Origin: Bacteriovoracia bacterium
GTDB taxonomy: Bacteria; Bdellovibrionota; UBA1018; CAIPTA01
Length of the DNA: 64,000 nucleotides
Reading direction: 5' to 3'
Assembly: GCA_050246755.1 (NCBI GenBank)
Contig: JBFWVL010000003.1
Coordinates: forward strand, 192,001 to 256,000
Of this stretch, positions 1 through 64,000 are shown piece after piece. The translations under genes and the position numbers were made by a program. Below the pieces are notes generated by a model that worked only from the letters and a program-made list of their open reading frames with translations, was not told the origin of the DNA and ran no database searches. Numbering within the stretch: position 1 is the stretch's first letter; every line of letters starts with the position of its first letter.

Positions 1-182
1 AGCTGCCAAAGCCAGCCGCTCAGGAGGCGGGCGGGCACGAAACCAAGGTATTCCGAGAGCCGGATCCCGGCTCCCGCCTCGAGAGTTAGCTGGAGCACGA
101 AGATCACCGCCGAAAGGATAAGCAGAACCTTAACCACAGGGGTCATGCGGGGGGTGGCTAGCTGCATCTGGGATCTATTCAC
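1..182 (-). CDS. Rhomboid-family intramembrane protease, N-terminal part (runs off window start)
   Basis: Hand translation from GTG 182 (alternative ATG 167): MNRSQMQLATPRMTPVVKVLLILSAVIFVLQL...LGFVPARLLSGWLWQ, a typical rhomboid N-terminus; catalytic motifs lie outside the window. Confidence 0.6.
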   Translation of the reverse strand, partial: MNRSQMQLATPRMTPVVKVLLILSAVIFVLQLTLEAGAGIRLSEYLGFVPARLLSGWLWQ

Positions 183-386
183 GAGTGAAAGTGTAGCAGC
201 AGAAGGGCAAAGGGGCATAGGGGCAGAGAGGCAAAAGGGCGGAGGGAAAAGGAGCAAATGATAAGTCCGGCTTGCCATGGCGCGCAACGTGGGAATCGGT
301 AGAACTAGGGAAATCTCGATCATGCCCTAACACCTGTCTACTACGCAGACAGCTTCCCCGCTCCCCAAATTAGGGCCTCGGAACGC

Positions 387-399
387 TAACTCGTTGATT
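387..399 (-). promoter_or_regulatory. Putative IHF binding site
   Basis: Reverse complement AATCAACGAGTTA matches WATCAANNNNTTR; lies in an AT-rich stretch about 30 nt upstream of a sigma54-like promoter. Confidence 0.55.
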
Positions 400-427
400 T
401 TACTTAAATTATAAACATAACGCAATA

Positions 428-443
428 TGGCATACTCGATGCA
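428..443 (+). promoter_or_regulatory. Putative sigma54 (-24/-12) promoter
   Basis: TGGCATACTCGATGCA has GG-N10-GC spacing and resembles TGGCAC-N5-TTGCA; upstream of the PilZ gene. Confidence 0.6.
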
Positions 444-523
444 CATAGGCGGTCGAACTCGTTAAGCCCGCACAGCACGAGTTGGTTGCAGTTCAGTGGT
501 GCCAGTGATCGCAAAGGAACTAT

Positions 524-862
524 ATGTTGGAACGCAGAAACTCGGATCGCGCCTCGCTACGGCTAGTAAACGCTAAGGAAATGAACGGTGAGTACCTCTT
601 CACCTATAGAGCCAAAGATTTCAGCGAAGACGGAATTTTCTTAGAAAACAAATTCTGTGTAAGCACCCAGGAGCCCTACTCCAAGATCTCTTTCACCCTG
701 CCCAATGGCGTGCGCTTGAATAACCTCACCGCCCGCATCATCCGCGAAGAGCGCAAAGGCGCCTCCAAAGGCTGCGCCTACGAATTCCTCAACCTCAGTG
801 AAGAAAACCGCATCGCCCTCAAAAAATTCTTCATCGAACACACCCTCCGCGGGACTGGATAA
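524..862 (+). CDS. Stand-alone PilZ domain protein (c-di-GMP receptor)
   Basis: RxxxR (RNSDR) and DxSxxG (DFSEDG) motifs; AAGGA RBS. Confidence 0.8.
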   Translation: MLERRNSDRASLRLVNAKEMNGEYLFTYRAKDFSEDGIFLENKFCVSTQEPYSKISFTLPNGVRLNNLTARIIREERKGASKGCAYEFLNLSEENRIALKKFFIEHTLRGTG

Positions 863-865
863 TTT

Positions 866-1201
866 ATGAAAACCCTCATCCTCGCTCTCTCCCTTCTCAC
901 CATTAACGCCGAAGCCGCCATCCCTAAGCGCGTAGAGCTCACCACCCAGAGCTGGTGCACGAAACGCCCCTCGGAAGACCGCATGGACAAGATCATGTTC
1001 AAGAACGACGGCAAGGTGACGATCCATACCTTCCACAGCACCGGCGACGTAGACCAAGTGACGACCGGCAACTGGAAGCTGAATCACGACAAGCTGAATA
1101 TCACGATGAAGAATCGCCCCTCGAATCTCTCCGTGGCGATCAGCGCAGACGGATCGAACCTGCAATTTTCGACCGGCGCAAAAGCCGTGGCCTGCGAGTA
1201 A
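866..1201 (+). CDS. Hypothetical secreted beta-rich protein
   Basis: Signal peptide MKTLILALSLLTINAEA; follows the PilZ gene after 3 nt. Confidence 0.7.
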   Translation: MKTLILALSLLTINAEAAIPKRVELTTQSWCTKRPSEDRMDKIMFKNDGKVTIHTFHSTGDVDQVTTGNWKLNHDKLNITMKNRPSNLSVAISADGSNLQFSTGAKAVACE

Positions 1202-1627
1202 CTACTCCCCGTAGGGATACGTCTTCTCGCTGAGCTCGAGCAGAACGCCGCCGGTGGTGGCGGGATGAATGAAGTTCACCAGGCAACGGTGCGCCCCGGG
1301 CTTGGCCGCGGGGTATACCATTTTAAATCCCGCCTGAATGAACTGCGCCGAAACGGCTTCGATATCTTCCACCCTAAAGCTGAGGTGATGGATCCCGTCA
1401 CGCCCGCTTTTTTCCAAAAACTTCCCGATCACGGAATCCTTCTCCGTGGGCTTCAATAATTCGATATTCCCCGGCTGCACGGGAAGTGGGATCCAATCGG
1501 TATCCACCTTCTCGCGCTCCACGGTCTCCGATCCCGTCACGGGAAGCCCGAGGATCGCCAGCGCCTCCGCGAGGCGGGAATCGGGGCGGACGGCGATGCC
1601 GATATGGTCGAGGATGGCGGGCTTCAT
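1202..1627 (-). CDS. mce: Methylmalonyl-CoA epimerase (VOC family)
   Basis: LDHIGIAV, IELLKP, GIHHLSFRV and FIHPATTGGVLLEL motifs. Confidence 0.8.
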   Translation of the reverse strand: MKPAILDHIGIAVRPDSRLAEALAILGLPVTGSETVEREKVDTDWIPLPVQPGNIELLKPTEKDSVIGKFLEKSGRDGIHHLSFRVEDIEAVSAQFIQAGFKMVYPAAKPGAHRCLVNFIHPATTGGVLLELSEKTYPYGE

Positions 1628-2572
1628 CTAGTCTCGCGCCGCCAGCTCTTTGAATTTCTGCTGCAGCTTCTCGGCCGATAATCCATACGCCTCGTAGAGA
1701 GCCTCGGGGGTTCCGCTCTGGCCGAAATCGTTCACGCCCACGCGGTGGAGCTTGCCGTGGCCTTGCTCGGCGAGGAATTCCGCGATCGCGCCGCCCAAGC
1801 CCCCGGTGATGTAGTGGTCTTCCACGGTGATGAATTTCTTGTGGCGCTTGCAGGCTTCCCGGAGGAAGGCCACGTCGAGGGGCTTGATCGAAGAAACGTT
1901 GGCCACTTCGAAGGAGAGCCCCTGCTTCTCGAGCGCTTCGGCGGCCTCGAGGGAATTGCCCACCACCCCGCCGGTGGCGAGAATGAGGCCCGTGGATCCG
2001 GTTTTCACTTGGTGAATTTTTCCGATCGCGAATTTGGTATCGGCCGCGTGCACGCGCGGAACATTCTGGCGCGTGAGGCGGAGGTAGGCGGGGTGCGGGT
2101 AGCGCACGAGCTCTTCCACCATCGCAGCAGTTTCAAGATCGTCGGCGGGCTGAAGCACGGCCATTTCGGGCAACGCGCGCAAGCACGCGATATCCTCGAG
2201 GGCCATCTGGGAGTGCCCATCTTCCCCAATACCCACGCCGGCGTGGGTGCCCACGATGCGCACATTCGCGCGGGCGTAAGAAACCGACATACGGATCTGG
2301 TCGAAGCGGCCGGTCACGAAGGCTCCGAAGCTGCAGATGAAGGGAATTTTTCCGTTGAGCGCCATGCCGGCTCCCACGCCGATCATATTGGCTTCCGAGA
2401 TCCCCATCTCGAAGAACCGGTCCGGAAATTTTTTGGCGAAGAGCTCACTTTTGGTGGATTTTGCGAGGTCGGCGTCGAGCACTACGATCTCGGGATGCTT
2501 TTCCCCCACTTTGGCGAGGGCTTCCCCAAAAGCTTGGCGGGTAGCAACGGGTTTTACGTTTCTGTCGATCAT
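1628..2572 (-). CDS. Transketolase, C-terminal subunit
   Basis: LDADLAKST, GISEANM, GEDGHSQMALED and YLRLTR motifs. Confidence 0.9.
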   Translation of the reverse strand: MIDRNVKPVATRQAFGEALAKVGEKHPEIVVLDADLAKSTKSELFAKKFPDRFFEMGISEANMIGVGAGMALNGKIPFICSFGAFVTGRFDQIRMSVSYARANVRIVGTHAGVGIGEDGHSQMALEDIACLRALPEMAVLQPADDLETAAMVEELVRYPHPAYLRLTRQNVPRVHAADTKFAIGKIHQVKTGSTGLILATGGVVGNSLEAAEALEKQGLSFEVANVSSIKPLDVAFLREACKRHKKFITVEDHYITGGLGGAIAEFLAEQGHGKLHRVGVNDFGQSGTPEALYEAYGLSAEKLQQKFKELAARD

Positions 2573-3426
2573 TTGCTGCCTTTCAGGATTTCCGCAATGG
2601 CTTTATCCATTTGTTCTTTCGAGGGAGCGCTTCCATGCCAGGCGTTCTTGCCCTCTTCCATGAACTGCACGCCTTTGCCTTTGAGCGTATCAGCCACGAT
2701 CATGGTGGGTTTGCCGGTTTTGGCTTTGGCGTTGGCTTTTGCTTTTTCCACCGCGCCGATGATGGCATTGAGGTCATGGCCGTCGATCGTGATCACGTTC
2801 CAGCCGAACGCCACGAATTTATCGGCGATGGGCTCCACGTTCATCACGTCTTTCACTTGCCCATCGATCTGGCCTTTATTCCAGTCCACGATCGCGCAGA
2901 GATGATCCAGCTTGTGCATCGGCACCGAGAGAGCCGCTTCCCAAACTTGGCCTTCCTGGATTTCTCCGTCGCCCATGATGCAATAAACCATCGAGTCGAT
3001 TTTATCCAAGCGCATGGCGAGGGCGGCGCCCTGCGCGATCGAGAGGCCCTGGCCGAGGCTGCCGGTGCTGGCTTCGATGCCGGGCAAGCGGGCACGATCG
3101 GGGTGGCCCTGCAAACGGGATCCAAGCTGGCGAAAAGAAGCGAGCTCCGATTCGGGAAAATACCCGCTCATCGCCATCGCCGCGTACTGGGCGGGAACTC
3201 CGTGGCCCTTGCTGAGGATGAAACGGTCGCGCTCCTTCCAGCCGGGATTTTTTGGGTCATGCTTCAGCAATTTGAAGTAAAGCGCGGTCACCAACTCAGC
3301 AAGCGAAAGGCTGCCGCCGGGATGCCCGTTTCCCGCTTTGAAGATCATCTCGAGGGAGAGAACGCGCAGGCGCTGGGCGAGGGTTTTGAGTTCGTCTAGG
3401 GTGGCTTCGGGTTTAGGGAATGGCAT
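2569..3426 (-). CDS. Transketolase, N-terminal (TPP-binding) subunit
   Basis: GHPGGSLS, DRFILSKGH, STGSLGQG and GDGEIQEG TPP-binding motif. Confidence 0.9.
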   Translation of the reverse strand: MPFPKPEATLDELKTLAQRLRVLSLEMIFKAGNGHPGGSLSLAELVTALYFKLLKHDPKNPGWKERDRFILSKGHGVPAQYAAMAMSGYFPESELASFRQLGSRLQGHPDRARLPGIEASTGSLGQGLSIAQGAALAMRLDKIDSMVYCIMGDGEIQEGQVWEAALSVPMHKLDHLCAIVDWNKGQIDGQVKDVMNVEPIADKFVAFGWNVITIDGHDLNAIIGAVEKAKANAKAKTGKPTMIVADTLKGKGVQFMEEGKNAWHGSAPSKEQMDKAIAEILKGSK

Positions 3427-3534
3427 GAGAATTATGTACCATGATCCTCACTTAATGCATCACGGCAACGAATCCAATCTTCCTAGAGTTTTTTTTGACT
3501 CGAAGCCCCGACGAAAATCCGCTACCTTCCCTCC

Positions 3535-4152
3535 ATGATTTTCTTCCGTCTCCTCGAAGTTCTGGCGCTCGGCTTCCTCTGCGGACTCATTCCCGGCCCT
3601 GTGGTGACAGCTATTTTCACCGAAACCATCCGTAAAGGCTGGCTCAGCGCGAGACGAATCGTGCTCTGGGCGGCGGCCGGAGAAGTGGTGATGTCGGTGG
3701 TTTGCGTGGCAGCACTTTCTTTCGTGGATCCCCGCTCCGTGATCTTTTCGGTGCTCTCGATGTTCGGAGCCCTGATTCTCTTGAGCCTCGCCTGGGATCT
3801 CTGGCGCGTGGAGGAAATCGCCGAGGAAGAGCCTCTCTTCTCGCGGCGGCGTGTTTTCTTTCTCGCCCTCGTGAACGGCATGGCGTGGATTTTCTGGATC
3901 ACCGTATGCACGCCGCAAGCGATCGCCCTCGGCACGGAATTCCGCGGCGGCGAGTGGGTATTCATCGTGATCTTCGAAATCGGCTGGCTCGCCTCCACTC
4001 TGCTGCTGAGTTACTTGTTTGGATTTTTCCGTCCCTTTTTCCAGAGCAATAACCGACTCCACCTACTTTACCGGGGGATCGCGCTGCTCTTTCTCTTTTT
4101 TGCCCTGAAACTCGCTACCGGAAGTGCCCGCTCGCTGCTAGACTGGGGCTAG
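3535..4152 (+). CDS. LysE-family translocator
   Basis: N-terminal GLIPGPV motif; about six hydrophobic segments; 205 aa. Confidence 0.7.
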   Translation: MIFFRLLEVLALGFLCGLIPGPVVTAIFTETIRKGWLSARRIVLWAAAGEVVMSVVCVAALSFVDPRSVIFSVLSMFGALILLSLAWDLWRVEEIAEEEPLFSRRRVFFLALVNGMAWIFWITVCTPQAIALGTEFRGGEWVFIVIFEIGWLASTLLLSYLFGFFRPFFQSNNRLHLLYRGIALLFLFFALKLATGSARSLLDWG

Positions 4153-5232
4153 ATGCTCAGGTCGCGCGCATTCCTAGAAGCAGCCCTCGCCGAGAAACAG
4201 GCCAGCGGAGTCGCTTTCCTCCTCCGGCGCCCCAACCAAAATGATTTAGAAATGTATTTGGGCAGCCACGCCCATGAAAATCAGGGCGCCCTGATTCGCC
4301 CCGTGGCCGAAGATTCCCTCTTCGACCTCGCCTCCCTCTCCAAGATTCTCGCCACCACCTGTTTGCTGTTCGGCGCCGAATCCGAAGGCAAATTCGCCTG
4401 GACGGATCCGGTACGCAAATACTTTAGCGATTTCCCCTCCGGCGAGACCACGATCCTTTCCCTCCTCGCCCATCGCTCCGGGCTCCCCGCCAACCAGGAT
4501 TTCTTCCGCCGCTTCGAACCGCTTGCCCCCGGGGGCGTCCGCCCCGGCGACCAGCGCGTCCTGCTTTCCTGGATCTGCGAAGCTAAGCTCGTGGAGCCCG
4601 GCAAGCAGGTCTATTCCGACCTCGGCTTTATGCTGCTCGGCCTTTTGCTCGAGAGCCTCTACGGAAAATCCCTGCCCGAGCTTTTTCACGAGCGCATCGT
4701 ATCGCGCTTAAAATTGGAGAACGCGGGCTACGTTACCCTGCCCCACGCGCCCGCTCCCGCACGGATGTTCGGCCTGCTCGCACCGGTATCCCGCTTCGTG
4801 GCCACCGAGCACTGCCCGTGGCGCAAGAAAACGCTGCAGGGAGAAGTGCACGACGATAATGCCTGGGCCCTCGGTGGCTACGGCGGCCACGCGGGACTAT
4901 TCGCCAACGCCCGCGATACCGCCGCCCTCTGGGAGCATTTACGTCGGCAAGTGCAGGCCTCGCCGGAATTTCTCCGGTTAGCGCCCGAAGGACCCGGCAG
5001 CTTTTGTTTCGGCTTCATGACCTACCCGGGACTTAGGCCCTTTTCCGGCGAGGCCTTCGCTGGCGCTCGTGGGCACACAGGTTTTACCGGCACCAGCCTT
5101 TGGTTCCACGAGCCCAGCGGCACTCTCGCCATCCTTCTGGCCAACCGGGTGCATCCATCGCGCAACGACGATCGCTGGATCCAAACCCGCCTTGAGTTCC
5201 ATAAGCTGCTATGGGATGAAGCGGGGCTATGA
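4153..5232 (+). CDS. Serine hydrolase, beta-lactamase class C-like family
   Basis: FDLASLSK (SxxK), LLAHRSGL, YSDLGF, GHAGLF, GHTGFTGT. Confidence 0.85.
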   Translation: MLRSRAFLEAALAEKQASGVAFLLRRPNQNDLEMYLGSHAHENQGALIRPVAEDSLFDLASLSKILATTCLLFGAESEGKFAWTDPVRKYFSDFPSGETTILSLLAHRSGLPANQDFFRRFEPLAPGGVRPGDQRVLLSWICEAKLVEPGKQVYSDLGFMLLGLLLESLYGKSLPELFHERIVSRLKLENAGYVTLPHAPAPARMFGLLAPVSRFVATEHCPWRKKTLQGEVHDDNAWALGGYGGHAGLFANARDTAALWEHLRRQVQASPEFLRLAPEGPGSFCFGFMTYPGLRPFSGEAFAGARGHTGFTGTSLWFHEPSGTLAILLANRVHPSRNDDRWIQTRLEFHKLLWDEAGL

Positions 5233-6203
5233 GCCCATCCGAACTTTCGGTCTTTGTGAAGGCACGCGCCGCGGACTTGGGCTTTCACTTGTCCGGCATT
5301 ACCGGCCCCCTTGCCCGCAAAAATACCGAGTTCTACGACTGGTGGGTTGATTCGGGTTTCGGCGCCGGAATGTTTTTCCTAAAAACCCAGAAGGCCCGCC
5401 GCAAAAGCATCGAGCAGATTTTGCCAGGGGCTCGGTCCGTGATCGTATGCGCCCTGCGCTTTCCGGGCTCCTTTGATCCTCCTCCGGCCGACGTGAAGGA
5501 ACGTCCCTACGGGAAAATCGCCCGCTACGCTTTGCACGAAGACTATCATGGGCGTTTGAAGCCTTTGCTGGAGGAGCTTGCGCGAGAAGTGGATGCCGCT
5601 GCTGGCACCACCGGATCCCTCGCTTACGTGGATACCGGCGCAATTTCGGAGCGGGCTTTTGCTCAGGCCGCCGGGCTAGGCTGGGTAGGGAAAAACTCTT
5701 TGCTGCTGAATGAGCAGGAGGGCTCTTGGTTCTGGTTAGGCGAAGTGATTACCAGAGCTAGCTTGGAATTCGACTCCCCGATGACCGCCGACCGCTGCGG
5801 CACCTGCCGGCGCTGCCTCGACGCCTGCCCTACCGGCGCCATTCTGGAAGAGATCCGGGCAGTGGATTCCCGCAAGTGCTTGTCCTACTGGAATATCGAG
5901 CACCGCGGGCCTATGCCGCTCGAGCTGCAAAAGCCGATGGGCGATTGGTTGCTGGGCTGCGATATATGCCAGGAAGTTTGTCCGTGGAATGGACACGCCG
6001 CACGAAACTCCCGCGCCGAGGAAGGGGCACCACCGGTGGAGTATGTGCCGGTGGAGGAGATCCTGGCGTTGAGCGCGGAGGAGTTTAAAGCGCGCTATCG
6101 TTCGCGGGCCGTGAGCCGCGCCAAGCACGAGGGGCTGCGCCGGAACGCGGAGATCGTGAAGAAAAACTTTGTGGCGGAACTTTTGATAAAAGAGCCTAAA
6201 TAG
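5229..6203 (+). CDS. queG: tRNA epoxyqueuosine(34) reductase
   Basis: IARYA...DYH, GLGWVGKNSLL, CGTCRRCLDACPTGA, GCDICQEVCPWN. Confidence 0.92.
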   Translation: MSPSELSVFVKARAADLGFHLSGITGPLARKNTEFYDWWVDSGFGAGMFFLKTQKARRKSIEQILPGARSVIVCALRFPGSFDPPPADVKERPYGKIARYALHEDYHGRLKPLLEELAREVDAAAGTTGSLAYVDTGAISERAFAQAAGLGWVGKNSLLLNEQEGSWFWLGEVITRASLEFDSPMTADRCGTCRRCLDACPTGAILEEIRAVDSRKCLSYWNIEHRGPMPLELQKPMGDWLLGCDICQEVCPWNGHAARNSRAEEGAPPVEYVPVEEILALSAEEFKARYRSRAVSRAKHEGLRRNAEIVKKNFVAELLIKEPK

Positions 6204-6312
6204 CTGCTTTTAAAAAACTTTCACCCTTCTTACAGATTGAGTAAAAGCTTATACTTTTTACATCCGACGCCGGAGGTGAAAAAGTCCGAATCGGCCATAC
6301 CCACTGCGTCAT

Positions 6313-6348
6313 AAAAAACCGAACCCTCCTCGCGGAAAGTTCGGTTTT
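6313..6348 (-). terminator. Rho-independent terminator after grxD (possibly bidirectional)
   Basis: AAAACCGAAC...GTTCGGTTTT inverted repeat with A/T tails, between convergent genes. Confidence 0.6.
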
Positions 6349-6368
6349 CTTTGCCGGCAAGAACCAGC

Positions 6369-6677
6369 TTAGTTCTTCAGCATGCCTTGCAGTTCGCCGC
6401 TCTCGTAGAGCTCGCAGATGATATCGCAGCCGCCCACGAACTCGCCCTTCACGTAGATTTGGGGAGAGGTCGGCCACTGGTTGATCTTCTTGAGCTCTTC
6501 GAACAGGCTCATGTCTTCGAGGATATTGAAGGCGGCGAAATCGGCGCCGGCGGCCTTCAGCACTTCCACCGAGCGGGCGGAGAATCCGCACATCGGCATA
6601 TTGGGCGTGCCCTTCATATAGATGAATACGGGCTTGGATTTAATTTGTTCTTCGATTTTGGTTTTGTAGTCGGCCAT
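6369..6677 (-). CDS. grxD: Monothiol glutaredoxin (Grx4 family)
   Basis: YMKGTP, CGFS, WPTSPQIYV, GGCDI. Confidence 0.92.
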   Translation of the reverse strand: MADYKTKIEEQIKSKPVFIYMKGTPNMPMCGFSARSVEVLKAAGADFAAFNILEDMSLFEELKKINQWPTSPQIYVKGEFVGGCDIICELYESGELQGMLKN

Positions 6678-6691
6678 GTTCGTCTCCTAAA

Positions 6692-6934
6692 TTAGAGTTT
6701 TTCGAATTGTTCGGGGGTAAGCGTTTTCACGGTGAGCGCGTGTACGTCGTTGGAATTGATCTCGTCCACAAAAAGATCGAGCACCAATTTATGCTGTTTG
6801 AGCAAAGGCAGGCCGGCAAAGGCCTTCGAAACCACGATCGCGCGGATATGATCGCCCCCGCCGAGATCGATGATCTGCACGTGGGTAGTGGGAAGATTCG
6901 TTTCGATCCTCTCCTTGATTTTGTCTAGCGTCAT
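6692..6934 (-). CDS. BolA/IbaG family protein
   Basis: GDHIRAIVVSKAFAG...QHKLV...VHAL; adjacent to grxD; start taken at ATG 6934. Confidence 0.85.
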   Translation of the reverse strand: MTLDKIKERIETNLPTTHVQIIDLGGGDHIRAIVVSKAFAGLPLLKQHKLVLDLFVDEINSNDVHALTVKTLTPEQFEKL

Positions 6935-7026
6935 GGAGGCCAACTTATCCGATTTCACTCGCGATCCGCAAGACCGAAGAAGCGGAGTGTTAACGTAAAG
7001 CTTTAGATCGGTGGTAGGCAAAGGAC

Positions 7027-7485
7027 ATGAAACAAATCTTGGCCCTATTGCTGTTGCTCCCGACCCTTTCCCAAGCCGCCGACTGCGTGGACCTTTCCGG
7101 TGACTTTTTCGTGAACGGACGCCGCCTTCCCGAACAGCGCTACGTGATGACCATACGCCAAACCGGCTGCGACCTCATCGCGGTAGGAGGTTATACCCTC
7201 GCCAACGGCACCCAGCGCGACGTGAAAAGCCCTCAGCCCATGTACGTGAACGAAGCCAAACGCGAACTCTGCCGGGCATGTGTTGGTTTCAAGGTAGCGA
7301 AAAATGCCTTCGAGATCCAAACCAACTCCCAAGTGGAAGTGGGAAAATCGATCTGCGCTTTCTCGAAAGTGAAAATGGACCTCCGCGGAAGAGATTTTCG
7401 CCAAACCTATACGCTCCGCGGAGAATCCGCCGCTTGCCGCAAAGTGGGCTCCACTCACGCGGTGGTGCAAGACCGCCTTCGCTAG
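7027..7485 (+). CDS. Hypothetical secreted Cys-containing protein
   Basis: Signal peptide MKQILALLLLLPTLSQA followed by CVDLSG; AAGGA RBS. Confidence 0.7.
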   Translation: MKQILALLLLLPTLSQAADCVDLSGDFFVNGRRLPEQRYVMTIRQTGCDLIAVGGYTLANGTQRDVKSPQPMYVNEAKRELCRACVGFKVAKNAFEIQTNSQVEVGKSICAFSKVKMDLRGRDFRQTYTLRGESAACRKVGSTHAVVQDRLR

Positions 7486-8144
7486 GCTTTATCGTAGGTA
7501 AGAAAAAGCTCGCCGTCTAAGTTCCGGCACTCGGCGAGCTTCCAGCGCTGAAACTTTTCAAAGCCTTCACCTTCGAACCAAGTGGGGCTTTCGGCGCCAC
7601 CAACCAAGATCGGCGCCACGGTTAGGTAAATACGATTCACCAGTCCCGCCTCGAGGAAGCTGGCGTTGAATTCTCCGCCGCCCTCGAGCAATACCTTTTC
7701 GTAGCCCGCTCCCTGGAAGGCATGCAAAATTTCTTTGGGCATCGGGCGCAGGAGCCGTGAGCGAATCACTTTGGCACCAGAAACTTCGATCATCTTCACA
7801 CGGGTGGCGGAAGCGCGAGTTCCGCAAAAAACCCAGCGGGCGATCTCGGTGGCTTTTTCCCAGGGAGTGTCGCGGGCGAAATCCAGGCGGCTGGAAACGA
7901 AGGCCGAGGCGGGCTGCGCGGACTTGCCGGCTTTTTTTCTCCGCGCGATCAGATCTTCGCCTTCCACTACTAGGGGATAGGGATGGGCCTTGAAGGTGGC
8001 GGCGCCGTTAATCACCACGTCGTGCTCAGCGCGAATTTCTGCCATGCGTCGAGAGTCATGGGCCGAGCCTAGCTTCACGGGTCCGCGCTTCTTCGTGGCA
8101 ATTTTACCATCTAGGCTCATCGCCATATTGATCGAGACGTACAT
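7482..8144 (-). CDS. RibD C-terminal (pyrimidine reductase/DHFR-like) domain protein
   Basis: AMSLDGKIA, LLEGGGEFN, APILVGG. Confidence 0.85.
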   Translation of the reverse strand: MYVSINMAMSLDGKIATKKRGPVKLGSAHDSRRMAEIRAEHDVVINGAATFKAHPYPLVVEGEDLIARRKKAGKSAQPASAFVSSRLDFARDTPWEKATEIARWVFCGTRASATRVKMIEVSGAKVIRSRLLRPMPKEILHAFQGAGYEKVLLEGGGEFNASFLEAGLVNRIYLTVAPILVGGAESPTWFEGEGFEKFQRWKLAECRNLDGELFLTYDKA

Positions 8145-8188
8145 AGGGCTTTCCTGCCTTTCAGGGAGAAGAAATGCAAGGGAATGTA

Positions 8189-8217
8189 TTGAAATCAGGG
8201 GGCCAACGCACTAGCAT
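8189..8217 (+). promoter_or_regulatory. Putative sigma70 promoter for the GT operon (probably leaderless)
   Basis: TTGAAA-N17-TAGCAT ending 8 nt before GTG 8226; no SD sequence. Confidence 0.5.
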
Positions 8218-8225
8218 CGCTCGTC

Positions 8226-9482
8226 GTGGCCAAACCCCAAATCAGCGTAATTATCTCTGCCAAAAATGAAGCCAATCGATTCATGCCTTGCCTTGAATCG
8301 CTGGCTAAGCAGAAGAGCAAAACCCCCTTCGAAGTGCATTTCGTAGACAACGCCTCCACCGATGGCACTTATGGCAAAGCGCGTAAATGGGTGGAAACGA
8401 ATAAACAGAAAAACTTCTTCGTGTGGCGGGAGAGAAAGCCGGGAAGCCCATCCGCGCGTAACTACGGCGCCCGCCGCGCCCGTGGGCAAATTTTACTATT
8501 TACCGACGCCGACTGCCGCCTCGCTCCCAACTGGGTGCAGGAAATGAGCAAGCCCCTGCTCGAATCCACGCACTACCCCCTCGCGGCGGTGGGCGGGAAA
8601 ACGCTGAGCGAATTTAAGGCGGAAAAACCCAACCTCTGGGAAAAATACCTCGATCAGCTCTTCGATTTCTGGGAGAACGATCGCCTCAATGCCTTTCCGG
8701 CCTTTCTTCCCTGGGCCCCCACCTGCAATCTCGCGGTAAAAAAAGACATCTTCGAGGCCATCGGCGGCTTCGACGAAAACTGGAAGAGCGCCGCCTATGA
8801 CGTGGATCTTTGCTGGAGGATCATTCTCTGCGGCTTCACGCTCGGCTACGCGCCGAAAGCCCAGGCCCGCCACCTCCGCCGCTCTAGCCTGCGCTCCCTG
8901 CTGCGCCAGATGGAGAATTACGCTTTCTATAATTACTCCCTCCTCGCCACCTACGAAAAGCTCCTCAACCTTCCGGCCCTCACGGCGCGAAAAGAGAGAA
9001 TGCTCAGCCGCGGGCGCCGCCTCTTCGCCCTTCTCGGCGACACCAAAAATCTACCCCAGGCCACCTTCCGGGGAATGGACGTACTCGTGGGCCTTTCCGC
9101 GCTGAAGGGCGATCTTGAGGCCCGCGTAGTGGGCGCCAAGGGCAATCCCCGCCTCAACAGCAGCCGCCAGGGAAAAACCCCTGCCGATCTACTGCATCTT
9201 CTGCCCCGTGGTTACGCCCACCTGCACCAGGAGGGATGGTCCTACTGGAAAAGCCCGGCCGACGTGCAGCCCGATACCGGAGATCTTATTTTGTTCCGCC
9301 CCCGCGCCAGCGAACGTTTTCGTTTTAACGAGAGTGCCTGGAGAATCTGGGAAGTGAAATCCGAGGGCGGGCAAAGCGAAGATGCGGCCGAAGCCCTCGA
9401 GCAAGACCCGCACAACAAAAAAGTTCTCTACGATATCGACCAGCTCACCCTCGACCTTCGCTCGAGGAGACTCCTCCCGTGA
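8226..9482 (+). CDS. GT2 glycosyltransferase with C-terminal PqqD/RRE-like domain
   Basis: VDNASTD, ARNYG, FTDADC, GGFDE; C-terminal about 80 aa GDLILF...FRFNESAWRIWE...DIDQLTLDLRSRRLL follows the PqqD pattern. Confidence 0.8.
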   Translation: MAKPQISVIISAKNEANRFMPCLESLAKQKSKTPFEVHFVDNASTDGTYGKARKWVETNKQKNFFVWRERKPGSPSARNYGARRARGQILLFTDADCRLAPNWVQEMSKPLLESTHYPLAAVGGKTLSEFKAEKPNLWEKYLDQLFDFWENDRLNAFPAFLPWAPTCNLAVKKDIFEAIGGFDENWKSAAYDVDLCWRIILCGFTLGYAPKAQARHLRRSSLRSLLRQMENYAFYNYSLLATYEKLLNLPALTARKERMLSRGRRLFALLGDTKNLPQATFRGMDVLVGLSALKGDLEARVVGAKGNPRLNSSRQGKTPADLLHLLPRGYAHLHQEGWSYWKSPADVQPDTGDLILFRPRASERFRFNESAWRIWEVKSEGGQSEDAAEALEQDPHNKKVLYDIDQLTLDLRSRRLLP

Positions 9483-11179
9483 AGCCCGGAAAAGCGCGCC
9501 TGCAGCGCCAGGCGCTGGCCTTGCGCAAAATTCCCGGAATAAAAACTCTCTACCGGCTCTGGTACTCGGTAGGACGACGCCTGCTCACCCGCTTCGCGGG
9601 CTCCCACGCGGAGGTGATTTCGGTATACTTGCGCCGCGGCGGCGGCCGAGACGAGCTGGTGCCCGGAGCCAGCGACCTGGATTTTTTCCTCGTGCTGGAA
9701 ACACTTCCCGCCGAGCAGGAAATGGAGTTCCTAAAGCGCTTCTGGGCGGGATACCACCGCCTCCGCTGGCCCTTCCCCTTTCTCGGCGAAGTATTGATGG
9801 GAGACGAGAACGAGCTCCGCGCCTGGCTAAGCACTCCGGGCGCGCGCGCTTACGAAGCTCGTTTCTCCTGGAAACTTCTGCGCGGCAAGGATTGCTTGCA
9901 GGTAGTTCCGGTAAGGCCAGACCTCCGCGATCTTTTTAGCGAAAGCCTCAAGCACTTTTCCGATCTACTGCAGTCGGTGCTCAAATTAAGGCCGGAAGAA
10001 TTCCACGCGGGCATCGCTTCTCACCAGGCGGGCGCCGTGCACCTCCGGCACGCCGCGAAGGCGGCCTTAGATCTATTTCGCTTCCACGCCAGTGCTTTCG
10101 CCCACAACGAGAATCTCTGGCGCGCCTCCCGCCTAACCCTTACCGAAATCCTTCCTCCGGCCTACGGAGCGAATTTACGCGCGCTCCAGCCTATCCTTCG
10201 CCTGGATTCGCGCCCTTTCGGGGAAGATCCTTTCGCGGTCTATTCCGCCCTGGCCCATACCGCGATCCACTGCCTCCATGAGATGGCTTCGGCACTCACG
10301 GCGCGCGGGGAGGAGGAAGCGGTATTTGCCGTAAGCCAAAAGGCGCAGACCGGCTCGGATCCCTATTCTCTATCGGTGAGAGAGCTCTTCGCCGAAAGAA
10401 CGCTATTGCGCCACTCCGAAATTCTAGCGAGCGCGGTCCTTTCCGAAAATACCGCCGCCATGTATTTCACGATGCCTTCACCGCCATCCCTCGAGGAGCT
10501 GCGAGCCTTGATGCTCGACCTGCGTGAAGTGAGCTTTTCCTTCGATCGCCTTAGCGTGGCGATGCCGCTCACCGTGGCCACCTTCCGCGAGCTCGAGCGC
10601 ACTTCCCTGCTCGATTCTCCGTTTCATTCTTTTTGCCGCCAGCGCGAGATCAAGGCCGACGCCGCCGGAAATCTGGAAACGAAACCGTACGAAATGCCAC
10701 CGGCGCGGATTCCGCTCGGCATGCTGCGAAAGACCTTTGCGGAACTGAGCTTCGGCCTGCGGCTCGAGCCGACCGAGCTTCCTCATTTCCTGGATAAGAT
10801 CGTAGGCATGGTGCTTGGCCTGCGGCTCGCGGCCGACCACCGGGAAGTGAGCGCTGATTTTCGCCAGGCTCTTTCCCTTTTCGGAGTCCGCTATCCTCTT
10901 CGCGTGGAGCATCTCAAGGCGAAAATTCATCCCTACGTTTCCGGGGATGCGGAAGAAAAAATCTGGGACGATATCTATTCCCGCTTAGCCGAAGAGCAAG
11001 GCACGCAAGCAGACTTTCTCCGCTCCCAGCTCGGAGAGCTGCGGCGGAAGAACGGCGCTCTTGCCGGATCCCAAAACGCCGTTTCTGATCTCTGGATCAA
11101 CCTCACCCCTTTCTTGCGGATGGAAATGAACGCCATGAAGGAAAAATACTTTGAAGAGCGGCCGGTGCTAAAAATATGA
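9479..11179 (+). CDS. Pol-beta-superfamily nucleotidyltransferase domain protein
   Basis: SVYLRRGGGRDELVPGASDLDFFLV resembles hG[GS]x9-13DhD; 4-nt overlaps with both neighbours. Confidence 0.65.
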   Translation: MKPGKARLQRQALALRKIPGIKTLYRLWYSVGRRLLTRFAGSHAEVISVYLRRGGGRDELVPGASDLDFFLVLETLPAEQEMEFLKRFWAGYHRLRWPFPFLGEVLMGDENELRAWLSTPGARAYEARFSWKLLRGKDCLQVVPVRPDLRDLFSESLKHFSDLLQSVLKLRPEEFHAGIASHQAGAVHLRHAAKAALDLFRFHASAFAHNENLWRASRLTLTEILPPAYGANLRALQPILRLDSRPFGEDPFAVYSALAHTAIHCLHEMASALTARGEEEAVFAVSQKAQTGSDPYSLSVRELFAERTLLRHSEILASAVLSENTAAMYFTMPSPPSLEELRALMLDLREVSFSFDRLSVAMPLTVATFRELERTSLLDSPFHSFCRQREIKADAAGNLETKPYEMPPARIPLGMLRKTFAELSFGLRLEPTELPHFLDKIVGMVLGLRLAADHREVSADFRQALSLFGVRYPLRVEHLKAKIHPYVSGDAEEKIWDDIYSRLAEEQGTQADFLRSQLGELRRKNGALAGSQNAVSDLWINLTPFLRMEMNAMKEKYFEERPVLKI

Positions 11180-12279
11180 AATCAATTTCTTTACTGATCC
11201 CGGTGCTGAACGAAGAGGATAACCTTCCTTCGCTTTTTCGCGCGCTCACCGCTTTGCGAAAAAAGAGCGGATCCCTGGATATTCTCTTCATCGATAACGG
11301 CTCCGAGGACGAGTCTGTCTCCTTGATCGAAAAATTCTGCGTCTCACAATCCGGGGTGCGTCTCGTGCACGAAAAAGAGCGCGGCTTCGCCCAGCCCTTG
11401 AACCGCGGCCTCGCCGAGGCTAAGGGCGAATATTTACTCTTCCTCGATGCCGATGCCTTGCCGGACCCGAATTGGGCTGAAGCCATGCGCGAGGCCCTCG
11501 CCGAAAGCGATGTTGCAGTGGGAGAAACGAGTTCGTTTTTGTCGGGACGCGCTACTCCTTATGGAAAGCTTTCGCTCGCGCTTTTCAAGAATCACTCGGC
11601 TTCTGCCGCAAGGGCCGAGGGCCACGCTCTTCCCTGGGGGCCCACCTGCAACCTCGGAGTGCGAAGATCCGTGTTCAATAAAGTGGACCTCTTCTCTCCC
11701 GAAGCGGGGGGCGCCTTCGATATCGATTGGTGCTGGCGCGCCGTGCTTCAGGGAGCCCGGCTAGCCTATATTCCCGGCGCCAAGGTGAAGCACCGCCGCC
11801 GCAACGAGCGCGAGGCTCTCCTCCACCAATTCGATCGCTATGGCCGCGGCGAAGCTTGGCTGCAGCGCACGTATGCCTTCCTCACTGGCGACGAAAAGAT
11901 CGATCCGCTTCAGGCGAGCCTCGAAGGCTACCAACGCCTAAAGCTGCGAGCCCCAAAAGCCAAGGGCGCCGAGGAAGTGGCGGTGGCCTTCGCCTCGGGA
12001 GTGCGCGCGGGCTATAGCGGATTTTTCCGTCCTTGCCCTTTGCCGCGGCCCCAGCCCTCAAAAGCCGTTTACTGGAATAATGCCGCGAAGGGAGTGACCG
12101 TATTTGTGCCGGGCAAGGGAGTTACGGAATTCGCCGGCAAAGGCCTCAAAGCCTGGGAAGCCGTGCGGAGCGGAGCGAGCGATGCCGAGCTCGCCGCGAT
12201 CATGACCAAACTCTTCCGCGTGCCGGCTAAGCATGCCCTCGCCGAAGCACGCGAATTCAGAAAGGCCCTCAGTGTATGA
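11176..12279 (+). CDS. GT2 glycosyltransferase with C-terminal PqqD/RRE-like domain
   Basis: IDNGSED, FLDADA, LPWGPTCNL (paralog of 8226); C-terminal VTVFVPGKG...AWEAVRSGAS...AREFRKAL follows the PqqD pattern. Confidence 0.78.
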   Translation: MKSISLLIPVLNEEDNLPSLFRALTALRKKSGSLDILFIDNGSEDESVSLIEKFCVSQSGVRLVHEKERGFAQPLNRGLAEAKGEYLLFLDADALPDPNWAEAMREALAESDVAVGETSSFLSGRATPYGKLSLALFKNHSASAARAEGHALPWGPTCNLGVRRSVFNKVDLFSPEAGGAFDIDWCWRAVLQGARLAYIPGAKVKHRRRNEREALLHQFDRYGRGEAWLQRTYAFLTGDEKIDPLQASLEGYQRLKLRAPKAKGAEEVAVAFASGVRAGYSGFFRPCPLPRPQPSKAVYWNNAAKGVTVFVPGKGVTEFAGKGLKAWEAVRSGASDAELAAIMTKLFRVPAKHALAEAREFRKALSV

Positions 12280-14477
12280 AGCCCAAGATGCTGGTACTGG
12301 CAAAAACCTTGCCCCTCCACGACCGCGCCAGCGGAGACTACCGTCTCTTTCAGATTCTGGATATTCTTCGTAAAGACCTCGACATCGATTTCCTCTCCAC
12401 GATGCACACCGCTTACCACAAAGCCGAGAAGCGCCTCGACTATATCGTGCGCGATTCCACGTTCAATTTTAACAAAGTAGATTTTCTCGACCAGAAATAC
12501 ATCGACGATCTGAAAGCTATCGGCGTGAATCCCCTGAACCAGGCCAAGCCGGTTCCGTTCACGATCCGACCCACGAACGACTTCGATATCCGCCCTTTCC
12601 TCGCCGAGAAACAGTACGACATCGTGTGGGTGGAATTTTTCTACTTAGCTGATCAGTATATCAGCGATATCCGCCGTTTTCAGCCGGGCGCGAAGGTGAT
12701 CTGCGATTCGGTGGACCTCCATTTCCGCCGCCTCGCCCGCCAATCGCATTACCTCGAGCAGGGCGTGCGCTATCTGGTGAATTACCGCCACGAAAAAAAA
12801 CAAACGAGCTCGGCCGCCCACAAACAAAAAGTGCTCGACCACCGCAACTACGCCGACCACGTGCGCGAGCACGAGCTTTCGGCCTACGCGAAATGCGACG
12901 CCGTGGTGGCCGTGAGCGAGGACGATCGCCAGGAGATGGCGCGGCACATACCGAACCTGCCCCTGCTGTTCATTCCCAACATTCACCGCGAGCAGAAAAT
13001 CCGCGAAGACCTGCAGCAGCCTTGGGAAAAGCGCCAAGGCTGCGTGTTCGTGGGAAATTTCGACCATAATCCGAACGTGTCCGCCGCCATCTACCTGAAG
13101 CACGAGGTGGCTCCCTTTCTCGCCAGCGACGATATCCGTTTCCAGATCGTGGGCTCGAATCCCCCGCGGATCGTGCGCACGCTCGGGCAATTCGGGCCGG
13201 CGAAAGAAAAATTCGAAGTCACGGGTTACGTGCCCGATACCGCCCCCTACCTCGCCGGCGCACGGGTGAGCGTGGCCCCCATTCTCTTCGGCGCGGGTAT
13301 GAACGGCAAAATCGGCGAAGCCATGGCCGCGGGCTTGCCGGTGGTGACCACTTCGCTCGGCGCGCTCGGCATGGGCCTCACCAACGGTGAGAATTGCCTC
13401 GTGGCCGACGATCCCGAAGGCTTCGCGAACGCGATCCGCGCCCTCCACGACGATAAAATCCTCTGGGAAAAAATCCGCGCGAATGCCTCCGTTTTCTTGA
13501 AAAAATCTTTTTCCCGCCAGGAGCTCGATCGCCACGTGCGCGGAGAGCTGAAGCAGCAGATCGCCGAAGCCAAGCGCGCGAAGGCCGCGGGAAAATTATT
13601 ACGGGCCGTAGCGCGCTTGCCCAAGTCCTCCCTCTCGCTTCCGCCCGCGAATTTTCCGGCTCGCCCGAAGAAACCGAAATTCACGGTGATCATTCTGGCC
13701 TTCAACCAATGGCAGTTCACGGACCTCTGCTTACGCAGCTTGGCCGTGGCCGATAAAAAGCACCCTGAACTGAAGGTGGAATACCTGCTCGTAGACAACG
13801 CATCTTCCGATGGCACAGCCGCCAAGGCCGCCAAGGTAAAAAACCTGCGCATTCTGCAAAACCAGGAAAATCTGGGCTTTGCCGGGGGCAATAATAGCGG
13901 AATCCGCGCCGCTAAGGGCGAGCATATCGTGATCTTAAACAACGACACGATCGTTCCCCCCGACTGGCTCGCGCGCCTCAACCAACACCTCGAAACCATT
14001 CCCGACCTCGGCATCCTCGGCCCTTCGGCCAATACCGAATCGGGCCAAGCCATCTTCGGCGTGCGCTATAATTCAATCCGCGATTTTTTTGAGTACAATG
14101 ATCGCCTCGGCCGCGATCAGGCCGGCGCCTGGGAACGCGTGAAAAAGATTTCCGGGCTCTGCATGCTGCTTCCCCGCGCTACCCTCGATAAAGTGGGCCT
14201 GCTCGATACGGACTTCGGCATCGGCTACTTCGAAGACGACGACCTCTGCCTGCGCGCCGAAGACAAGGGCCTCAAACTGGTATGGGCCAAAGACGTGTAC
14301 GTGCACCACTTCGGCAGCATGAGCTTCGAGGGAAATTCACTGAAGCGGGCAAAGTTCTTGGAAGAAGGAATGGCGCGCTTCGCCTTCAAATGGGGCAAGC
14401 GTGGCCTAGAGCATATCGCCAAGGCCCATAAAGAAACGTTGCTGCGTACCCGTAAACCGAAGACGCTCGCGTTCTAG
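12276..14477 (+). CDS. Bifunctional GT4 + GT2 glycosyltransferase
   Basis: GT4 part FVGNFDHNPN, GAGMNGKIGEAMAAGLPVVTT; GT2 part VDNASSDG, NLGFAGGNN, LNNDT, YFEDDDLC. Confidence 0.88.
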   Translation: MKPKMLVLAKTLPLHDRASGDYRLFQILDILRKDLDIDFLSTMHTAYHKAEKRLDYIVRDSTFNFNKVDFLDQKYIDDLKAIGVNPLNQAKPVPFTIRPTNDFDIRPFLAEKQYDIVWVEFFYLADQYISDIRRFQPGAKVICDSVDLHFRRLARQSHYLEQGVRYLVNYRHEKKQTSSAAHKQKVLDHRNYADHVREHELSAYAKCDAVVAVSEDDRQEMARHIPNLPLLFIPNIHREQKIREDLQQPWEKRQGCVFVGNFDHNPNVSAAIYLKHEVAPFLASDDIRFQIVGSNPPRIVRTLGQFGPAKEKFEVTGYVPDTAPYLAGARVSVAPILFGAGMNGKIGEAMAAGLPVVTTSLGALGMGLTNGENCLVADDPEGFANAIRALHDDKILWEKIRANASVFLKKSFSRQELDRHVRGELKQQIAEAKRAKAAGKLLRAVARLPKSSLSLPPANFPARPKKPKFTVIILAFNQWQFTDLCLRSLAVADKKHPELKVEYLLVDNASSDGTAAKAAKVKNLRILQNQENLGFAGGNNSGIRAAKGEHIVILNNDTIVPPDWLARLNQHLETIPDLGILGPSANTESGQAIFGVRYNSIRDFFEYNDRLGRDQAGAWERVKKISGLCMLLPRATLDKVGLLDTDFGIGYFEDDDLCLRAEDKGLKLVWAKDVYVHHFGSMSFEGNSLKRAKFLEEGMARFAFKWGKRGLEHIAKAHKETLLRTRKPKTLAF

Positions 14478-14986
14478 GGAACGCGCTTGAACTTGCCGTT
14501 AATAAAATTGTAAGTGCGATCGCTAACCTTATCGCTGAATTCACCGCGTTCCGTAATGCGAGTCGTCACGCGTCCACGGCGGTCCATGCGAACGGCGCCT
14601 ACGGAATCCACCGGTAGGTAGTCGGTGTCCGCAGATTTTCCCACGATCATCGGCACGAACTTCTTTTCCTTCGCGCTATACTGATAAATATAGAGACCGC
14701 CCGAGATTGGCGAAAACATCACGCGCACCGCGAAGTCCTCGGAACCGTCTGCGTTGAAATCCTGGATCGCGATCGCGGCCTGGTGGCCTTCGTAATCGAA
14801 AGGCACGAAGTCCTCCTCGATTCTCTGATTGTTCCCCGACGGTAAACGCACGCTGAGCACATATTGCCCCTGCGACTCGCGCATGTTCACCGAGGCTTTT
14901 CCGTTCTCGCCCAAGTTGAGTTCCTCGGCCTGAACGGGGGTGGTCACAAATAGTAGGGCGGCGATCAGCCAAAGCTTTAGCGACAT
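14474..14986 (-). CDS. Secreted protein with DxNxDGxxD motif (XAC2610-like; possible hydrolase inhibitor)
   Basis: Signal peptide; IQDFNADGSEDFAV...LYIYQYSAKEKKF; overlaps the upstream hydrolase gene by 10 nt. Confidence 0.6.
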   Translation of the reverse strand: MSLKLWLIAALLFVTTPVQAEELNLGENGKASVNMRESQGQYVLSVRLPSGNNQRIEEDFVPFDYEGHQAAIAIQDFNADGSEDFAVRVMFSPISGGLYIYQYSAKEKKFVPMIVGKSADTDYLPVDSVGAVRMDRRGRVTTRITERGEFSDKVSDRTYNFINGKFKRVP

Positions 14987-17706
14987 AATTTCATGTTCTC
15001 CATTTTCTGTAATCCGTTAGAAACAACCATATTGCGAACCTTGGCGCGATAGTCGGGCTCCGGGCAATACTTTTGCAGGCCGTTCACCACGTCGCTCCAG
15101 TTCGCCGGAGCGGGCCTGGCTTCACGGATAGCCGACTTAACTAGCGGGTAGTAGTTACGGTTGGGATTGAGAATATTGGCGGCGTACGCATAAACAGAAT
15201 CCTGGGAATCCTTAAACGCCAGGAAGTATCCGCCGCCGGCGTCACGCTCGCGCGGACGATCGCAGGTGCCAATCACCAGCTTTTCCTGCCCGCGGATAGT
15301 TAGGCGGAATGCCTGGGTAGTGCTCGGGCTCCAACAGGAGTGCCCTAATGCATTTTTTGTGGTCATAAATAGATCGGACTTACCCCAGTGCGATTCTAGG
15401 GCCGCCTGCGCGATAATCACGGACGCGGGCAAACCGGTGGCCTCCTGTACTTCAAGGGCGTAGGGAGTCATATAGTCGATGAAGGCGCGCTTCGTCTGTT
15501 CGATCGATTTGAAATTACGGAAGTTCGGCTTCGGGCGACTACGGGTGTCTTCCACGCAACCGCTTTCGCGGCGGGGAATCGGCGCCACTTTCGGTACCGG
15601 GGGCAAACGGCGCTCGAGGATCTCAGCTTCGGCCCGAGGGCGTCCGCGCGGCGCCCGTACCGGTATCTCTTCTTCTTCGTCCTCGTCTTCCAGCGCCACC
15701 GCTTCTTTTATGGTGCGGGGAAGATTTTTCAGCACTGCCTGCCCCTGGTGATCCACCCCGGTGATGCCGCAATTCTTCAGCGAGTTCAGATCCACTTGGG
15801 TTCCGTTCGCGATAGCGTCGAGACCGATCTTCACATCAGCGAAGCAAGCTTCGGATTCACAATACTGAATATTATTTCTCTGCGACCAGGGCATGAAAAT
15901 CCAGCGCACTTCTCCGTCGGCCAGAATTTTCGTGGCCACGCCTTCTTCCGTCTCGTATTGGTTCAGCACGGGATAAAAAGCGCCTTCGTTGCTCTGGAAT
16001 GCGATATTATCCTTATTGTCTTTTTCGAAATCCGGCGTGGTACGCACTCGATACCCGGTGGTATTGATGCGCACGTATTTCGGGATCCGCTTCATCTCGA
16101 GGTAAGTATCGATATCCACCGGCAAGTGCTCCTGCACGGGGGCATCATCGTTCTCTATGATCGGCTCAAACTTCGCGGCGTCTTTGGCGTGAAAGCTTTC
16201 ACCGTAACGGGTTTGGTCTTTCGGCACCACCGACATGCCGGCGGCGGCGGGTTCCACGATGCGGGCGGGAGCCACGGGCGCGGGCACTACGGGGCTCGGC
16301 GCGGTTTCAGGCGGAAACTCGTCGGCGGAAGGGTACATGGCTCCCTCTCCTTCGATGCGGGGAATATTTTCCAGGTTCTGCGCGCTGCCTACTCCCGAAG
16401 GAATAATTTCTTCCACTTCCGCCGGGGGAACAGTAGGTTCTTCGGCGGGATACATCGCGCCTTCGCCTTCGATGCGTGAAATTACCTTTAATTTTGGCGC
16501 GGTGCCTACGGGGGCCGGCACTATTTCCTCAATCTCTGGAGAAGCAGTAAAGGCCTCGGGCGCAACGGCATCTCTCGCCGTTTCGCTGATGGGAGGAAGA
16601 ATTGGAGCATGTTCACTCACTGCGGGAGCTTGCGCCGATACCTTATTATCCGCACCGATTTCGGGAGACCAAGGCTCCACTTCCTCTACAGGAGCAGGCC
16701 TACTAACTACGGCCGAGGCCCCTGGCTTCGCCGGAATCACGGCTTGCGGGCGCTTGCCCTTATCACCTTTGTTATAGTCGGTATCAAAGTCATCTCCGGG
16801 AGAGGGCGGAACGATGCCCACTACGCGCTGGCCTTTGTCGCCCTTACCGGTGTCTTTATCATTAGGAACGATCACGGGAACCGGCTTACGGCTAGAACCC
16901 GAGCTGGGCGGAATTACCGCCCGGGGGCGTTTTCCTTTGTCGCCCTTACCGGAATCGAAATCATCGCGGGGAGCGGGAGGCACAACCACTACTACGCGCT
17001 TGCCCTTATCGCCCTTGCCGGAATTAGTTTCGGAATCATCTTTCGGCGCGGGAGGCACAACTACCACCACGCGCTTGCCCTTATCGCCCTTGCCGGAATT
17101 AGTTTCGGAATCATTTTTCGGCGCGGGAGGCACAACCACTACTACGCGCTTGCCCTTATCGCCTTTACCCGAGCTAATCTCGGAATCATCTTTGGGCGCC
17201 GGGGGAACTACCACCACCACGCGTTTACCCTTATCTCCCTTTTCGCTCACGCGCGGGACGGGCGGCGGCAGGATTGTGGTCACCGTTTCTTTTTTTCCGT
17301 CGTCTTCTTCATCGTCAAAAAATTCCTCTTCGGCCGGCACGGGAGGCAAAATCGCTTTTACGCGCGAATTTTTCTTGGCCGAATCCACGGTGCGCACCGG
17401 GGCCTTCATCAAAATAAATTTTACAGCCTTTTTCTTCTCCGCTTTTTTCTCCGTCTTCTTCTTCGCAAGAGGCTTCACGGTCGCGGGCAGGGGCATTTTC
17501 TGCTTGGAAATTTTAACCGCCGTATTTTTCTTCGTAATCGGCTTCACGGGTTCGGCATGGCCCTCGCCATTGGCGGGTGCGTTCACTTCTCCCTCGATCT
17601 CATTGCCGAAATCGTCGGTAAGATTCGTAACGGGTGCCGCGAACGCCGGAGCCGTCCAAAAACTCAGGAGCAGAAATATTGCGACGCTGTTCTTAACCAC
17701 AAACAC
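14977..17706 (-). CDS. Secreted repeat-rich protein with C-terminal GH73 glucosaminidase (FlgJ-like) domain
   Basis: Signal peptide; Pro/Lys-rich repeats; SH3b-like segment; FIDYMTPYA...LPASVIIAQAALESHWGKS...NALG...YCPEPDY. Confidence 0.8.
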   Translation of the reverse strand: MFVVKNSVAIFLLLSFWTAPAFAAPVTNLTDDFGNEIEGEVNAPANGEGHAEPVKPITKKNTAVKISKQKMPLPATVKPLAKKKTEKKAEKKKAVKFILMKAPVRTVDSAKKNSRVKAILPPVPAEEEFFDDEEDDGKKETVTTILPPPVPRVSEKGDKGKRVVVVVPPAPKDDSEISSGKGDKGKRVVVVVPPAPKNDSETNSGKGDKGKRVVVVVPPAPKDDSETNSGKGDKGKRVVVVVPPAPRDDFDSGKGDKGKRPRAVIPPSSGSSRKPVPVIVPNDKDTGKGDKGQRVVGIVPPSPGDDFDTDYNKGDKGKRPQAVIPAKPGASAVVSRPAPVEEVEPWSPEIGADNKVSAQAPAVSEHAPILPPISETARDAVAPEAFTASPEIEEIVPAPVGTAPKLKVISRIEGEGAMYPAEEPTVPPAEVEEIIPSGVGSAQNLENIPRIEGEGAMYPSADEFPPETAPSPVVPAPVAPARIVEPAAAGMSVVPKDQTRYGESFHAKDAAKFEPIIENDDAPVQEHLPVDIDTYLEMKRIPKYVRINTTGYRVRTTPDFEKDNKDNIAFQSNEGAFYPVLNQYETEEGVATKILADGEVRWIFMPWSQRNNIQYCESEACFADVKIGLDAIANGTQVDLNSLKNCGITGVDHQGQAVLKNLPRTIKEAVALEDEDEEEEIPVRAPRGRPRAEAEILERRLPPVPKVAPIPRRESGCVEDTRSRPKPNFRNFKSIEQTKRAFIDYMTPYALEVQEATGLPASVIIAQAALESHWGKSDLFMTTKNALGHSCWSPSTTQAFRLTIRGQEKLVIGTCDRPRERDAGGGYFLAFKDSQDSVYAYAANILNPNRNYYPLVKSAIREARPAPANWSDVVNGLQKYCPEPDYRAKVRNMVVSNGLQKMENMKLCR
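16320..16540 (-). repeat. Two copies of an EEI(V/I)P...RIEGEGAMYP unit in the GH73 gene
   Basis: Visible in the translation; boundaries approximate. Confidence 0.7.
16745..17241 (-). repeat. Intragenic 75-nt (25-aa) tandem repeat; seven KGDKG motifs in total
   Basis: KGDKGKRVVVVVPPAP(K/R) x4 with a 75-nt period (e.g. 17001 vs 17076), plus three degenerate copies. Confidence 0.9.
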
Positions 17707-17858
17707 CTCGAATCGTATGCCAAGGGACTAAGGCCCTTCCTACCCTTCGGTATTCCTTGAAATTTTCGGAAGAAAAATCATCCGTTTTCGATCGCGAAAA
17801 TAGGATTACCCAGGCCGCCTACACGGAAACCGCCAGGTAAAAACCGCGAAAATACGAT

Positions 17859-18527
17859 TTAGGACTTTGGAAAGAGCGTGGGAACTTCGAGGCCGAGCGC
17901 GCCGAGCCCTACACGGTAAGCCTGGGAAGCTCGCCAGAGCAGCAAGCTGCGCCGGCCGCCGAGGAAGCGGTCTTTAAGCTCGTGAGTAAACATAAAAGCT
18001 TGGGCACCCAGAAGATAATAGCGGAAGCGGGATTCTTCCAAGGACCATTTCCGGAAAGAAATATTACGGCCGCGTGGGTCTTTGGCTCCCTCTACCCTTC
18101 CCAAAATTCTTTCGGCCGTCACGAGGGAGGCGGAAAAAGTATTGTCGCCCGCTTCGAGAAAAAGATTTCCGGTACGGCCGATTAGGCGGTGCACCCGAAG
18201 CTGCGCTTCTCCGCTGCGCGCACGCGCCTCCACCACGATGAGATCGCCGGGCGACAAAAATTCAGGATTTATTTTTCGGTAGCGGATGCGGTAGCCGGGC
18301 CGTAAGATCGGCCACATCGAGACGCCCTCCACCACGGCCTCTTCAGTTTTGCGTGAAGCCTGGGGGGCAAGAGACTGGACAAAAAGTTTGGTAGCGAGCC
18401 TTTCGTGCCGCGAATGTTTTCGCGCCGATTGCTGGCTAGAAGTAAGCGTGGACCCGTTTGATCTTTTCGTATTTCGTGAGGGTCGGCTTTTGGTAGGTTT
18501 TTTTGGACTTCCCAGTTTTTTTGACAT
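17859..18527 (-). CDS. S24/S26-family peptidase (Ser-His type); start uncertain (ATG 18527 or GTG 18335/18332)
   Basis: VEGVSMWPILRPG, GDLIVV, VHRLIG, AGDN, ILGRV. Confidence 0.8.
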   Translation of the reverse strand: MSKKLGSPKKPTKSRPSRNTKRSNGSTLTSSQQSARKHSRHERLATKLFVQSLAPQASRKTEEAVVEGVSMWPILRPGYRIRYRKINPEFLSPGDLIVVEARARSGEAQLRVHRLIGRTGNLFLEAGDNTFSASLVTAERILGRVEGAKDPRGRNISFRKWSLEESRFRYYLLGAQAFMFTHELKDRFLGGRRSLLLWRASQAYRVGLGALGLEVPTLFPKS

Positions 18528-18540
18528 TTTCCTTCGTCAT
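18436..18540 (-). CDS. Putative RiPP precursor peptide, 34 aa (lasso-type YxxPxL leader), absent from the ORF track
   Basis: Hand translation MTKENVKKTGKSKKTYQKPTLTKYEKIKRVHAYF*; AAGGA RBS 8 nt upstream, overlapping the PqqD stop codon. Confidence 0.78.
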   Translation of the reverse strand: MTKENVKKTGKSKKTYQKPTLTKYEKIKRVHAYF

Positions 18541-18550
18541 ACGACGGTCC

Positions 18551-18844
18551 TTATTCTTGAAACTCTAAGAGCCGCTCAGCCAGAAGCTGACCGCAAAACT
18601 CCAAAGTGTCTTTTTTCGCTTGTTCCAACTCGCAATCATACTCTAAGCGCAGGGATTCAATCAAATCCTTCACGGTTTTGGGCTTTTCCGCCACCACCGA
18701 CCAGAGATGCGTTCCCACGCGATCCAGCGCAAAATAATCTCCACTGCCAAAATGCAGCAGCACGGCTTCCCCGTCCACCGACTTCCAGTGAACATTTTTC
18801 GATTTGCGCACCTGGGTGGCTTCGCTGATCTTCGAAAACTTCAT
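18551..18844 (-). CDS. Stand-alone PqqD-family / RiPP recognition element protein
   Basis: WKSVDGEAVLLHFGSGDYFALDRVGTHLW...LRLEYDCELEQAKKDTLEFCGQLLAERLL. Confidence 0.9.
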   Translation of the reverse strand: MKFSKISEATQVRKSKNVHWKSVDGEAVLLHFGSGDYFALDRVGTHLWSVVAEKPKTVKDLIESLRLEYDCELEQAKKDTLEFCGQLLAERLLEFQE

Positions 18845-18876
18845 GTCCAATTTCTGCCTGATTCAGAGCGGCTGTG

Positions 18877-20928
18877 TCAAGGGGACACCGCCTCGCGAAG
18901 GTCTAAGGGAGAAATAGAATGCTCTGAATAAAATTCAGCCTCCTTGGTTTGCTGCATAGCGGCTTTGTCGCCTTTGGCCCGAAGCAGCTCGGCGTATTCC
19001 TGACGAAGGGCCGGGTCGTCACTATGCACCCTCACCAACTGGCCAAGCGCGTCAGCAGTGCGCAGAATATCTTTACGGGCCCGAAAAATCTGCGCGAGCT
19101 TACGGTAGAGGGAAGGAGGAAAGCGGCGGTAGCCACGGTATTGAAGGGCCGCTAGTTCGTACTGCAATAAGGCCGCGGGCTCCCGATTTTCCAGCATATA
19201 GAGGTCCCCTAGCTCTTCGCGTTTGGTCCAATAAGGAAAGTATTTGCCGGGAAACTGCGCAAATACGTTTTCGTAGTCGGCGATCGCAGCCCGGCGGTTC
19301 CCCGACTTGGCGTAGTACTGGGCGCGCAGTAGGTAAAAAGTATTATTGGTGAGGTTAGGCTCCCGCGTGCGCGCAGAAAGTTTCGCATCCTGGAATTTTT
19401 CCGCGGCGGCCTCCCAGGCTACGAGCCAGTGATCGTCGGGTAAAGAATTCAGGCCGGCGGTGAGAAGAATCACGGCGTTCCAAAAATCATCTTTCCCGCC
19501 AAGCAGCGCCGCTCCCCGCTTCCAAATACTGCCGCCTTCCCGCTGTAGGCGCTGGTGAAGCACGCTGGCGGCGGACCGTACGGCGATTTCCTGCTCTTCG
19601 AACGTGAGATTTCCGGGCCGGAGGCCTTCGAGGTATTTTAGGAGAATAGGAAGTGCTTCCTCTCCGCCGCGAAACCGCTGCGCGCGTGCGCTCCAAGTAT
19701 TAAAAACGATGCGGAATTTTTTTGGGTATTTCTGGTAGGCGTCTTGCCATAAGGATTCCGTGCTTTGCCAAACCGCGATGCGAGGAGCCGTAGCGAAGAC
19801 CGCTACTGCGAGCAGGGCCGAAAACGGGACCGCCCAAAAAATCTTTCCTGTTTGGGAGGCAAGTTTTAGGAAGAGCGCCGTGAACAACCAGGCAAACGCG
19901 GGCAGAGCCAGATAGAGATGCCGTTCCGCAAAGGGATCAAGCACGGGAAAAATAGAATTGGTGATGGAGAGCGCACCGAAAATCCAGAGCACGCAGAAAA
20001 AAACGGGGGCGCGGCTTTTCCGGAGAGCGTAAAAGAAAACAGGCAACGTTGCCCAAACCGCCAGACCGCAAAGAACATTCGGGTCTTTCCACGAGTCAGG
20101 AAAGGAAATCTGGTGATCGATGGCCTGGAGATCGGGGCGGAAAAATAGGCGGAGGATATTCGGCCACTGCGCCACTGCGATCGGCCAGTAGTCGCGAATC
20201 GAAAAAATATCTAAGTCGCCCCCGATTTGATAGAAGCCGCTGCTCGCCCCCACGAGGTAAGGCCATTTCAGTATCGCCCCCGCCGCGCCCGCCGCCAACA
20301 AAGGCGCGCAGTACGGTAAAAGCTCCACCCAGCGGCGGCCTAAATAGGCATGGTACAGCAGTAATAGCGGAAGCAGGGCCAGGGCGCTCTCTTTGGTTAA
20401 AAAGGCGGCGGCGGCGGCGATCATGAATCCCAGCCAAGACCAGAATCCGGGTCGTTCCCTCCCGTAACACCAGAGCGCACAGAGCAGAAAAAGCAATACC
20501 ATCAGCGAGGAACGGCCAGATAAATAGACCACCGAGTCCACCGCGAGCGGATGCAATAAAAATATTCCGCCCGCCAATACCCCGCCCAGCGCAGCGCCCT
20601 CCCGGCGCCGGAAGAGGCGGAAGAAAAACAAGCCCACGAGCAGCGCATTGAGTGCGTGAAAAAGCAGGCTCGGCGCCCGCAGCGCGGAGAGTGAAAGCCC
20701 GGCCGCGGCATAGCTCAGCGCGAAGCTCAGGCTCGTGAGCGGGCGGTTCCGCGAATGCTCGCTCTCGATGAAGATGCGCGGGTGAGCAAGGTAGCGGATC
20801 GCGCGATTATCGATCACGTTGGAGGCATCGTCGAATTGATAGGGAAAAGGCAAGGAAGGCAAATAGAGAAAAAGGTAAACCCCTACCAGCCCCGCGATCA
20901 CCGTAAATAGAAAAAATTTAAAGCGCAT
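18877..20928 (-). CDS. TMTC-like GT-C membrane glycosyltransferase with C-terminal TPRs
   Basis: FDDASNVIDN, RPLTSLSFAL, HPLAVDSVVYLSGRSSL, KES, AERHLYL, WQSTESLW, then helical repeats. Confidence 0.75.
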   Translation of the reverse strand: MRFKFFLFTVIAGLVGVYLFLYLPSLPFPYQFDDASNVIDNRAIRYLAHPRIFIESEHSRNRPLTSLSFALSYAAAGLSLSALRAPSLLFHALNALLVGLFFFRLFRRREGAALGGVLAGGIFLLHPLAVDSVVYLSGRSSLMVLLFLLCALWCYGRERPGFWSWLGFMIAAAAAFLTKESALALLPLLLLYHAYLGRRWVELLPYCAPLLAAGAAGAILKWPYLVGASSGFYQIGGDLDIFSIRDYWPIAVAQWPNILRLFFRPDLQAIDHQISFPDSWKDPNVLCGLAVWATLPVFFYALRKSRAPVFFCVLWIFGALSITNSIFPVLDPFAERHLYLALPAFAWLFTALFLKLASQTGKIFWAVPFSALLAVAVFATAPRIAVWQSTESLWQDAYQKYPKKFRIVFNTWSARAQRFRGGEEALPILLKYLEGLRPGNLTFEEQEIAVRSAASVLHQRLQREGGSIWKRGAALLGGKDDFWNAVILLTAGLNSLPDDHWLVAWEAAAEKFQDAKLSARTREPNLTNNTFYLLRAQYYAKSGNRRAAIADYENVFAQFPGKYFPYWTKREELGDLYMLENREPAALLQYELAALQYRGYRRFPPSLYRKLAQIFRARKDILRTADALGQLVRVHSDDPALRQEYAELLRAKGDKAAMQQTKEAEFYSEHSISPLDLREAVSP

Positions 20929-21955
20929 GTTCCAGGAGTTTTTTGCGTCGCAGCCCCCAGCTCAGCAGGGCCCGTGCGAAACCGAATCCATACGCCAGGT
21001 GGATCCAGGGAAAAAGTCCGGCGGCAAGCCAACCCGCACGGTCGCGCGTGGCGAACGAGGTGGTGAACAAGGCCACCAACAGGGCGTAGGAGACGAGCGG
21101 CAAAAAGGCCAAGGGAGACGCGGAAAAATAAGGGAGGCAGAGGAGATAAAACAGGAAAAAAGTGGGCAAAAAGTAGAGAGGACGCAGCGTATGGGGCAGC
21201 AGCAATAAATTTTGTGCCCTGCCCGCTCCGTATTTCGCGGCCTGCTCCCAAGTTCCCGCCCACGTTTCGCGGCGGCGATGGTAAACGGCGAGCCGCGGCG
21301 AATGCCAAAGCTTCGTGCCCGGATGGTCGAGCTGCTGGAGCAGCACATTCTCTTCGTTCGAGATCAAGTGCGTGGCGAATCCGCCCTGCGCGAAAAACGC
21401 CTCTCGCCTTATGGCGAGATTGCAGAGAATTAGCGCATGCTCGCCGCTTGGTCCCTCGGCCAGCTGGCGGTAGCGCCCGCGCATCGAAGCAGCTCCAAGG
21501 TAGGAAGCCAGCACGAAACCGGCCGCCCTCTCCAGTGCACCACTGTCGGGAGGAGTGAGATTGGCGCCGCCGGCGGCCAGTAGCGCGGGATCGCGAAAAA
21601 GCGCAGAGGCCGCTTTGCCTAAATCTTGAAAGCATTCGATATCGTCATCGAGAAAAAGCAAAAGTTCCCCGCGAGCCTGGGCTACGCCCAAATTCCTTGC
21701 TGCGCCGGGTCGCCGGCCACTGGCCTCTAGCACCAACAAAGGGAAGTCTGCGTTAGCCAATAACTCTGCGCTAAATCGCAGCACCTCGGCGGAAGCCCCG
21801 TTTAGCACCAGCACGAGCTCCCAATCCTCCAGCGTGGAATGAGCGCGAAAACTCGAGATGGCCCTGGCCAATAAATCGGCACGGCGAAACCCCAGGATCA
21901 CCACGCTCAACGCCGGCTGAGCACTATTCCATTTCGGGTTCGTTTGGGTTTGCAA
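20918..21955 (-). CDS. GT2 glycosyltransferase with C-terminal membrane segments
   Basis: GAARNLG, FLDDD, ILCNLAIRR, NEENVL; TTG 21955 is preceded by AAGGAG at 7 nt. Confidence 0.82.
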   Translation of the reverse strand: MQTQTNPKWNSAQPALSVVILGFRRADLLARAISSFRAHSTLEDWELVLVLNGASAEVLRFSAELLANADFPLLVLEASGRRPGAARNLGVAQARGELLLFLDDDIECFQDLGKAASALFRDPALLAAGGANLTPPDSGALERAAGFVLASYLGAASMRGRYRQLAEGPSGEHALILCNLAIRREAFFAQGGFATHLISNEENVLLQQLDHPGTKLWHSPRLAVYHRRRETWAGTWEQAAKYGAGRAQNLLLLPHTLRPLYFLPTFFLFYLLCLPYFSASPLAFLPLVSYALLVALFTTSFATRDRAGWLAAGLFPWIHLAYGFGFARALLSWGLRRKKLLEHAL

Positions 21956-22040
21956 CGCAAAACTCCTTATCTTTTTGCCGGCGGGGAGAAAGAAGGCCCT
22001 TTCGCTTGAATCCGCCTCGGCCTTGCCATAGATTTCCCCC

Positions 22041-23084
22041 ATGGTGGCCCTGGAAACCCGCAAAGGCAAACATTTTTGCTTGCACGGCATCGCCGTGGAA
22101 CTGCGCGGAAATCGCGTTGACCGCGTTGCGGGCGATTTTGATTTTTATACGGGCCGCGCCATCACGGGAAAAGAAAAATACCGCGTGATGCTCGAGCTCG
22201 GCCCGGCGAGCGCGGTGAAGTTGCCCGCGGTGGCCGCCGAGAGAGTTTTTTCCGATTGCGTGCTCTATCGGGAAGGCGAAAAGCTTTTTTACGAATATTC
22301 CGGAGGCGCCGTTCTCGAAGTGGAAAGAGGAAAAACTTTTTCCCGCGGCCGCCTGAGTTCCGACAATACGGATCTCGCCGACGAAATCGCTTACCTTTAT
22401 CTACAATCGGAAATTGGCCGCTTCCTCGATGCCCAGGGCTTGCACCGCGTGCACGCGCTCGGGATCGGCCTTCCCAGCGGAAAAGCCGCGCTGGTATTGC
22501 TGCCGAGCGGGGGCGGGAAAAGCACGCTGGCGCTTGAGCTTCTCCAGCAAGAAGGCTGCGTACTGCTTTCCGACGACAGCCCGCTCGTGGACCGGGTCGG
22601 CCGGGTATACCCCTATTTGCTGCGGCTCTCTTTTCGCCCCGACGCCAAGCTGCCCGCTGCCTGGAAAGAAAATTCTCTCCCCTTCGAGCGGCGTAAACAC
22701 GGGCCCAAGATCCTCGTTTCGCCCGCCTCGCTCTCCTCGGCCGCCCTTCCGCGGCCCGAAGACCGCTTTGCCCCAGGATTTTTGGTGATCGGTAGCCGGC
22801 ATGGCGCGCTCGCGGAGCCGCGTCTCGTAAAGAGAGCCAAGTGGCAAAGCGCGCTTCCCCTTTTTCGCGATCTAGTGGTGGGCCTGGGCGTGCCGCAGGT
22901 GGCGGAGCTTCTGCTCACCAAGGGAATTCTTAGCCTTCCCGGCCTCGCTCCCACCGGCGTATCCCGGCTGGCGGCCGCCTCGGCTTTTCTCGCTCGCGCC
23001 CACACATTCGAGCTCGAGCTTTCCCGGGATCCCGTGCGCAATGCCCGTTTCTTAATTGAAACGCTCGAGGCCAACGCGCGATGA
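22041..23084 (+). CDS. HPr kinase-related P-loop kinase
   Basis: VHALGI, PSGGGKST and LLSDD motifs in HprK-like order. Confidence 0.75.
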   Translation: MVALETRKGKHFCLHGIAVELRGNRVDRVAGDFDFYTGRAITGKEKYRVMLELGPASAVKLPAVAAERVFSDCVLYREGEKLFYEYSGGAVLEVERGKTFSRGRLSSDNTDLADEIAYLYLQSEIGRFLDAQGLHRVHALGIGLPSGKAALVLLPSGGGKSTLALELLQQEGCVLLSDDSPLVDRVGRVYPYLLRLSFRPDAKLPAAWKENSLPFERRKHGPKILVSPASLSSAALPRPEDRFAPGFLVIGSRHGALAEPRLVKRAKWQSALPLFRDLVVGLGVPQVAELLLTKGILSLPGLAPTGVSRLAAASAFLARAHTFELELSRDPVRNARFLIETLEANAR

Positions 23085-23863
23085 AACGCTTCTGCGCGAT
23101 TTTCAAGCCCCGCTCCCGTGAGTTGATGCGCACGCTGATGCGGATGGAGCTCTCGCTCATGGAGCAGGGCACACTCTTTGGCTTCGTGCTTTCCTTCCTG
23201 AACAATATCCTGATGCTGCTCGTATTCCACGCGCTCTTCGTGACCCGCTTCATCTCGGAAGTGCCCAATACCTGGGTGTACCTCCTGCTCGGCATCGTGC
23301 AGTGGAATCTCTACATGAATATCTCGCTCGCGGGCTTCGCCTGCTTCGTGTACCGCCAGAAACTAGTGATGGGGTATTCTTTTCCGCGGGAAAAATTAAT
23401 CCTCGCCCGTACCGCCGCGATCTTCGTGCCCTATATCATCGAGCTCACCCTGATCCTCGGCGTAGCTCGCTACTTTCACCTGCCGTTCACCTGGAAATAT
23501 GCCTGGCTTCCGCTCTTCCTCCTCAATCAGTTCCTCTTTTGCGCCGCGATTTGCGCCGTGTTCGCGTTCGTTGGGGTGCTCCACAAAAACATCATTCCCT
23601 TCTGGAACCTAATGTTCCGCCTGCTGTCGTTCGCCACCCCCATTTTTTATATTCCCTTCCATTTCAAAACCTGGTGGGTAGAAGGCCTGTATAATTTGAA
23701 CCCCTTTACGATCTTCATGCTTTGGGTGCGCGATATCGCCGGCGCGAACGGCTTCGCTTTCGAATCCAAGCCCCTGAATATAACCCTCGCCTCGGCCGCG
23801 ATGTTCCTGGGGGCCTATTTGCTTTTCCGGATTATGGAAGCGCGCGTAGGTGACAACCTATGA
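23081..23863 (+). CDS. ABC-2 permease, Wzm/TagG-like
   Basis: About six TM segments; LSFATPIFY and LNPF; coupled to a Wzt-like ATPase. Confidence 0.8.
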   Translation: MKRFCAIFKPRSRELMRTLMRMELSLMEQGTLFGFVLSFLNNILMLLVFHALFVTRFISEVPNTWVYLLLGIVQWNLYMNISLAGFACFVYRQKLVMGYSFPREKLILARTAAIFVPYIIELTLILGVARYFHLPFTWKYAWLPLFLLNQFLFCAAICAVFAFVGVLHKNIIPFWNLMFRLLSFATPIFYIPFHFKTWWVEGLYNLNPFTIFMLWVRDIAGANGFAFESKPLNITLASAAMFLGAYLLFRIMEARVGDNL

Positions 23864-24549
23864 GCGAGCTGATCGTCACGCGCGGCCTCACCAAGGCATT
23901 CCCCCGCCACAAGGGCGCGCGCACCGTGGTGAAGAAAATCGCCCACCTCACTTGGATGCGCGAGTTCGTGCCCGTTTTCGAGGGCGTTAACTTCCGCCTG
24001 AAAGCCGGTGAAAGCGTGGCTTTGCTTGGTCCGAATGGCTGCGGCAAGAGCACTTTTCTCCGCTGCTTGGCGGGCGTAATTGCTCCCACCGCCGGCGAAA
24101 TATTCCATCGGGGAAAGACCGTGGCCTTGCTCTCCCATGGATTCGGCAACTACGACGAGCTCGCCGTTTGGCAGAGCATCGTATTGGCCCAGCAGCTTTT
24201 CGGCGCTTCGCTGGCCGAGGCTAAAAAGAATATCGAGCAAGTGGGGGCATTCGCCGGAATCGAAGACCGGCTAAAAGACCCTTCTTCTCAGCTATCCGAG
24301 GGAATGCGCGCAAAGATTTCCCTTTCGGCGCTCGCCTTCGCGGAATTCGACGTGGCTCTCCTGGACGAAAGCCTGAACCACGTAGACGCCGATTTCCGCC
24401 AGCAATACCTCGAGCTGACACGGAAGTGGATAAGGGAGGGCCGCAGTCTCATCCTTACCTCCCACGATGAGCAGCTCCCCTTGCGTTTCGCTAATCGCTT
24501 GCTGAGGATCGAGAACAAAAAACTGACGCCGGCCAGCCGAACGAGTTAA
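23860..24549 (+). CDS. ABC ATP-binding protein, Wzt/TagH-like, with no C-terminal carbohydrate-binding domain
   Basis: GPNGCGKST, LSEGMRAK, LLDE...VDADF, TSHD. Confidence 0.82.
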   Translation: MSELIVTRGLTKAFPRHKGARTVVKKIAHLTWMREFVPVFEGVNFRLKAGESVALLGPNGCGKSTFLRCLAGVIAPTAGEIFHRGKTVALLSHGFGNYDELAVWQSIVLAQQLFGASLAEAKKNIEQVGAFAGIEDRLKDPSSQLSEGMRAKISLSALAFAEFDVALLDESLNHVDADFRQQYLELTRKWIREGRSLILTSHDEQLPLRFANRLLRIENKKLTPASRTS

Positions 24550-24559
24550 AATAGGGCCC

Positions 24560-25669
24560 ATGCCCAAGAAGATCAAAGTCATCACCAGCGATATGCACCT
24601 CTCCGCGGGGCGCTTCGTGGATGGCGTGCAGAACCCCCACGAAGATTTTTTCTTCGACCGCGAGTTCTGCGAGTTCATGGAATATTTTTCCAGCGGCAAA
24701 TACGGCGACGGCTGCGAAGTGGAGCTCATCCTCAATGGCGACGTGCTCGACTTCCTCAACGTGCAAACGCAGGGTGAGTTCGCCGACGTGGTTACCTCCG
24801 AAATCGCGGTCGAGAAATTGCGCGCTATCCTCGCCGGCCATCCGGAAGTGGTGGCCACCATGCAGCGTTTCGTGCGCAAGCCGGGCAAAAGAATTCTCTA
24901 CAACGTAGGCAACCACGACCTGGATTTATTTTTTCCGGCCGTGCGCGAAGAGTTTTGCCGGGCGATCGGCGGCGAACACTGGAAGCCCGAGCAAGTGTGG
25001 GTGAACGTGGAGACCGAGCTCCTCGCCTATCCCGAAGGAATCGAGGTACACCACGGGAATCAGTTCGAGGCCGTGCATACCACCAACTACCAGCAGCCCT
25101 TCGTGACCGAAAACCTGCCCGAGCCCATCCTCTACCTGCCCTGGGGCTCTGTATACGTGATCAAGATCATCAATCGCCTGAAGTGGGAGCGCGACTATAT
25201 CGACAAAGTACGCCCCGCTAAGCTCTTCATGGCGATCAGCTTGATCTTCGATCCCATCTTCACGCTGAAATTCTTCATTCTTTCGGCGTTCTACTTTTTG
25301 CACACGCGCTTCATCTATAACCCGCGCCGCCGCGCTACGATCACCAATACCCTCGAGATCATGAAGGAAGAAATCACGCCCTTCTACGGCCTCGAGGACG
25401 ACGCCCGCGCCATTCTCGACCAGAGGCCGAATGTGCACACCGTGATCTTCGGCCATACCCACGGCCCCATGCAACGCTTCTACCGCGACGGAAAAACGTA
25501 TATCAATACCGGTACGTGGACGCGGATGATCAACCTGGATTTCCGTAACCTCGGGCAATCCGCCAAGCTTACCTTCGCTTATATCGAGTACGACGATGAG
25601 GGTAAGCCGCGCGCTACCTTAGAGGAATGGCTCGGCCTTCATCACCCGCACCGCCCGTTTAATTTTTGA
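24560..25669 (+). CDS. Calcineurin-like metallophosphoesterase
   Basis: SDMH, GDVLD, GNHD, HHGN, FGHTH. Confidence 0.85.
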   Translation: MPKKIKVITSDMHLSAGRFVDGVQNPHEDFFFDREFCEFMEYFSSGKYGDGCEVELILNGDVLDFLNVQTQGEFADVVTSEIAVEKLRAILAGHPEVVATMQRFVRKPGKRILYNVGNHDLDLFFPAVREEFCRAIGGEHWKPEQVWVNVETELLAYPEGIEVHHGNQFEAVHTTNYQQPFVTENLPEPILYLPWGSVYVIKIINRLKWERDYIDKVRPAKLFMAISLIFDPIFTLKFFILSAFYFLHTRFIYNPRRRATITNTLEIMKEEITPFYGLEDDARAILDQRPNVHTVIFGHTHGPMQRFYRDGKTYINTGTWTRMINLDFRNLGQSAKLTFAYIEYDDEGKPRATLEEWLGLHHPHRPFNF

Positions 25670-26566
25670 TTATTTTTCTTTATTGAGCTCATAGAGCTCG
25701 TAGAGCCCCGCCGCCGTCAGCCCCGTCGCCCCCAGCGCCTTCGCCCACTCTTCGGTGGAAAGCCCTTTTTCCTCGGGAACTAGGTCGTGCAGCTTACGCC
25801 CGCTTTTCACGTCTTGGCGCACGGAGTGCATGAGATCGGTAAAAAATCCCTGATAAAGGTCCCGGGAGAATTCAGCCTTCGAGTATTTTGCGTTACTGGT
25901 TACGCCGAATCTTTTCGCCGGAGTGGAAAACAGGCGCATCGTGCCGGAAACGTCGTATTCGCCGAGCTTCTTGTACCAATCGGCCACCGGCATCGGCTGC
26001 CCGAAGAGCGGATCCACCGCGTACCAGCCCTCGCCTTTCACGCGCACGATCGTAGCCGCATGATATTTCCAGTGGTGCCCATCTACCTCGAGGGGCCCAA
26101 CCGCCCATAGCTTCCGCACGCTGTCGTTGTGTAAATTTACGTTGAAGGTTTTTAAGTGAACGGCGATCGCCAGGGCCCAGCACATACCCTTGCCTTTTTT
26201 CGTGGCCACCTCCGCGCACATGGCCGGGTTTATTTTTGGATCGGTCACGATATCGCGAAAAAGATTCTGCAGATCCTGCTTGCTGAGCTCCAATTTCCGG
26301 CGCGAACCGGCACTTCCGCCGAGGGGTTCGCTTTTCAGCGCTTTCAAAACGTCCTCGTTCAGCTCTTCCGTTTGCCCCAGCATTCCGCGCGGGAGCTGCA
26401 GAAGGTCTTCGTCGGTATTCGCCAGGATTTCGAATTCTTTTTTCGTGGGGCCGTAGGTGAGCTGAAAAAGATGATTGCAGTTTTCCACTTTCGCTTTTTT
26501 CCAGCCGGCGCGCGCGGGCCGGGGCGCTAGGGCGAGAAAAAGGAGTAGAAATAGCGCGAGCTTCAT
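25670..26566 (-). CDS. Secreted protein with protein-glutamine glutaminase-like (papain-fold) domain
   Basis: Signal peptide; GMCWALA, KLWAVG, WKYHAATIV, AVDPLF give a Cys-His-Asp triad. Confidence 0.65.
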   Translation of the reverse strand: MKLALFLLLFLALAPRPARAGWKKAKVENCNHLFQLTYGPTKKEFEILANTDEDLLQLPRGMLGQTEELNEDVLKALKSEPLGGSAGSRRKLELSKQDLQNLFRDIVTDPKINPAMCAEVATKKGKGMCWALAIAVHLKTFNVNLHNDSVRKLWAVGPLEVDGHHWKYHAATIVRVKGEGWYAVDPLFGQPMPVADWYKKLGEYDVSGTMRLFSTPAKRFGVTSNAKYSKAEFSRDLYQGFFTDLMHSVRQDVKSGRKLHDLVPEEKGLSTEEWAKALGATGLTAAGLYELYELNKEK

Positions 26567-26594
26567 AGCCAAGGTATCGGCACAACGCGGAGAT

Positions 26595-27176
26595 TTATTT
26601 TGCTTTTTCGGCCAGTTCGCCTTTGGCCACCGCCGCCGCGAGCAACCCCCTCAGGTGAGCCCAAAGCTCCGGCAGAACGGCCTCAATGGCCGAGCCGCTC
26701 TTTTCCACTACCTGCTCCAAGGTTATCCCGTGCTGTTTCCAGGCATGGCCACGGTTGAGGAGATTGGAATACACGGGAAGAAAACGGTCGAGAGCCCCCA
26801 CGAAAATGGATTCGGGACAGCGCTTGGCCTCGAATCGTTCCCAAAGCTCTACCCACTCTCTTCCCTCGGGAAGGAGGCCGAAAATCCTCCGAGCCGAAGC
26901 CGATTCTTCCGCCGCTTTTTTCGAATGGTCGCCGTAGAGAAAGGTATCGCCCGCGTCGATCTCCACCACGTCGTGGAGGATCGCCATGCGTAGCGCGGTC
27001 AAAAGATCCACCCTCCCGGCCACTTGGGGGTGGAATGCCATCACGGTGATCGCCAAATGCCAGGAATGCTCGGCCGAATTTTCCAGCCGCTCACCGGAAT
27101 ACACGAGCGATTTTCTCTCGATCATTTTCAGGCGGTCTACTTCCCGGGTGAAGGCTAATAGCGACGAAATATCCAT
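26595..27176 (-). CDS. HD-domain phosphohydrolase (5'-deoxynucleotidase-like)
   Basis: ENSAEHSWH, ILHDVVEIDAGD, ALDRF. Confidence 0.85.
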   Translation of the reverse strand: MDISSLLAFTREVDRLKMIERKSLVYSGERLENSAEHSWHLAITVMAFHPQVAGRVDLLTALRMAILHDVVEIDAGDTFLYGDHSKKAAEESASARRIFGLLPEGREWVELWERFEAKRCPESIFVGALDRFLPVYSNLLNRGHAWKQHGITLEQVVEKSGSAIEAVLPELWAHLRGLLAAAVAKGELAEKAK

Positions 27177-27232
27177 GCGCTTTACTCTAGTACAGCAAAG
27201 CAGACACGGAAACGTTTTTCCTTTTCCACCTC

Positions 27233-27260
27233 TCAAGTTGGAGTCGGTAGATGTCGATAG
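27233..27260 (+). promoter_or_regulatory. Possible sigma28 (FliA)-type promoter
   Basis: TCAAGTTG-N12-GTCGATAG compared with TAAAGTTT-N11-GCCGATAA; upstream of a CheW-like gene. Confidence 0.35.
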
Positions 27261-27270
27261 ATTAGACAGG

Positions 27271-27603
27271 ATGATTCGTTTAACGCTTATGGATGGCAGC
27301 ACCTGCGAAATTAATCGCGCCGACGCGCGCGGTTTAGTTCCGTATACGCACGTGTTCTCCTCGCCGCTTTTACGCGCGCCGATCGAAGGCGTGCTCTGCC
27401 ATAAGGGAAAACCCCTCCCCGTGCTCGGCCCCTTGCCGAGCGCCGATGAAATTTCCCGGGATATAAATAGTCGCCCCTGGATCTTGGTTTTCGAAGACCA
27501 TGCCCAGGTAATTCGCGGCTTGCCGGATTTCGGCGATCAAAGCGCCACGCTGCTCAAGTTCGAAGAGGCAGAAGCGCCGAAGGCGCAACTCAGGATCGCG
27601 TAA
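27271..27603 (+). CDS. Divergent CheW-like domain protein
   Basis: SPLLRAPIEGVLCHKGKPLPVL resembles the CheW P...GvinlRG.i.Pv motif; start taken at ATG 27271. Confidence 0.5.
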   Translation: MIRLTLMDGSTCEINRADARGLVPYTHVFSSPLLRAPIEGVLCHKGKPLPVLGPLPSADEISRDINSRPWILVFEDHAQVIRGLPDFGDQSATLLKFEEAEAPKAQLRIA

Positions 27604-28735
27604 GCGCCTTTTCCAAAACCGCCAGATAACTTTTGCGAAAATGCTCCCGCGAAAACTCCTCCGCGCGCGCGCGCGCCGCTTCGGGGCGGAAGCGCGAAAA
27701 TTCTTTCTCAAACTTTTCGATCGCCCCGTTCAAGCTTTCCACCGTTTGCTCGGGAAAAAATAGTCCCGTTTCGTCCGTAACGGTATCGAGCAATCCGCCC
27801 TTTCCGTACGCGATCACCGGGCGCCCGGAATACATCGCCTCAAGGGGCGTGATGCCGAAATCCTCTAAGCCCGGAAACAAAAATGCCTTCGCTTTACGGT
27901 AAAATTCCCCGAGGCTTTCGTTCGAGAGCCCGCCGAGAAACTGGATATTGTTATGCCCTTTGGCCAGCGCCTTTAATTTTCTCTCGTCTTGCCCTTTACC
28001 AATCACCACCAGCCGGCGCCCGCTCTGGATAAACGCCTCCACGGCGAGATCGATGCGCTTGTAGGGCGCGAAGGCCGAAACGATGAGGTAATAATCCTTG
28101 GGCTCTTCCAGCAGCGTCCCGAATTTTTCGCGGTCGAAAAAGGGATGCACTACCACCGAATCCCGGTTCCAGAATTTCCTGATTCTTTCCTGCACGAAAC
28201 GCGAATTCGCCATCAACACGTCCACCGCCGGCGTGGTGCGCACGTCCCAGCGCTGGAGATAGGGCCGCACGAATTTAGCGGCCGCCGTCACGAGCGCGGA
28301 GCTCTTTCCCGGGCCGAAGTATTCGTCGAACATATCCCAGATATAGCGCATCGGGGTGGACACGTAGGACACGTGGAGGGCGCCCGGTTTCTTACGCACG
28401 CCTTTGGCCACGCAATGAGTATTGGAAAGAATCAAATCGTACCGCGAGAGATCGAGGCTCTCCACGGCATGGGGAAAAATCGGCAAGAGCTTCCGGTATC
28501 CCTCGCGGAAACGCGGAAGGCCCATGAGCTTTTGCAGGTAAGAATGGTGAACCTGGCGACCATTCAGGATATGGGGGCTCATTTGGTAATCAGTTTGGAG
28601 AAGGGTATAAAGATCGGCGTGCGGGAAAAGCTCGCAGATCACGTCGAGAATAGCCTCCCCGCCCCGCATGCCCGTGAGCCAGTCGTGCACGATCGCCACG
28701 CGGCCGGGCTCGTGGGTCCAAGCCGGCAAGCTCAC
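27590..28735 (-). CDS. GT4 glycosyltransferase (WbaZ-like)
   Basis: VHDWLTGMRGGE, PYKRIDLAV, EDFGITPLEAM. Confidence 0.88.
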   Translation of the reverse strand: MSLPAWTHEPGRVAIVHDWLTGMRGGEAILDVICELFPHADLYTLLQTDYQMSPHILNGRQVHHSYLQKLMGLPRFREGYRKLLPIFPHAVESLDLSRYDLILSNTHCVAKGVRKKPGALHVSYVSTPMRYIWDMFDEYFGPGKSSALVTAAAKFVRPYLQRWDVRTTPAVDVLMANSRFVQERIRKFWNRDSVVVHPFFDREKFGTLLEEPKDYYLIVSAFAPYKRIDLAVEAFIQSGRRLVVIGKGQDERKLKALAKGHNNIQFLGGLSNESLGEFYRKAKAFLFPGLEDFGITPLEAMYSGRPVIAYGKGGLLDTVTDETGLFFPEQTVESLNGAIEKFEKEFSRFRPEAARARAEEFSREHFRKSYLAVLEKALTRS

Positions 28736-29685
28736 TAAATTTCCTTCTTGAAGGCTTCGATGGTCATGCGCAGGCCGTCTTCCAGATTCACCTTGGGCTC
28801 CCAGCCGAGGATCTTGCGGGCCTTGGTGATATCGGGGCAGCGGCGGCGCGGATCATGCGGGCGCGCCGGCAAGAATTCCAGCTCGAGCTTGGTGCCGGCC
28901 ACTTTCTGCACGGCTTTCGCGAAATCGAGGAGCGGAGTTTCCACCGGGTTTCCGCAGTTCACGGGCAGCTGCTCTTTCGATTGGGAGAGTTTGTAGATTC
29001 CGTCCACGAGGTCGCTCACGTAGCAGAAGGAACGGGTCTGAGTGCCGTCGCCGTGCAGGGTGAGTTTTTTTCCGCGCAAGGCTTGCGCGCAGAGTTCAGG
29101 AACCACGCGGCCGTCGTTGAGGCGCATACGAGGGCCGTAGGTATTGAAGATCCTCACGATACGGGTATCGAGATTGTATTTCTTGTTGTACACCATCACG
29201 GCCGCTTCCGAGAAACGCTTGGCTTCGTCGTAGCAGGAGCGGGGCCCAATCGAGCTCACGTTGCCCCAGTACTCTTCCGTCTGGGGATGCACGAGCGGAT
29301 CGCCGTATACTTCCGAGGTGGAAGCGATGAAAAACTTGGAGCCGCCTTTACGCGCGTACTCGAGGGCGTTCAACGTGCCCTTGGAATCCACTTCGAGGAT
29401 CTCGAGCGCGAGCTGTTCGAAATCGATGGGGCTCGCGGGGCAGGCGAAGTGCAGCACCATATCGAAATTGCCGCCGAAGGGATTCTTGAAATCGAATTTG
29501 TTAATCACGTCTGCTTTTTCGAAACGGAAATCGGGGTGCTTGAGCGGCTCCTTGATATTGTCTTCCCGTCCGGTGAGGAAATTATCCACGCCGAGAACCG
29601 CGAAACCTTCTTTCAGGAAACGTTCGCTAAGGTGGGAGCCGATGAAGCCCGCTGCGCCAGTGATCAATACGGATTTTTTTGCCAT
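28735..29685 (-). CDS. UDP-glucuronate decarboxylase-like NAD-dependent SDR
   Basis: TGAAGFIGSH, ACPASP, STSEVYGDP, YDEAKR, RIFNTYGPRM. Confidence 0.88.
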   Translation of the reverse strand: MAKKSVLITGAAGFIGSHLSERFLKEGFAVLGVDNFLTGREDNIKEPLKHPDFRFEKADVINKFDFKNPFGGNFDMVLHFACPASPIDFEQLALEILEVDSKGTLNALEYARKGGSKFFIASTSEVYGDPLVHPQTEEYWGNVSSIGPRSCYDEAKRFSEAAVMVYNKKYNLDTRIVRIFNTYGPRMRLNDGRVVPELCAQALRGKKLTLHGDGTQTRSFCYVSDLVDGIYKLSQSKEQLPVNCGNPVETPLLDFAKAVQKVAGTKLELEFLPARPHDPRRRCPDITKARKILGWEPKVNLEDGLRMTIEAFKKEI

Positions 29686-29803
29686 GGGAATACGCTACCC
29701 CGAAATTCCTCGGGCGGGAAGAGTTAGCCCGGCGATTGACTCACCGCTTCTCCGCTACGAAACCTCTTGCCCAGCAACTCGGCCCTCTGCTGTAATCCAA
29801 AGC

Positions 29804-30844
29804 GTGAAAAGAATCCTCGTAGACGCACGCATGGTGAAGGCCGAAGGTCACGGCATCGGCAACTATACTCTGCAGATGGCGGAGGGCTTAGCCGAAATCC
29901 AGAAGACCTACGAACTGCTCTACCTCGTGGACAAAAACCTTCCCGCGGATCACCCGCTGCGAAAACAAAATCACCGTGATTCCCAAATCCCTTTTCTCCA
30001 CGCCCTGGAACCGTTTCGGCTCGGCAAAGAAATCATGAAATTCAAGCCGGCCCTCTACCATAGCCCCAGCTTCGCCAGTCTCTGGAGCTATCCCGTTCCC
30101 TATGTGCAAACCGTGCACGACCTGAATCACCTGCATTTTGGCTCTGCCCTCCAAAAAATTTACTACGCTACGCTGCTCCTGCCTTCGCTCAAAAAAGCCA
30201 AACGCATCCTCACCGTTTCCGAAAGCTCCCGCGCCGAGATCTCCGCCTGGCTAAAGAGCCAGGGCGTGGAAAAAGAAATCACGCTGGCCGAGAATGCCAT
30301 TCCATTGCCGAAACTCCCTCCTAATCCCGACTTGCTAAAGCGCTGGCAACTTCGGCCGGGAGCCTATTTTCTCGCCCTTTCTAATAGTAAGCCCTTTAAG
30401 AACCTTGCATTTCTGAAAGCGGCCTACCGAAAATCCGGATCTAAGCTCCCGCTGGTGATCAGCACCAAGGGCGAGTCCGGTGAGGGAATTGTTCATACCG
30501 GCCCGCTCAGCGAAGAAGAATTGGCCACGCTTTTGCCGAATGCTTCCGCGATTTTTTTTCCTTCGCTCTACGAAGGCTTTGGCCGCCCTCCTCTCGAAGG
30601 CGCGCTCGCCGGAACGATCCCGGTGGTTTCGGATATTGCGCCCCACCGCGAGGTATTGCGCGGCGTGAAGGAAGCCGTTTTCCTCTCTCCCCGGGAGAGC
30701 GCGGACTGGGAAGCCATTTTTCAAAACCCTCCCGCGGAAAAAGTTTCCGCGGAGTCGAAGCGCTGGATCCAAGAAACCTATCCCCTCCAGAAGCTCGCCA
30801 ATGCCATGCACACCATCTATATGGATGCTCTGGAACAACCATGA
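29804..30844 (+). CDS. GT4 glycosyltransferase
   Basis: ILVDAR...GIGNY, TVHDL, FPSLYEGFGRPPLE; GTG start at 29804. Confidence 0.85.
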   Translation: MKRILVDARMVKAEGHGIGNYTLQMAEGLAEIQKTYELLYLVDKNLPADHPLRKQNHRDSQIPFLHALEPFRLGKEIMKFKPALYHSPSFASLWSYPVPYVQTVHDLNHLHFGSALQKIYYATLLLPSLKKAKRILTVSESSRAEISAWLKSQGVEKEITLAENAIPLPKLPPNPDLLKRWQLRPGAYFLALSNSKPFKNLAFLKAAYRKSGSKLPLVISTKGESGEGIVHTGPLSEEELATLLPNASAIFFPSLYEGFGRPPLEGALAGTIPVVSDIAPHREVLRGVKEAVFLSPRESADWEAIFQNPPAEKVSAESKRWIQETYPLQKLANAMHTIYMDALEQP

Positions 30845-32710
30845 GAGCCTTTCTTCGCGACCTCGGCCAGGCTTCGCTTTTCCTCCTCGCCATTTTTCTC
30901 GGCTCCGTTCTCGGCAGCCTCCTCTTTTTCTACCTCCCGGTGATTCCCGTGCTCACCAATCCCCGTGAGATCGTGAGCCCGCTTACGGCGCTGAACTTCG
31001 CCCCGGTAAATAACGTGATCCGCTTCGGCCTCTATCTCCTTTCCCCTATTTTGTTTTTTCTGTTGCTCCGTCCCCTGCGCGCCCGGCTCGCGCACCCCAG
31101 CCCGGAAAGCTTTCCGGAGCTTTACTCCGCGAAAAGTGCGTGGATGCTCACCCAAGTATTTTTCTTGGCTAGCTCGCTGGCGCTCCTGGGCATCGCCACT
31201 TTTCTCGACACCCGTGAAATAAACGACTTCTGGTTCTTCCATGAAGGCGAATGGCTAGCGCCGGCCTGGAAATGGCTCCAAACCGGCCAAATCTGGCGAG
31301 GTTCTTTCTTCGCGCACGGGGCTTTCTACGATGCCTTAGGCTCGGGCCTAGCCTGGAAAATATTCTCCGTCACGAACATCGCCGCCAGCCGCGTGATGAC
31401 GAGCTTTCTCGAAAAGGTCGTCTACCTTCCGCTGATGGCCACGATGGTTACCTGCGCGCACTTCACCTACGCCGTGAAGTCTCGCTACGCGGCGGCGATT
31501 TTTTTCCGCGCTCGCGATGCTCACGGCTTTCTATCTCACCCAGGGGCAATGGCAGCACTTTGAACGCCGGGATTTTCCCGCCCTCTGCGGCTTCGTTTTT
31601 TTCCTCTACGGATTAGGCACGAATCGCCGGCGTTGGTTTTCGCTCGCGGGAATCCTGCTCGGCTGTTCTTGGATCTACTCCATCGACCGCGGCATCTACC
31701 TCACCGCCGGTTTTTTCGGTGTTCTCGGGGCGGTCGCCGTTATTACGCGAAACTGGAAAGAGCCTCTGCGGCAGGCACTGCTAATTCTGCTGGGCTGGAC
31801 GATCTCTTTTTTGACATTTGGTTTCATTTTCGGATTTCCAGAGCTCGCCGCGGGAATCCGCACCACCATGCAGCTCTTCGCCATCAAAGACCTCAGCGAT
31901 GGGTCGGTATACCCTCCACCCGCATTTCCGATCTCGAATTGGAAATTCCTCCGCACCACCCATACTTTTCCTCTCGTGTGCCTGGCGATCCAGCTGCTCG
32001 CGTTCTTTTCCTTGCTGCAGAAAAATAAATGGCGTCTCACCAAAGATTCTGCCTGGCTCGTGCAGCTGAGCCTGCTGCTCGTGAGCTTGGCCTACTACCG
32101 AGGGGCGCTCAGCCGCTGTGATGAAGTGCACTACCGCTACGTTTCTTCCTTTGCCTTCCTCGGCGCCGCCCTGGTGGTGGCGCGGGCTTTTTGCGAATCC
32201 GCGCTCTGGCGCCTTCGTTCGGCGCAAGCATTGCTTTGCCTCGCCGCGCTATCGCTTCCCGCCCAGACGCTCTGGGATACGGGCCGCCTCGTGTACGGTA
32301 ATGCAAAAGGTTTTCCGGGAAATATCCGAGAATTCCTGCGCACGAAAGACGAAGCCTTTCTTCCGTCTTGGCAAATCGAGACGGCGGCATTTCTCGCCAA
32401 AGAGTTTCGCGAGGAAAAATGCTTTGCCAGCCTCGTTTCCGAACCCCTCTGGATTTACCTTCTGAAGAAGCCCCACTGCGGAAGGTTTCATTTAGCTTGG
32501 CTAATTTCCGATAAGGGGCTTCAGCTCGAAGCTATCGAGGAATTGAAGCATACCAATCCCGGAAAAATCCTCGTGCACACTCCCCGAAGCGGAGACGAAA
32601 TGGACGGGGTGCCGATCGAGATCCGCGCCCGCTACCTTTACGGTTACGTGGCGGAGAACTACCGCCCAGGACCCAGCTTCAAGGGCTGGGAAGTTTGGGT
32701 GAAGAAATAA
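30841..32710 (+). pseudogene. Polytopic membrane protein (possible GT-C) split by a frameshift at a T7 run
   Basis: ORFs 30841-31563 and 31517-32710 join into one hydrophobic reading (AAAIFSALAMLTAFY) if one T is removed from 31499-31505. Confidence 0.7.
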
Positions 32711-32721
32711 TTTTTCCCGGC

Positions 32722-34038
32722 TTACGAATAGAGCGAGCCCAGCTCATTATCAATATCTTTGAGCCGCGAGCGGCGGCGCATGGCCAAAGCGAGCGCCACC
32801 CCCACCCAAATCATCAGAGTATGCTGGGTTTTTCCGTCCCAGAAATTTATCTGGGTTAAGCCGTTCACGTGAAAGGCCAGAAAGCCCGCGAGCACCGCGG
32901 CCGGCAGCCAGCGTTCTTCCTTGCGCGCTCGCCGGAAAGAAATCACCGCGCCGCCGACCAGCACTCCCCACCACGCGAGGAACGCCGCGAAACCGACAAG
33001 CCCCGTGGAGGCCAGGGAATCGAGGACGTTATTATGGGCGTGGCTCGTGAACTGCGGGCGCTCGCCGAAAATTTTCGTCGCGTACATCGGGCTATATTCT
33101 CCGGTGCGGTTGAATCCTACCCCCGTGACGGGGCGGTCACGGAACATTTCCCAGGCCGACTCCCACATACGCACGCGCTCCCAGTTGCCCACCTGATTAT
33201 TCCGCCAGCGCCCCTGCAAAGTGGGGCTCCATTGCCAAAGGCCGATAGCCAATACCACGGCGAATGCCAGCGCCACGAATCCCCAGATCGGCCGCTTGAG
33301 AAAGCTCAGAAAGGCGAGAATGGCCACGAGGGCGAAAAAAGAAGTGCGGGAGTAGGAAAGAAATACGCCCAGAATCACAAATAGGCTGATGCCCATCCAG
33401 AAAAAACGCCGGGCGGTGCTTTCGCCGGCCAGTGGCCAGAAGAAACGAGCGGCGGTGGCGCTCGCGACAAAGCACATAGCCGAGGCGAAGCTCAGGTGAA
33501 AAAACATGAAGCCCTGCCCATGAAAATGCTCGTTCATCCCGATCGGCCGGAAAAAACGCGAAGCCAGCCAGGGCTCGGGAAAAAGATCGCGGGCGAAAAA
33601 TTGCATCACGGCTACCAGAGCCGAGAAAATTCCCATCCCCAACCAAAATTGCCAGAGCGGATGGTGCTCGATGGACTCGGCCCCATAGTTGAGGGCCAAG
33701 GCAATCAAGGGTGGGTAGAGGAAAAAATGGAATTTCTTCAGTTCCGAAAATCCGCGTAGGCCGTTTTCCCCAAGCGGAAAAAAATGGGCCACAAGCAGGC
33801 TCAGGAAACAGGCGGCGAAGTAAGCGGCGGTGGCGTAGACCCAGGGATCTTTTTTGAATTTGGCCAACGCCGCAGCTCGCCAAGGGGCGCGGAAGATCAC
33901 CACCAGACTTACGAGAAGGAATACGGCCGAACCGATGCTCATGAGAGCCATCGAGGTGAGTGAAAGCACGCCGTAGGCGCAGAGGGCTATCGTCCACCAA
34001 CTCTTCTCGCGCGCGTTCAAAAAGACCTCCATTGTCAC
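32722..34038 (-). CDS. O-antigen ligase (WaaL/Wzy_C) family protein
   Basis: LSYSRTS, ERVRMW...PVTGVG, HAHNNVL; many TM segments. Confidence 0.85.
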   Translation of the reverse strand: MTMEVFLNAREKSWWTIALCAYGVLSLTSMALMSIGSAVFLLVSLVVIFRAPWRAAALAKFKKDPWVYATAAYFAACFLSLLVAHFFPLGENGLRGFSELKKFHFFLYPPLIALALNYGAESIEHHPLWQFWLGMGIFSALVAVMQFFARDLFPEPWLASRFFRPIGMNEHFHGQGFMFFHLSFASAMCFVASATAARFFWPLAGESTARRFFWMGISLFVILGVFLSYSRTSFFALVAILAFLSFLKRPIWGFVALAFAVVLAIGLWQWSPTLQGRWRNNQVGNWERVRMWESAWEMFRDRPVTGVGFNRTGEYSPMYATKIFGERPQFTSHAHNNVLDSLASTGLVGFAAFLAWWGVLVGGAVISFRRARKEERWLPAAVLAGFLAFHVNGLTQINFWDGKTQHTLMIWVGVALALAMRRRSRLKDIDNELGSLYS

Positions 34039-34052
34039 GGGGCATCACAGGA

Positions 34053-34649
34053 ATGAATGTGGTAATCCTATCCGAAGTGTTGGAACCGATAAAGCGTGAA
34101 TCTAAGCCGGGGCAGCGAACTAGGGTTACTGCTCTTTTTTTTGGGCTAGTCTTAGCCTTGGCGCCACTGTTGGGAAATGCCGAAGAGAAGAAAATTTCTC
34201 TGGACGGCCTCAACGATTGCAACTGGATGATCACCTACCGGGGCCGTACCTATGATCTGGCGCCGCTCACACGCGAAGCCCTCGCCCGCCCTATCGAAAG
34301 TGATATCCGTTACGCCCTCCAGCGGGTGCCGGCGGCGAACGAGCACCTCGGCGCCATGAGCACCCACCTGCGCGACGCCCGCGCCCATACCATCTTCGCC
34401 AGTATTTTCGTGAGCGGATTCGTGCTCACGCGGATCCTGCGCGCGAGCCAAAAGAACGAAGAGTACCGTCGCGACTACGATGTGGCCTCCGCCGCCACGG
34501 GATTATTTTTTCTCGCGTCTACGGCCTTCAGCTGGAAATCTACGAACGACGCGAAAACAGAGCTGGTGGAGGCCGTGGATGCCTTCAACCAGGAAAGCCC
34601 GCATAAAATTGAACCGGCCGGGGAAGGCCAAGCGCTCATAGGAAATTAG
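34053..34649 (+). CDS. Hypothetical membrane/exported protein (start uncertain)
   Basis: Signal-like LFFGLVLALAPLLGNA and two hydrophobic segments; ends just before the carB RBS. Confidence 0.6.
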   Translation: MNVVILSEVLEPIKRESKPGQRTRVTALFFGLVLALAPLLGNAEEKKISLDGLNDCNWMITYRGRTYDLAPLTREALARPIESDIRYALQRVPAANEHLGAMSTHLRDARAHTIFASIFVSGFVLTRILRASQKNEEYRRDYDVASAATGLFFLASTAFSWKSTNDAKTELVEAVDAFNQESPHKIEPAGEGQALIGN

Positions 34650-34658
34650 GGAGGAATT

Positions 34659-37909
<3,251 letters not shown>

Positions 37910-37913
<4 letters not shown>

Positions 37914-38203
37914 GCGTGCACTGCTTCCGCTGCGGGAAAGAAATCGCCGAAAATAATCTCGGCCGCCAGGATTCCTGTGAAAACTGCGGAGCGGATACCC
38001 GCTGCTGCCGCAACTGCGCGCACTACGATAAGTCCTATAATAACGAGTGCCGCGAAGAGCAGGCTGCTCGCCAGGTAGAAAAAGAAAAAGGGAATTTTTG
38101 TGAGTGGTTCAAGGCCCGGCAAGGGCCCGTGAGCGGCGCGAGCGCACCGGCAAAGGATTCACTCAAAAGCGCGGCGGAAGCTTTATTCAAGAAGAAGAGC
38201 TGA
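37910..38203 (+). CDS. Small Cys-rich putative zinc-binding protein
   Basis: CxxC, CxxC, CCxxC and NFCEWF; GTGA overlap with the carB stop. Confidence 0.7.
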
Positions 38204-38269
38204 AATCCCCGGGACTAAAAGCCAGTGCGTTTCGGGCCTTGGGGGCGTTCTAGAATGTGGTGGTTCTGC

Positions 38270-39037
38270 TCACTTCATTCCAGTTTTTTTTGGATTCGGA
38301 TCGTAAACGCAAAGAAAAGCCGTTTTCCAAGTACGCTCGGCAGCTCCGTAGTACCCGTAGTATCCGTTAAACACGAAGCCTTTGTTTGAGTCCTTGGGAT
38401 CAAGGGAAGATGTCCACACTCTTTGATAGGTAAGAGTTGGCAATACTAGCTCCCCTGTGCTTTCGAGAAGAGGAGAATAGCCTCCGTTGAAGGTCACACG
38501 ATCCGTATATGGATCTGTGGCCATTTTTGCTCCAAAATCCGAGGAAAATCCCACGTAGTCTTGAAGGGAAGGCAGACGATTCCCGTCTTTTGCGCACAGC
38601 TCTTCTGCTTCCGCTTGAGTGACCTTAAGGGAGGAAGCATCATCGAAACCGGTAGCACCTTCCACTTTCCTGATTGAGCCCCAAACTAATCCTCTGCGGT
38701 CTCTATACCCTTCGCCAAGGCTTGGGCGGCCTGCAAACCGGGTAAATCCAAGGCTGGCAATCCTTGCCGCTTTGTCTTCACCAGATTTTCCTCCTTTAGG
38801 CTCGGAGGGCGCCTCCACTTGGGAGTTCGCTACAGCAGTAACAGGAGAAAGTTCTGGTTCCTTCACGGGGGCGCTGGGAGCGGATTGCTTCGGCGGGCGG
38901 GCTTTCTCGCCATCCAGTGGTCGCACCACTCCTTCTGTCGCGCGAGGCTCCATCGCAATCTTCGACGATTTAGAGGGCGACCCAAAATACCAAACGCCTA
39001 TGCCGCAGATAAAAATAAAAATGATGATTCTGAACAT
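38270..39037 (-). CDS. Membrane-anchored protein with DUF1566/C-type-lectin-like C-terminal domain
   Basis: DRRGLVW, AEELC...RLPS, VWTSS...FLCV; N-terminal TM anchor and Pro-rich linker. Confidence 0.6.
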   Translation of the reverse strand: MFRIIIFIFICGIGVWYFGSPSKSSKIAMEPRATEGVVRPLDGEKARPPKQSAPSAPVKEPELSPVTAVANSQVEAPSEPKGGKSGEDKAARIASLGFTRFAGRPSLGEGYRDRRGLVWGSIRKVEGATGFDDASSLKVTQAEAEELCAKDGNRLPSLQDYVGFSSDFGAKMATDPYTDRVTFNGGYSPLLESTGELVLPTLTYQRVWTSSLDPKDSNKGFVFNGYYGYYGAAERTWKTAFLCVYDPNPKKTGMK

Positions 39038-39240
39038 GGGGTTAGTTTAGCTCTTTTGAGCAATGACAGTCCAAAATCAAAAGACCTGGTCTACTTAATT
39101 GTTGATGAAAGCCGCTAACCATGCGGAGTCGCTCGGCAATTTTTTAAAATGGTTTCTAATTTATACCAGGTGGAGGCAGGTTCGCGAATTCACGCGCGAA
39201 TCGCCATAAAAACAACAATCAAGTAGACCAGCTAGAACGC

Positions 39241-39558
39241 TTATCGCTTGGCTTTTTTCTTGGTCTTTTTCTTGGCCGACTTTTTCGTCGCCTTTTTGGC
39301 CTTTTTCTTCGTGCCCTTAGCCTTCTTTTTACGGCCGCCGCGCGACATTTTCACGGCGGAAACATCGCCCTGCTTGTCTACGAAGTACAAGAAACCTGGC
39401 TTCCGGGTAATGCCGCACTTAACCACCACCACGGCCTTACCGCGGGCGCCCGAGCCGCCTCTGGCCATCTTTACTTGGCAAACATTGCCCTTTTTATCGA
39501 TGAAATACAGATACCCTGTTTCGCGGGTAATACCGGTTTTATGAACTTTTTGAGCCAT
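39241..39558 (-). CDS. Small basic duplicated-domain protein with Lys-rich tail (candidate nucleoid protein)
   Basis: Two GITRxxG(Y/F)LYF(I/V)DKxGxVxxVKMxRGG units and a KKAKKATKK tail; AAGGAG RBS. Confidence 0.75.
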   Translation of the reverse strand: MAQKVHKTGITRETGYLYFIDKKGNVCQVKMARGGSGARGKAVVVVKCGITRKPGFLYFVDKQGDVSAVKMSRGGRKKKAKGTKKKAKKATKKSAKKKTKKKAKR

Positions 39559-39617
39559 CTTTTCTCCTTACGTGTTGCTAAATAGTTAGCAAAGTTTCCC
39601 CCATTTACAAGGAGAAC

Positions 39618-39646
39618 TTGACGGGAAAAGCCCGCGGAAGTACTAC
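39618..39646 (+). promoter_or_regulatory. Putative sigma70 promoter for greA-recG
   Basis: TTGACG-N17-TACTAC. Confidence 0.5.
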
Positions 39647-39717
39647 TAATTTTCGCTATTTGCTCCTCGAGAAATGGAGCAAATAATGAGTAAACTAAAA
39701 ATTTTTTGAGAAACATT

Positions 39718-40209
39718 ATGCAAGCCCCCGCCGAACAAAAAATCTTCCCGGTCACCGTTGAAGGAAAGCGCAAGCTGGAGGAAGAATTGAAACACCTCGT
39801 CACGGTGGAGCGCCCGGCGATCGTGTACGCCATCGAAGTGGCGCGCGCTCACGGCGACCTCAAAGAAAATGCCGAGTACGCAGCCGCCAAGGAGCGTCAG
39901 TCTTTCGTAGAGGGACGGATCCAGCATATCAACGCGGTGATTGCCGGTGCCCAAGTGATCGATCCCAGTAAGCTGAATTTCCCGCATGTGGTTTTCGGCG
40001 CCACCGTGAAACTGGAAGATAGCGATTCGGGCCAGGAAGTGACCTACACCATCGTGGGCATCGACGAATCCGATATCTCCAAGAACAAAATCAGCATCGC
40101 TTCGCCCCTCGCCCGCGCGCTCATTTCGAAAAAAACTGGCGACGAAGTAAAGCTCACCACGCCGAAGGGCACCAGCACCTACGAAATCCGTGGCGTCGAA
40201 TACCGCTAA
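39718..40209 (+). CDS. greA: Transcription elongation factor GreA
   Basis: ARAHGDLKENAEY, ISIASPLARAL. Confidence 0.95.
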   Translation: MQAPAEQKIFPVTVEGKRKLEEELKHLVTVERPAIVYAIEVARAHGDLKENAEYAAAKERQSFVEGRIQHINAVIAGAQVIDPSKLNFPHVVFGATVKLEDSDSGQEVTYTIVGIDESDISKNKISIASPLARALISKKTGDEVKLTTPKGTSTYEIRGVEYR

Positions 40210-42415
40210 GAAAAGAGCCCTCACCCTCTCTACGCCCCTCCAGTTTCTTAAGGGCCTAGGCCCCGCGCGCGCGTCCGCTTTCGCGCGTAAGGGCGTAGTT
40301 ACGGTACAAGACGCTCTCTACTATTTTCCTTTGCGCTACGAAGACCGCCGCGGCCTCTGTGAGCCGAAAGACCTCGTAGGACTCCCCGACGGCATGGCCG
40401 TGACCGTGCTCGCGCAGATCCAGCGCCAGAAAGAAATTCCGATTCGCGGCCGTGGAATGATGTTCGAACTCGTGGCGATGGGAGACAAAGGCGATCTCCT
40501 CACCTGCACTTGGTTTCATACCTACAAGGGAATGAAGGAGAAATTCGCGCCCGGCCCCTGGGCCATTTTTCAGGGCACGCTGAAGAATTATCGCGGCTCT
40601 CCGCAGATCGTTCACCCCGACGTAGAAATCCTCAAAGAGAAACCCGTGCCGGGAAAAGTGGAAGTTCCGGTCTCTCCCCATTGGGGCCGCGTGGTGCCGA
40701 TTTATTCGCGCTCCGATAAGCTCACCCAGAAATTCATCCGCGATACGGTGAGCCAGATCCTCGACGAAGCCCTCCCCGTCACCCCCGACCTGATCCCGAA
40801 AGATATCCGCGAGCGGCATAAGCTTCCCGGCATCGCCGAGTCCATCCGCGCGATGCATTTTCCCACCGAGCTCCCGCGCCTCGACATTCCCCGTACGGAA
40901 GACTTACCCGCCGCCACCCGCCGTCTCATCTTTGAGGAATTTTTTAAATTTCAGCTCGTGCTGCTCATGGACCGCACGGGCATCCAGCCCGAGCCCGCCA
41001 AGCCCATTTCCGTAAAAGGCCACCTAGCGCAGAAGATGCGCAAAAATTTTCCCTACTCCCTCACCAACGCGCAGGAAAGATCTATCGCCGAAGTGCTCAC
41101 CGATCTACAAAAGCCGATCGCGATGAACCGGATCGTGCAGGGAGACGTGGGCAGCGGAAAAACCCTAGTGGCTTTCCTTACCGCGGCCGAAGCGATCGAG
41201 AACGAGGGCCAGGTGGCACTGATGGCGCCCACCGAGATCCTCGCCGAGCAACACTACCAAAACGCGCTCAAAGTTTTCGCCGGCACGGGTGTGGAAGTTT
41301 TATTGCTTACCGGCAGCCTAGGAGTGGCGGCAAAGCGCGAAGCGCAGGAAAAGATAAAAACCGGCAAAGCCCAATTCGTGATCGGCACCCACGCGCTCAT
41401 TCAGGACGCCGTCACCTGGAAAAACCTGCGCATGGCCATCATCGATGAGCAGCACCGGTTCGGCGTGCGCCAGCGCACGGCGCTCAAAGAAAAATCCCCC
41501 CCCGGGGCCTTCCCGCATATCTTGACCATGACGGCCACGCCCATCCCGCGCTCTCTCGCCCTCACCGTTTTCGGCGAGCTCGACGTTTCTACCATCGATG
41601 AAATGCCGCCCGGCCGCCAGGATATTCCCACCAAGATCATCCGCGGCACCGAACGCCACAAGCTCTACAATTTGATCCGCAAAGAGGCCGACCTCAAGCA
41701 CCAAAGCTATATCGTTTTCCCGCTCGTGAATGATTCCGAAAAAGAGGGCATGGAAAAACTGAAAAGTGTGGAATCCCAGTTCTTGGAGCTCGCGGCCGGT
41801 GAGCTTTCGGGCCTACGCCTCGCGATGGTCCACGGGCAAATGAGCGCCGAAGAGCGCAACGGCATCATGCGCGCCTTCAAGGCCCACGAGTACGATGTGC
41901 TCGTTTCCACCACCGTGATCGAAGTGGGCGTGGACGTGCCCAATGCCACCGTAATGGCCATCGAGAATGCCGAACGCTTCGGCCTTTCGCAGCTGCACCA
42001 ACTGCGCGGTCGCGTGGGCCGGGGTTCGGCGAAGAGTTATTGCGTGCTAGTTACCGACTCCGCCCCACCCGGAGCCCGCCCGATTCAGCCCGAGAATGCC
42101 GAAGCCGGCGTGGAAGACGAAAGCCCCTGGGTACGCCTCGGCGTGCTCGAAAAAACCCGCTCGGGTTTCGAGATCGCGGAGCACGATCTAAAATTACGCG
42201 GCCCCGGCGATTTCTTCGGCACCAAACAAAGCGGCAGCCCGAGCTTCCGGCTAGCCGATCTTTCGCGGGACGCGCAGCTGCTCGAAGTGGCGCGGGCCGA
42301 AGCCCAGAAAATCTATAAAGACGATCCTAAATTAGAAAAGCCTGAACATGCGGCTCTGGGCACCTGGTTTCGGCAAATGATCGAAGAAGCGGCGCAGACG
42401 TTGAAGAGCGGATGA
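40190..42415 (+). CDS. recG: ATP-dependent DNA helicase RecG
   Basis: QGDVGSGKT, DEQHRFG, MTATPIPRSL, QLRGRVGRG, DLKLRGPGD. Confidence 0.96.
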   Translation: MASNTAKKRALTLSTPLQFLKGLGPARASAFARKGVVTVQDALYYFPLRYEDRRGLCEPKDLVGLPDGMAVTVLAQIQRQKEIPIRGRGMMFELVAMGDKGDLLTCTWFHTYKGMKEKFAPGPWAIFQGTLKNYRGSPQIVHPDVEILKEKPVPGKVEVPVSPHWGRVVPIYSRSDKLTQKFIRDTVSQILDEALPVTPDLIPKDIRERHKLPGIAESIRAMHFPTELPRLDIPRTEDLPAATRRLIFEEFFKFQLVLLMDRTGIQPEPAKPISVKGHLAQKMRKNFPYSLTNAQERSIAEVLTDLQKPIAMNRIVQGDVGSGKTLVAFLTAAEAIENEGQVALMAPTEILAEQHYQNALKVFAGTGVEVLLLTGSLGVAAKREAQEKIKTGKAQFVIGTHALIQDAVTWKNLRMAIIDEQHRFGVRQRTALKEKSPPGAFPHILTMTATPIPRSLALTVFGELDVSTIDEMPPGRQDIPTKIIRGTERHKLYNLIRKEADLKHQSYIVFPLVNDSEKEGMEKLKSVESQFLELAAGELSGLRLAMVHGQMSAEERNGIMRAFKAHEYDVLVSTTVIEVGVDVPNATVMAIENAERFGLSQLHQLRGRVGRGSAKSYCVLVTDSAPPGARPIQPENAEAGVEDESPWVRLGVLEKTRSGFEIAEHDLKLRGPGDFFGTKQSGSPSFRLADLSRDAQLLEVARAEAQKIYKDDPKLEKPEHAALGTWFRQMIEEAAQTLKSG

Positions 42416-42436
42416 TTTTCCCGCTACAATAGTTTC

Positions 42437-42910
42437 ATGTACTATTCTCTGTTTTTTTTCCTGCTTGCCGCTGGTTTCGGCTACTACTTCAAGGAAGGAG
42501 ATAATTTTCTTTACCGCAAAGCCGTGGAGATGGTGAAAGTAGACCCGCATATGCTCCGGCACGCAGATGACAATGCGGAAAAGCAGCGGTCCCTTTGCCA
42601 GTTCACGGCCGATTACGATTATGCCTGCACCACGACCACCAAAGACCTTCAGCAATATCCCATATATATCTGGGGAGGCCCGGGAACAAGAAGCCCCAAA
42701 GAAGAGACTGCCGCCAAGTGCGCCTTGGCTTGCGCCGAGCATGGGCCGGGATTTTGTGCGTGGCGAGAGAACGGACCGGAATACGGGGGCGCCACCACTT
42801 GCCTATTCGTGAGCCGAAAAATTTGCTCCAATTCCGATATCGAGCCGATCCCGTTTTCGGCCTACCTTCCTTCCCAGGTGAAATCCGTGCAAAGCGGGCG
42901 CTGCGATTAG
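42437..42910 (+). CDS. Hypothetical Cys-rich membrane-anchored protein
   Basis: N-terminal hydrophobic anchor and eight Cys; fills the recG-selD gap. Confidence 0.55.
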   Translation: MYYSLFFFLLAAGFGYYFKEGDNFLYRKAVEMVKVDPHMLRHADDNAEKQRSLCQFTADYDYACTTTTKDLQQYPIYIWGGPGTRSPKEETAAKCALACAEHGPGFCAWRENGPEYGGATTCLFVSRKICSNSDIEPIPFSAYLPSQVKSVQSGRCD

Positions 42911-43947
42911 GAAAATTGAACCCGCGGGCCGGCACCTCTCTCCGCAACTTCCCCGATCAATGAAGTAGAAGGAAATTTTTCTTTTAGCCGCCCCACGATC
43001 GATTCCGCGTCCTTTTTCGGCACCGCTAATAGGAGCCCGCCCGATGTCTGCGGGTCCACCGTGAGCCACTTCGAATGGTCGGGTACCGAAACCTCGTTTT
43101 GCACATAGTCCCAATTCGTCTTGTGAGCGCGGTTGAGGATGCCTCGTTCGATGCACACTGCGGCACCGGGCAGCAAGCGCAGGTTCTTCAGGGAGATCGC
43201 AAAATTCACGTCGCTTGCGCGCGCCATTTGCAAAGCGTGGCCGGCCAAACCGAATCCGGTAATGTCGGTTGCAGCATGCACGGAAAAATCGCCGAGAAGC
43301 TCCGGCACGCGGTTCAGCTGCTGCATGCTGGCAACCAGCGGCGCGAGATGCTCCGCGCTCAGCTCGCGCCGTTTTAGCGCCGAGGTAAGGGTGCCGGTCC
43401 CGAGAGCTTTGGTTAAAATCAAGCTATCGCCTGGTCGAGCGCCGGCATTGGTCCAGGCGCGATTGGTAGGCACGAACCCGGTCACGGAGAGGCCAAATTT
43501 CAAGGTATCATCGTCGATCGTGTGCCCTCCCGCGAGGCAGGCGCCGGCCTCCTCGATTTTGGCCACCGCGCCTTTCAGCAAAGGCTCGAGCAGCTCGATC
43601 GGCAATGTTAACGAAGGAAATGCGAGAATGCTCAGCGCAATTTTCGGGGCGCCGCCCATTGCGTACACGTCACTCAGCGCGTTCGCGGCGGCGATCGCGC
43701 CAAATTCGTAAGCATCGTCCACGATGGGAGTAAAAAAATCGAGCGTCTGCACGAGGCTCTGCCCATTGCCCAGATCCCATAGGCAGGCGTCGTCCATGTG
43801 CTCGGTGCCCACCGATAAACTAGGCGGCTTTTTCAGGCCGAGTTTTTTTAAAATATCGCGTAGCTGCCCGGCCGGGAGCTTAGCGGCGCAACCGCCCTTT
43901 TGTACCGTTTCGGTTAAGCGAATTGACTTTGAATCCAGTTCCGACAT
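42907..43947 (-). CDS. selD: Selenide, water dikinase (Cys form)
   Basis: GGCAAK, TLDFFTPIVDD, ANALSDVYAMGG, DPQTSGGLL. Confidence 0.95.
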   Translation of the reverse strand: MSELDSKSIRLTETVQKGGCAAKLPAGQLRDILKKLGLKKPPSLSVGTEHMDDACLWDLGNGQSLVQTLDFFTPIVDDAYEFGAIAAANALSDVYAMGGAPKIALSILAFPSLTLPIELLEPLLKGAVAKIEEAGACLAGGHTIDDDTLKFGLSVTGFVPTNRAWTNAGARPGDSLILTKALGTGTLTSALKRRELSAEHLAPLVASMQQLNRVPELLGDFSVHAATDITGFGLAGHALQMARASDVNFAISLKNLRLLPGAAVCIERGILNRAHKTNWDYVQNEVSVPDHSKWLTVDPQTSGGLLLAVPKKDAESIVGRLKEKFPSTSLIGEVAERGAGPRVQFS

Positions 43948-44972
43948 TCGTTCCAGTCTCCCTCAAATGCGATCGCGCGAGGATTCCTCGCGAAGCCGTA
44001 GTGATACGCTTTATCATAGTAGTGCAGCAATAGATCTCGAATCCATTCCCGGTGTAAATCGCCATGATTGCGCACAAACGCCAGGCCCATTTTTCCGCGA
44101 ACCTCCTCGGTGAGCCCCCCTCCGAGCTTATTGCGGATTCCCGAGAGCGAATGAGCATACTGCGCGCTAAGTTCCGCGGGGGGCACCCCGGCGGCCAGCG
44201 GTTCGGCCACGTACTCGGAAAAAATATTCTCTACCCTTTCGAGCACCGGCCGGCGAATTTTTACCACCGGCGCTCCCAGCATTTTTTCCCGCAGGCTCTT
44301 GGGCAAGTGAATCTTTCCTATCATCAAGCTCTCATCTTCCACTAAGAGCTTAGGAAATCGCCACAGCTGCAGGGCCAGGATATTTTCGAAGCTTGCCTGG
44401 CTCGGCTGAGATGTACCGATCAACGGGCCGAATGCGCTTCCCCGGTGCCTGGCGATTTTTTCCAAATTTATCGCGGGGCCTTGCAGACTTTCCAGCAATT
44501 TAGTTTTACCCGAACCGGTAGGCCCAGCCAGCACGAGCAAATCCGGGAGCCGCTCATACACACGGAGGAGCTCGTTTCGCAGCGATTTATAGCCTCCGGA
44601 AAGTCGGTAGCTCGCTACGCCAGCCTCCTCCAGCCAACGGCAAGCGGTTTCCGATCGCAAACCCCCGCGCCAGCAGGTCACCACCGGCATGGCGGCTAGA
44701 GATAATTTCTCTTTCCACGCGCGAACGAGCCTGTCCCGGTGACCGTCCACCAGTGAATGCCCCAACTGCACGGCCTCGGCTTGCCCCTTGGCCTTGTAAC
44801 AAAGACCTACTTCATGGCGTTCAGAATTATTCAAAATGGGAATATTCGAAAATAAGGGAATGGCACCTCGCGCATACTCGCCTTCGGACCGAACATCGAC
44901 GCCGCCCACCGAAGCGCCAGCCAATATTCGCTTCAGCGCTTCCGGCGCGGAAATAAAAAGATGCTTGCCCAT
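43914..44972 (-). CDS. mnmH: tRNA 2-selenouridine(34) synthase
   Basis: Rhodanese DVRSEGEY, CWRGGLRS; GPTGSGKT; HRGSAFG; EDES. Confidence 0.92.
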   Translation of the reverse strand: MGKHLFISAPEALKRILAGASVGGVDVRSEGEYARGAIPLFSNIPILNNSERHEVGLCYKAKGQAEAVQLGHSLVDGHRDRLVRAWKEKLSLAAMPVVTCWRGGLRSETACRWLEEAGVASYRLSGGYKSLRNELLRVYERLPDLLVLAGPTGSGKTKLLESLQGPAINLEKIARHRGSAFGPLIGTSQPSQASFENILALQLWRFPKLLVEDESLMIGKIHLPKSLREKMLGAPVVKIRRPVLERVENIFSEYVAEPLAAGVPPAELSAQYAHSLSGIRNKLGGGLTEEVRGKMGLAFVRNHGDLHREWIRDLLLHYYDKAYHYGFARNPRAIAFEGDWNECRNWIQSQFA

Positions 44973-44976
44973 AGTT

Positions 44977-45432
44977 TTACGGAGCGCCCCTGCGGATAGA
45001 CTGCACGATCTGATCGAGCTTGCCCAAGAAACGGGATTTATCTTTCTTCTCCATCGGTGCCGGACCGCCGCGCATCTCCCCCCATTCCCGCAAATTTTTC
45101 ATCAGCTCGCGAGTGGCCATCGCCTCACCCACGCTATCTTCGGTAAACTCGATCCCTTTCGGCCCCAGCACTCGCGCCTGCTTCTTCACGCAACGGTCGG
45201 CGAGCGGGATATCGGCGGTGATCACGATATCGCCGGCGTTTACGTGCGCGGCAATCCAATCATCGGCGGCATCGAGGGTGCCCAGCACCACCACCATATT
45301 GGTGCGGCTATTCTGGGGAATATTCATGCCTTTGTTCGCTACCAGCGTAACAGATAACTGATAACGCTCGGCCACGCGGTATACTTCCTCTTTCACGGCG
45401 CAACCATCAGCATCGATATAGATATGCAGCAT
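44977..45432 (-). CDS. YaiI/YqxD family protein
   Basis: [24 protein letters not shown]. Confidence 0.9.
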
Positions 45433-45510
45433 CCCTCCACCTTAGCGGAGAAGCTGCGCGTTACGATTTCATTTTTTGACTATTCCTATATCTATTCCTA
45501 CTCTCCTTCT

Positions 45511-47313
45511 ATGAAAGCGCTTGGAGCTATCTTTTTTTTCCTTTGCTTGGCGGCATTTTATTTTTTTTGCCTCCCTCACCACGTTCAGGGCGGCGATACC
45601 GCGGAGCTCGTAGCGGCCGCCTATCTCAAGTTGGTGGCCCATCCGCCGGGCTACCCCCTTTGGATCTGGCTCCAACATTTCTGGATAAAAATACCGCTAG
45701 GCACGATTTTTTGGCGCGCCTCCTTGCTCTCTGCCATTTTTTCACTGACCAGCCTGGCCGTCCTCGCCCTTAGTCTCAGAAAGAATCCTCTGCTCCTCTG
45801 GCTATGCCTGCCGCTCTTGGCCCTTTCCACCGTTTTCTACGAGGCCGCTCTGCTGCCGGACGTTTTTGCTCTCCATGGCCTTTTCGTGATGGCGATCGGC
45901 TGCGCTTTCTTTTTTCTCGGGCCGGAATCAAAGTCTCGAAGGCTCTTGGTTCCCTTTCTCCTCTGCCTAGGCCTCGCTCATCACCTCACCATTATTTTCC
46001 TTCTTCCTTTACTTGCCGGACTCGCGTGGGAAGAGCGCGCGTCCAAAACCGCGCTCGCGGAGATTGCCGCCGCCGCCCTGGCCGGCCTGGCACTGGCCCT
46101 CCTCAGCTATACGAGCATTTTCCTGCTGCAAACGGATAGCCCCTATTCTTGGGGGGAAATTAGAACCTTTTCCGGGATTTGGCGGCATTTTCTCCGCCTC
46201 GAATATGGCTCGCTCCAGCTAAGCGCAGAAGGAAACGGAGTCAGTCTGCTGCCCTTTCTTCATTTCTTAGGGGTTAATTCGTTAAACCTTATTCCGCTAG
46301 TCGCGTTTGCGGGAATGATCCTACGCTGGAGGCCGGCGGCGAAAAAAGATTTTCGTTTTCTATGCGGCTCCGCCGCGCTGCTGGCTTCTTTGGCTTTCTT
46401 TCTTCTCGCCAACGTGCGGCCCGCGGGCATGGGGTCCGAAGTGCTTCTCCGCTTCCACCTAATGCCCGTAATCCTCTGCGTTTTGCTCGCGGCCTATATC
46501 CTGAATTCCACAATTATCACGGCGTATACTTATAGAATTTTCTATTTTATTGCGGCGCTCGCCCTCGTTCCCTTCTTCTTTGTCGTCGGCGATTTAGTGA
46601 AACTAAGAAAGGATTCCGTGATCGAAGACTACGCCACCAATGCCTTGGCGGAAGCTTCGCGCGTGGAGCCCGCGATCTTGTTGGTGGAAAATGATCATGC
46701 GTACTTCGCTTTGCAGTACGCTAAATCCATTTTTGGCCTGGCCCCCCACGTGGCGGTCGCCAGCCCCCGCCTGTTTTTCCATCCCTGGTACCTGAATAAA
46801 ATTCAGGTAACGCTGCCCACGTTCAGGCTCGCCGATCCGCGCCATGCCTGGGAAGAGCGAACCTTGGAGCTCGAAAAAGACCTGCTGGCGCCGAATATCG
46901 CTAAAATAAATTTTGTGTTTACGCGCGGATTTCGCCCCCAGGGAAGATACAAAACAACCTTTCTGAGCCTCGGCTACGCCGTTTCCAGCGGACACGGCCA
47001 GGAATTTGCCCCCCGGCGGGACCTTCTTCTCCGCTCGCGGCCCCTCTCGCAAGGGCCCCAAAATTACGGAAAGAAGCTCCTCTTCTCTCAGTACGCGAAT
47101 TATTTTTTAGCCCAGGGCGCGGCGGACTTCACCGTCGGCAAAAAAGATACCGCGCTCGCTGCCTGGCACCATGCCCTCGCGATCGTGCCCTACGCTTGGC
47201 CGGCGCTGCAAAATATCTGCCGCGTTACTAAGGGGGAAGATCCCGCTTGTGCACCCGAGCAAGTGGAAAAAGTGTATAGTGCCGCCCTCGGCGGGCTCTA
47301 CTTTATGCAGTAA
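45511..47313 (+). CDS. DUF2723 / TMEM260-like membrane glycosyltransferase
   Basis: GDTAEL...VAHPPGYPLW, GLAHHLT; many TM segments; C-terminal TPR-like helix. Confidence 0.75.
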   Translation: MKALGAIFFFLCLAAFYFFCLPHHVQGGDTAELVAAAYLKLVAHPPGYPLWIWLQHFWIKIPLGTIFWRASLLSAIFSLTSLAVLALSLRKNPLLLWLCLPLLALSTVFYEAALLPDVFALHGLFVMAIGCAFFFLGPESKSRRLLVPFLLCLGLAHHLTIIFLLPLLAGLAWEERASKTALAEIAAAALAGLALALLSYTSIFLLQTDSPYSWGEIRTFSGIWRHFLRLEYGSLQLSAEGNGVSLLPFLHFLGVNSLNLIPLVAFAGMILRWRPAAKKDFRFLCGSAALLASLAFFLLANVRPAGMGSEVLLRFHLMPVILCVLLAAYILNSTIITAYTYRIFYFIAALALVPFFFVVGDLVKLRKDSVIEDYATNALAEASRVEPAILLVENDHAYFALQYAKSIFGLAPHVAVASPRLFFHPWYLNKIQVTLPTFRLADPRHAWEERTLELEKDLLAPNIAKINFVFTRGFRPQGRYKTTFLSLGYAVSSGHGQEFAPRRDLLLRSRPLSQGPQNYGKKLLFSQYANYFLAQGAADFTVGKKDTALAAWHHALAIVPYAWPALQNICRVTKGEDPACAPEQVEKVYSAALGGLYFMQ

Positions 47314-48947
47314 AGCCGGCGCTGCTCGTTCCAAAGCAAATTTTCTGGGCGATGAGGGTTCAGCATATTTAGATGAAAACAAAGGTCTTCCGGGCAGGCC
47401 GAGCGGTTGAAGCGCACTTCGTTCTGGGTCACGAAAGCGGACCGCCGGCATTCTTCGCTTACCCCATTTTTTCCGGGTGCCAATAAATCTATCTCTCCGC
47501 CCACCGGCGCCGGCAAAACGGAAGAGCGCCAGCGTTCGTGGCCTATCCTCACGTAGCGCCCGAGCGGCTGGTAGCAATTGGGCACGATACGGTTCTTGTT
47601 CACCGCTTCATACATATAGGAATGGCTCACGAGGGAAGTATCTCGACTGCGCACGGGATAAAGGCGATTCATTTCCGCGGCCGCTATGCTCGAGCTTTGC
47701 TGGGTTTCATCCCAATTCAGCAAGGGAACAAAGGTGAGCATAGAAAGAAAAGTCACGAGGTAGCCTACGGGCATAAGCCATTTTAAATAAAAATCCCTGG
47801 CGCGCAGGTGCAGCGCCAAGTAACGCAGCAGAAAAATCGCCAGCAAAAATAGCAGCACCACCTGAAACCTGGCCACCACCCGCAAAGAATTACTGAGAAA
47901 AAACTTATTCAACCAAAACACCGGCGAAAATGCGGAGATATTTCCCACGCAAAAAAGCAGGGTAATGAAAAAGCAGAAGCCCAGCGGACCAGCCCAGGTG
48001 CGCCGCCAATCTACTTTTTCCTTAGAAATCACCGCGGCCACCAACAATGCGATCAGCGCCCAGGGCAAGAAAGAAAATACGCTATCTTCATACACCGCCC
48101 AGGGGCCCCAGTCCTCGATCAGCCCCAGGTAGCGAAAATGAAAAGTGGGTAGAAAAAAACGGGCTAACGCCTGGCCGGCCGGAGTAGATTCGTCGAGCAC
48201 TTCCTGAAGCCGGCGCGGAAACATATCCTGATAGCGCAAAACGCTAAACCATTTATAGGCCGAAAGCACGAGCGCAAAGGCGAATAAAACCAAAGTGCCC
48301 GCCACCCGCTTTAGGGTTTCCGCCGCTAGCGTAGGCCGCAAAAATAGCAGCATCGTGAAAAATATCCCGATGAGCGGCAATACAAAAAATACCGCCGAAT
48401 GATAGAAGCCCGCCGTGCAGTAACAAAAAGCGCTCAGCACCAGCGCCCCGCCCTCCCGCCCATTCAACCCGCGGGAGAACCCTCGTAAAAGATAGAACGC
48501 CGGCACGAGCGAAAAAAGCACGAGCGCGAAGGTGAGATGCCCCGCGTGAAGGTGCCAAACGAAATAATTTCCGAACAGAAAAAAAGCAGAAAGGGAAAGC
48601 GCCACGCGCGGATCAACGGAAGCCGGGGCTAGCAGCAAAAAAATGCGGTTCAGGTAGATAATCGCCAGGAAGGCACAGCCGAGCAGCAGCGCCTTTGCTC
48701 CCCAAAAACTTCCGAGCAGCAATACCGGGATAAAGAGCGGCGAGAGACCAAAAGCCTGAGGATCCCCCAGCCGGGTAACGCCCGCGCAGAGCTGGTAGGT
48801 CCAAAGAGGAGGCTGATGATCCACCAGCCAGGAGCGCAACTCTACTTCGAAAAAAGAAAGGAAATGGTCCCAATCATTTTGATTGCTTAGCACCACCACG
48901 GCGCTGAAGGCGGTAAACAAGAGATAGAGAGCCCAATTTTTTTTCAT
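47298..48947 (-). CDS. Polytopic membrane protein, YfhO/GT-C-like
   Basis: PLWTYQLCAG...GDPQ, HLHAGH, LRVVARF; many TM segments. Confidence 0.55.
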   Translation of the reverse strand: MKKNWALYLLFTAFSAVVVLSNQNDWDHFLSFFEVELRSWLVDHQPPLWTYQLCAGVTRLGDPQAFGLSPLFIPVLLLGSFWGAKALLLGCAFLAIIYLNRIFLLLAPASVDPRVALSLSAFFLFGNYFVWHLHAGHLTFALVLFSLVPAFYLLRGFSRGLNGREGGALVLSAFCYCTAGFYHSAVFFVLPLIGIFFTMLLFLRPTLAAETLKRVAGTLVLFAFALVLSAYKWFSVLRYQDMFPRRLQEVLDESTPAGQALARFFLPTFHFRYLGLIEDWGPWAVYEDSVFSFLPWALIALLVAAVISKEKVDWRRTWAGPLGFCFFITLLFCVGNISAFSPVFWLNKFFLSNSLRVVARFQVVLLFLLAIFLLRYLALHLRARDFYLKWLMPVGYLVTFLSMLTFVPLLNWDETQQSSSIAAAEMNRLYPVRSRDTSLVSHSYMYEAVNKNRIVPNCYQPLGRYVRIGHERWRSSVLPAPVGGEIDLLAPGKNGVSEECRRSAFVTQNEVRFNRSACPEDLCFHLNMLNPHRPENLLWNEQRRLYCIK

Positions 48948-48977
48948 TGGGTTTGATCTTAACCGGAATCGAAAGGG

Positions 48978-49517
48978 TTAGAAGTCTAATTTTTCAGCGA
49001 GCTGGCGGAGGGACTTGCTCACCACGTACTGATTGACCGGAATGCCCGCTTTTTCCGATAAGCGCTTATAGTTGGAGTAACAGAGCGCGCGTACCGAATC
49101 AGGATGCTGCGGAGAGGCGGCGCACTCGCGGTAGAGCGTGATTCCTTCCGCTTCGAGGGCTGGTTCATTCGCCACCGCTTCCGCAATTTTTCCCAATTGG
49201 ATGCCGGCGGCGATGAGGGCCGGCGGAGTGCCGTGAGTCTCGGCTTCGCGCAGGCGCTGTAAATCATTCTTGTTCGGCAAAGCCTTCATCACTTCGGCAC
49301 CGAGGGCGCGAAACTCTTCGGTGGAAAGGCGCTTCACGCTGGCTACGTCGGAAACGGGCAAGGGCGCCGGCACTTCGTCGGTGATTCCGGAAATCGCGTC
49401 GGCCGCGGGGGAAGAAGCGGCCTCCAAGGTGGTGGGGGCCTGGCGCGTAGTGAGCAATATGGCGCCCGCTCCGATCACTACCAAAATCGCTACGGTGAAA
49501 AATATCCAACGTTTCAT
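48978..49517 (-). CDS. Hypothetical membrane-anchored helical protein
   Basis: N-terminal TM helix; 179-aa ORF in line with its neighbours. Confidence 0.6.
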   Translation of the reverse strand: MKRWIFFTVAILVVIGAGAILLTTRQAPTTLEAASSPAADAISGITDEVPAPLPVSDVASVKRLSTEEFRALGAEVMKALPNKNDLQRLREAETHGTPPALIAAGIQLGKIAEAVANEPALEAEGITLYRECAASPQHPDSVRALCYSNYKRLSEKAGIPVNQYVVSKSLRQLAEKLDF

Positions 49518-49687
49518 AGGGCTCTTTTATCGCTTTCCTTCGGGCGTGGCATCAAGAAATCCGGTTTGCCCGTCCTTTATCGCCCGATTGAAGGGATCGA
49601 GGGTCAAAGAAGATAATAAGCACGAGAGGCCGGCGCACAATTACCGGACCATTATCATTGGTTGCCATAAATACTAAATAAGTTCGG

Positions 49688-50430
49688 CTACTTGCTAAAA
49701 TTAAGCGTAGTGGGATTAGGGCAAAGATCAGTTCGCTCTTCCGCGCTGAGGGCCAGGCCCGGCACAGGCTGAAATGAAGCCACTAGCCTCTTCACCCGCG
49801 GGTAATCCGAATTACCATCCGTATTCAGAATCCAATACCTCATCGCCTCTTCGGCCGTAAATCCGCAAAACTGACGAAGCGCCGCCGCCGCCACGAAGCC
49901 GGACGCATGCCAGCCATTCCAGCAGTGGCCATAAATAGGGCCAAGCGCGGGATCCCGCACGTGCCGATAAATTAAACCCAGTAGGATAACAAGATCTTGT
50001 TTATGACCGCGCAGCGGACTTACTTGCTTATATAGCAGGGTGTTTTCTTTTCCCGCGTAGGTACGGCAAGATACTTTACTGGCCGCGGTGGCGTAACGGG
50101 TATCGTAGAAATATACCGCCTCGGTAAATCCCTCTTCGCAAAGATTTTTCAAGCCTTCGGGAGGAAGCGGATTTGAATTTTCGCGTTTCCCTGATTTGCG
50201 ATAACGATTGTTGGCACCGCCCGGAAATTCCTCGTTCCGGCCAATGCTTCGCGCCCCTCGCCCTTATTGCTCACGAGCTTTTGGGATGCATCTGCCAGCC
50301 CATAACGTTCGCGATAAATACTTCCGGGCACCTCAGAAACCGCCCGCGGCTCCACTCTCGCCCGGGGCGTGCAGGCCCCGAGAATGAGAATTGGCAACAG
50401 AAAAATAAGCGGGCTTTGCTTATGAAACAT
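49688..50430 (-). pseudogene. Lipoprotein with PTP/dual-specificity-phosphatase-like domain, frameshifted
   Basis: Lipobox ILGAC and GTRNFRAV in one frame; GGANN...IYGHCWNGWHASG in another; junction at 50214-50222. Confidence 0.65.
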
Positions 50431-50435
50431 AAAAA

Positions 50436-53400
50436 CTAATCGTTCTCGTTCGCGCCCACACCGAAATACTTCGCGGCTGGGTGGTGCATCACGATCGCGG
50501 ACACGGATGCCTCGGGGTCCATCATGAAGCCCTCGGTGAGCCGCACGCTGATCTCTTCGGGCTTGAGCAGGCTCCAGAGAATCGCCTGGTCGTCGAGGCG
50601 GGGGCAGGCCGGGTAGCCGAAGGAATAGCGGCAACCGCGGTACTTGGCCTGAAATCTTTCCATCATCGTCATCTCGGGAGAGTCCGGAAATCCCCACTGT
50701 GAACGAATCTGGGCGTGAAGCATTTCCGCGTAGGCTTCCGCGGTCTCGAGCGCAAGGGCCGAGAGCGCGTGGGATTTTAGGTACTCGCCCTTCTGCTTCA
50801 GTTCTTCGGCGCGGGCGCGGATGCCTTCCCCCGCCGTCACGCAGAAGAGCGCTACTTGATCGAACCCCGCGTTGGCCACGGTGGAAGCGGGATTTACATA
50901 ATCGGAAATACTGAGGCCGTTCGGTCTCGCCTGGCGGGGGAAATCAAATATGGCGAGCGGCTTCTCGAAGGGATCGCGGGAATCCGCCTTAAAAAGGGAG
51001 AGGCGATTGCCGTCGGAGGTGGCTTTGTAGAACTGGAATACGGCCTTCACGCTCATGAGCCCGCTGGCTTTAATTTCCTGCTTCAGCTCCTCGATGATGC
51101 CGGCGAACTCCAGCATCTTGGCGCCGGAGGGGTGGTCGGCCAGTGCGCGCAAATCACCCTTTTGCCAGAGCTTCACCACTTCGCCCGGCATCCCGAGGTG
51201 GCGGTAAAAAAGCACCAGATTATTTACGTATTTCCAGATGAGGTCGAGGGATTGCCCACGCACCACGTGACGCTCGAAATCGGGCACCTTCGGCAAAGTT
51301 TCCAAAACGGGAACTTCGGTCGATCTGGTGGTGGAAGCCGACTGGGGCGCGGTGTTTTTCTCTCCGCCGGATTCGGACTGTAAGCTTGCCTGTTTTTCCC
51401 GAAGCGCATGCTCGTAAGGATTGCGCTTTTCTTTGTCTACGAGGGTTTTCGCGAGATCGAGGCCACCCATCGCGTCTTTGGCGTAGGAAACGAGCCCGCC
51501 GCCATAAGCTTTCGCGATTCTTTTGTTGGTGAAATTTTCGGAAAGCGCGGCGCCGCCCACAAGGATGGGCACGGTGATTCCCGCGTTCAATAAATCGCCG
51601 GCGGAAATCTCCATCTGCTGCGCGGATTTCACGAGCAGGCCGGAAAGCCCGAGGATATCGGGCTTATGCTCGCGTACGGCCTTGATCAGCTGATCGGAGG
51701 GAATTTTGATCCCGAGATTGATCACGCGGAACCCATTATTGCCGAGGATGATTTCCACGAGATTTTTGCCGATATCATGCACGTCGCCCTTCACGGTGGC
51801 GAGCACCACGGTACCCCGCACGGCCGTGTCGGTCTTTTCCATATACTGTTCGAGGTGAGAAACGGCGGCCTTCATCGCTTCGGCGCTCTGGAGTACTTCG
51901 GCCACGATCATTTCGTTCTTGTTGAACAGCCGCCCCACGGTGTCCATACCATGCATCAGGGGGCCGTTGATGATCTCGAGCGGAGTGGCCTCTTTGCGCT
52001 TGAGCTCGAGATCGGCGAACAAACCTTCTTTAGTGCCTTCGATAATATACTGTGCGAGGCGATCGTCGAGCGGCAATGCGGCGGCCACTTCCTTGGTGCG
52101 CGGCTTGGCGGCGCGAAAAAACGCGGCGAAAGCGGCCACGGGATCCTCGCCACGGTTCCAGAGCAGATCTTCACAAACCTTGATTTCTTCCGCGGTGAGC
52201 GAGCCGAAGCGCGGGATTTTTTCTGAGTTCACGATCGCGAGATCGAGGCCAGCTTTCACACAGTGGTAGAGGAATACGGCATTAAGGGCTTCACGGCCGA
52301 TGGCGGGCAGCCCGAAGGAAACGTTGGAGATCCCGAGCACGGTTCTAGTTCCGGGAAATTTTTCCTTCAGCAAGCGCACGCCTTCGATCGTTTCCACCGC
52401 CGAGCCCACGTACTGCGCGTCGCCGGTGCCGCAGGGAAATACGAGCGCATCCCAGTAAATATCCTCGGGCGGAATCCCGTATTTTTTCGTGAGCAGATCG
52501 TACTCGCGCCGGGCAATTTCTAGTTTTCTCTGGCGCGTAACGCCCATGCCCTGCTGGGGATCATCGTCGATCGTGCCCACCACCACGGCGGCCCCGTAAC
52601 TTTTCGCCATCGGCAGCACGTGCTGGAAGCGCTCTTCGCCGTCTTCGAGATTCACGGAATTGATGATGGATTTTCCCTGAATCATCTTGAGGGAGGCTTC
52701 GATCACGTGGTGATCGGTAGAGTCGATCATCACCGGCGCTTTGATTTTTTTCAGGAGCTCGGGCAGGAAGCGCTGCACGTCCGCCATCTCGTCGCGGTCC
52801 GGATTGGAAAGACACATATCCACGATATAGGCGCCCTTCTTCACCTGGGCGCGCCCCACCTCGGCCGCTTCTTCCCACTTCCCGGCCACGATCAGATCGC
52901 GGAATTTCTTGGAGCCGATCACGTTGGTGCGCTCGCCCACGAGCACCGGGCGCATCTCATCGGTAATCTCGAGATATTCCACCCCGGAGAGCCGCGAAAC
53001 ATGTTTCGTTTCGATCTTGCGCGGCGTGGAGCGATCGGCGATTTCGCGCAATTTTTTTACGTGGCCGGCGTGCGTTCCGCAACAGCCGCCGAGCACGTTC
53101 AGCCAGCCGCGCTGGAGGAAACTTTCGATCACGCCGCCAAGCATTTCCGGGCTTTCAAGGTAACGCCCGTTTTCGTCCGGCAATCCGGCATTGGGCACGC
53201 AGGCCACCGGAAAAGGCGCCATCTGCGCGAGCGTGCGGATATGGTCGGTCATGAATTCCGGGCCGGTGGAGCAATTCAGGCCGAGGTATAAAAGATCGCG
53301 ATGGAGGAGCGAAGTAAGCAAAGCGTCCACGGCCTGGCCCGCCAGCATGGATCCCATGGGCTCGATGGTGCCCGAGATCGCGATCGGCAAGGGGTCCGTC

Positions 53401-53978
53401 ACTTGCTTATGCAAACGGTCGATGGCCGCGAGGCAAGCCTTGATATTGGTGGTATCGTTGCAGGTTTCGATTAGGAAATAATCAGTGCCCCCGTCGTAGA
53501 GGCCGCGGGCCTGTTCGAAATAATGTTTTTCTAATTCATCAAAGGTGATGCCGCCCGTGAGCGAGATGGCCTTCGTGGTGGGGCCGATCGAACCAGCCAC
53601 GAAGCGGGGCCATTCGGGCGTAGAATACTCCGCGCAGGCTTCGCGTGCGAATTGCGACGCAAGGCGATTCACTTCGTAAGCCTTTTCGGAAAGCCCGTAC
53701 TCGCCGAGCACCAGCGGCGTGGCCCCGAAAGTATTGGTCTCCACGATATCCGCCCCGGCGGCGAGGTAGCGGGTATGCAGGCGCTTCACCACGTCGGGGC
53801 GAGTGAAAACGAGGTTCTCATTACAGCCTTCGAGCTCATCCCCGCCGAAATCCACGGCCGTGAGGTTTTCTTCCTGAAGAGCCGAGCCGGTGCCCCCGTC
53901 GAGCACGAGAACACGCTCTTTTAGGCGGTTCCGGAGTAAAGCCGTCCGCTCTTTTCTGCTCTCTGGCACACTGTTCAT
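50436..53978 (-). CDS. metH: Cobalamin-dependent methionine synthase
   Basis: GGCCGT, GERTNVIGS, KGDVHDIGKN, RYSFGYPACP. Confidence 0.96.
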   Translation of the reverse strand: MNSVPESRKERTALLRNRLKERVLVLDGGTGSALQEENLTAVDFGGDELEGCNENLVFTRPDVVKRLHTRYLAAGADIVETNTFGATPLVLGEYGLSEKAYEVNRLASQFAREACAEYSTPEWPRFVAGSIGPTTKAISLTGGITFDELEKHYFEQARGLYDGGTDYFLIETCNDTTNIKACLAAIDRLHKQVTDPLPIAISGTIEPMGSMLAGQAVDALLTSLLHRDLLYLGLNCSTGPEFMTDHIRTLAQMAPFPVACVPNAGLPDENGRYLESPEMLGGVIESFLQRGWLNVLGGCCGTHAGHVKKLREIADRSTPRKIETKHVSRLSGVEYLEITDEMRPVLVGERTNVIGSKKFRDLIVAGKWEEAAEVGRAQVKKGAYIVDMCLSNPDRDEMADVQRFLPELLKKIKAPVMIDSTDHHVIEASLKMIQGKSIINSVNLEDGEERFQHVLPMAKSYGAAVVVGTIDDDPQQGMGVTRQRKLEIARREYDLLTKKYGIPPEDIYWDALVFPCGTGDAQYVGSAVETIEGVRLLKEKFPGTRTVLGISNVSFGLPAIGREALNAVFLYHCVKAGLDLAIVNSEKIPRFGSLTAEEIKVCEDLLWNRGEDPVAAFAAFFRAAKPRTKEVAAALPLDDRLAQYIIEGTKEGLFADLELKRKEATPLEIINGPLMHGMDTVGRLFNKNEMIVAEVLQSAEAMKAAVSHLEQYMEKTDTAVRGTVVLATVKGDVHDIGKNLVEIILGNNGFRVINLGIKIPSDQLIKAVREHKPDILGLSGLLVKSAQQMEISAGDLLNAGITVPILVGGAALSENFTNKRIAKAYGGGLVSYAKDAMGGLDLAKTLVDKEKRNPYEHALREKQASLQSESGGEKNTAPQSASTTRSTEVPVLETLPKVPDFERHVVRGQSLDLIWKYVNNLVLFYRHLGMPGEVVKLWQKGDLRALADHPSGAKMLEFAGIIEELKQEIKASGLMSVKAVFQFYKATSDGNRLSLFKADSRDPFEKPLAIFDFPRQARPNGLSISDYVNPASTVANAGFDQVALFCVTAGEGIRARAEELKQKGEYLKSHALSALALETAEAYAEMLHAQIRSQWGFPDSPEMTMMERFQAKYRGCRYSFGYPACPRLDDQAILWSLLKPEEISVRLTEGFMMDPEASVSAIVMHHPAAKYFGVGANEND

Positions 53979-54047
53979 TTGGCACCCAATTTAGTCTAAG
54001 CAAGAGGGGGTGCAAAGGGATATTTTCCTGCTTATACTAGTAGTTGC

Positions 54048-54590
54048 ATGATCGAGTTTAAAATAATCTCCACCGTGGATCGCAGCCAGATCGGCAACTA
54101 CCAGCATTTAGGCGCCGAACTCACGATCGGCAGTGCAGACGGCGAGATGCTGATCGATGATCCCCAGATAGCCGCCTTGCAGCTTCGCGTGCGCGTCGCC
54201 GGCGGCCAACCTACGCTAGAAAACCTGGAACCCGGGGTGGAAGCTCGCTTAAATGGTCGCCCTTTCGAAGGCACGGTGCCCCTCAAGGAAAAAGACAACG
54301 TATCGGTGGGAAAAACCTCCATCCAAATTCTCCGCCTGGATCTTTCCACGATTGCGGCCCCCGAGCCGATCGACCACCGTAACGCCTTGACGCGCTTCGC
54401 CTCCGATACCAAAGAAAAGGCGATTCTCGATGGGCTGGAATACCTGGAACGTCAGGCGGGCGAAAGCCAATCCGGTACACCATCTCCTCCGGTCCCTGGA
54501 GCTCCCAGACCCGCCATTCCACCTCTACCCGGAAGAAAACCTCCTCCCCTGCCAGGCGGAATGCCGCCGCCCTTGCCGAAAAAGACCTAA
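54048..54590 (+). CDS. Degenerate FHA-domain protein with Pro-rich tail
   Basis: ELTIGS...IDDPQI...LENL...LNG...LKEKDNVSVGKT FHA-like pattern; PPLP repeats. Confidence 0.6.
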   Translation: MIEFKIISTVDRSQIGNYQHLGAELTIGSADGEMLIDDPQIAALQLRVRVAGGQPTLENLEPGVEARLNGRPFEGTVPLKEKDNVSVGKTSIQILRLDLSTIAAPEPIDHRNALTRFASDTKEKAILDGLEYLERQAGESQSGTPSPPVPGAPRPAIPPLPGRKPPPLPGGMPPPLPKKT

Positions 54591-54603
54591 GAGGATCCCC
54601 ATC

Positions 54604-55581
54604 GTGAGTAACACTTCTCCCATCCTGAACGAACATGGCTATTTCCGCACCCGCGACGGCGTGCGTGTGTATTACTCGGTGGAAGGCCCCAAAGGAGCTC
54701 CGCCCCTCCTCTTTTGCTACGGCCTGGTTTGTTCGAAGCTGCAGTGGAAATACCAAATGGAGAAATTTCGCGCTACCCACCGCGTGATCTACATGGACTA
54801 CCGCGGGCACGGCCAAAGCGCCCGCCCGGAGGATGCCTCCACCGTAACGATCGAAAACCTCGCCCGCGATCTGGTTACGTTAATGGACGAGCTCGAAATC
54901 GATTCCGCCCCCGTGCTTGGCCACTCCCTAGGGGTGAATATCATTCTCGATCTTTACCGGATCGCGCCTAAACGCGTGAAAGCCTTGGTGCTCGCCAATG
55001 GAACCCCCAAGGATCCGTTCGAGACCATGTTCCACCACAATTTCCTTCAGGTCTTTTTCCCAGCCATCCGCAAGCTGCACGGCTTTTTCCCGGAGGCTTT
55101 GGGAAAATTCTGGCGTTCCCAGGGCACTAATCCGATCAACCAGGAATTCATCGCCCTCGCGGGATTCAATCCTAAATACGCAAAACGAGAAGACATCAAC
55201 GAGTACCTGCGCCTCACGAGCACCGTAGACCTCGATATTTTCATGAACTTGCTCGGTGATTTCATGAAACACGACTCCACCCACTGGCTCCACGAAGTGA
55301 AAGTGCCCACGCTCGTGATCGCCGGCCAGCGCGACCTTATCACTCCGCCTCTCAACCAGCGCATTTTCGCTCAGCTCGTTCCCGGCGCGGAATTCCATGA
55401 GGTAAAAGAAGGCTCGCACTGCCCGCAGATGGAAAAACCCGACGAAGTGAATGCGCTGCTTGCCCGGTTCCTTTCGGAAGCGGAAAAAATGCCCGCGAAG
55501 AAGAATCCCAAGGTGGCGGCGAAGAAAAACGGCAAGAAATCTATTTCACGTCCGCGAGGAAGGGCTGTCCAAGCGGATTGA
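54604..55581 (+). CDS. Alpha/beta hydrolase
   Basis: DYRGHGQS, GHSLG nucleophile elbow, D and H (GSHCP); GTG start at 54604. Confidence 0.85.
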   Translation: MSNTSPILNEHGYFRTRDGVRVYYSVEGPKGAPPLLFCYGLVCSKLQWKYQMEKFRATHRVIYMDYRGHGQSARPEDASTVTIENLARDLVTLMDELEIDSAPVLGHSLGVNIILDLYRIAPKRVKALVLANGTPKDPFETMFHHNFLQVFFPAIRKLHGFFPEALGKFWRSQGTNPINQEFIALAGFNPKYAKREDINEYLRLTSTVDLDIFMNLLGDFMKHDSTHWLHEVKVPTLVIAGQRDLITPPLNQRIFAQLVPGAEFHEVKEGSHCPQMEKPDEVNALLARFLSEAEKMPAKKNPKVAAKKNGKKSISRPRGRAVQAD

Positions 55582-56983
55582 TAAAAAATCCCTGCCAGCG
55601 TTTTTTCACGATCGCCACCGTATCGCGAGTATAGAGCGGAACGATAAATCCGGCTTCCATCAGCGTATCCTCCGCATCCTGGTAGCGCCCTTCGCTCACG
55701 GCGCGGTCGTAAACCGCCGAGGTCCAGCCTGTCCAATTGGCGGTGCTGCCCGTCATGAATTCCTGCAGGTAAGCGCGGGGATGATTGTAAGGGGCCGTAA
55801 TACCGCCGAGAAAAATCGAGGCGGTATTGGTGCCGATCTCTTTCCAATAAACCTTCGCCTCCTGCACCTGGATGGGAATCCTCACGCCGAGTTTTTTTTC
55901 CCACTGTCCCTGCGCCCACTCCGCCAGCTGCTTGTGCGCTTCTTTGTTATATACCCGGAGCGTGAGGTCCATTTTTCCTTCCGCCGCGGCAGCGGCGAGC
56001 AGCGCCTTTGCTTCCGCCATTTGCTTCGCATGCTCCCTCACTACTATTTTCTTCAGCTCGGGAAAAATCTGGTTCGTCAGCCACCGGCGCGTTCCCTGAT
56101 ATTCCTTGCCCAATACCTTAGGCACTTCGGAGCGGTCTAACGCCCAGGAAAGCGCGGCGCGCAACGTGGGATTGCGCAGAAGAACCGACTTTTCCGCATT
56201 CAGGCCGAAGTAGTAAGACGTGAGCGAAGGAAATAAACGGAACTCGCCACCCGCCTCCAACTTCGGCGTACGCAGCAACAGATTGAGATCGCGCATCCAA
56301 TCGAGCTTTCCCTGCTCAAAAAGCGTTTTGGCGGTGCCGTCGTCGGGCACGAAGTAATATTCCAAGCTGTCGAGCGTCCCCTTCTCTTCGTAGAAAGGAT
56401 TGCGCTCAAGGGTGAGCAGCTGCCCCGGCTTCCAGCTCTGCACGCGGTAAGGCCCGTTCACGAAGAGAGTATTGCCTTCGTTGAAGGCGCGGGGATTTTT
56501 CGCGAGATTATCGAGCCGCAACGGAAAGAACACATAATGCGAAAGCAGCGCGATCGCTTCGGGAGCCGGGCGGGAAAATACCACCTGGAGCTCGCGGCAG
56601 CTTTTCGCCTCGTAACTTTTAAAAATCGAAGCGTAGTGCGCGTAAGGCGAAGCGAACTTTTTGTTGCGGAGCCGGTCCCATGAATCCACGAATTGCTGCG
56701 CGCAGAGCGGAGAGCCATCGCTCCAGCGGCGGCTGCGTTTTAAGTGCAACTCCAATTTCGTATGCTCGGCATTCCATTTGAAAGATTGGGCCGCGGCGGT
56801 CTGCGGCGCGCCGTTTTTGTCCGCGCGGAAAAGCCCCTCCATCAATTGGTAAACCACTTCCGGATTCACCTCTCCGTAGTTCCAGTCAAGAGTGCCGAGA
56901 TCTTCCGCCAAACGCACGCGAAATACTTTGGGATCAGCCGCAAAAACTTGGAAGGCCAGGAGGAGAGAGAGGAAAAAGGGCAT
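55541..56983 (-). CDS. Peptide ABC transporter substrate-binding protein (OppA-like)
   Basis: Signal peptide; LMEGLFR, WSDGSPL, NGPYRV, LRAALSWALDR. Confidence 0.85.
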   Translation of the reverse strand: MPFFLSLLLAFQVFAADPKVFRVRLAEDLGTLDWNYGEVNPEVVYQLMEGLFRADKNGAPQTAAAQSFKWNAEHTKLELHLKRSRRWSDGSPLCAQQFVDSWDRLRNKKFASPYAHYASIFKSYEAKSCRELQVVFSRPAPEAIALLSHYVFFPLRLDNLAKNPRAFNEGNTLFVNGPYRVQSWKPGQLLTLERNPFYEEKGTLDSLEYYFVPDDGTAKTLFEQGKLDWMRDLNLLLRTPKLEAGGEFRLFPSLTSYYFGLNAEKSVLLRNPTLRAALSWALDRSEVPKVLGKEYQGTRRWLTNQIFPELKKIVVREHAKQMAEAKALLAAAAAEGKMDLTLRVYNKEAHKQLAEWAQGQWEKKLGVRIPIQVQEAKVYWKEIGTNTASIFLGGITAPYNHPRAYLQEFMTGSTANWTGWTSAVYDRAVSEGRYQDAEDTLMEAGFIVPLYTRDTVAIVKKRWQGFFINPLGQPFLADVK

Positions 56984-57016
56984 GCGGTAGTTTACCAGAG
57001 AATACCATCGAAGAGC

Positions 57017-58294
57017 TTAGTTTAACGTGGTTTCGCTCAAACCCTGGGGTAGCAAATGCCCCAGTACACGGTGCATGGCCATTTTTGTCTGAGCGGCTTT
57101 GTACACTGCATGGGACGCGCGGCCGCTTTCGGCCTCTTCAAAATTCTCTAAATCCATGATTTGCACTTCAAAGGGATAAAAAAATCTCTGTTCCTTTGCG
57201 AACTGCGAAAAATCCAAGCGGTCCATCACCGATTTCACTTCTTGGTCTTGCGTATTGCGCAGCAAGGCGCGCAGGTTTTTTACCTCTTCGAAAACACTGG
57301 AACGGTACTTGATTAGCTGGCGGCAAGTGAACTGAATCGAGTGGAAGGTAGACATAGTGAAAGGATTATTTTCCGTAATCTCTTTTTGGGCTTCCGCGTA
57401 TCCCTCGAGTAGTGAAGACTCGAGCAGGCTGTTTATCGCCTCACGGTCACTCAGCTCTCCCCGCACCACGGCGTGCCGTACTTCACGCCATTTACGGCGG
57501 TATAATTTCGGATCCACCAGATTATTCCGTGAGCGTGAAGGCCGCAGGTTCATCATCATTACGATGTAACGGTCGCGCAGGTATTTCAGCACCCGCACCA
57601 CGTCGATCCGGGAATTGGTCACGAAGCGTACGCCGATCTGATCGAACACGTCCTCGGCCAGCGTCTCTTTTTTATGGAGAAGTTTCAAGATCACCGAATC
57701 CCGCGTCTTGCGTGGCTTAGTCTGGAACTTTTCCAGGGCTACGGAGTTAGCGTGCCGCGGATCTCCTAAATAAATTTTTCCTTCCTCGGTATGAATTTCT
57801 TTATAGAAACGATCGAAGATCTGCTTTTGGATCTCGGGAAAAAAATCGTGGCGCAAATCTTTATCCAGATGAGAGATGGCGTGCACCACACGGAGGATAG
57901 AGCAGGCCCAGCGCGTACGGTTGATTTCCTCCAGGCTCTTATCGGAGGCCCAGGCGAATAGCAGCCGTACGTCACTCAGCTCAAGAAAAGCTTTGGGAAT
58001 CTCGAGATCGGCGCCGTCCGGATTGTCCGGCTTCAGAAAATAGCGACGAATGAAACGCAGAGCCTCGTGGTAGTTGCCGAGCACCTCGGCCCCCTCCACG
58101 GGGTTCTCCAAATTATAACCGTACTTGAAAAGAAATTCGTCGGCGGCTTCCACGGTGCGGATCGGCAAGCCGTGATGGGAATCGATCACGCTGCGGCCAC
58201 GCAACATGAGGTTCATCACGTCGCGCGCGAGGCGAAGCGAATCCACGTAGGCGAGAAGCTCCTCGGCTGTCTGCTGCGGCGTAACTTCCACCAA
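57017..58294 (-). CDS. TIGR04552/TIGR04562-like protein (RelA/SpoT-like nucleotidyltransferase fold)
   Basis: KTRDSVILKLLHK, VFDQIGVRFVT, IQFTCRQLI, PFEVQI, ASHAVYK. Confidence 0.7.
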   Translation of the reverse strand: MVEVTPQQTAEELLAYVDSLRLARDVMNLMLRGRSVIDSHHGLPIRTVEAADEFLFKYGYNLENPVEGAEVLGNYHEALRFIRRYFLKPDNPDGADLEIPKAFLELSDVRLLFAWASDKSLEEINRTRWACSILRVVHAISHLDKDLRHDFFPEIQKQIFDRFYKEIHTEEGKIYLGDPRHANSVALEKFQTKPRKTRDSVILKLLHKKETLAEDVFDQIGVRFVTNSRIDVVRVLKYLRDRYIVMMMNLRPSRSRNNLVDPKLYRRKWREVRHAVVRGELSDREAINSLLESSLLEGYAEAQKEITENNPFTMSTFHSIQFTCRQLIKYRSSVFEEVKNLRALLRNTQDQEVKSVMDRLDFSQFAKEQRFFYPFEVQIMDLENFEEAESGRASHAVYKAAQTKMAMHRVLGHLLPQGLSETTLN

Positions 58295-58334
58295 AATTCC
58301 CCCCGAGCCATAGAAGAGCTGTTATGCTCTAAGT

Positions 58335-58835
58335 ATGGCTCAAGCTTCCTTATACACCTTTTTCGCGGCGCTCAGTGAGCTAGTCGCTACCTTTTTTTAC
58401 GTGGGACGCTCCCCCAAAGCTCCGGGCACCATGGGCTCGCTCGTAGCACTGCCCTTCGCCTGGTATCTATGGATGCTGCCCGTAGAGATGGCGTGGCCCA
58501 TCGTGATCGCAGTTTTTTTATTAGGATGCTGGGCGGCAAGTGGCGTGATTCGCCGCACCGGAACTCAGGATCACCAGAGCGTGGTGATCGATGAAGTGGT
58601 GGGGATTTTTTTGACCACCAGCATCGCGGCCCACCTTTGGTGGCATTACTTATTGGCTTTCCTGCTTTTCCGCATCTTCGATATTTGGAAACCCTTCCCG
58701 GTGGGACTCGTGGACAAAAATATCAAGGGTGGATTCGGCACCATGCTCGATGATGTGGTGGCGGCTATGTTTGCCACCGGAATTCTCTGGGTGATCTTGC
58801 GCTATTCGGCGGGGATGGTTGGGGCGAGCGCTTAG
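58335..58835 (+). CDS. pgpA: Phosphatidylglycerophosphatase A
   Basis: APGTMGSL, VVIDEVVG, FRIFDIWKP, MLDDVVA. Confidence 0.92.
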   Translation: MAQASLYTFFAALSELVATFFYVGRSPKAPGTMGSLVALPFAWYLWMLPVEMAWPIVIAVFLLGCWAASGVIRRTGTQDHQSVVIDEVVGIFLTTSIAAHLWWHYLLAFLLFRIFDIWKPFPVGLVDKNIKGGFGTMLDDVVAAMFATGILWVILRYSAGMVGASA

Positions 58836-59252
58836 CTAGCTTACTAATTTACTGAGCACCACGGCTACGCCGATCGCCACGGACACGATGGTTCCGAGCT
58901 TGATCGTCATGCGATATTCCAGGGCTTTCATTTCGTGGCGAAGTTCGGAACCAAGTTCTTTCATTTCGCCACGAAGCTCGGAACCAAGCTCTTTCATTTC
59001 ACCGCGAAGCTCGGTGGTGACGGCCTTCATCTCGCCCCGTAATTCAATCGCGAGATCCTTCATTTCTTGGCGCAAAACCGCACTGAGATTTTTCATCTCT
59101 TGCACCATCTGGTTCGTCAAATCTCGAATATCTTGCTGCGTGGCTAAATGACTGTCCATAAGCTCTACCAAAATTTGTATGTGAGCCTCAGCTTCCTCGC
59201 GCGACAAGCCAATCTCTTCCAATCTTTTAACATATTTGAGCGAATTAAACAT
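58836..59252 (-). CDS. DUF1640/CCDC90-like coiled-coil protein with C-terminal anchor
   Basis: FNSLKYVKRLEEIG...LATQQD; 11-aa ELRGEMKELGS repeats; C-terminal TM helix. Confidence 0.75.
   Translation of the reverse strand: MFNSLKYVKRLEEIGLSREEAEAHIQILVELMDSHLATQQDIRDLTNQMVQEMKNLSAVLRQEMKDLAIELRGEMKAVTTELRGEMKELGSELRGEMKELGSELRHEMKALEYRMTIKLGTIVSVAIGVAVVLSKLVS
58927..59100 (-). repeat. 33-nt intragenic tandem repeat (hendecad coiled coil), about five copies
   Basis: TTCAT(T/C)TC recurs every 33 nt on the + strand. Confidence 0.8.
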
Positions 59253-59399
59253 GCGTTCTCCTTCGGCCGCCCGAGGGCAGAAAGAAGGCCAAGTCTCCCT
59301 GCCCTATCCAACGAAAGTCCTTGGACTTTTTCCAAACACGCCCGATTTCCGTTCAAAAAATTTCCGAAAATCCTCCAACGGGCGTAACGTGCTCCGGGA

Positions 59400-60698
59400 A
59401 TGGCAAAAAAATCCGGTAAAGAAGTTCTCCTCCTCTCCATCGGCGACGAGCTCCTCGATGGCCGTACCCAGAACACGAATGCGTCCTGGATCGGCGAACA
59501 GTTTCGCCTAAACGGAATCAAGGTCACGGAAGTACGCTGCGTTTCAGATGATCTTTCCGAAATCGTGGAAGCCCTGCACACCGGTAAAAAATTCTCTGTC
59601 GTGATCGCCACCGGCGGGCTCGGCCCCACGAACGACGACCGCACCCTTCTCGGCGCAGCGAAGGCCTTCAAGAAAGCACTCGTCAAAACGAAAGCGTCCC
59701 TCGAGCACGTGAGGTCCCGCTACGCCGCAAGAAACGTGGAGCTCACCGAAACGCGGCAACGCCTAGCGCTCGTGCCCAAAGGTGCAAAAATTCTCCAGAA
59801 TCCCACCGGCACCGCTCCGGGCGTTCATCTGAAAATAGAAAAAACGGATTTCTTTTTTCTTCCCGGCCCACCCCACGAGTGCCGCCCGATGTTCGAGGCG
59901 GATATTTTACCCAAGGCAAAAAAGAAACTATCGGCTAATAAGCTGGTACGCCGCGAATTCTGGCGCACCTTCGGCCGCGGCGAAGGTGATATCTACGCGA
60001 GCGTAAAACCGATAGTGGAAACGCTCGAGCAGAAATACCCGGAAGCGATCCGCTTCGGCGTGCATATCAGTTTTCCTTATATTGACCTCACTCTTGAGCA
60101 TTGGAAGGCACCCGGAAAGAAAAATCCTGCCCCCGCGGAGCTGGATGCCGCCGTAAAAGCAGTCCTACGCGCCCTCGGAATGCTTTGCTTCACGCGTGAA
60201 CGCGAAACCTTGCCCGAAGTATTAGTGAAAATGCTGCAGTACCTGAAGTGCACGGTCGCCACCGCCGAGAGCTGCACGGGTGGCCTCGCCGGAAAACTAC
60301 TCACCGATATTCCCGGCACTTCTTCGGTATATCTGGGCGGCGTGATCGCCTATGCAAATGAAGTAAAAGTTTCTTTGCTCGGAGTAAGGCCGGAAATTTT
60401 AGAAACGGTGGGCGCCGTATCGGAGCCCTGCGCTTTTCAAATGGCGGAGGGCGCGCGCTTGCGGTTTGGGTCTACGTTTGCCTTGGCGCTTACCGGAATT
60501 TCCGGGCCGGGCGGCGCCACCCCGACTAAACCGGTCGGAACATTATATGTAGCGCTTTCGGACGCCGAAGGTTCGCAAACCATGCACCATGTTATTTTAT
60601 CCAGTAAAGGCAATAGAGAACAGAATCGGATTATTGCCGCTCATCTTGCATTCGATGCGCTGCGCCGGCGGATTCTTAATGCTACAAAATCAACGTAA
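59400..60698 (+). CDS. cinA: CinA-family protein (MCD domain + NMN deamidase)
   Basis: IGDELLDG...NTN, GGLGPTNDD, AESCTGG, TGISGPGG; upstream of recA. Confidence 0.92.
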   Translation: MAKKSGKEVLLLSIGDELLDGRTQNTNASWIGEQFRLNGIKVTEVRCVSDDLSEIVEALHTGKKFSVVIATGGLGPTNDDRTLLGAAKAFKKALVKTKASLEHVRSRYAARNVELTETRQRLALVPKGAKILQNPTGTAPGVHLKIEKTDFFFLPGPPHECRPMFEADILPKAKKKLSANKLVRREFWRTFGRGEGDIYASVKPIVETLEQKYPEAIRFGVHISFPYIDLTLEHWKAPGKKNPAPAELDAAVKAVLRALGMLCFTRERETLPEVLVKMLQYLKCTVATAESCTGGLAGKLLTDIPGTSSVYLGGVIAYANEVKVSLLGVRPEILETVGAVSEPCAFQMAEGARLRFGSTFALALTGISGPGGATPTKPVGTLYVALSDAEGSQTMHHVILSSKGNREQNRIIAAHLAFDALRRRILNATKST

Positions 60699-60710
60699 AG
60701 AAAAAACCGG

Positions 60711-60740
60711 TGTACTAAAAATGTACTACTTGTTATAAAT
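60711..60740 (+). promoter_or_regulatory. Putative recA promoter with TGTACT-N5-TGTACT direct repeat
   Basis: Repeat at 60711-60716 and 60722-60727; extended -10-like TGTTATAAAT at 60731-60740. Confidence 0.45.
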
Positions 60741-60812
60741 ACTCATACTCTGTTGAGATGCTTCTCACAAACACACTAAAGCGTGTGGGCAGGATCTCAG
60801 CAGAGTAGGAGT
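60741..60812 (+). other. Long stem-loop in the recA upstream region
   Basis: 60741-60759 pairs with 60794-60812 (19 positions, one mismatch, one G-U); inner CACAC/GTGTG hairpin. Confidence 0.7.
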
Positions 60813-60853
60813 GACAAAATAAATATCGGATTAATAAAGGGAGTAAATATCGT

Positions 60854-62038
60854 ATGGCTCATGAAGTAATGGCGAATGTAAATCAAGCAACGGGACCGAA
60901 AGCGAAAGCACTGGAACTAGCCATCCAGACAATTGAGAAGCAATTTGGGCGCGGCAGCATTATGCGTCTCGGCACCGGACAGAACTTGCACGAAGGAATC
61001 CAAGCAATTCCTACCGGTAGCTTATCTCTCGATCTCGCTCTCGGCATCGGCGGCATTCCTAAAGGAAGAGTGATCGAAGTATACGGCCCGGAATCTTCGG
61101 GTAAAACCACTTTGGCCCTCACTTCCATCGCGGAATGCCAAAAGCAAGGCGGCACCGCCGCGTTCGTGGACGCTGAGCATGCGCTCGACGTGGAATACGC
61201 GCGTAAGCTAGGCGTAGACGTAGATTCTCTCCTTATTTCGCAACCCGATACTGGGGAACAAGCCCTCGAGATCGTGGATATGCTCATCAAGAGCTCGGCC
61301 GTAGACATCCTCGTGGTGGACTCCGTAGCCGCCCTCGTTCCGCGCGCGGAACTAGAAGGCGATATGGGCGATCACCAAATGGGAGCGCAAGCCCGCCTCA
61401 TGAGCCAAGCTTTGCGTAAACTCACGGGTTCGATTTCGAAATCGAAATCTACGGTGATCTTCATCAACCAAATCCGCATGAAGATTGGTGTGATGTTCGG
61501 TAACCCCGAGACCACCACCGGTGGTAACGCGCTGAAATTCTACGCCTCCGTGCGCATGGACGTGCGCCGTATTGCCGCTATCAAAAATGGCGACGATGTA
61601 ATCGGTAACCGCACGCGCGTGAAAGTGGTGAAAAACAAAGTTTCGCCTCCCTTTAAAGAAGTGGAGTTCGATATTCTCTACGGCAAAGGGATCTGTAAAG
61701 AAGGGGACCTTCTCGACCTCGGCGCTTCCCTCAACGTGATCGAGAAAAGCGGTACCTGGTACAGCTACTCGGGAGAACGTCTCGGCCAAGGCCGCGACGC
61801 CGCTCGCGAAACGCTAAAAGCCAATCCGAAGATGCTCAATGAGATCCGCGAAAAAGTGCTGAAGATGAAAGGAATCCTGAATCGTGGCGCCGTGATCTCG
61901 AATCCAGCTGAGCCAGTAGCGGCAAGCCTTGAAAAGGCAGATAAGGAAGCTAAATCCGAAAGCAAAGTGGAAAACAAGCACGAGGCAAAATCCCCGGTGC
62001 ATGCCGCTCACGCCAAAGGATCGAAAAAAGTACAGTAA
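60854..62038 (+). CDS. recA: Recombinase RecA
   Basis: [43 protein letters not shown]; GGAG RBS. Confidence 0.98.
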
Positions 62039-62083
62039 AGCGTAGTTCTCGGGAGGAACCATTCCCGTTTAGCTGTTACTATG

Positions 62084-62125
62084 AGCCCATGGGAGAAAAA
62101 CTTTTCCTGTGGGCTTTTTCTTTTT
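62084..62125 (+). terminator. Rho-independent terminator after recA
   Basis: AGCCCATGGGA...TCCTGTGGGCT followed by TTTTCTTTTT. Confidence 0.7.
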
Positions 62126-64000
62126 CGGCTACCGCCGCCTTACTGGCGCACGTGGCCCTCGCCGCCGACCCTCCTCCCGTGAACCAGGGAGCCGGTACCT
62201 ACGTTCCGGGCACCGCCTTAAATTCACCGGCGGTTCAGGGGGCCGCCAACTCTCCTAGTTACGGAGCCCCTAGAAACATCGGCACGATCCCCACTCCGGA
62301 CACCATCCCTCCTCCCACCGATCTCCAATTGAAATCTCAGGATCAGCTCTTCGGCCAGTATCGCACCGCTAAGGGCGAGGTAAAGCTCGCGAAAATGTTC
62401 CTGGATCGCTACAAGCAGTCCGTAGTGCGGGTGATTGCCCGCGATTTAGCCGGCAACGAACTCTCTCGCTCGATGGGGGTGGGAATCGGGCGCAATGGAG
62501 AATACATCGCCGTACCGCTCTCAATCGTGCTCGGAAATTCCCAGCAGTGGGCGGATCGCATCGAGGTCACCCACAGCGCCGGAAATAAGTATAACGCGCA
62601 GGTAGCCCTCATCGATGAAGAGAAAAATATCGTTCTCCTCGCGCCCGAGGCGAATCCGGCACCGATTCCCTTCGTGCGCGATACTGATGAACGTCCTCAG
62701 ACTTCTATTTTCACCATTTCCTTCGTGGACGCCCCCGACAATAAGATCACGGCGAGTATTCAACGCGGAACCCTCGCCGCCGCGAACCAAGAAAATGGGC
62801 TGCTTTCGGTGGCGGGCAACGAGATCAACGATGCCCAGGCCGGGACCGCTATCATCAATGCCACCGGCCAGCTGGTGGGCATGCTCCTGCCGGGTGGCCG
62901 GGGAGTGCTTTCCTCCGCGCTGCAGATGCTGATCGTGAAAGCGCGAAAAGCCGAGCCCTTCGAGCCCAGTCTGATCGGCATGATCCTCGGGCGCGGAGTG
63001 CTCGTGGATCCGAAACAGAAAGTGGCTTTCCCCACCATCGGCGCCGCGCTCGAGGCCATCAAAAAAGGCGAAGCGCCCAAGGCAGATGTGTCGCGCTATA
63101 CTCCCGCAAAAAATCGTACCGTGGCCCCCAGAGACTCCGACAAAGTGGTGATAAAAGTGATGCCCGGCACCTACAAGGAAGCCAAGCCCATCGCCCTTGG
63201 CTCCAACGTTTCACTGGCCGGTTCCGGTGCCGCCTCCACCACGCTGCTGGGAGCTCTGCCCGGAAAACCGGTCCTGCTCCTGCAGGATTCTAAAAACGTG
63301 AGCGTCTCAGGATTCCGCATCGTACCGGCGCCCCTTCAGGAAATGAAGGCCCCGACGGTAATCGTGAGCAAGTCCTCCGACGTGAAAATGAGCGGCAATG
63401 TTTTCGAAGCCAAGGGCGGCGTGAGCCTCTGGGTGCACGAATCGGTATCGGTGGAGCTTGGCGGGAATATCTTCACCCGCGGCCGGGAACGCGCCCTATC
63501 TTGCGACCGCTCCAGCATGATCATCGAGGCCAATGGCTTCATCGGCGACTGGCCCATCGGCATCTCGGCCGACCGCGCCTGCCGGGCGGAGATTTCCCGG
63601 AATCTTTTCCTCGACAATAAAACCTCGCTCACCATCTCGGGACTCGCCGGCCGCATTCGCCTGCAACAAAACACATTTATACGCAACGCGGTGGGCGTGA
63701 AAATGTACGTGGCCAGCAACTTCAGCATGACCGACAACTTATTCACCGAAACCCCTATTGGGCTCATCAGCACGGGTGACGTGGACCCGAAATCGCTGGG
63801 CCGGAACGGCGTTTGGCAATCGAAGCTGCAGGCCAAAGGGAAAACTCTTACGCTCGTGGATATCGTGCGCAGCGAGCCTAAATTCGTGGCGCCGGCATCC
63901 TACGATTTTCGGATTTCGCCGGGCAAAGCCCAGGTAGGAAACGCTTCCCTCGGCACCGGGCTGGACCTCGGTGCTTTTCAGCGAACCGATATGCTGGGCC
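62089..64000 (+). CDS. Secreted protein: degenerate trypsin-like domain plus right-handed beta-helix (partial; absent from the ORF track)
   Basis: Hand translation MGEKLFLWAFSFSATAALLAHVALA...; GTAIINATGQLVGM; FPTIGAALEA...KVMPGTYKE...SLAGSG pectin-lyase-like start; open to the window end. Confidence 0.75.
   Translation, partial: MGEKLFLWAFSFSATAALLAHVALAADPPPVNQGAGTYVPGTALNSPAVQGAANSPSYGAPRNIGTIPTPDTIPPPTDLQLKSQDQLFGQYRTAKGEVKLAKMFLDRYKQSVVRVIARDLAGNELSRSMGVGIGRNGEYIAVPLSIVLGNSQQWADRIEVTHSAGNKYNAQVALIDEEKNIVLLAPEANPAPIPFVRDTDERPQTSIFTISFVDAPDNKITASIQRGTLAAANQENGLLSVAGNEINDAQAGTAIINATGQLVGMLLPGGRGVLSSALQMLIVKARKAEPFEPSLIGMILGRGVLVDPKQKVAFPTIGAALEAIKKGEAPKADVSRYTPAKNRTVAPRDSDKVVIKVMPGTYKEAKPIALGSNVSLAGSGAASTTLLGALPGKPVLLLQDSKNVSVSGFRIVPAPLQEMKAPTVIVSKSSDVKMSGNVFEAKGGVSLWVHESVSVELGGNIFTRGRERALSCDRSSMIIEANGFIGDWPIGISADRACRAEISRNLFLDNKTSLTISGLAGRIRLQQNTFIRNAVGVKMYVASNFSMTDNLFTETPIGLISTGDVDPKSLGRNGVWQSKLQAKGKTLTLVDIVRSEPKFVAPASYDFRISPGKAQVGNASLGTGLDLGAFQRTDMLG

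Follow-up and report, generated by a model that had tools for sequence, protein, structure and literature searches.

A putative LPP-like peptide-maturation module in altered form among glycan genes of a Bdellovibrionota family

Results

We analysed a window of 64,000 nt on contig JBFWVL010000003.1 of a Bacteriovoracia bacterium (all coordinates are positions in this window). Its genome (G000) is 95.7% complete, and the comparison set comprised 9 genomes of one Bdellovibrionota family and 11 genomes of its order. Every gene named in an earlier note on this DNA was found where it had been placed:

8226-9482, plus strand: GT2-A, family 2 glycosyltransferase with a C-terminal RRE (residues ~339-413); PF00535, E 8e-25
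9479-11179, plus strand: Pol-beta/ANT-type nucleotidyltransferase (NTase), 566 aa; AF2/Foldseek
11176-12279, plus strand: GT2-B, paralogue of GT2-A with a probable RRE-like C-terminal domain; PF00535, E 1e-24
12276-14477, plus strand: GT4-GT2 double glycosyltransferase; PF13692, E 5e-26, and PF00535, E 1e-21
14474-17706, between the operons: XAC2610-like secreted gene and glucosaminidase
17859-18527, minus strand: S26 signal-peptidase homologue, archaeal/ER-type, soluble; TIGR02228 and conserved residues
18436-18540, minus strand: precursor peptide, 34 aa; conservation, position after the RRE, excess of synonymous changes
18551-18850, minus strand: stand-alone RRE, PqqD/lasso-B1-like; PF05402, E 5.8e-15
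18877-20928, minus strand: GT-C-fold membrane glycosyltransferase, TMTC-like, with C-terminal TPRs; 8 TM-like stretches
20918-21955, minus strand: GT2-C, hydrophobic C-terminus, start uncertain (~21955 to 22043); PF00535, E 5e-15
22041-23084, plus strand: HPrK-like P-loop kinase; His-Lys-Asp-Asp motif
23081-23863, plus strand: Wzm-like ABC-2 permease; PF01061, E 1e-6
23860-24549, plus strand: Wzt-like ABC ATPase, 229 aa; NF050108, E 5e-28
24560-25669: metallophosphoesterase, flanking gene

The precursor peptide (MTKENVKKTGKSKKTYQKPTLTKYEKIKRVHAYF) consists of a Lys-rich variable N-terminus, a YQKPTL leader motif and a VHA-YF C-terminus, with a net charge of +9. Coding selection shows that it is a real gene: across the last 19 codons of 9 homologues (36 pairs) we counted 273 synonymous versus 16 non-synonymous differences, and 17 of the last 19 positions were unchanged in 9 rows. 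The homologous precursors are 31-40 aa long, and in 9/9 close loci the peptide immediately follows the RRE. Residues Y16, K18, P19, Y24, K26, K28, R29, A32, Y33 and F34 were invariant in 10 rows. The RRE-binding motif YxxPx(L/V) is thus matched by Y16-Q-K-P19-T-L21 with its Y and P constant, and A32-Y33-F34 is constant in 10/10, including the peptide of genome G008 at 58% identity. No Ser or Thr was present past position 22 in the 10 aligned rows, the end being KIKRVHAYF. The invariant core of 2-3 residues is only Tyr-Phe or Ala-Tyr-Phe, without Ser or Thr, and Tyr33 is its sole hydroxyl. A lasso peptide was rejected, as the expected cleavage register leaves no more than 3 residues, too few for an Asp/Glu 7-9 ring.

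The stand-alone RRE, which probably starts with the ATG at 18844, was compared with solved relatives. TbiB1 matched best (E 3e-13), followed by PbaB1 (9x90, E 3e-11) and LppB (9x8z, E 0.018); D79 and F83 were constant in 5 rows. Other RiPP enzymes were looked for. Transglut_core3 (B2, PF13471) had 0 matches in G000 and 3 weak matches over the 11 genomes of the order, none of them on a peptide-bearing contig. Two full AsnB genes exist in G000. Both lie outside this contig, keep their GATase domains intact and have glycan genes and a glutathione synthetase as neighbours; no PqqD match was found near either. The earlier statement that neither a lasso cyclase nor B2 accompanies the peptide is thus upheld. 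Among the annotated cluster genes there was no radical SAM gene.

By sequence, the RRE of GT2-A is weakly recognized (PF05402 E 0.016; precomputed on 16/78 homologues). Its AF2 model (mean pLDDT 92) folds residues 339-413 into three strands followed by three helices (block pLDDT 93-98), so that the predicted structure of this domain is clearly an RRE fold. The RRE was conserved across 66 rows, 54 of which also held the DAD motif. A model of GT2-A with the peptide scored 0.80 (best of 3 controls 0.37), passing a mark reached by 116/157 solved complexes and 2/215 mismatched pairs, a pass that may reflect likeness to solved RRE-leader complexes. The runs shared at least 62% of contacts, with partner pLDDT of at least 59. 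Confident contacts lay between peptide residues 14-27 and two elements of GT2-A, strand 363-371 and helix 400-414, and this geometry matches that reported for LppB-LppA. The earlier proposal of leader-guided glycosyltransferases thereby gains in its docking part: according to the prediction, the RRE of GT2-A would bind the YxxPxL leader.

Profile support for an RRE in GT2-B was weak (hhalign E 0.004, probability 8%; G008 orthologue, PF05402 E 0.043), and by sequence its C-terminal domain is probably RRE-like; the DAD motif was found in 7/7 rows. Genomes G001 and G002, in which we looked for the peptide and did not find it, hold GT2-B remnants with an intact RRE-like domain (HMM E 5e-16 and 7e-30) and a decayed N-terminal part and DxD motif. 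G006 has the peptide, yet its GT2-B is truncated in the RRE-like helices. For both GT2-RREs the best NCBIfam model was MftF; its cut-off is 280 bits, and with scores of 121.6 and 116.4 bits, assignment as MftF equivalogs was rejected.

The remnants bear on whether a shrunken cassette of the linear polyphosphorylated peptide (LPP) type simply sits within a glycan locus, the GT2 RREs being relics and the glycan being made independently of the peptide. Their persistence in G001 and G002 would fit, as would the LPP clusters in capsule loci, for which the accessible part of the report shows no link to the capsule (PMC13381572). We nevertheless consider this very improbable: the remnants have lost the DxD motif, the predicted leader-binding RRE of GT2-A is conserved over all 66 rows, and within the family full-length GT2-A was seen in the 6 peptide-carrying genomes only.

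The S26 protein matches TIGR02228 under the cut-off (E 2e-5). S70, H113, R114, G127, D128 and N129 were invariant in 9 rows, the Ser was kept by at least 90% of a wider set of 27 rows, and a search for a TM segment found none. The position aligned by eye to D93 of LppS is Ala or Ser; the Asp needed by LppS (D93) and SEC11 (Asp122) appears to be missing here, and the distant subfamily of the protein lacks it too. The ORF opens within the peptide gene, with which it shares 92 nt in the +1 frame. Its ATG is formed by the Asn codon AAT and the next G in 9/9 loci, and the reading frame is open throughout. Thus, the earlier call of this gene was right except for where its frame begins, and the start inside the peptide gene in 9/9 loci is a new feature.

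In G000 the C-terminal module of S26 was detected in three proteins: S26 itself (E 1e-29), a 2OG oxygenase (6e-13) and a radical SAM/SPASM protein (3e-13), with the next match at E 0.57. The genes of the latter two are unlinked to the cluster in G000, and both proteins could act in the pathway. An S26-like domain is part of the 2OG oxygenases of G000, G003 and G006 (E 5e-22 to 1e-16), the match not including the catalytic Ser motif. According to the earlier note, use of the peptide by a cyclase or radical SAM enzyme elsewhere would have spoken against its reading; nothing of the kind emerged for the cyclase, and for the radical SAM enzyme the module shared with S26 goes part of the way.

The peptide could be an adaptor or switch and not a substrate. 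Being leader over nearly its whole length, it would activate or fold the RREs and bring GT2-A and GT2-B together with tailoring enzymes and proteins of the S26 fold; the resulting complex would make a normal lipid-linked glycan, with S26 as docking platform or off-switch. The missing Asp and the Ser-less S26-like match of the oxygenases agree with this, and so do the near-invariant last 19 positions, of which the core makes up only 2-3, the insolubility of LppB without its peptide, and the peptide of G008, where S26 was not found. Still, S70 and H113 are invariant in 9/9 rows and the Ser is widely kept, and A32-Y33-F34 is invariant outside the modelled RRE contacts. We therefore rate an adaptor as rather unlikely.

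Alternatively, the radical SAM/SPASM protein and 2OG oxygenase would oxidise Tyr-Phe, S26 would free it and the MftF-like GT2s would add a sugar tail, giving a small cofactor or signal as in mycofactocin. The confinement of the module to three proteins suits this idea, together with the aromatic core, the top rank of MftF and, in G006, an oxygenase gene ~7 kb from S26. However, only 3/5 of the full-system genomes have the fused oxygenase and 4/5 the tagged radical SAM, neither protein has an RRE match, the MftF scores are far under the cut-off, and a role at the cell surface is indicated by Wzm/Wzt and GT-C, which accompany the system. Such a product appears quite improbable.

The NTase keeps S65-D66-L67 and E104 constant in 9 rows. 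Its AF2 model (mean pLDDT 84.5) was closest in Foldseek to AadA and AAD(9) (E 7e-4 to 3e-3, about half of the protein covered). There was no NCBIfam match and no Pfam match at E 0.05, so it is not NTP_transf_5. The kinase matched HprK-type models weakly (TIGR04355, TIGR00679 and TIGR04352, only E 0.01-0.02). Its motif is H138, K160 and D178-D179; in 55 rows K160 was invariant, and H138 and D179 occurred in at least 90%. At 4/4 loci of distant kinase relatives (two on ~5 kb contigs) the fetched DNA held no RRE or peptide. In addition, the core offers neither Ser nor Thr to a kinase of the paeninodin/LPP type, so that a sugar may be the target here.

Kinase and NTase might instead activate the C-terminal end of the peptide as an NDP-like species, making it a donor and not a primer. 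The GT2-RREs would pass it to an undecaprenyl-linked glycan and S26 would strip the leader, leaving a Tyr-Phe decoration for Wzm/Wzt export. Kinase, NTase, DxD-bearing GT2-RREs and Wzm/Wzt do occur jointly, the Wzm/Wzt substrate would stay lipid-linked, and Pol-beta NTases acting on protein Tyr exist (GlnE, GlnD). We find a donor unlikely, given that the NTase fold is nearest to AadA/ANT enzymes, whose targets are sugar hydroxyls, that an S3Y variant is not phosphorylated by LppK, and that no NTase was found in G008 despite its peptide and GT2-RREs.

Among the remaining enzymes, GT4-GT2 is a candidate chain extender. GT-C matched PMT_2 only at E 0.005 and TPR at E 0.002, and its Atlas neighbours were GT-C/TPR clusters (feature scores 0.98-0.99). 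A GT2 between kinase and GT-C is also present in G003, G004, G006, G007 and L052. The best NCBIfam model for Wzt was galactan export Wzt/RfbE (NF050108), under the cut-off; at 229 aa the protein is too short to hold a C-terminal carbohydrate-binding module. No undecaprenyl-phosphate initiating transferase was found among 20 scanned window proteins.

In 5/9 family genomes RRE, peptide, S26, GT-C, kinase, Wzm/Wzt, NTase and three glycosyltransferases occur all together, which answers the earlier question of whether the operons co-occur in other genomes. S26, NTase and GT4-GT2 share an identical set of 5 genomes (GT4-GT2 in 5/11 of the order), and kinase, GT-C and Wzm/Wzt are also in those 5. The Wzm/Wzt pair is additionally found in L052, and neither GT-C nor Wzm was found in the 4 family genomes without S26. 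A sixth genome, G008 (86% complete), retains just the peptide and both GT2-RREs, which lie 4 kb from it; S26, NTase, GT-C, Wzm and GT4-GT2 were looked for there and not found. Thus, the peptide tracks the GT2-RREs most closely. Because the G008 peptide also ends in (V/I)xA-YF, this ending need not reflect S26 cleavage. In G006, ~57 kb separate the GT2-RRE operon from the peptide. The glucosaminidase is also present in all 3 peptide-less family genomes and the XAC-like gene in 1/3. The same 3 genomes keep the metallophosphoesterase at 76-79% identity; the earlier cluster end at 25669, set by this flanking gene, has to be withdrawn.

Discussion

Our analysis partly supports the earlier interpretation: operon co-occurrence, absence of cyclase and B2, and predicted GT2-A-leader binding stand, and the novelty of the composition does not. 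An RRE, a signal peptidase, an HPrK kinase and an NTase in polysaccharide loci are the core of the LPP family, exemplified by lppA-K-B-S-D-N in Paenibacillus alginolyticus (Popov et al., Nat Commun 2026, PMC13381572). As far as the accessible part of that report goes, both systems have a discrete RRE, a YxxPx(L/V) leader, an HprK-like kinase, a nucleotidyltransferase, a soluble archaeal-type signal peptidase with Ser and His, and a polysaccharide-gene setting, and both are without a cyclase; LppS cleaves its precursor RRE-dependently (PMC13381572). However, LPP precursors span 35-200 aa and their variable cores are polyphosphorylated on Ser3, whereas ours share the short, invariant core (Ala)-Tyr-Phe, which contains neither Ser nor Thr. 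The LPP leader consensus after YxxP, with its terminal FET, and the Ser that LPP has at core position 3 are unmatched; the exporter is a two-gene ABC-2 Wzm/Wzt and not MsbA-like; the core genes include two GT2-RRE fusions, GT4-GT2 and GT-C; and the peptidase gene overlaps the precursor gene. Of the LppS triad S29, H68 and D93, S70 and H113 are kept and the D93 counterpart is missing by eye. The RRE is nearer to TbiB1 and PbaB1 than to LppB, the NTase is ANT-like without an NTP_transf_5 match, and the host belongs to Bdellovibrionota, not Bacillota. The locus is not an LPP; it may be an LPP-like module in altered form.

Paeninodin/pseudomycoidin phospho(glyco)-lasso clusters, as described in the accessible text, share a B1-type RRE, a YxxPxL leader, a His-Lys-Asp-Asp kinase and a nucleotidyltransferase linked to sugar addition; the macrolactam cyclase, B2 cysteine protease, ring-forming core and C-terminal Ser have no counterpart here (PMC9266682). 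RRE-glycosyltransferase fusions (PF00535 and RRE) like ours are listed in genome-mining surveys as uncharacterised, in the accessible text without assigned substrate or pathway (PMC7470986, PMC12710340). With Wzm, Wzt, a multi-domain GT4-GT2, a possible chain-capping kinase and GT-C as possible transferase, the locus also resembles Wzm/Wzt-dependent glycan loci. To our knowledge, known systems of that kind work with a lipid carrier and lack an RRE, a precursor peptide and a signal peptidase. The MftA core is formed by two C-terminal residues including Tyr, a feature shared with our Tyr-Phe core. Mycofactocin, whose GT2 MftF oligoglycosylates a RiPP product, also provides the best model for the GT2-RREs, but judging from the accessible source it differs in that here no radical SAM or MftD/MftE homologue is linked among the annotated cluster genes and glycan export genes are present (PMC7491314).

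We tentatively favour, with somewhat less than even confidence, leader-guided glycosylation of the terminal Tyr followed by S26 trimming, feeding a surface glycan. Several observations count against it: S26 appears to lack the Asp of LppS and SEC11; the GT2-B remnants of G001 and G002 keep an RRE-like domain with no peptide found; G006 combines truncated GT2-B helices with a distant GT2-RRE operon; and for distant kinase relatives neither RRE nor peptide was found in the fetched DNA. Moreover, Wzm/Wzt move lipid-linked glycans, whereas Tyr-Phe is no lipid.

According to the favoured reading, YQKPTL would hold the 34-aa precursor in RRE domains, as predicted for GT2-A. GT2-A, and probably GT2-B, would dock on the leader and place the first sugars on Tyr33, and GT4-GT2 would lengthen the chain. 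Nucleotidyl or phosphate groups may come from the ANT-type NTase and the kinase, the sugar being a likelier target than the peptide. The stand-alone RRE would then hand the peptide to S26, which would cut after Val-His-Ala, a site suggested by LppB/LppS and the signal-peptidase -3/-1 rule, and free the glycosylated Tyr-Phe. In the weakest step, the product would be taken to the cell surface by way of Wzm/Wzt and GT-C. The overlapping start may serve to couple peptidase supply to precursor translation. Thus, the locus would represent an LPP-like peptide-maturation module rewired for surface-glycan synthesis.

Gene content and layout of the locus

The locus consists of three gene groups, the members of each joined by 4-nt or short overlaps.

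Gene groups of the locus
8226-14477, plus strand: group 1, GT2-A, nucleotidyltransferase (NTase), GT2-B, GT4-GT2
21955-17859, minus strand: group 2, GT2-C, GT-C/TPR protein, stand-alone RRE (PqqD), 34-aa peptide (18436-18540), S26 peptidase (17859-18527)
22041-24549, plus strand: group 3, HPrK-like kinase, Wzm, Wzt

Family scans confirmed the glycosyltransferases (GTs), the RRE and the transporter, and gave weak matches for the S26 peptidase, the kinase and the GT-C protein, the last with no hit in the PDB. Close homologues belong to Bdellovibrionota or Oligoflexia according to their source records. Promoter (9 versus 6.0 ± 2.7) and terminator (26 versus 27.1 ± 6.7) scans stayed at chance level, and an Rfam scan gave no match. 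No B2 protease was matched in the organism's own genome (G000, 95.7% complete); the two full Asn synthases of this genome are encoded on contigs other than that of the locus, with no RRE match near them.

Metallophosphoesterase, RibD and glucosaminidase were rejected as parts of the system because they occur in genomes without the peptide; they are flanking genes. The glucosaminidase-domain protein (14977-17706, minus strand) is secreted, 909 aa long and carries several near-identical ~25-aa repeats, and the relatives' versions are far shorter (385-509 aa). A secreted 300-aa protein with a protein-glutaminase-like domain (25670-26572, minus strand; PF18626, E 4e-6) was not seen at the same position in the relatives' loci. 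Further glycan genes lie at 27590-34038: two GT4s, a nucleotide-sugar epimerase or decarboxylase and an O-antigen-ligase-like membrane protein. GT4 and epimerase of this stretch also occur in the relative G002, a genome without the peptide system.

Co-occurrence across genomes

The earlier note had assigned the three operons to one system, and they do co-occur elsewhere. NTase and S26 peptidase were detected in an identical set of 5 of 61 genomes (G000 and its relatives G003, G004, G006 and G007), which span three genera of one family, and GT4-GT2 was detected in the same 5 among the 11 genomes of the order. The kinase, Wzm, Wzt, GT-C protein, RRE and both GT2s are all present in the four relatives and likewise in the metagenome locus L052. 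Mere co-location of a peptide cassette with glycan genes is very improbable in our judgement. The three groups adjoin one another in G004, G007 and L052. The NTase of G003 lies on a separate contig, and the GT operon of G006 ~57 kb from the peptide. Because these genomes are kin and not independent, the counts show linkage and carry no statistical test.

The peptide profile matched 6 of the 11 genomes of the order (within the family, 6 of 9). In a phylum sample it matched 5 of 401 genomes, all in that one family; G001, G002 and G005 gave no match. In G008 (86% complete), GT2-A and GT2-B have a diverged 31-aa peptide at a distance of 4 kb, and a kinase of 27% identity is found at another site; searches of this genome for S26, NTase, GT-C, Wzm and GT4-GT2 found none. 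G001 and G002 keep a sole GT2-B remnant without the N-terminal part and the DxD motif. These remnants (G002 L119:14655-15608; G001 L121:1805-2764), from genomes without a peptide match, are intact but N-terminally shortened, retain the RRE-like C-terminus and occupy the same chromosomal site. G008 also carries two orphan RREs with Lys-rich N-terminal extensions (L098:813-1127, L097:9977-10330), near which no precursor or enzyme was recognised. In an RRE search of metagenomes, 4 of 39 loci fell in the close clade, at 60-71% identity; the remaining 35, at 24-42%, are other RRE systems and were left out of the counts.

The peptide is a gene that overlaps the peptidase gene

In all nine close loci, made up of five genomes plus the metagenome RRE loci (4 of 39) that reach 60% identity, the peptide directly follows the RRE. 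Across 36 pairs, its last 19 codons show 273 synonymous versus 16 non-synonymous differences, and third positions take 279 of the 317 base changes. Ten residues of the final stretch are invariant in 10 rows, including Y16, P19 and A32-Y33-F34. That the peptide is a by-product of the S26 frame was rejected, since the +1 frame shows 276 non-synonymous versus 5 synonymous differences; amino-acid selection therefore acts in the peptide frame. The peptide is a real, conserved gene under selection. Its profile gave no hit against the PDB. In the window (18436-18495, minus strand) TAC encodes each of the three Tyr residues and CAC the His, as in all nine peptide genes including those of A+T-rich loci; this usage reflects either the codon bias of highly expressed genes or a constraint imposed by the overlapping frame.

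At each of the nine loci the Asn codon AAT at position 5 or 6 forms a +1-frame ATG with the following G, the next residue varying (Val, Glu, Ala or Asp), and from this ATG the +1 frame runs without a stop across the peptide gene and on into the S26 domain. After synonymous reshuffling, which used borrowed codon tables for three loci, 10-88% of trials per locus kept the +1 frame free of stops; multiplying these chances gives ~3e-5, a value that makes the case look stronger than it is for kin. At locus L055 there is no start codon between the peptide stop and the catalytic Ser, and in the window the only other S26 starts are two GTGs 4-5 codons before this Ser; downstream alternatives are present in the other seven loci. 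In G008, where no S26 gene follows, the same +1 frame holds two stops. A +1 frameshift at the peptide stop was rejected as the source of S26 because it leaves the conserved upstream ATG and the open overlap unexplained. Gene-calling software annotates the peptidase and can overlook the peptide. The +1-frame imprint of the peptide is readable where database S26 proteins begin: judged by eye, 9 of the 14 nearest representatives start with it, two lack it and three are called from the catalytic Ser onward.

Proposed leader-guided glycosyltransferases

The earlier note had read both GT2s of group 1 as GT2-RRE proteins. For GT2-A this holds: its AlphaFold model (mean pLDDT 92) closes with the RRE fold, three strands followed by three helices (339-413). 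Among 27,614 genome frames, a profile of this C-terminal domain matched only itself and the stand-alone RRE (E 0.037). The RRE of GT2-B is weakly supported. Whole-alignment hhalign comparisons with the RRE gave probabilities of 0.7% for GT2-A and 1.8% for GT2-B, and a VIA search with the GT2-A model gave GT-A folds among the matches listed, covering residues 1-336 alone.

The GT2-A RRE is predicted to bind the leader. A complex model of GT2-A and the peptide scored 0.80 versus 0.37 for the best control, passing a mark that 116 of 157 solved pairs attain, against 2 of 215 mismatched ones; since solved RRE-leader complexes exist, such a pass denotes likeness rather than binding. The runs share at least 62% of contacts, partner pLDDT is at least 59, and the modelled contacts join peptide residues 14-27 to strand 363-371 and helix 400-414 of GT2-A. 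Residues 28-34 were placed without confidence, so the model is silent on Tyr33 relative to the GT site. RRE-GT fusions appear in surveys, with no function given in the parts consulted (PMC7470986, PMC12710340).

Core and predicted cleavage

Linear polyphosphorylated peptides (LPP; lppA-K-B-S-D-N; Popov 2026, PMC13381572) resemble the present system in the way the peptide is captured and trimmed. The motif Tyr of LppA lies at -16 and the cut follows Phe-Glu-Thr (PMC13381572). By analogy, the same register would cut here after Arg-Val-His and leave Ala-Tyr-Phe.

By the -3/-1 rule of signal peptidases, a hydrophobic residue stands at -3 and a small one at -1. A cut one residue later, after Val-His-Ala, would fit this rule and leave Tyr-Phe, the core that we favour. 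Neither candidate contains Ser or Thr, and the S3Y variant was not modified by LppK in the LPP report, as far as consulted (PMC13381572).

The peptidase retains Ser70, His113 and the GDN motif. In a by-eye alignment it lacks the further Asp that is required in LppS (PMC13381572) and SEC11; because the wider subfamily also lacks this Asp, the peptidase is likely active. A hydrophobic-moment scan did not single out its C-terminal helix as amphipathic, which leaves a membrane-anchor role unsupported.

The core is so short, at two or three residues, that a modification could plausibly sit at a single position. The best reading, which as a whole we rate a little below an even chance, begins with leader-guided glycosylation of Tyr33. 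We infer its chemistry and export steps: the glycan would then be extended and decorated, the S26 peptidase would release the product in an RRE-dependent manner, and the product would be handed over to Wzm/Wzt and the GT-C route. The peptide might instead be an activated donor onto a lipid-linked glycan, which we find quite unlikely.

Tailoring enzymes and possible unlinked partners

The NTase has a pol-beta motif and an AadA/ANT-like fold over about half its length. The kinase carries a His-Lys-Asp-Asp motif, as do lasso-tailoring kinases in the part of the source consulted (PMC9266682), and its profile matched nothing in the PDB better than E 0.15. A search with the single kinase found no relatives among 188 candidate stretches; an alignment search returned at least 8 loci and, among the matches listed, four full-length distant kinases (31-37% identity).

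Neighbours of the distant kinases
L044: flippase and GT4
L045: membrane protein, weakly GT-C-like (E 0.004)
L046: related NTase
L047: GTs and ABC transporter

No RRE or peptide was found in the DNA around any of these four listed matches. The setting of these relatives suggests that kinase and NTase work as a pair in tailoring the glycan, without necessarily acting on the peptide. The peptide could instead serve as an adaptor, a role that we hold to be unlikely.

The S26 C-terminal module occurs in the G000 genome only in S26, a 2OG-Fe(II) oxygenase and a radical SAM/SPASM protein, the latter two at C1:959-962.6 kb. The oxygenases of G000, G003 and G006 retain a large part of the S26 fold, from which the catalytic Ser motif is missing, and the radical SAM tag is present in 4 of the 5 full-system genomes. 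Both genes belong to an operon at C1:959.0-967.3 kb (L041:9034-17300) that also encodes another radical SAM/SPASM protein, a GT2, an epimerase and a membrane protein. In G000 (C5:116.6-120.9 kb; L008:10647-14889) and G004 (C49; L039:10001-16135), paralogues of the NTase (42-43%) and of GT4-GT2 (53-56%) adjoin a second stand-alone RRE, with no match to peptide or S26 in the DNA of either locus. This group may tailor the same peptide as a satellite module, and the oxygenase, the radical SAM protein and the second NTase/GT4-GT2 pair may provide accessory tailoring steps docking on the same RRE-peptide complex. An NTP_transf_5 gene at C2:133-134 kb was rejected as part of the system, its neighbours being unrelated and no peptide candidate being seen.

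A separate RRE and radical SAM cluster in G006 (L100:8298-12910), G007 (L102:9272-12696) and G001 (L103:2158-3841) has a Cys-rich precursor of ~50-63 aa with a YxxP-type leader and looks like another uncharacterised RiPP type; the G006 copy adds a kinase-like gene and an S26-NTP_transf_5 fusion. Another RRE cluster in G004 (L101:7725-15000), with kinase-like, transporter-like, NTP_transf_5 and S26-like genes, is nearer the standard LPP layout.

Relation to known systems and meaning

The system is a real and conserved variant of a recently described kind. It differs from LPP in the Ser3 core, core length, leader consensus and exporter, and from lasso systems in cyclase, B2 protease and core. 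It is set apart by the GT2-RRE fusions, whose GTs bear a leader-binding domain of their own, by a dipeptide core, by the presence of Wzm/Wzt together with GT-C, and by the gene overlap. A two-residue aromatic core paired with GT2s resembling the mycofactocin GT2 MftF recalls mycofactocin; that the product is a similar small molecule strikes us as improbable. Our search of the openly accessible literature found no paper on this composition. In the LPP supplements, a word search for Bdellovibrio gave at least one row, for an unrelated SpI not classed as LPP (PMC13381572).

The reach is narrow: every genome with a peptide match, including the 5 of 401 in the phylum sample, belongs to the same family. 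GT2s guided by a leader would make transferable tools for glycosylating peptides at chosen sites. The LPP paper, in the parts consulted, leaves open the final product, the NTase role and the reason for siting in polysaccharide loci (PMC13381572), and this variant makes the link to such loci testable. We tentatively consider, while doubting it, that an exported surface glycan is primed by, or covalently tagged with, a Tyr-Phe dipeptide of ribosomal origin: GT2s guided by the leader would start the chain on Tyr33, the S26 peptidase encoded in the overlapping frame would release the Tyr-Phe-linked chain, and Wzm/Wzt and GT-C would deliver it. If true, this would join RiPP logic to polysaccharide assembly and suggest a role for LPP and phospho-lasso clusters in capsule loci.

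Follow-up and report, generated by a model that had tools for sequence, protein, structure and literature searches.

A stretch of 64,000 nucleotides (hereafter the window) from an uncultured Bdellovibrionota bacterium encodes a peptide of 34 residues, and we consider it probable, with moderate confidence, that this peptide is the ribosomal precursor of a modification pathway of the linear polyphosphorylated peptide (LPP) type. LPP pathways were first described in 2026 from lppA-K-B-S-D-N clusters of Paenibacillus alginolyticus, a member of the Bacillota (Popov et al., Nat Commun 2026, PMC13381572). [quoted passage not shown] In the window, LPP-like machinery would serve a substrate that is cut down to a leader and two or three residues and is without the defining Ser, and the candidate modification site is narrowed to one tyrosine.

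The peptide gene occupies positions 18436–18540 on the minus strand (34 codons plus stop, ATG to TAG; translation MTKENVKKTGKSKKTYQKPTLTKYEKIKRVHAYF). The initial annotation had pointed to a hidden gene of precursor type, whose leader has the lasso-type YxxPxL motif, and to an AAGGA ribosome-binding site right after the PqqD stop, and both points hold. The PqqD reading frame (18850–18551, minus strand) ends with a TAA at 18553–18551, and the AAGGA Shine-Dalgarno-like site at 18552–18548 on the same strand overlaps this stop codon and stands 7 nt 5′ of the peptide ATG; purine-rich sites are found at the equivalent position before the peptide ATG in the other loci compared. Sequence comparison confirms that the 34-aa ORF is a real gene and more than a chance frame, and it is flanked by the PqqD gene on one side and the gene of an S26-type peptidase on the other in 10/10 related loci, namely 5/5 orthologous genome loci and 5/5 metagenome loci that were found via the neighbouring peptidase. 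In some metagenomes, gene callers have labelled it as a “hypothetical protein”. Searches of the peptide against Pfam and NCBIfam returned only sub-threshold leader-like matches (DUF5972, E 0.016; lasso_cyano, E 0.087). When the whole genome was scanned with a loose regular expression for Lys-rich YxKPx precursors, 331 matches came up, most of them random, and apart from the window's own peptide none of the matches listed was convincing.

The peptide is built from a variable Lys-rich N-terminus, the predicted RRE-binding motif YQKPTL and an invariant TKYEKIKRVHAYF end. Its conservation beside homologous pqqD genes, proposed earlier as a check, is borne out by these ten loci. In all, 21 distinct sequences were collected, which keep the short length (33–40 aa) and all end in AYF, and a profile search of 1.84 billion representatives returned three clusters of 33–38 aa with the same ending. 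Over the last 57 nt of ten of these genes there are 19 variable sites, of which 15 fall on codon position 3, three on position 1 and one on position 2; one amino acid is kept throughout at 17 of the last 19 codons, and the variation is thus almost entirely synonymous. In the overlapping +1 frame, amino acid changes occur at 14 of 18 positions over the same stretch. These comparisons show strong protein-level selection on the peptide gene. It could be supposed that the frame is untranslated and owes its conservation to the overlapping peptidase start or to an RNA element, as the peptidase frame is open over the entire peptide gene and has its nested ATG at +13 or +16 in all ten loci. However, the variation pattern favours the peptide frame and a Shine-Dalgarno-like site precedes its ATG, and the non-coding reading was rejected as very improbable.

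The possibility had also been raised that the TAG is a nonsense mutation or a sequencing error, in which case the peptide would be a truncated remnant of a long-core precursor as found in radical-SAM cassettes. Distant relatives of the RRE and the peptidase (~30% identity), in other Bdellovibrionota families, do flank 52–70-aa precursors that contain two Cys and end in Ser, as seen in eight loci. Yet all 21 distinct short sequences stop directly after AYF, with TAG or TAA depending on the locus, and independent contigs from other studies carry the identical stop. A contig from another study differs at 20 of 648 nt, with no difference inside 18436–18540 and nine in the 110 nt after it. No radical-SAM gene is present among the 17 ORFs scanned in the window locus. 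This reading was rejected as well, on the common AYF end with either stop codon, and we give it the least credence of all.

The neighbouring gene encodes an S26-type (SipW-like) Ser-His-Asp peptidase, considered as the counterpart of LppS, which in its long form spans 17859–18527 on the minus strand; an alternative short form would begin at GTG 18335. The long form begins at an ATG in the +1 frame, 13 nt into the peptide gene, and therefore both proteins would be made from one mRNA stretch. This out-of-frame nesting of a substrate gene with the gene for its expected protease is conserved. S70, H113 and D128 are invariant among ten peptidase sequences. The predicted fold matches that of S24/S26 enzymes, with lambda cI, LexA, SipA, SpsB and SEC11 among the matches (E 2e-3 to 3e-2, probability ~1), and sequence-model matches are weak (4nv4, E 0.77; Peptidase_S24, E 0.036 in 1/5). 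A profile scan of the genome contigs with the peptidase alignment recovered four MAGs, all of them found before, and no additional ones. In Paenibacillus, LppS depends on LppB and its catalytic residues are S29, H68 and D93, as reported in PMC13381572. The initial annotation left the LPP pathway, the S26-type peptidase and the peptidase start inside the peptide gene unmentioned. The Leu codons of the peptide gene are CTC or CTT in 9/9 cases, against 49% in cluster genes, and the Leu codons avoided are those that would introduce a stop into the peptidase frame; this bias may reflect stop avoidance or, equally, a general preference for C-ending codons in the peptide gene, and it is not counted as evidence.

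The PqqD-family protein (18551–18850, minus strand; PF05402, E 5.8e-15; lasso_PqqD_Bac at 55 bits against a cut-off of 80) is a predicted RRE, or peptide chaperone, and the counterpart of LppB. Modelling of the peptide–RRE complex, another check suggested at the outset, passes its controls with an ipSAE of 0.78 (runs 0.79, 0.78 and 0.77) against 0.01 for the best control, a mark that is reached by 58/80 solved complexes and 2/110 mismatched pairs. Contact agreement is at least 88% and the partner pLDDT is 61–63. Peptide residues 13–26 are modelled on RRE residues 36–46 and the helix 69–92, and in the model the YQKPTL stretch docks on the RRE as lasso and LPP leaders do; because lasso and LPP RRE–leader complexes have already been solved, the pass may reflect this likeness.

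It is possible, but in our view unlikely, that the peptide acts solely as a ligand which binds the RRE and assembles or switches on the kinase, the peptidase or glycosyltransferases acting on a glycan or on a downstream-encoded secreted protein, while its last residues yield nothing useful. The entire 19-residue end is invariant, well beyond a recognition motif, which fits a bound ligand as well as a substrate and so speaks against our main reading; the core is without the Ser needed by the known kinase, as described for LPP (PMC13381572). In the same genome a second PqqD gene has paralogues of the GT4+GT2 gene and of the NTase-like gene as neighbours, and no second peptide gene was found near it on contig C5. 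On the other hand, all characterised relatives (lasso and LPP) use such a leader on a substrate, the adjacent peptidase and a V-x-A pattern in which −2 is free to vary speak for cleavage, and related families retain a short tail or a long core past the same motif.

The pattern at the C-terminus is R-V-x-A-Y-F, in which Val30 and Ala32 are fixed and residue 31 is H, R or Q. Since fixed Val (−3) and Ala (−1) around a variable −2 fit a signal-peptidase site, the peptidase most likely cuts after Ala32, leaving Tyr-Phe; a cut after His31, in the register of LPP with Tyr at −16 and Arg at −3, is less likely and would leave Ala-Tyr-Phe. The earlier proposal that only Y-F follows the cut is thus supported by the fixed Val30 and Ala32 and the adjacent S26-type peptidase, with two residues predicted, or three in the other register. 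Ser is absent from the peptide after residue 12, and hence from the core. Tyr33 carries the sole hydroxyl in residues 27–34, a segment outside the modelled RRE interface, and this makes it, as the initial annotation proposed, the candidate acceptor. Conversely, the basic N-terminal 31–32 residues could be the product and Tyr-Phe or Ala-Tyr-Phe a C-terminal pro-piece removed on maturation. Most of the conserved part does lie before the predicted cut, and the surrounding glycan locus might specify an anionic polymer to which a Lys-rich peptide could bind. We hold this to be improbable nevertheless, as the Lys-rich N-terminus is the variable part of the peptide, residues 13–26 are modelled on the RRE, and the LPP product described in PMC13381572 is the C-terminal fragment of its precursor, with the N-terminal part serving as leader.

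The putative counterpart of LppK is a P-loop kinase of PEPCK/HprK fold (22041–23084, plus strand), divergently transcribed and with a GGGKST P-loop. Family models match it weakly (TIGR04355, E 0.0099; TIGR00679; TIGR04352; hpr-ser, E 0.018), and a PDB-sequence profile search with the kinase alignment gave P-loop-level matches only (E > 0.3). Its structure model (pLDDT 85.6) finds PEPCK by Foldseek (E 6e-8), HprK itself is absent among the 50 matches listed, and the protein would be HprK-like by virtue of its predicted PEPCK/HprK-superfamily fold. On the same strand follows a predicted Wzm/Wzt-like exporter (23081–24549), which consists of an ABC-2 permease (23081–23863) and a Wzt/RfbE-like ATPase (23860–24549). 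A GT2 glycosyltransferase with a hydrophobic C-terminal part is encoded at 20918–22090 on the minus strand (PF00535, E 4.7e-15), with its true start probably downstream of 22090. The RRE, peptide, peptidase, kinase, GT2 and ABC-2 exporter genes are syntenic in 5/5 genomes, and in metagenome contigs within their reach. A PMT_2-like (GT-C) membrane protein (18877–20928, minus strand), which carries TPR repeats at its C-terminus and a conserved loop motif, FDD, shows weak PF13231 and TPR matches; its gene stands upstream of PqqD in 8/9 loci reaching that far and is missing in one (L067). Best conserved among the neighbours, at 71–79% identity, is a 369-aa metallophosphoesterase-like protein (24560–25669, plus strand), whose membership in the system is that of a candidate only.

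Farther away, a 566-aa nucleotidyltransferase-like protein (9479–11179, plus strand) carries a GGGRDELVPGASDLDF motif of the form G-G...D-x-D and is a possible LppN counterpart. It has no Pfam match itself; two of four relatives scanned gave weak NTP_transf_2 matches (E 0.011 and 0.055), and through Atlas the protein can be traced to clusters of NTP_transf_2. N-terminal relatives of this protein are encoded near S26-like genes in genomes G172, G227 and G101. A syntenic pair on the plus strand, a GT2 (11176–12279) and a two-domain GT4+GT2 protein (12276–14477), belongs to the surrounding glycan locus. The glycosyltransferases may serve this glycan locus only, and this, together with the missing GT-C gene in L067, speaks against our main reading.

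According to the LPP-type pathway that we favour, the tail IKRVHAYF would stay free on the RRE and be presented to the Ser-His-Asp peptidase. Modification of the Tyr33 hydroxyl would precede cleavage, first by the HprK/PEPCK-fold kinase and afterwards by the NTase-like and glycosyltransferase proteins. The peptidase would then release Tyr-Phe or, with the cut after His31, Ala-Tyr-Phe, and the ABC-2 exporter would carry out this small product or a glycan assembled on it. If so, a 34-residue peptide and a few genes would provide a simple and direct system for the roles of kinase, nucleotidyltransferase and glycosyltransferase in LPP-type pathways.

The likeness to LPP as described in PMC13381572 extends to a discrete PqqD-type RRE predicted to bind a YxxPx[VL] leader with Ile 11 residues past the Tyr, to the gene of a predicted S26-type (SipW-like) Ser-His-Asp leader peptidase near the RRE gene, its product having an N-terminal helix ahead of the catalytic Ser, and to an HprK-like kinase, a possible nucleotidyltransferase and an exporter, all set in a polysaccharide locus that is rich in glycosyltransferases and has no cyclase. 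There are differences as well. The discussion of PMC13381572 restricts LPP to Bacillota, whereas the window locus is in Bdellovibrionota, and the predicted core has two or three residues against 45 in LppA. The LppA motif is given as YxxPxVLxHQxIxFETxxS (PMC13381572); the window peptide has YQKPTL and the Ile at +11, but neither FET before the cut nor Ser at core position 3. The Paenibacillus kinase phosphorylates core Ser3 and rejects Ser3Thr and Ser3Tyr (PMC13381572), and because the core here is without Ser, the defining LPP chemistry cannot apply. The exporter is an ABC-2 permease with a separate ATPase and not an MsbA-like pump as in LPP, the NTase-like gene is 7 kb away, and the peptide and peptidase genes are nested. 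Curated family models recognise the kinase, the NTase-like protein and the peptidase weakly or not at all, and all the enzymes are too diverged for the curated cut-offs.

The phosphorylated and phosphoglycosylated lasso peptides paeninodin and pseudomycoidin, as reviewed in PMC8498205, share an RRE-bound [Y/W]xxP leader, and an HprK-like kinase and a nucleotidyltransferase that tailor a hydroxyl near the precursor C-terminus. By comparison with that account, the peptide is without an Asp/Glu acceptor and a C-terminal Ser, and its locus is without a cyclase and a B2 cysteine peptidase. None of the 17 ORFs scanned from 9.4 to 28.7 kb contains the domains of a lasso macrolactam cyclase (Asn-synthase-like) or of a B2 peptidase (transglutaminase-type), and Transglut_core3 (PF13471) was not found in the genome, which is 95.7% complete. 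A lasso core would start with Gly, Ala, Ser or Cys and carry Asp or Glu at one of positions 7–9. With a core that is also too short, a lasso peptide was rejected, in agreement with the initial annotation.

Mycofactocin offers another comparison: its precursor MftA ends in Val-Tyr, MftB is the RRE and MftF a GT2. Here too a short peptide goes with an RRE, the C-terminal aromatic end is possibly the sole part used, and MftF is the best curated match of the GT2 at 20918–22090, at 79 bits against a cut-off of 280, with EpsD about equal and both far below cut-off. Radical-SAM MftC, MftD and MftE are lacking in the locus, and the peptide ends in Tyr-Phe. The likeness would be one of logic only, and the analogies with mycofactocin and glycogenin have this generic GT2 match as their sole basis.

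A more specific version of the LPP-type reading, which we regard as less likely than not, is that the RRE leader is a throw-away scaffold, built only so that kinase, NTase-like protein and GT2 can install a phospho-, nucleotidyl- or glycosyl-Tyr in a Tyr-Phe unit. Cleavage by the S26-type peptidase would set this unit free in one of two forms: a small molecule, or a peptide that primes or end-caps a glycopolymer for which the ABC-2 system is the exporter. If true, this would be the first signal-peptidase-type pathway with a dipeptide-derived product, LPP-type machinery would have shifted from serine to tyrosine, and the related proteins in which an RRE-like domain is fused to an FLCP, FLYP or FFY tail would represent sister systems.

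Scm-type loci (SynChlorMet ScmC/D/E/F models) resemble the window's locus in that they encode an HprK-like protein, a leader with Lys-rich sequence and YxKPx, and an RRE and an S26-like peptidase that are both related to those described here; they differ in a radical SAM/SPASM gene that adjoins the precursor in the two loci scanned, L051 and L053. Besides their two Cys and terminal Ser, the long-core precursors have an N-G-[ST] triplet, and their YxKPx lies 14–16 residues ahead of an AVAA-type small-residue run; six of these peptides gave no match in Pfam and NCBIfam. In a third related family, a tail of 3–4 residues (FLCP, FLYP, FFY) follows a small residue 17 positions from the first position of the motif in 10 of 13 members. 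Three precursor styles are in this way connected with a common kind of leader and peptidase: long Cys cores with radical SAM, short tails on a fused RRE-like domain, and the AYF peptide on its own. Comparison of the fused 108–123-aa proteins with the PqqD alignment by hhalign gave a weak match (probability 20%, E 0.0011), and their profile matches the second PqqD gene of the same genome (E 3e-4).

The peptide gene runs from ATG to TAG over 34 codons at 18540-18436 on the minus strand of the window (translation MTKENVKKTGKSKKTYQKPTLTKYEKIKRVHAYF). It is preceded by a PqqD-family ORF (18850-18551; PF05402, E 5.8e-15), whose best curated match is a lasso-type PqqD chaperone at 55 bits, below the cut-off of 80. 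Reading of the window sequence confirmed the initial annotation of a 34-aa ORF right behind the PqqD stop, with an AAGGA that overlaps the TAA of the PqqD ORF and ends 7 nt before the peptide ATG. When the PqqD protein was used as query against 61 related genomes, orthologues (E 1.6e-29 or better) were found in four genomes in addition to that of the window; they belong to its family and represent four of the eight other genomes there. A frame of 33–35 codons follows the PqqD gene in 5/5 orthologous loci, and the ORF is thus conserved beside homologous pqqD genes. A second search, with the neighbouring peptidase rather than the peptide as query, returned the same four MAGs (Bdellovibrionales, Bdellovibrionota, Oligoflexia) from the genome collection and five further contigs from the metagenome collection. 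In each of these contigs the peptide gene immediately precedes that of the peptidase, so that it is present in all ten loci (five genome, five metagenome). Common to the ten peptides is YQKP[T/V][L/I]TKYEKIKRVHAYF; there is no variation in the last 13 residues, whereas the Lys-rich N-terminus differs in sequence and length. The earlier description of a hidden precursor with a lasso-type leader, which is itself not a lasso peptide, is upheld.

The last 57 nt of the ten genes contain 19 variable sites, namely 15 at codon position 3, three at position 1 and one at position 2, and the amino acid is constant at 17 of the 19 codons of the peptide frame; in the overlapping +1 frame of the same stretch it changes at 14 of 18 positions. 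Neighbouring proteins share just 30–79% identity between the genomes with the peptide gene. Searching 1.84 billion representative proteins with a profile built from the ten peptides gave three clusters of 33–38 aa, all with the AYF end (...YQKPTLTKYEKIKRVHAYF, ...YRKPQLTKYEKVQRVRAYF, ...YKKPTLTKYEKIKRVQAYF), and the 90% cluster of the window peptide has eight more members of 34–40 aa that all end identically. Both TAG and TAA occur as stop codon, depending on the locus. A contig obtained in a separate study shows 20 differences over 648 nt, none of them inside the peptide gene and nine in the following 110 nt. The synonymous variation, the AYF-ending clusters, the differing stops and this unchanged contig together indicate that the frame is a translated, strongly constrained gene. 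A nonsense mutation or sequencing error at the stop is ruled out by the conserved AYF end, the use of both TAG and TAA, and the contig from the other study.

Gene order is identical in 5/5 genomes. One strand carries a metallophosphoesterase-like gene, an ABC ATPase, an ABC-2 permease and a 347-aa P-loop protein; the divergent strand carries a GT2 with hydrophobic C-terminal part, a 683-aa PMT_2-like membrane protein with TPR repeats, PqqD, the peptide and the peptidase-like gene; farther out lie a secreted protein, a GT4+GT2 protein, a GT2 and a 566-aa protein. The metagenome contigs agree as far as each reaches, and one (L067) is without the GT-C/TPR gene. A family search with the peptidase-like protein gave no significant match. 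In its ten sequences a Ser (GVSMWP), a His (VHRL) and an Asp (GDN) never vary, and the top fold matches of its structure model (pLDDT 74.6) are only S24/S26 proteins: lambda repressor C-domain, LexA, SipA, SpsB and human SEC11 (E 2e-3 to 3e-2, probability about 1). In the 347-aa protein a GGGKST P-loop is accompanied by weak HprK-family matches, and its model (pLDDT 85.6) matches PEP carboxykinases (E 6e-8), enzymes whose fold superfamily also includes the catalytic domain of HprK. The 566-aa protein (9479-11179, plus strand) contains a G-G...D-x-D nucleotidyltransferase motif; a Pfam scan of it was without match, two of four scanned relatives have weak NTP_transf_2 matches, and its Atlas leads point to NTP_transf_2 clusters. 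Its Atlas model also aligns at low TM (0.35), as a lead only, with GlnD uridylyltransferases, enzymes that modify a tyrosine hydroxyl. The 909-aa secreted protein (14977-17706, minus strand) has at least four near-identical GKGDKGKRVVVVVPPAP... repeats and a C-terminal glucosaminidase domain (PF01832), and its middle part is kept downstream of the peptidase gene in six other loci.

The closest known system, absent from the initial annotation, is the linear polyphosphorylated peptide (LPP) pathway, whose clusters were defined in Bacillota by a 2026 paper (PMC13381572). According to its main text, the LppA precursor carries the motif YxxPxVLxHQxIxFETxxS, LppB is a discrete RRE, and the HprK-like kinase LppK polyphosphorylates core Ser3, Ser3Thr and Ser3Tyr not being phosphorylated (PMC13381572). 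LppS, a SipW-like peptidase (S29, H68, D93), is described as cleaving after Thr-1 solely with the leader presented by LppB, and its N-terminal helix contacts the RRE-leader sheet (PMC13381572). The clusters sit inside capsule loci and also hold an MsbA-like pump and an NTP transferase of unknown role; final product and function are given as unknown (PMC13381572). The window locus shares the logic and most parts of this pathway, its 566-aa protein being a possible counterpart of the NTP transferase. It probably works like LPP, yet is not a plain member: a precursor motif with the Ser and a pump of the MsbA kind were looked for in the locus and not found. What makes the locus notable is its minimal core without Ser, the phylum it comes from and the nesting of two genes. 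The main text of that paper has 0 occurrences of "Bdellovibrio". Among the 15 matches listed in a full-text literature search, "linear polyphosphorylated" and "polyphosphorylated peptide" occur in PMC13381572 alone, and none of the Bdellovibrionota RiPP and PqqD papers listed bears on the system by title and start of abstract.

The peptidase frame is +1 relative to the peptide and is open from a nested ATG to the catalytic Ser in all ten loci (the window, L011-L014, L065-L069). This ATG, which consists of the invariant Asn5 codon AAT and the G of the following codon, lies 13 nt after the peptide ATG (16 nt in L014), and the resulting overlap in the window is 18436-18527 on the minus strand. 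Between the peptide stop and the catalytic core, a helix with the sequence (R/K)LAxELxSRSL is conserved in eight of ten loci (residues 34-53 of the model); it recalls the N-terminal helix of LppS as described (PMC13381572). No other ATG, GTG or TTG is found upstream of this helix in the window, L012, L065 and L068, and L065 has no in-frame start at all apart from the nested ATG. Because these four loci offer no alternative upstream of the helix, the peptidase most likely starts within the peptide gene, and the substrate gene would then be nested in the protease gene. Database gene calls for the peptidase differ, at either 152 aa, which would be without the catalytic Ser, or 220–245 aa.

The complex of RRE (5-row alignment) and peptide (10-row alignment), a modelling step proposed in the initial annotation, was predicted with an ipSAE of 0.78 (runs 0.79, 0.78, 0.77) against 0.01 for the best control, a mark reached by 58/80 solved complexes and 2/110 mismatched pairs. 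Contact agreement is at least 88% and partner pLDDT 61–63. Since similar lasso and LPP complexes have already been solved, this predicted pass shows likeness to them and is not proof of binding. In the model, peptide residues 13-26 (KKTYQKPTLTKYEK) run along RRE residues 36-46 and helix 69-92, and residues 27-34 (IKRVHAYF) are outside the confident interface. Signal-peptidase cut sites follow a -3/-1 rule, which fits R-V-x-A/Y-F (slash at the cut). Val30 and Ala32 are fixed across the family and position 31 takes H, R or Q, as would be expected of a -2 side chain pointing away. A predicted cut after Ala32, with Tyr16 at -17 and Tyr-Phe left over, is probable, and the two-residue remainder proposed earlier is thus favoured. 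The count of LppA, with Phe at -3, Thr at -1 and the motif Tyr at -16 (PMC13381572), would place the cut after His31 and Arg at -3, leaving Ala-Tyr-Phe; we regard this as rather doubtful. The core has two to three residues without Ser whether the cut is after Ala32, as preferred, or after His31. Tyr33 is the sole hydroxyl of the tail outside the modelled interface, and we infer that it could be phosphorylated, nucleotidylated or glycosylated.

Distant relatives of the peptidase (about 30% identity, catalytic half) occur in other Bdellovibrionota families, and at an E-value of 0.01 or below its profile matches 21 of the 401 genomes sampled, one of them the window's own. Two kinds of neighbour were seen. 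The first are peptides of 52–70 aa near S26-like genes at eight loci (L049, L050, L051, L053, L056, L057, L064, L016), with a Lys-rich start, YxKPx (a looser Y-C-S-P-K form in L057), an AVAA-like run, and a core with two Cys, N-G-[S/T] and a terminal Ser. The two loci scanned for families (L051, L053) have an HprK-like protein, PqqD and a radical SAM/SPASM enzyme beside the peptide, and six of these peptides gave no Pfam or NCBIfam match. Long-core homologues, earlier named as a sign of a truncated gene, therefore do exist, but they fall in a separate, radical-SAM branch, and the branch of the window peptide has the short form throughout. The second kind are fused proteins of 108–132 aa (179 aa from the first start at one locus) at 13 places in 12 genomes (L070-L081, L090; G151, G140, G227, G134, G200, G182, G101, G218, G206, G215, G128, G172). 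Their N-terminal part is PqqD-like (hhalign E 0.0011, probability 20%), and their profile matches the second PqqD of the window's own genome (E 3e-4). A YxRPxF-kind motif follows, its first position being Tyr in some members, with a small residue seventeen positions later. A tail of three to four residues is present in 10/13, the ends being FLCP (6), FLYP (3), FFY (1) and a longer tail (3). Nearby peptidase relatives show CLGPSQWP...CHRVL...KGD, two being fused to a methyltransferase. These proteins look like an RRE joined to its own precursor. A very short aromatic tail that contains a single Tyr or Cys, follows a lasso-type motif and is encoded beside an S26-like peptidase is thus a recurring design of the phylum, which supports reading AYF as a working end and not an accident.

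The second PqqD gene (G000:C5:116644-120889; L015 9644-13889) has 33–34% identity, and no peptide gene was found in its region. It adjoins paralogues of the window's GT4+GT2 protein (52%) and NTase-like protein (40%), which suggests that both enzymes work with an RRE. A two-helix stretch (...SLLLWRASQAYRxGLGALGLxVP...) makes up the last ~50 residues of the peptidase and recurs at the C-terminus of a 2OG-Fe(II) oxygenase and of a radical SAM/SPASM protein. These two are encoded by adjacent genes at another place in the window's own genome (G000:C1:959033-962619; L091), with a second radical-SAM gene, a GT2 and an epimerase after them. The shared stretch may be a module that docks or anchors other enzymes to the same system, and similar ends are also found in long ORFs of two further genomes (G006, G007).
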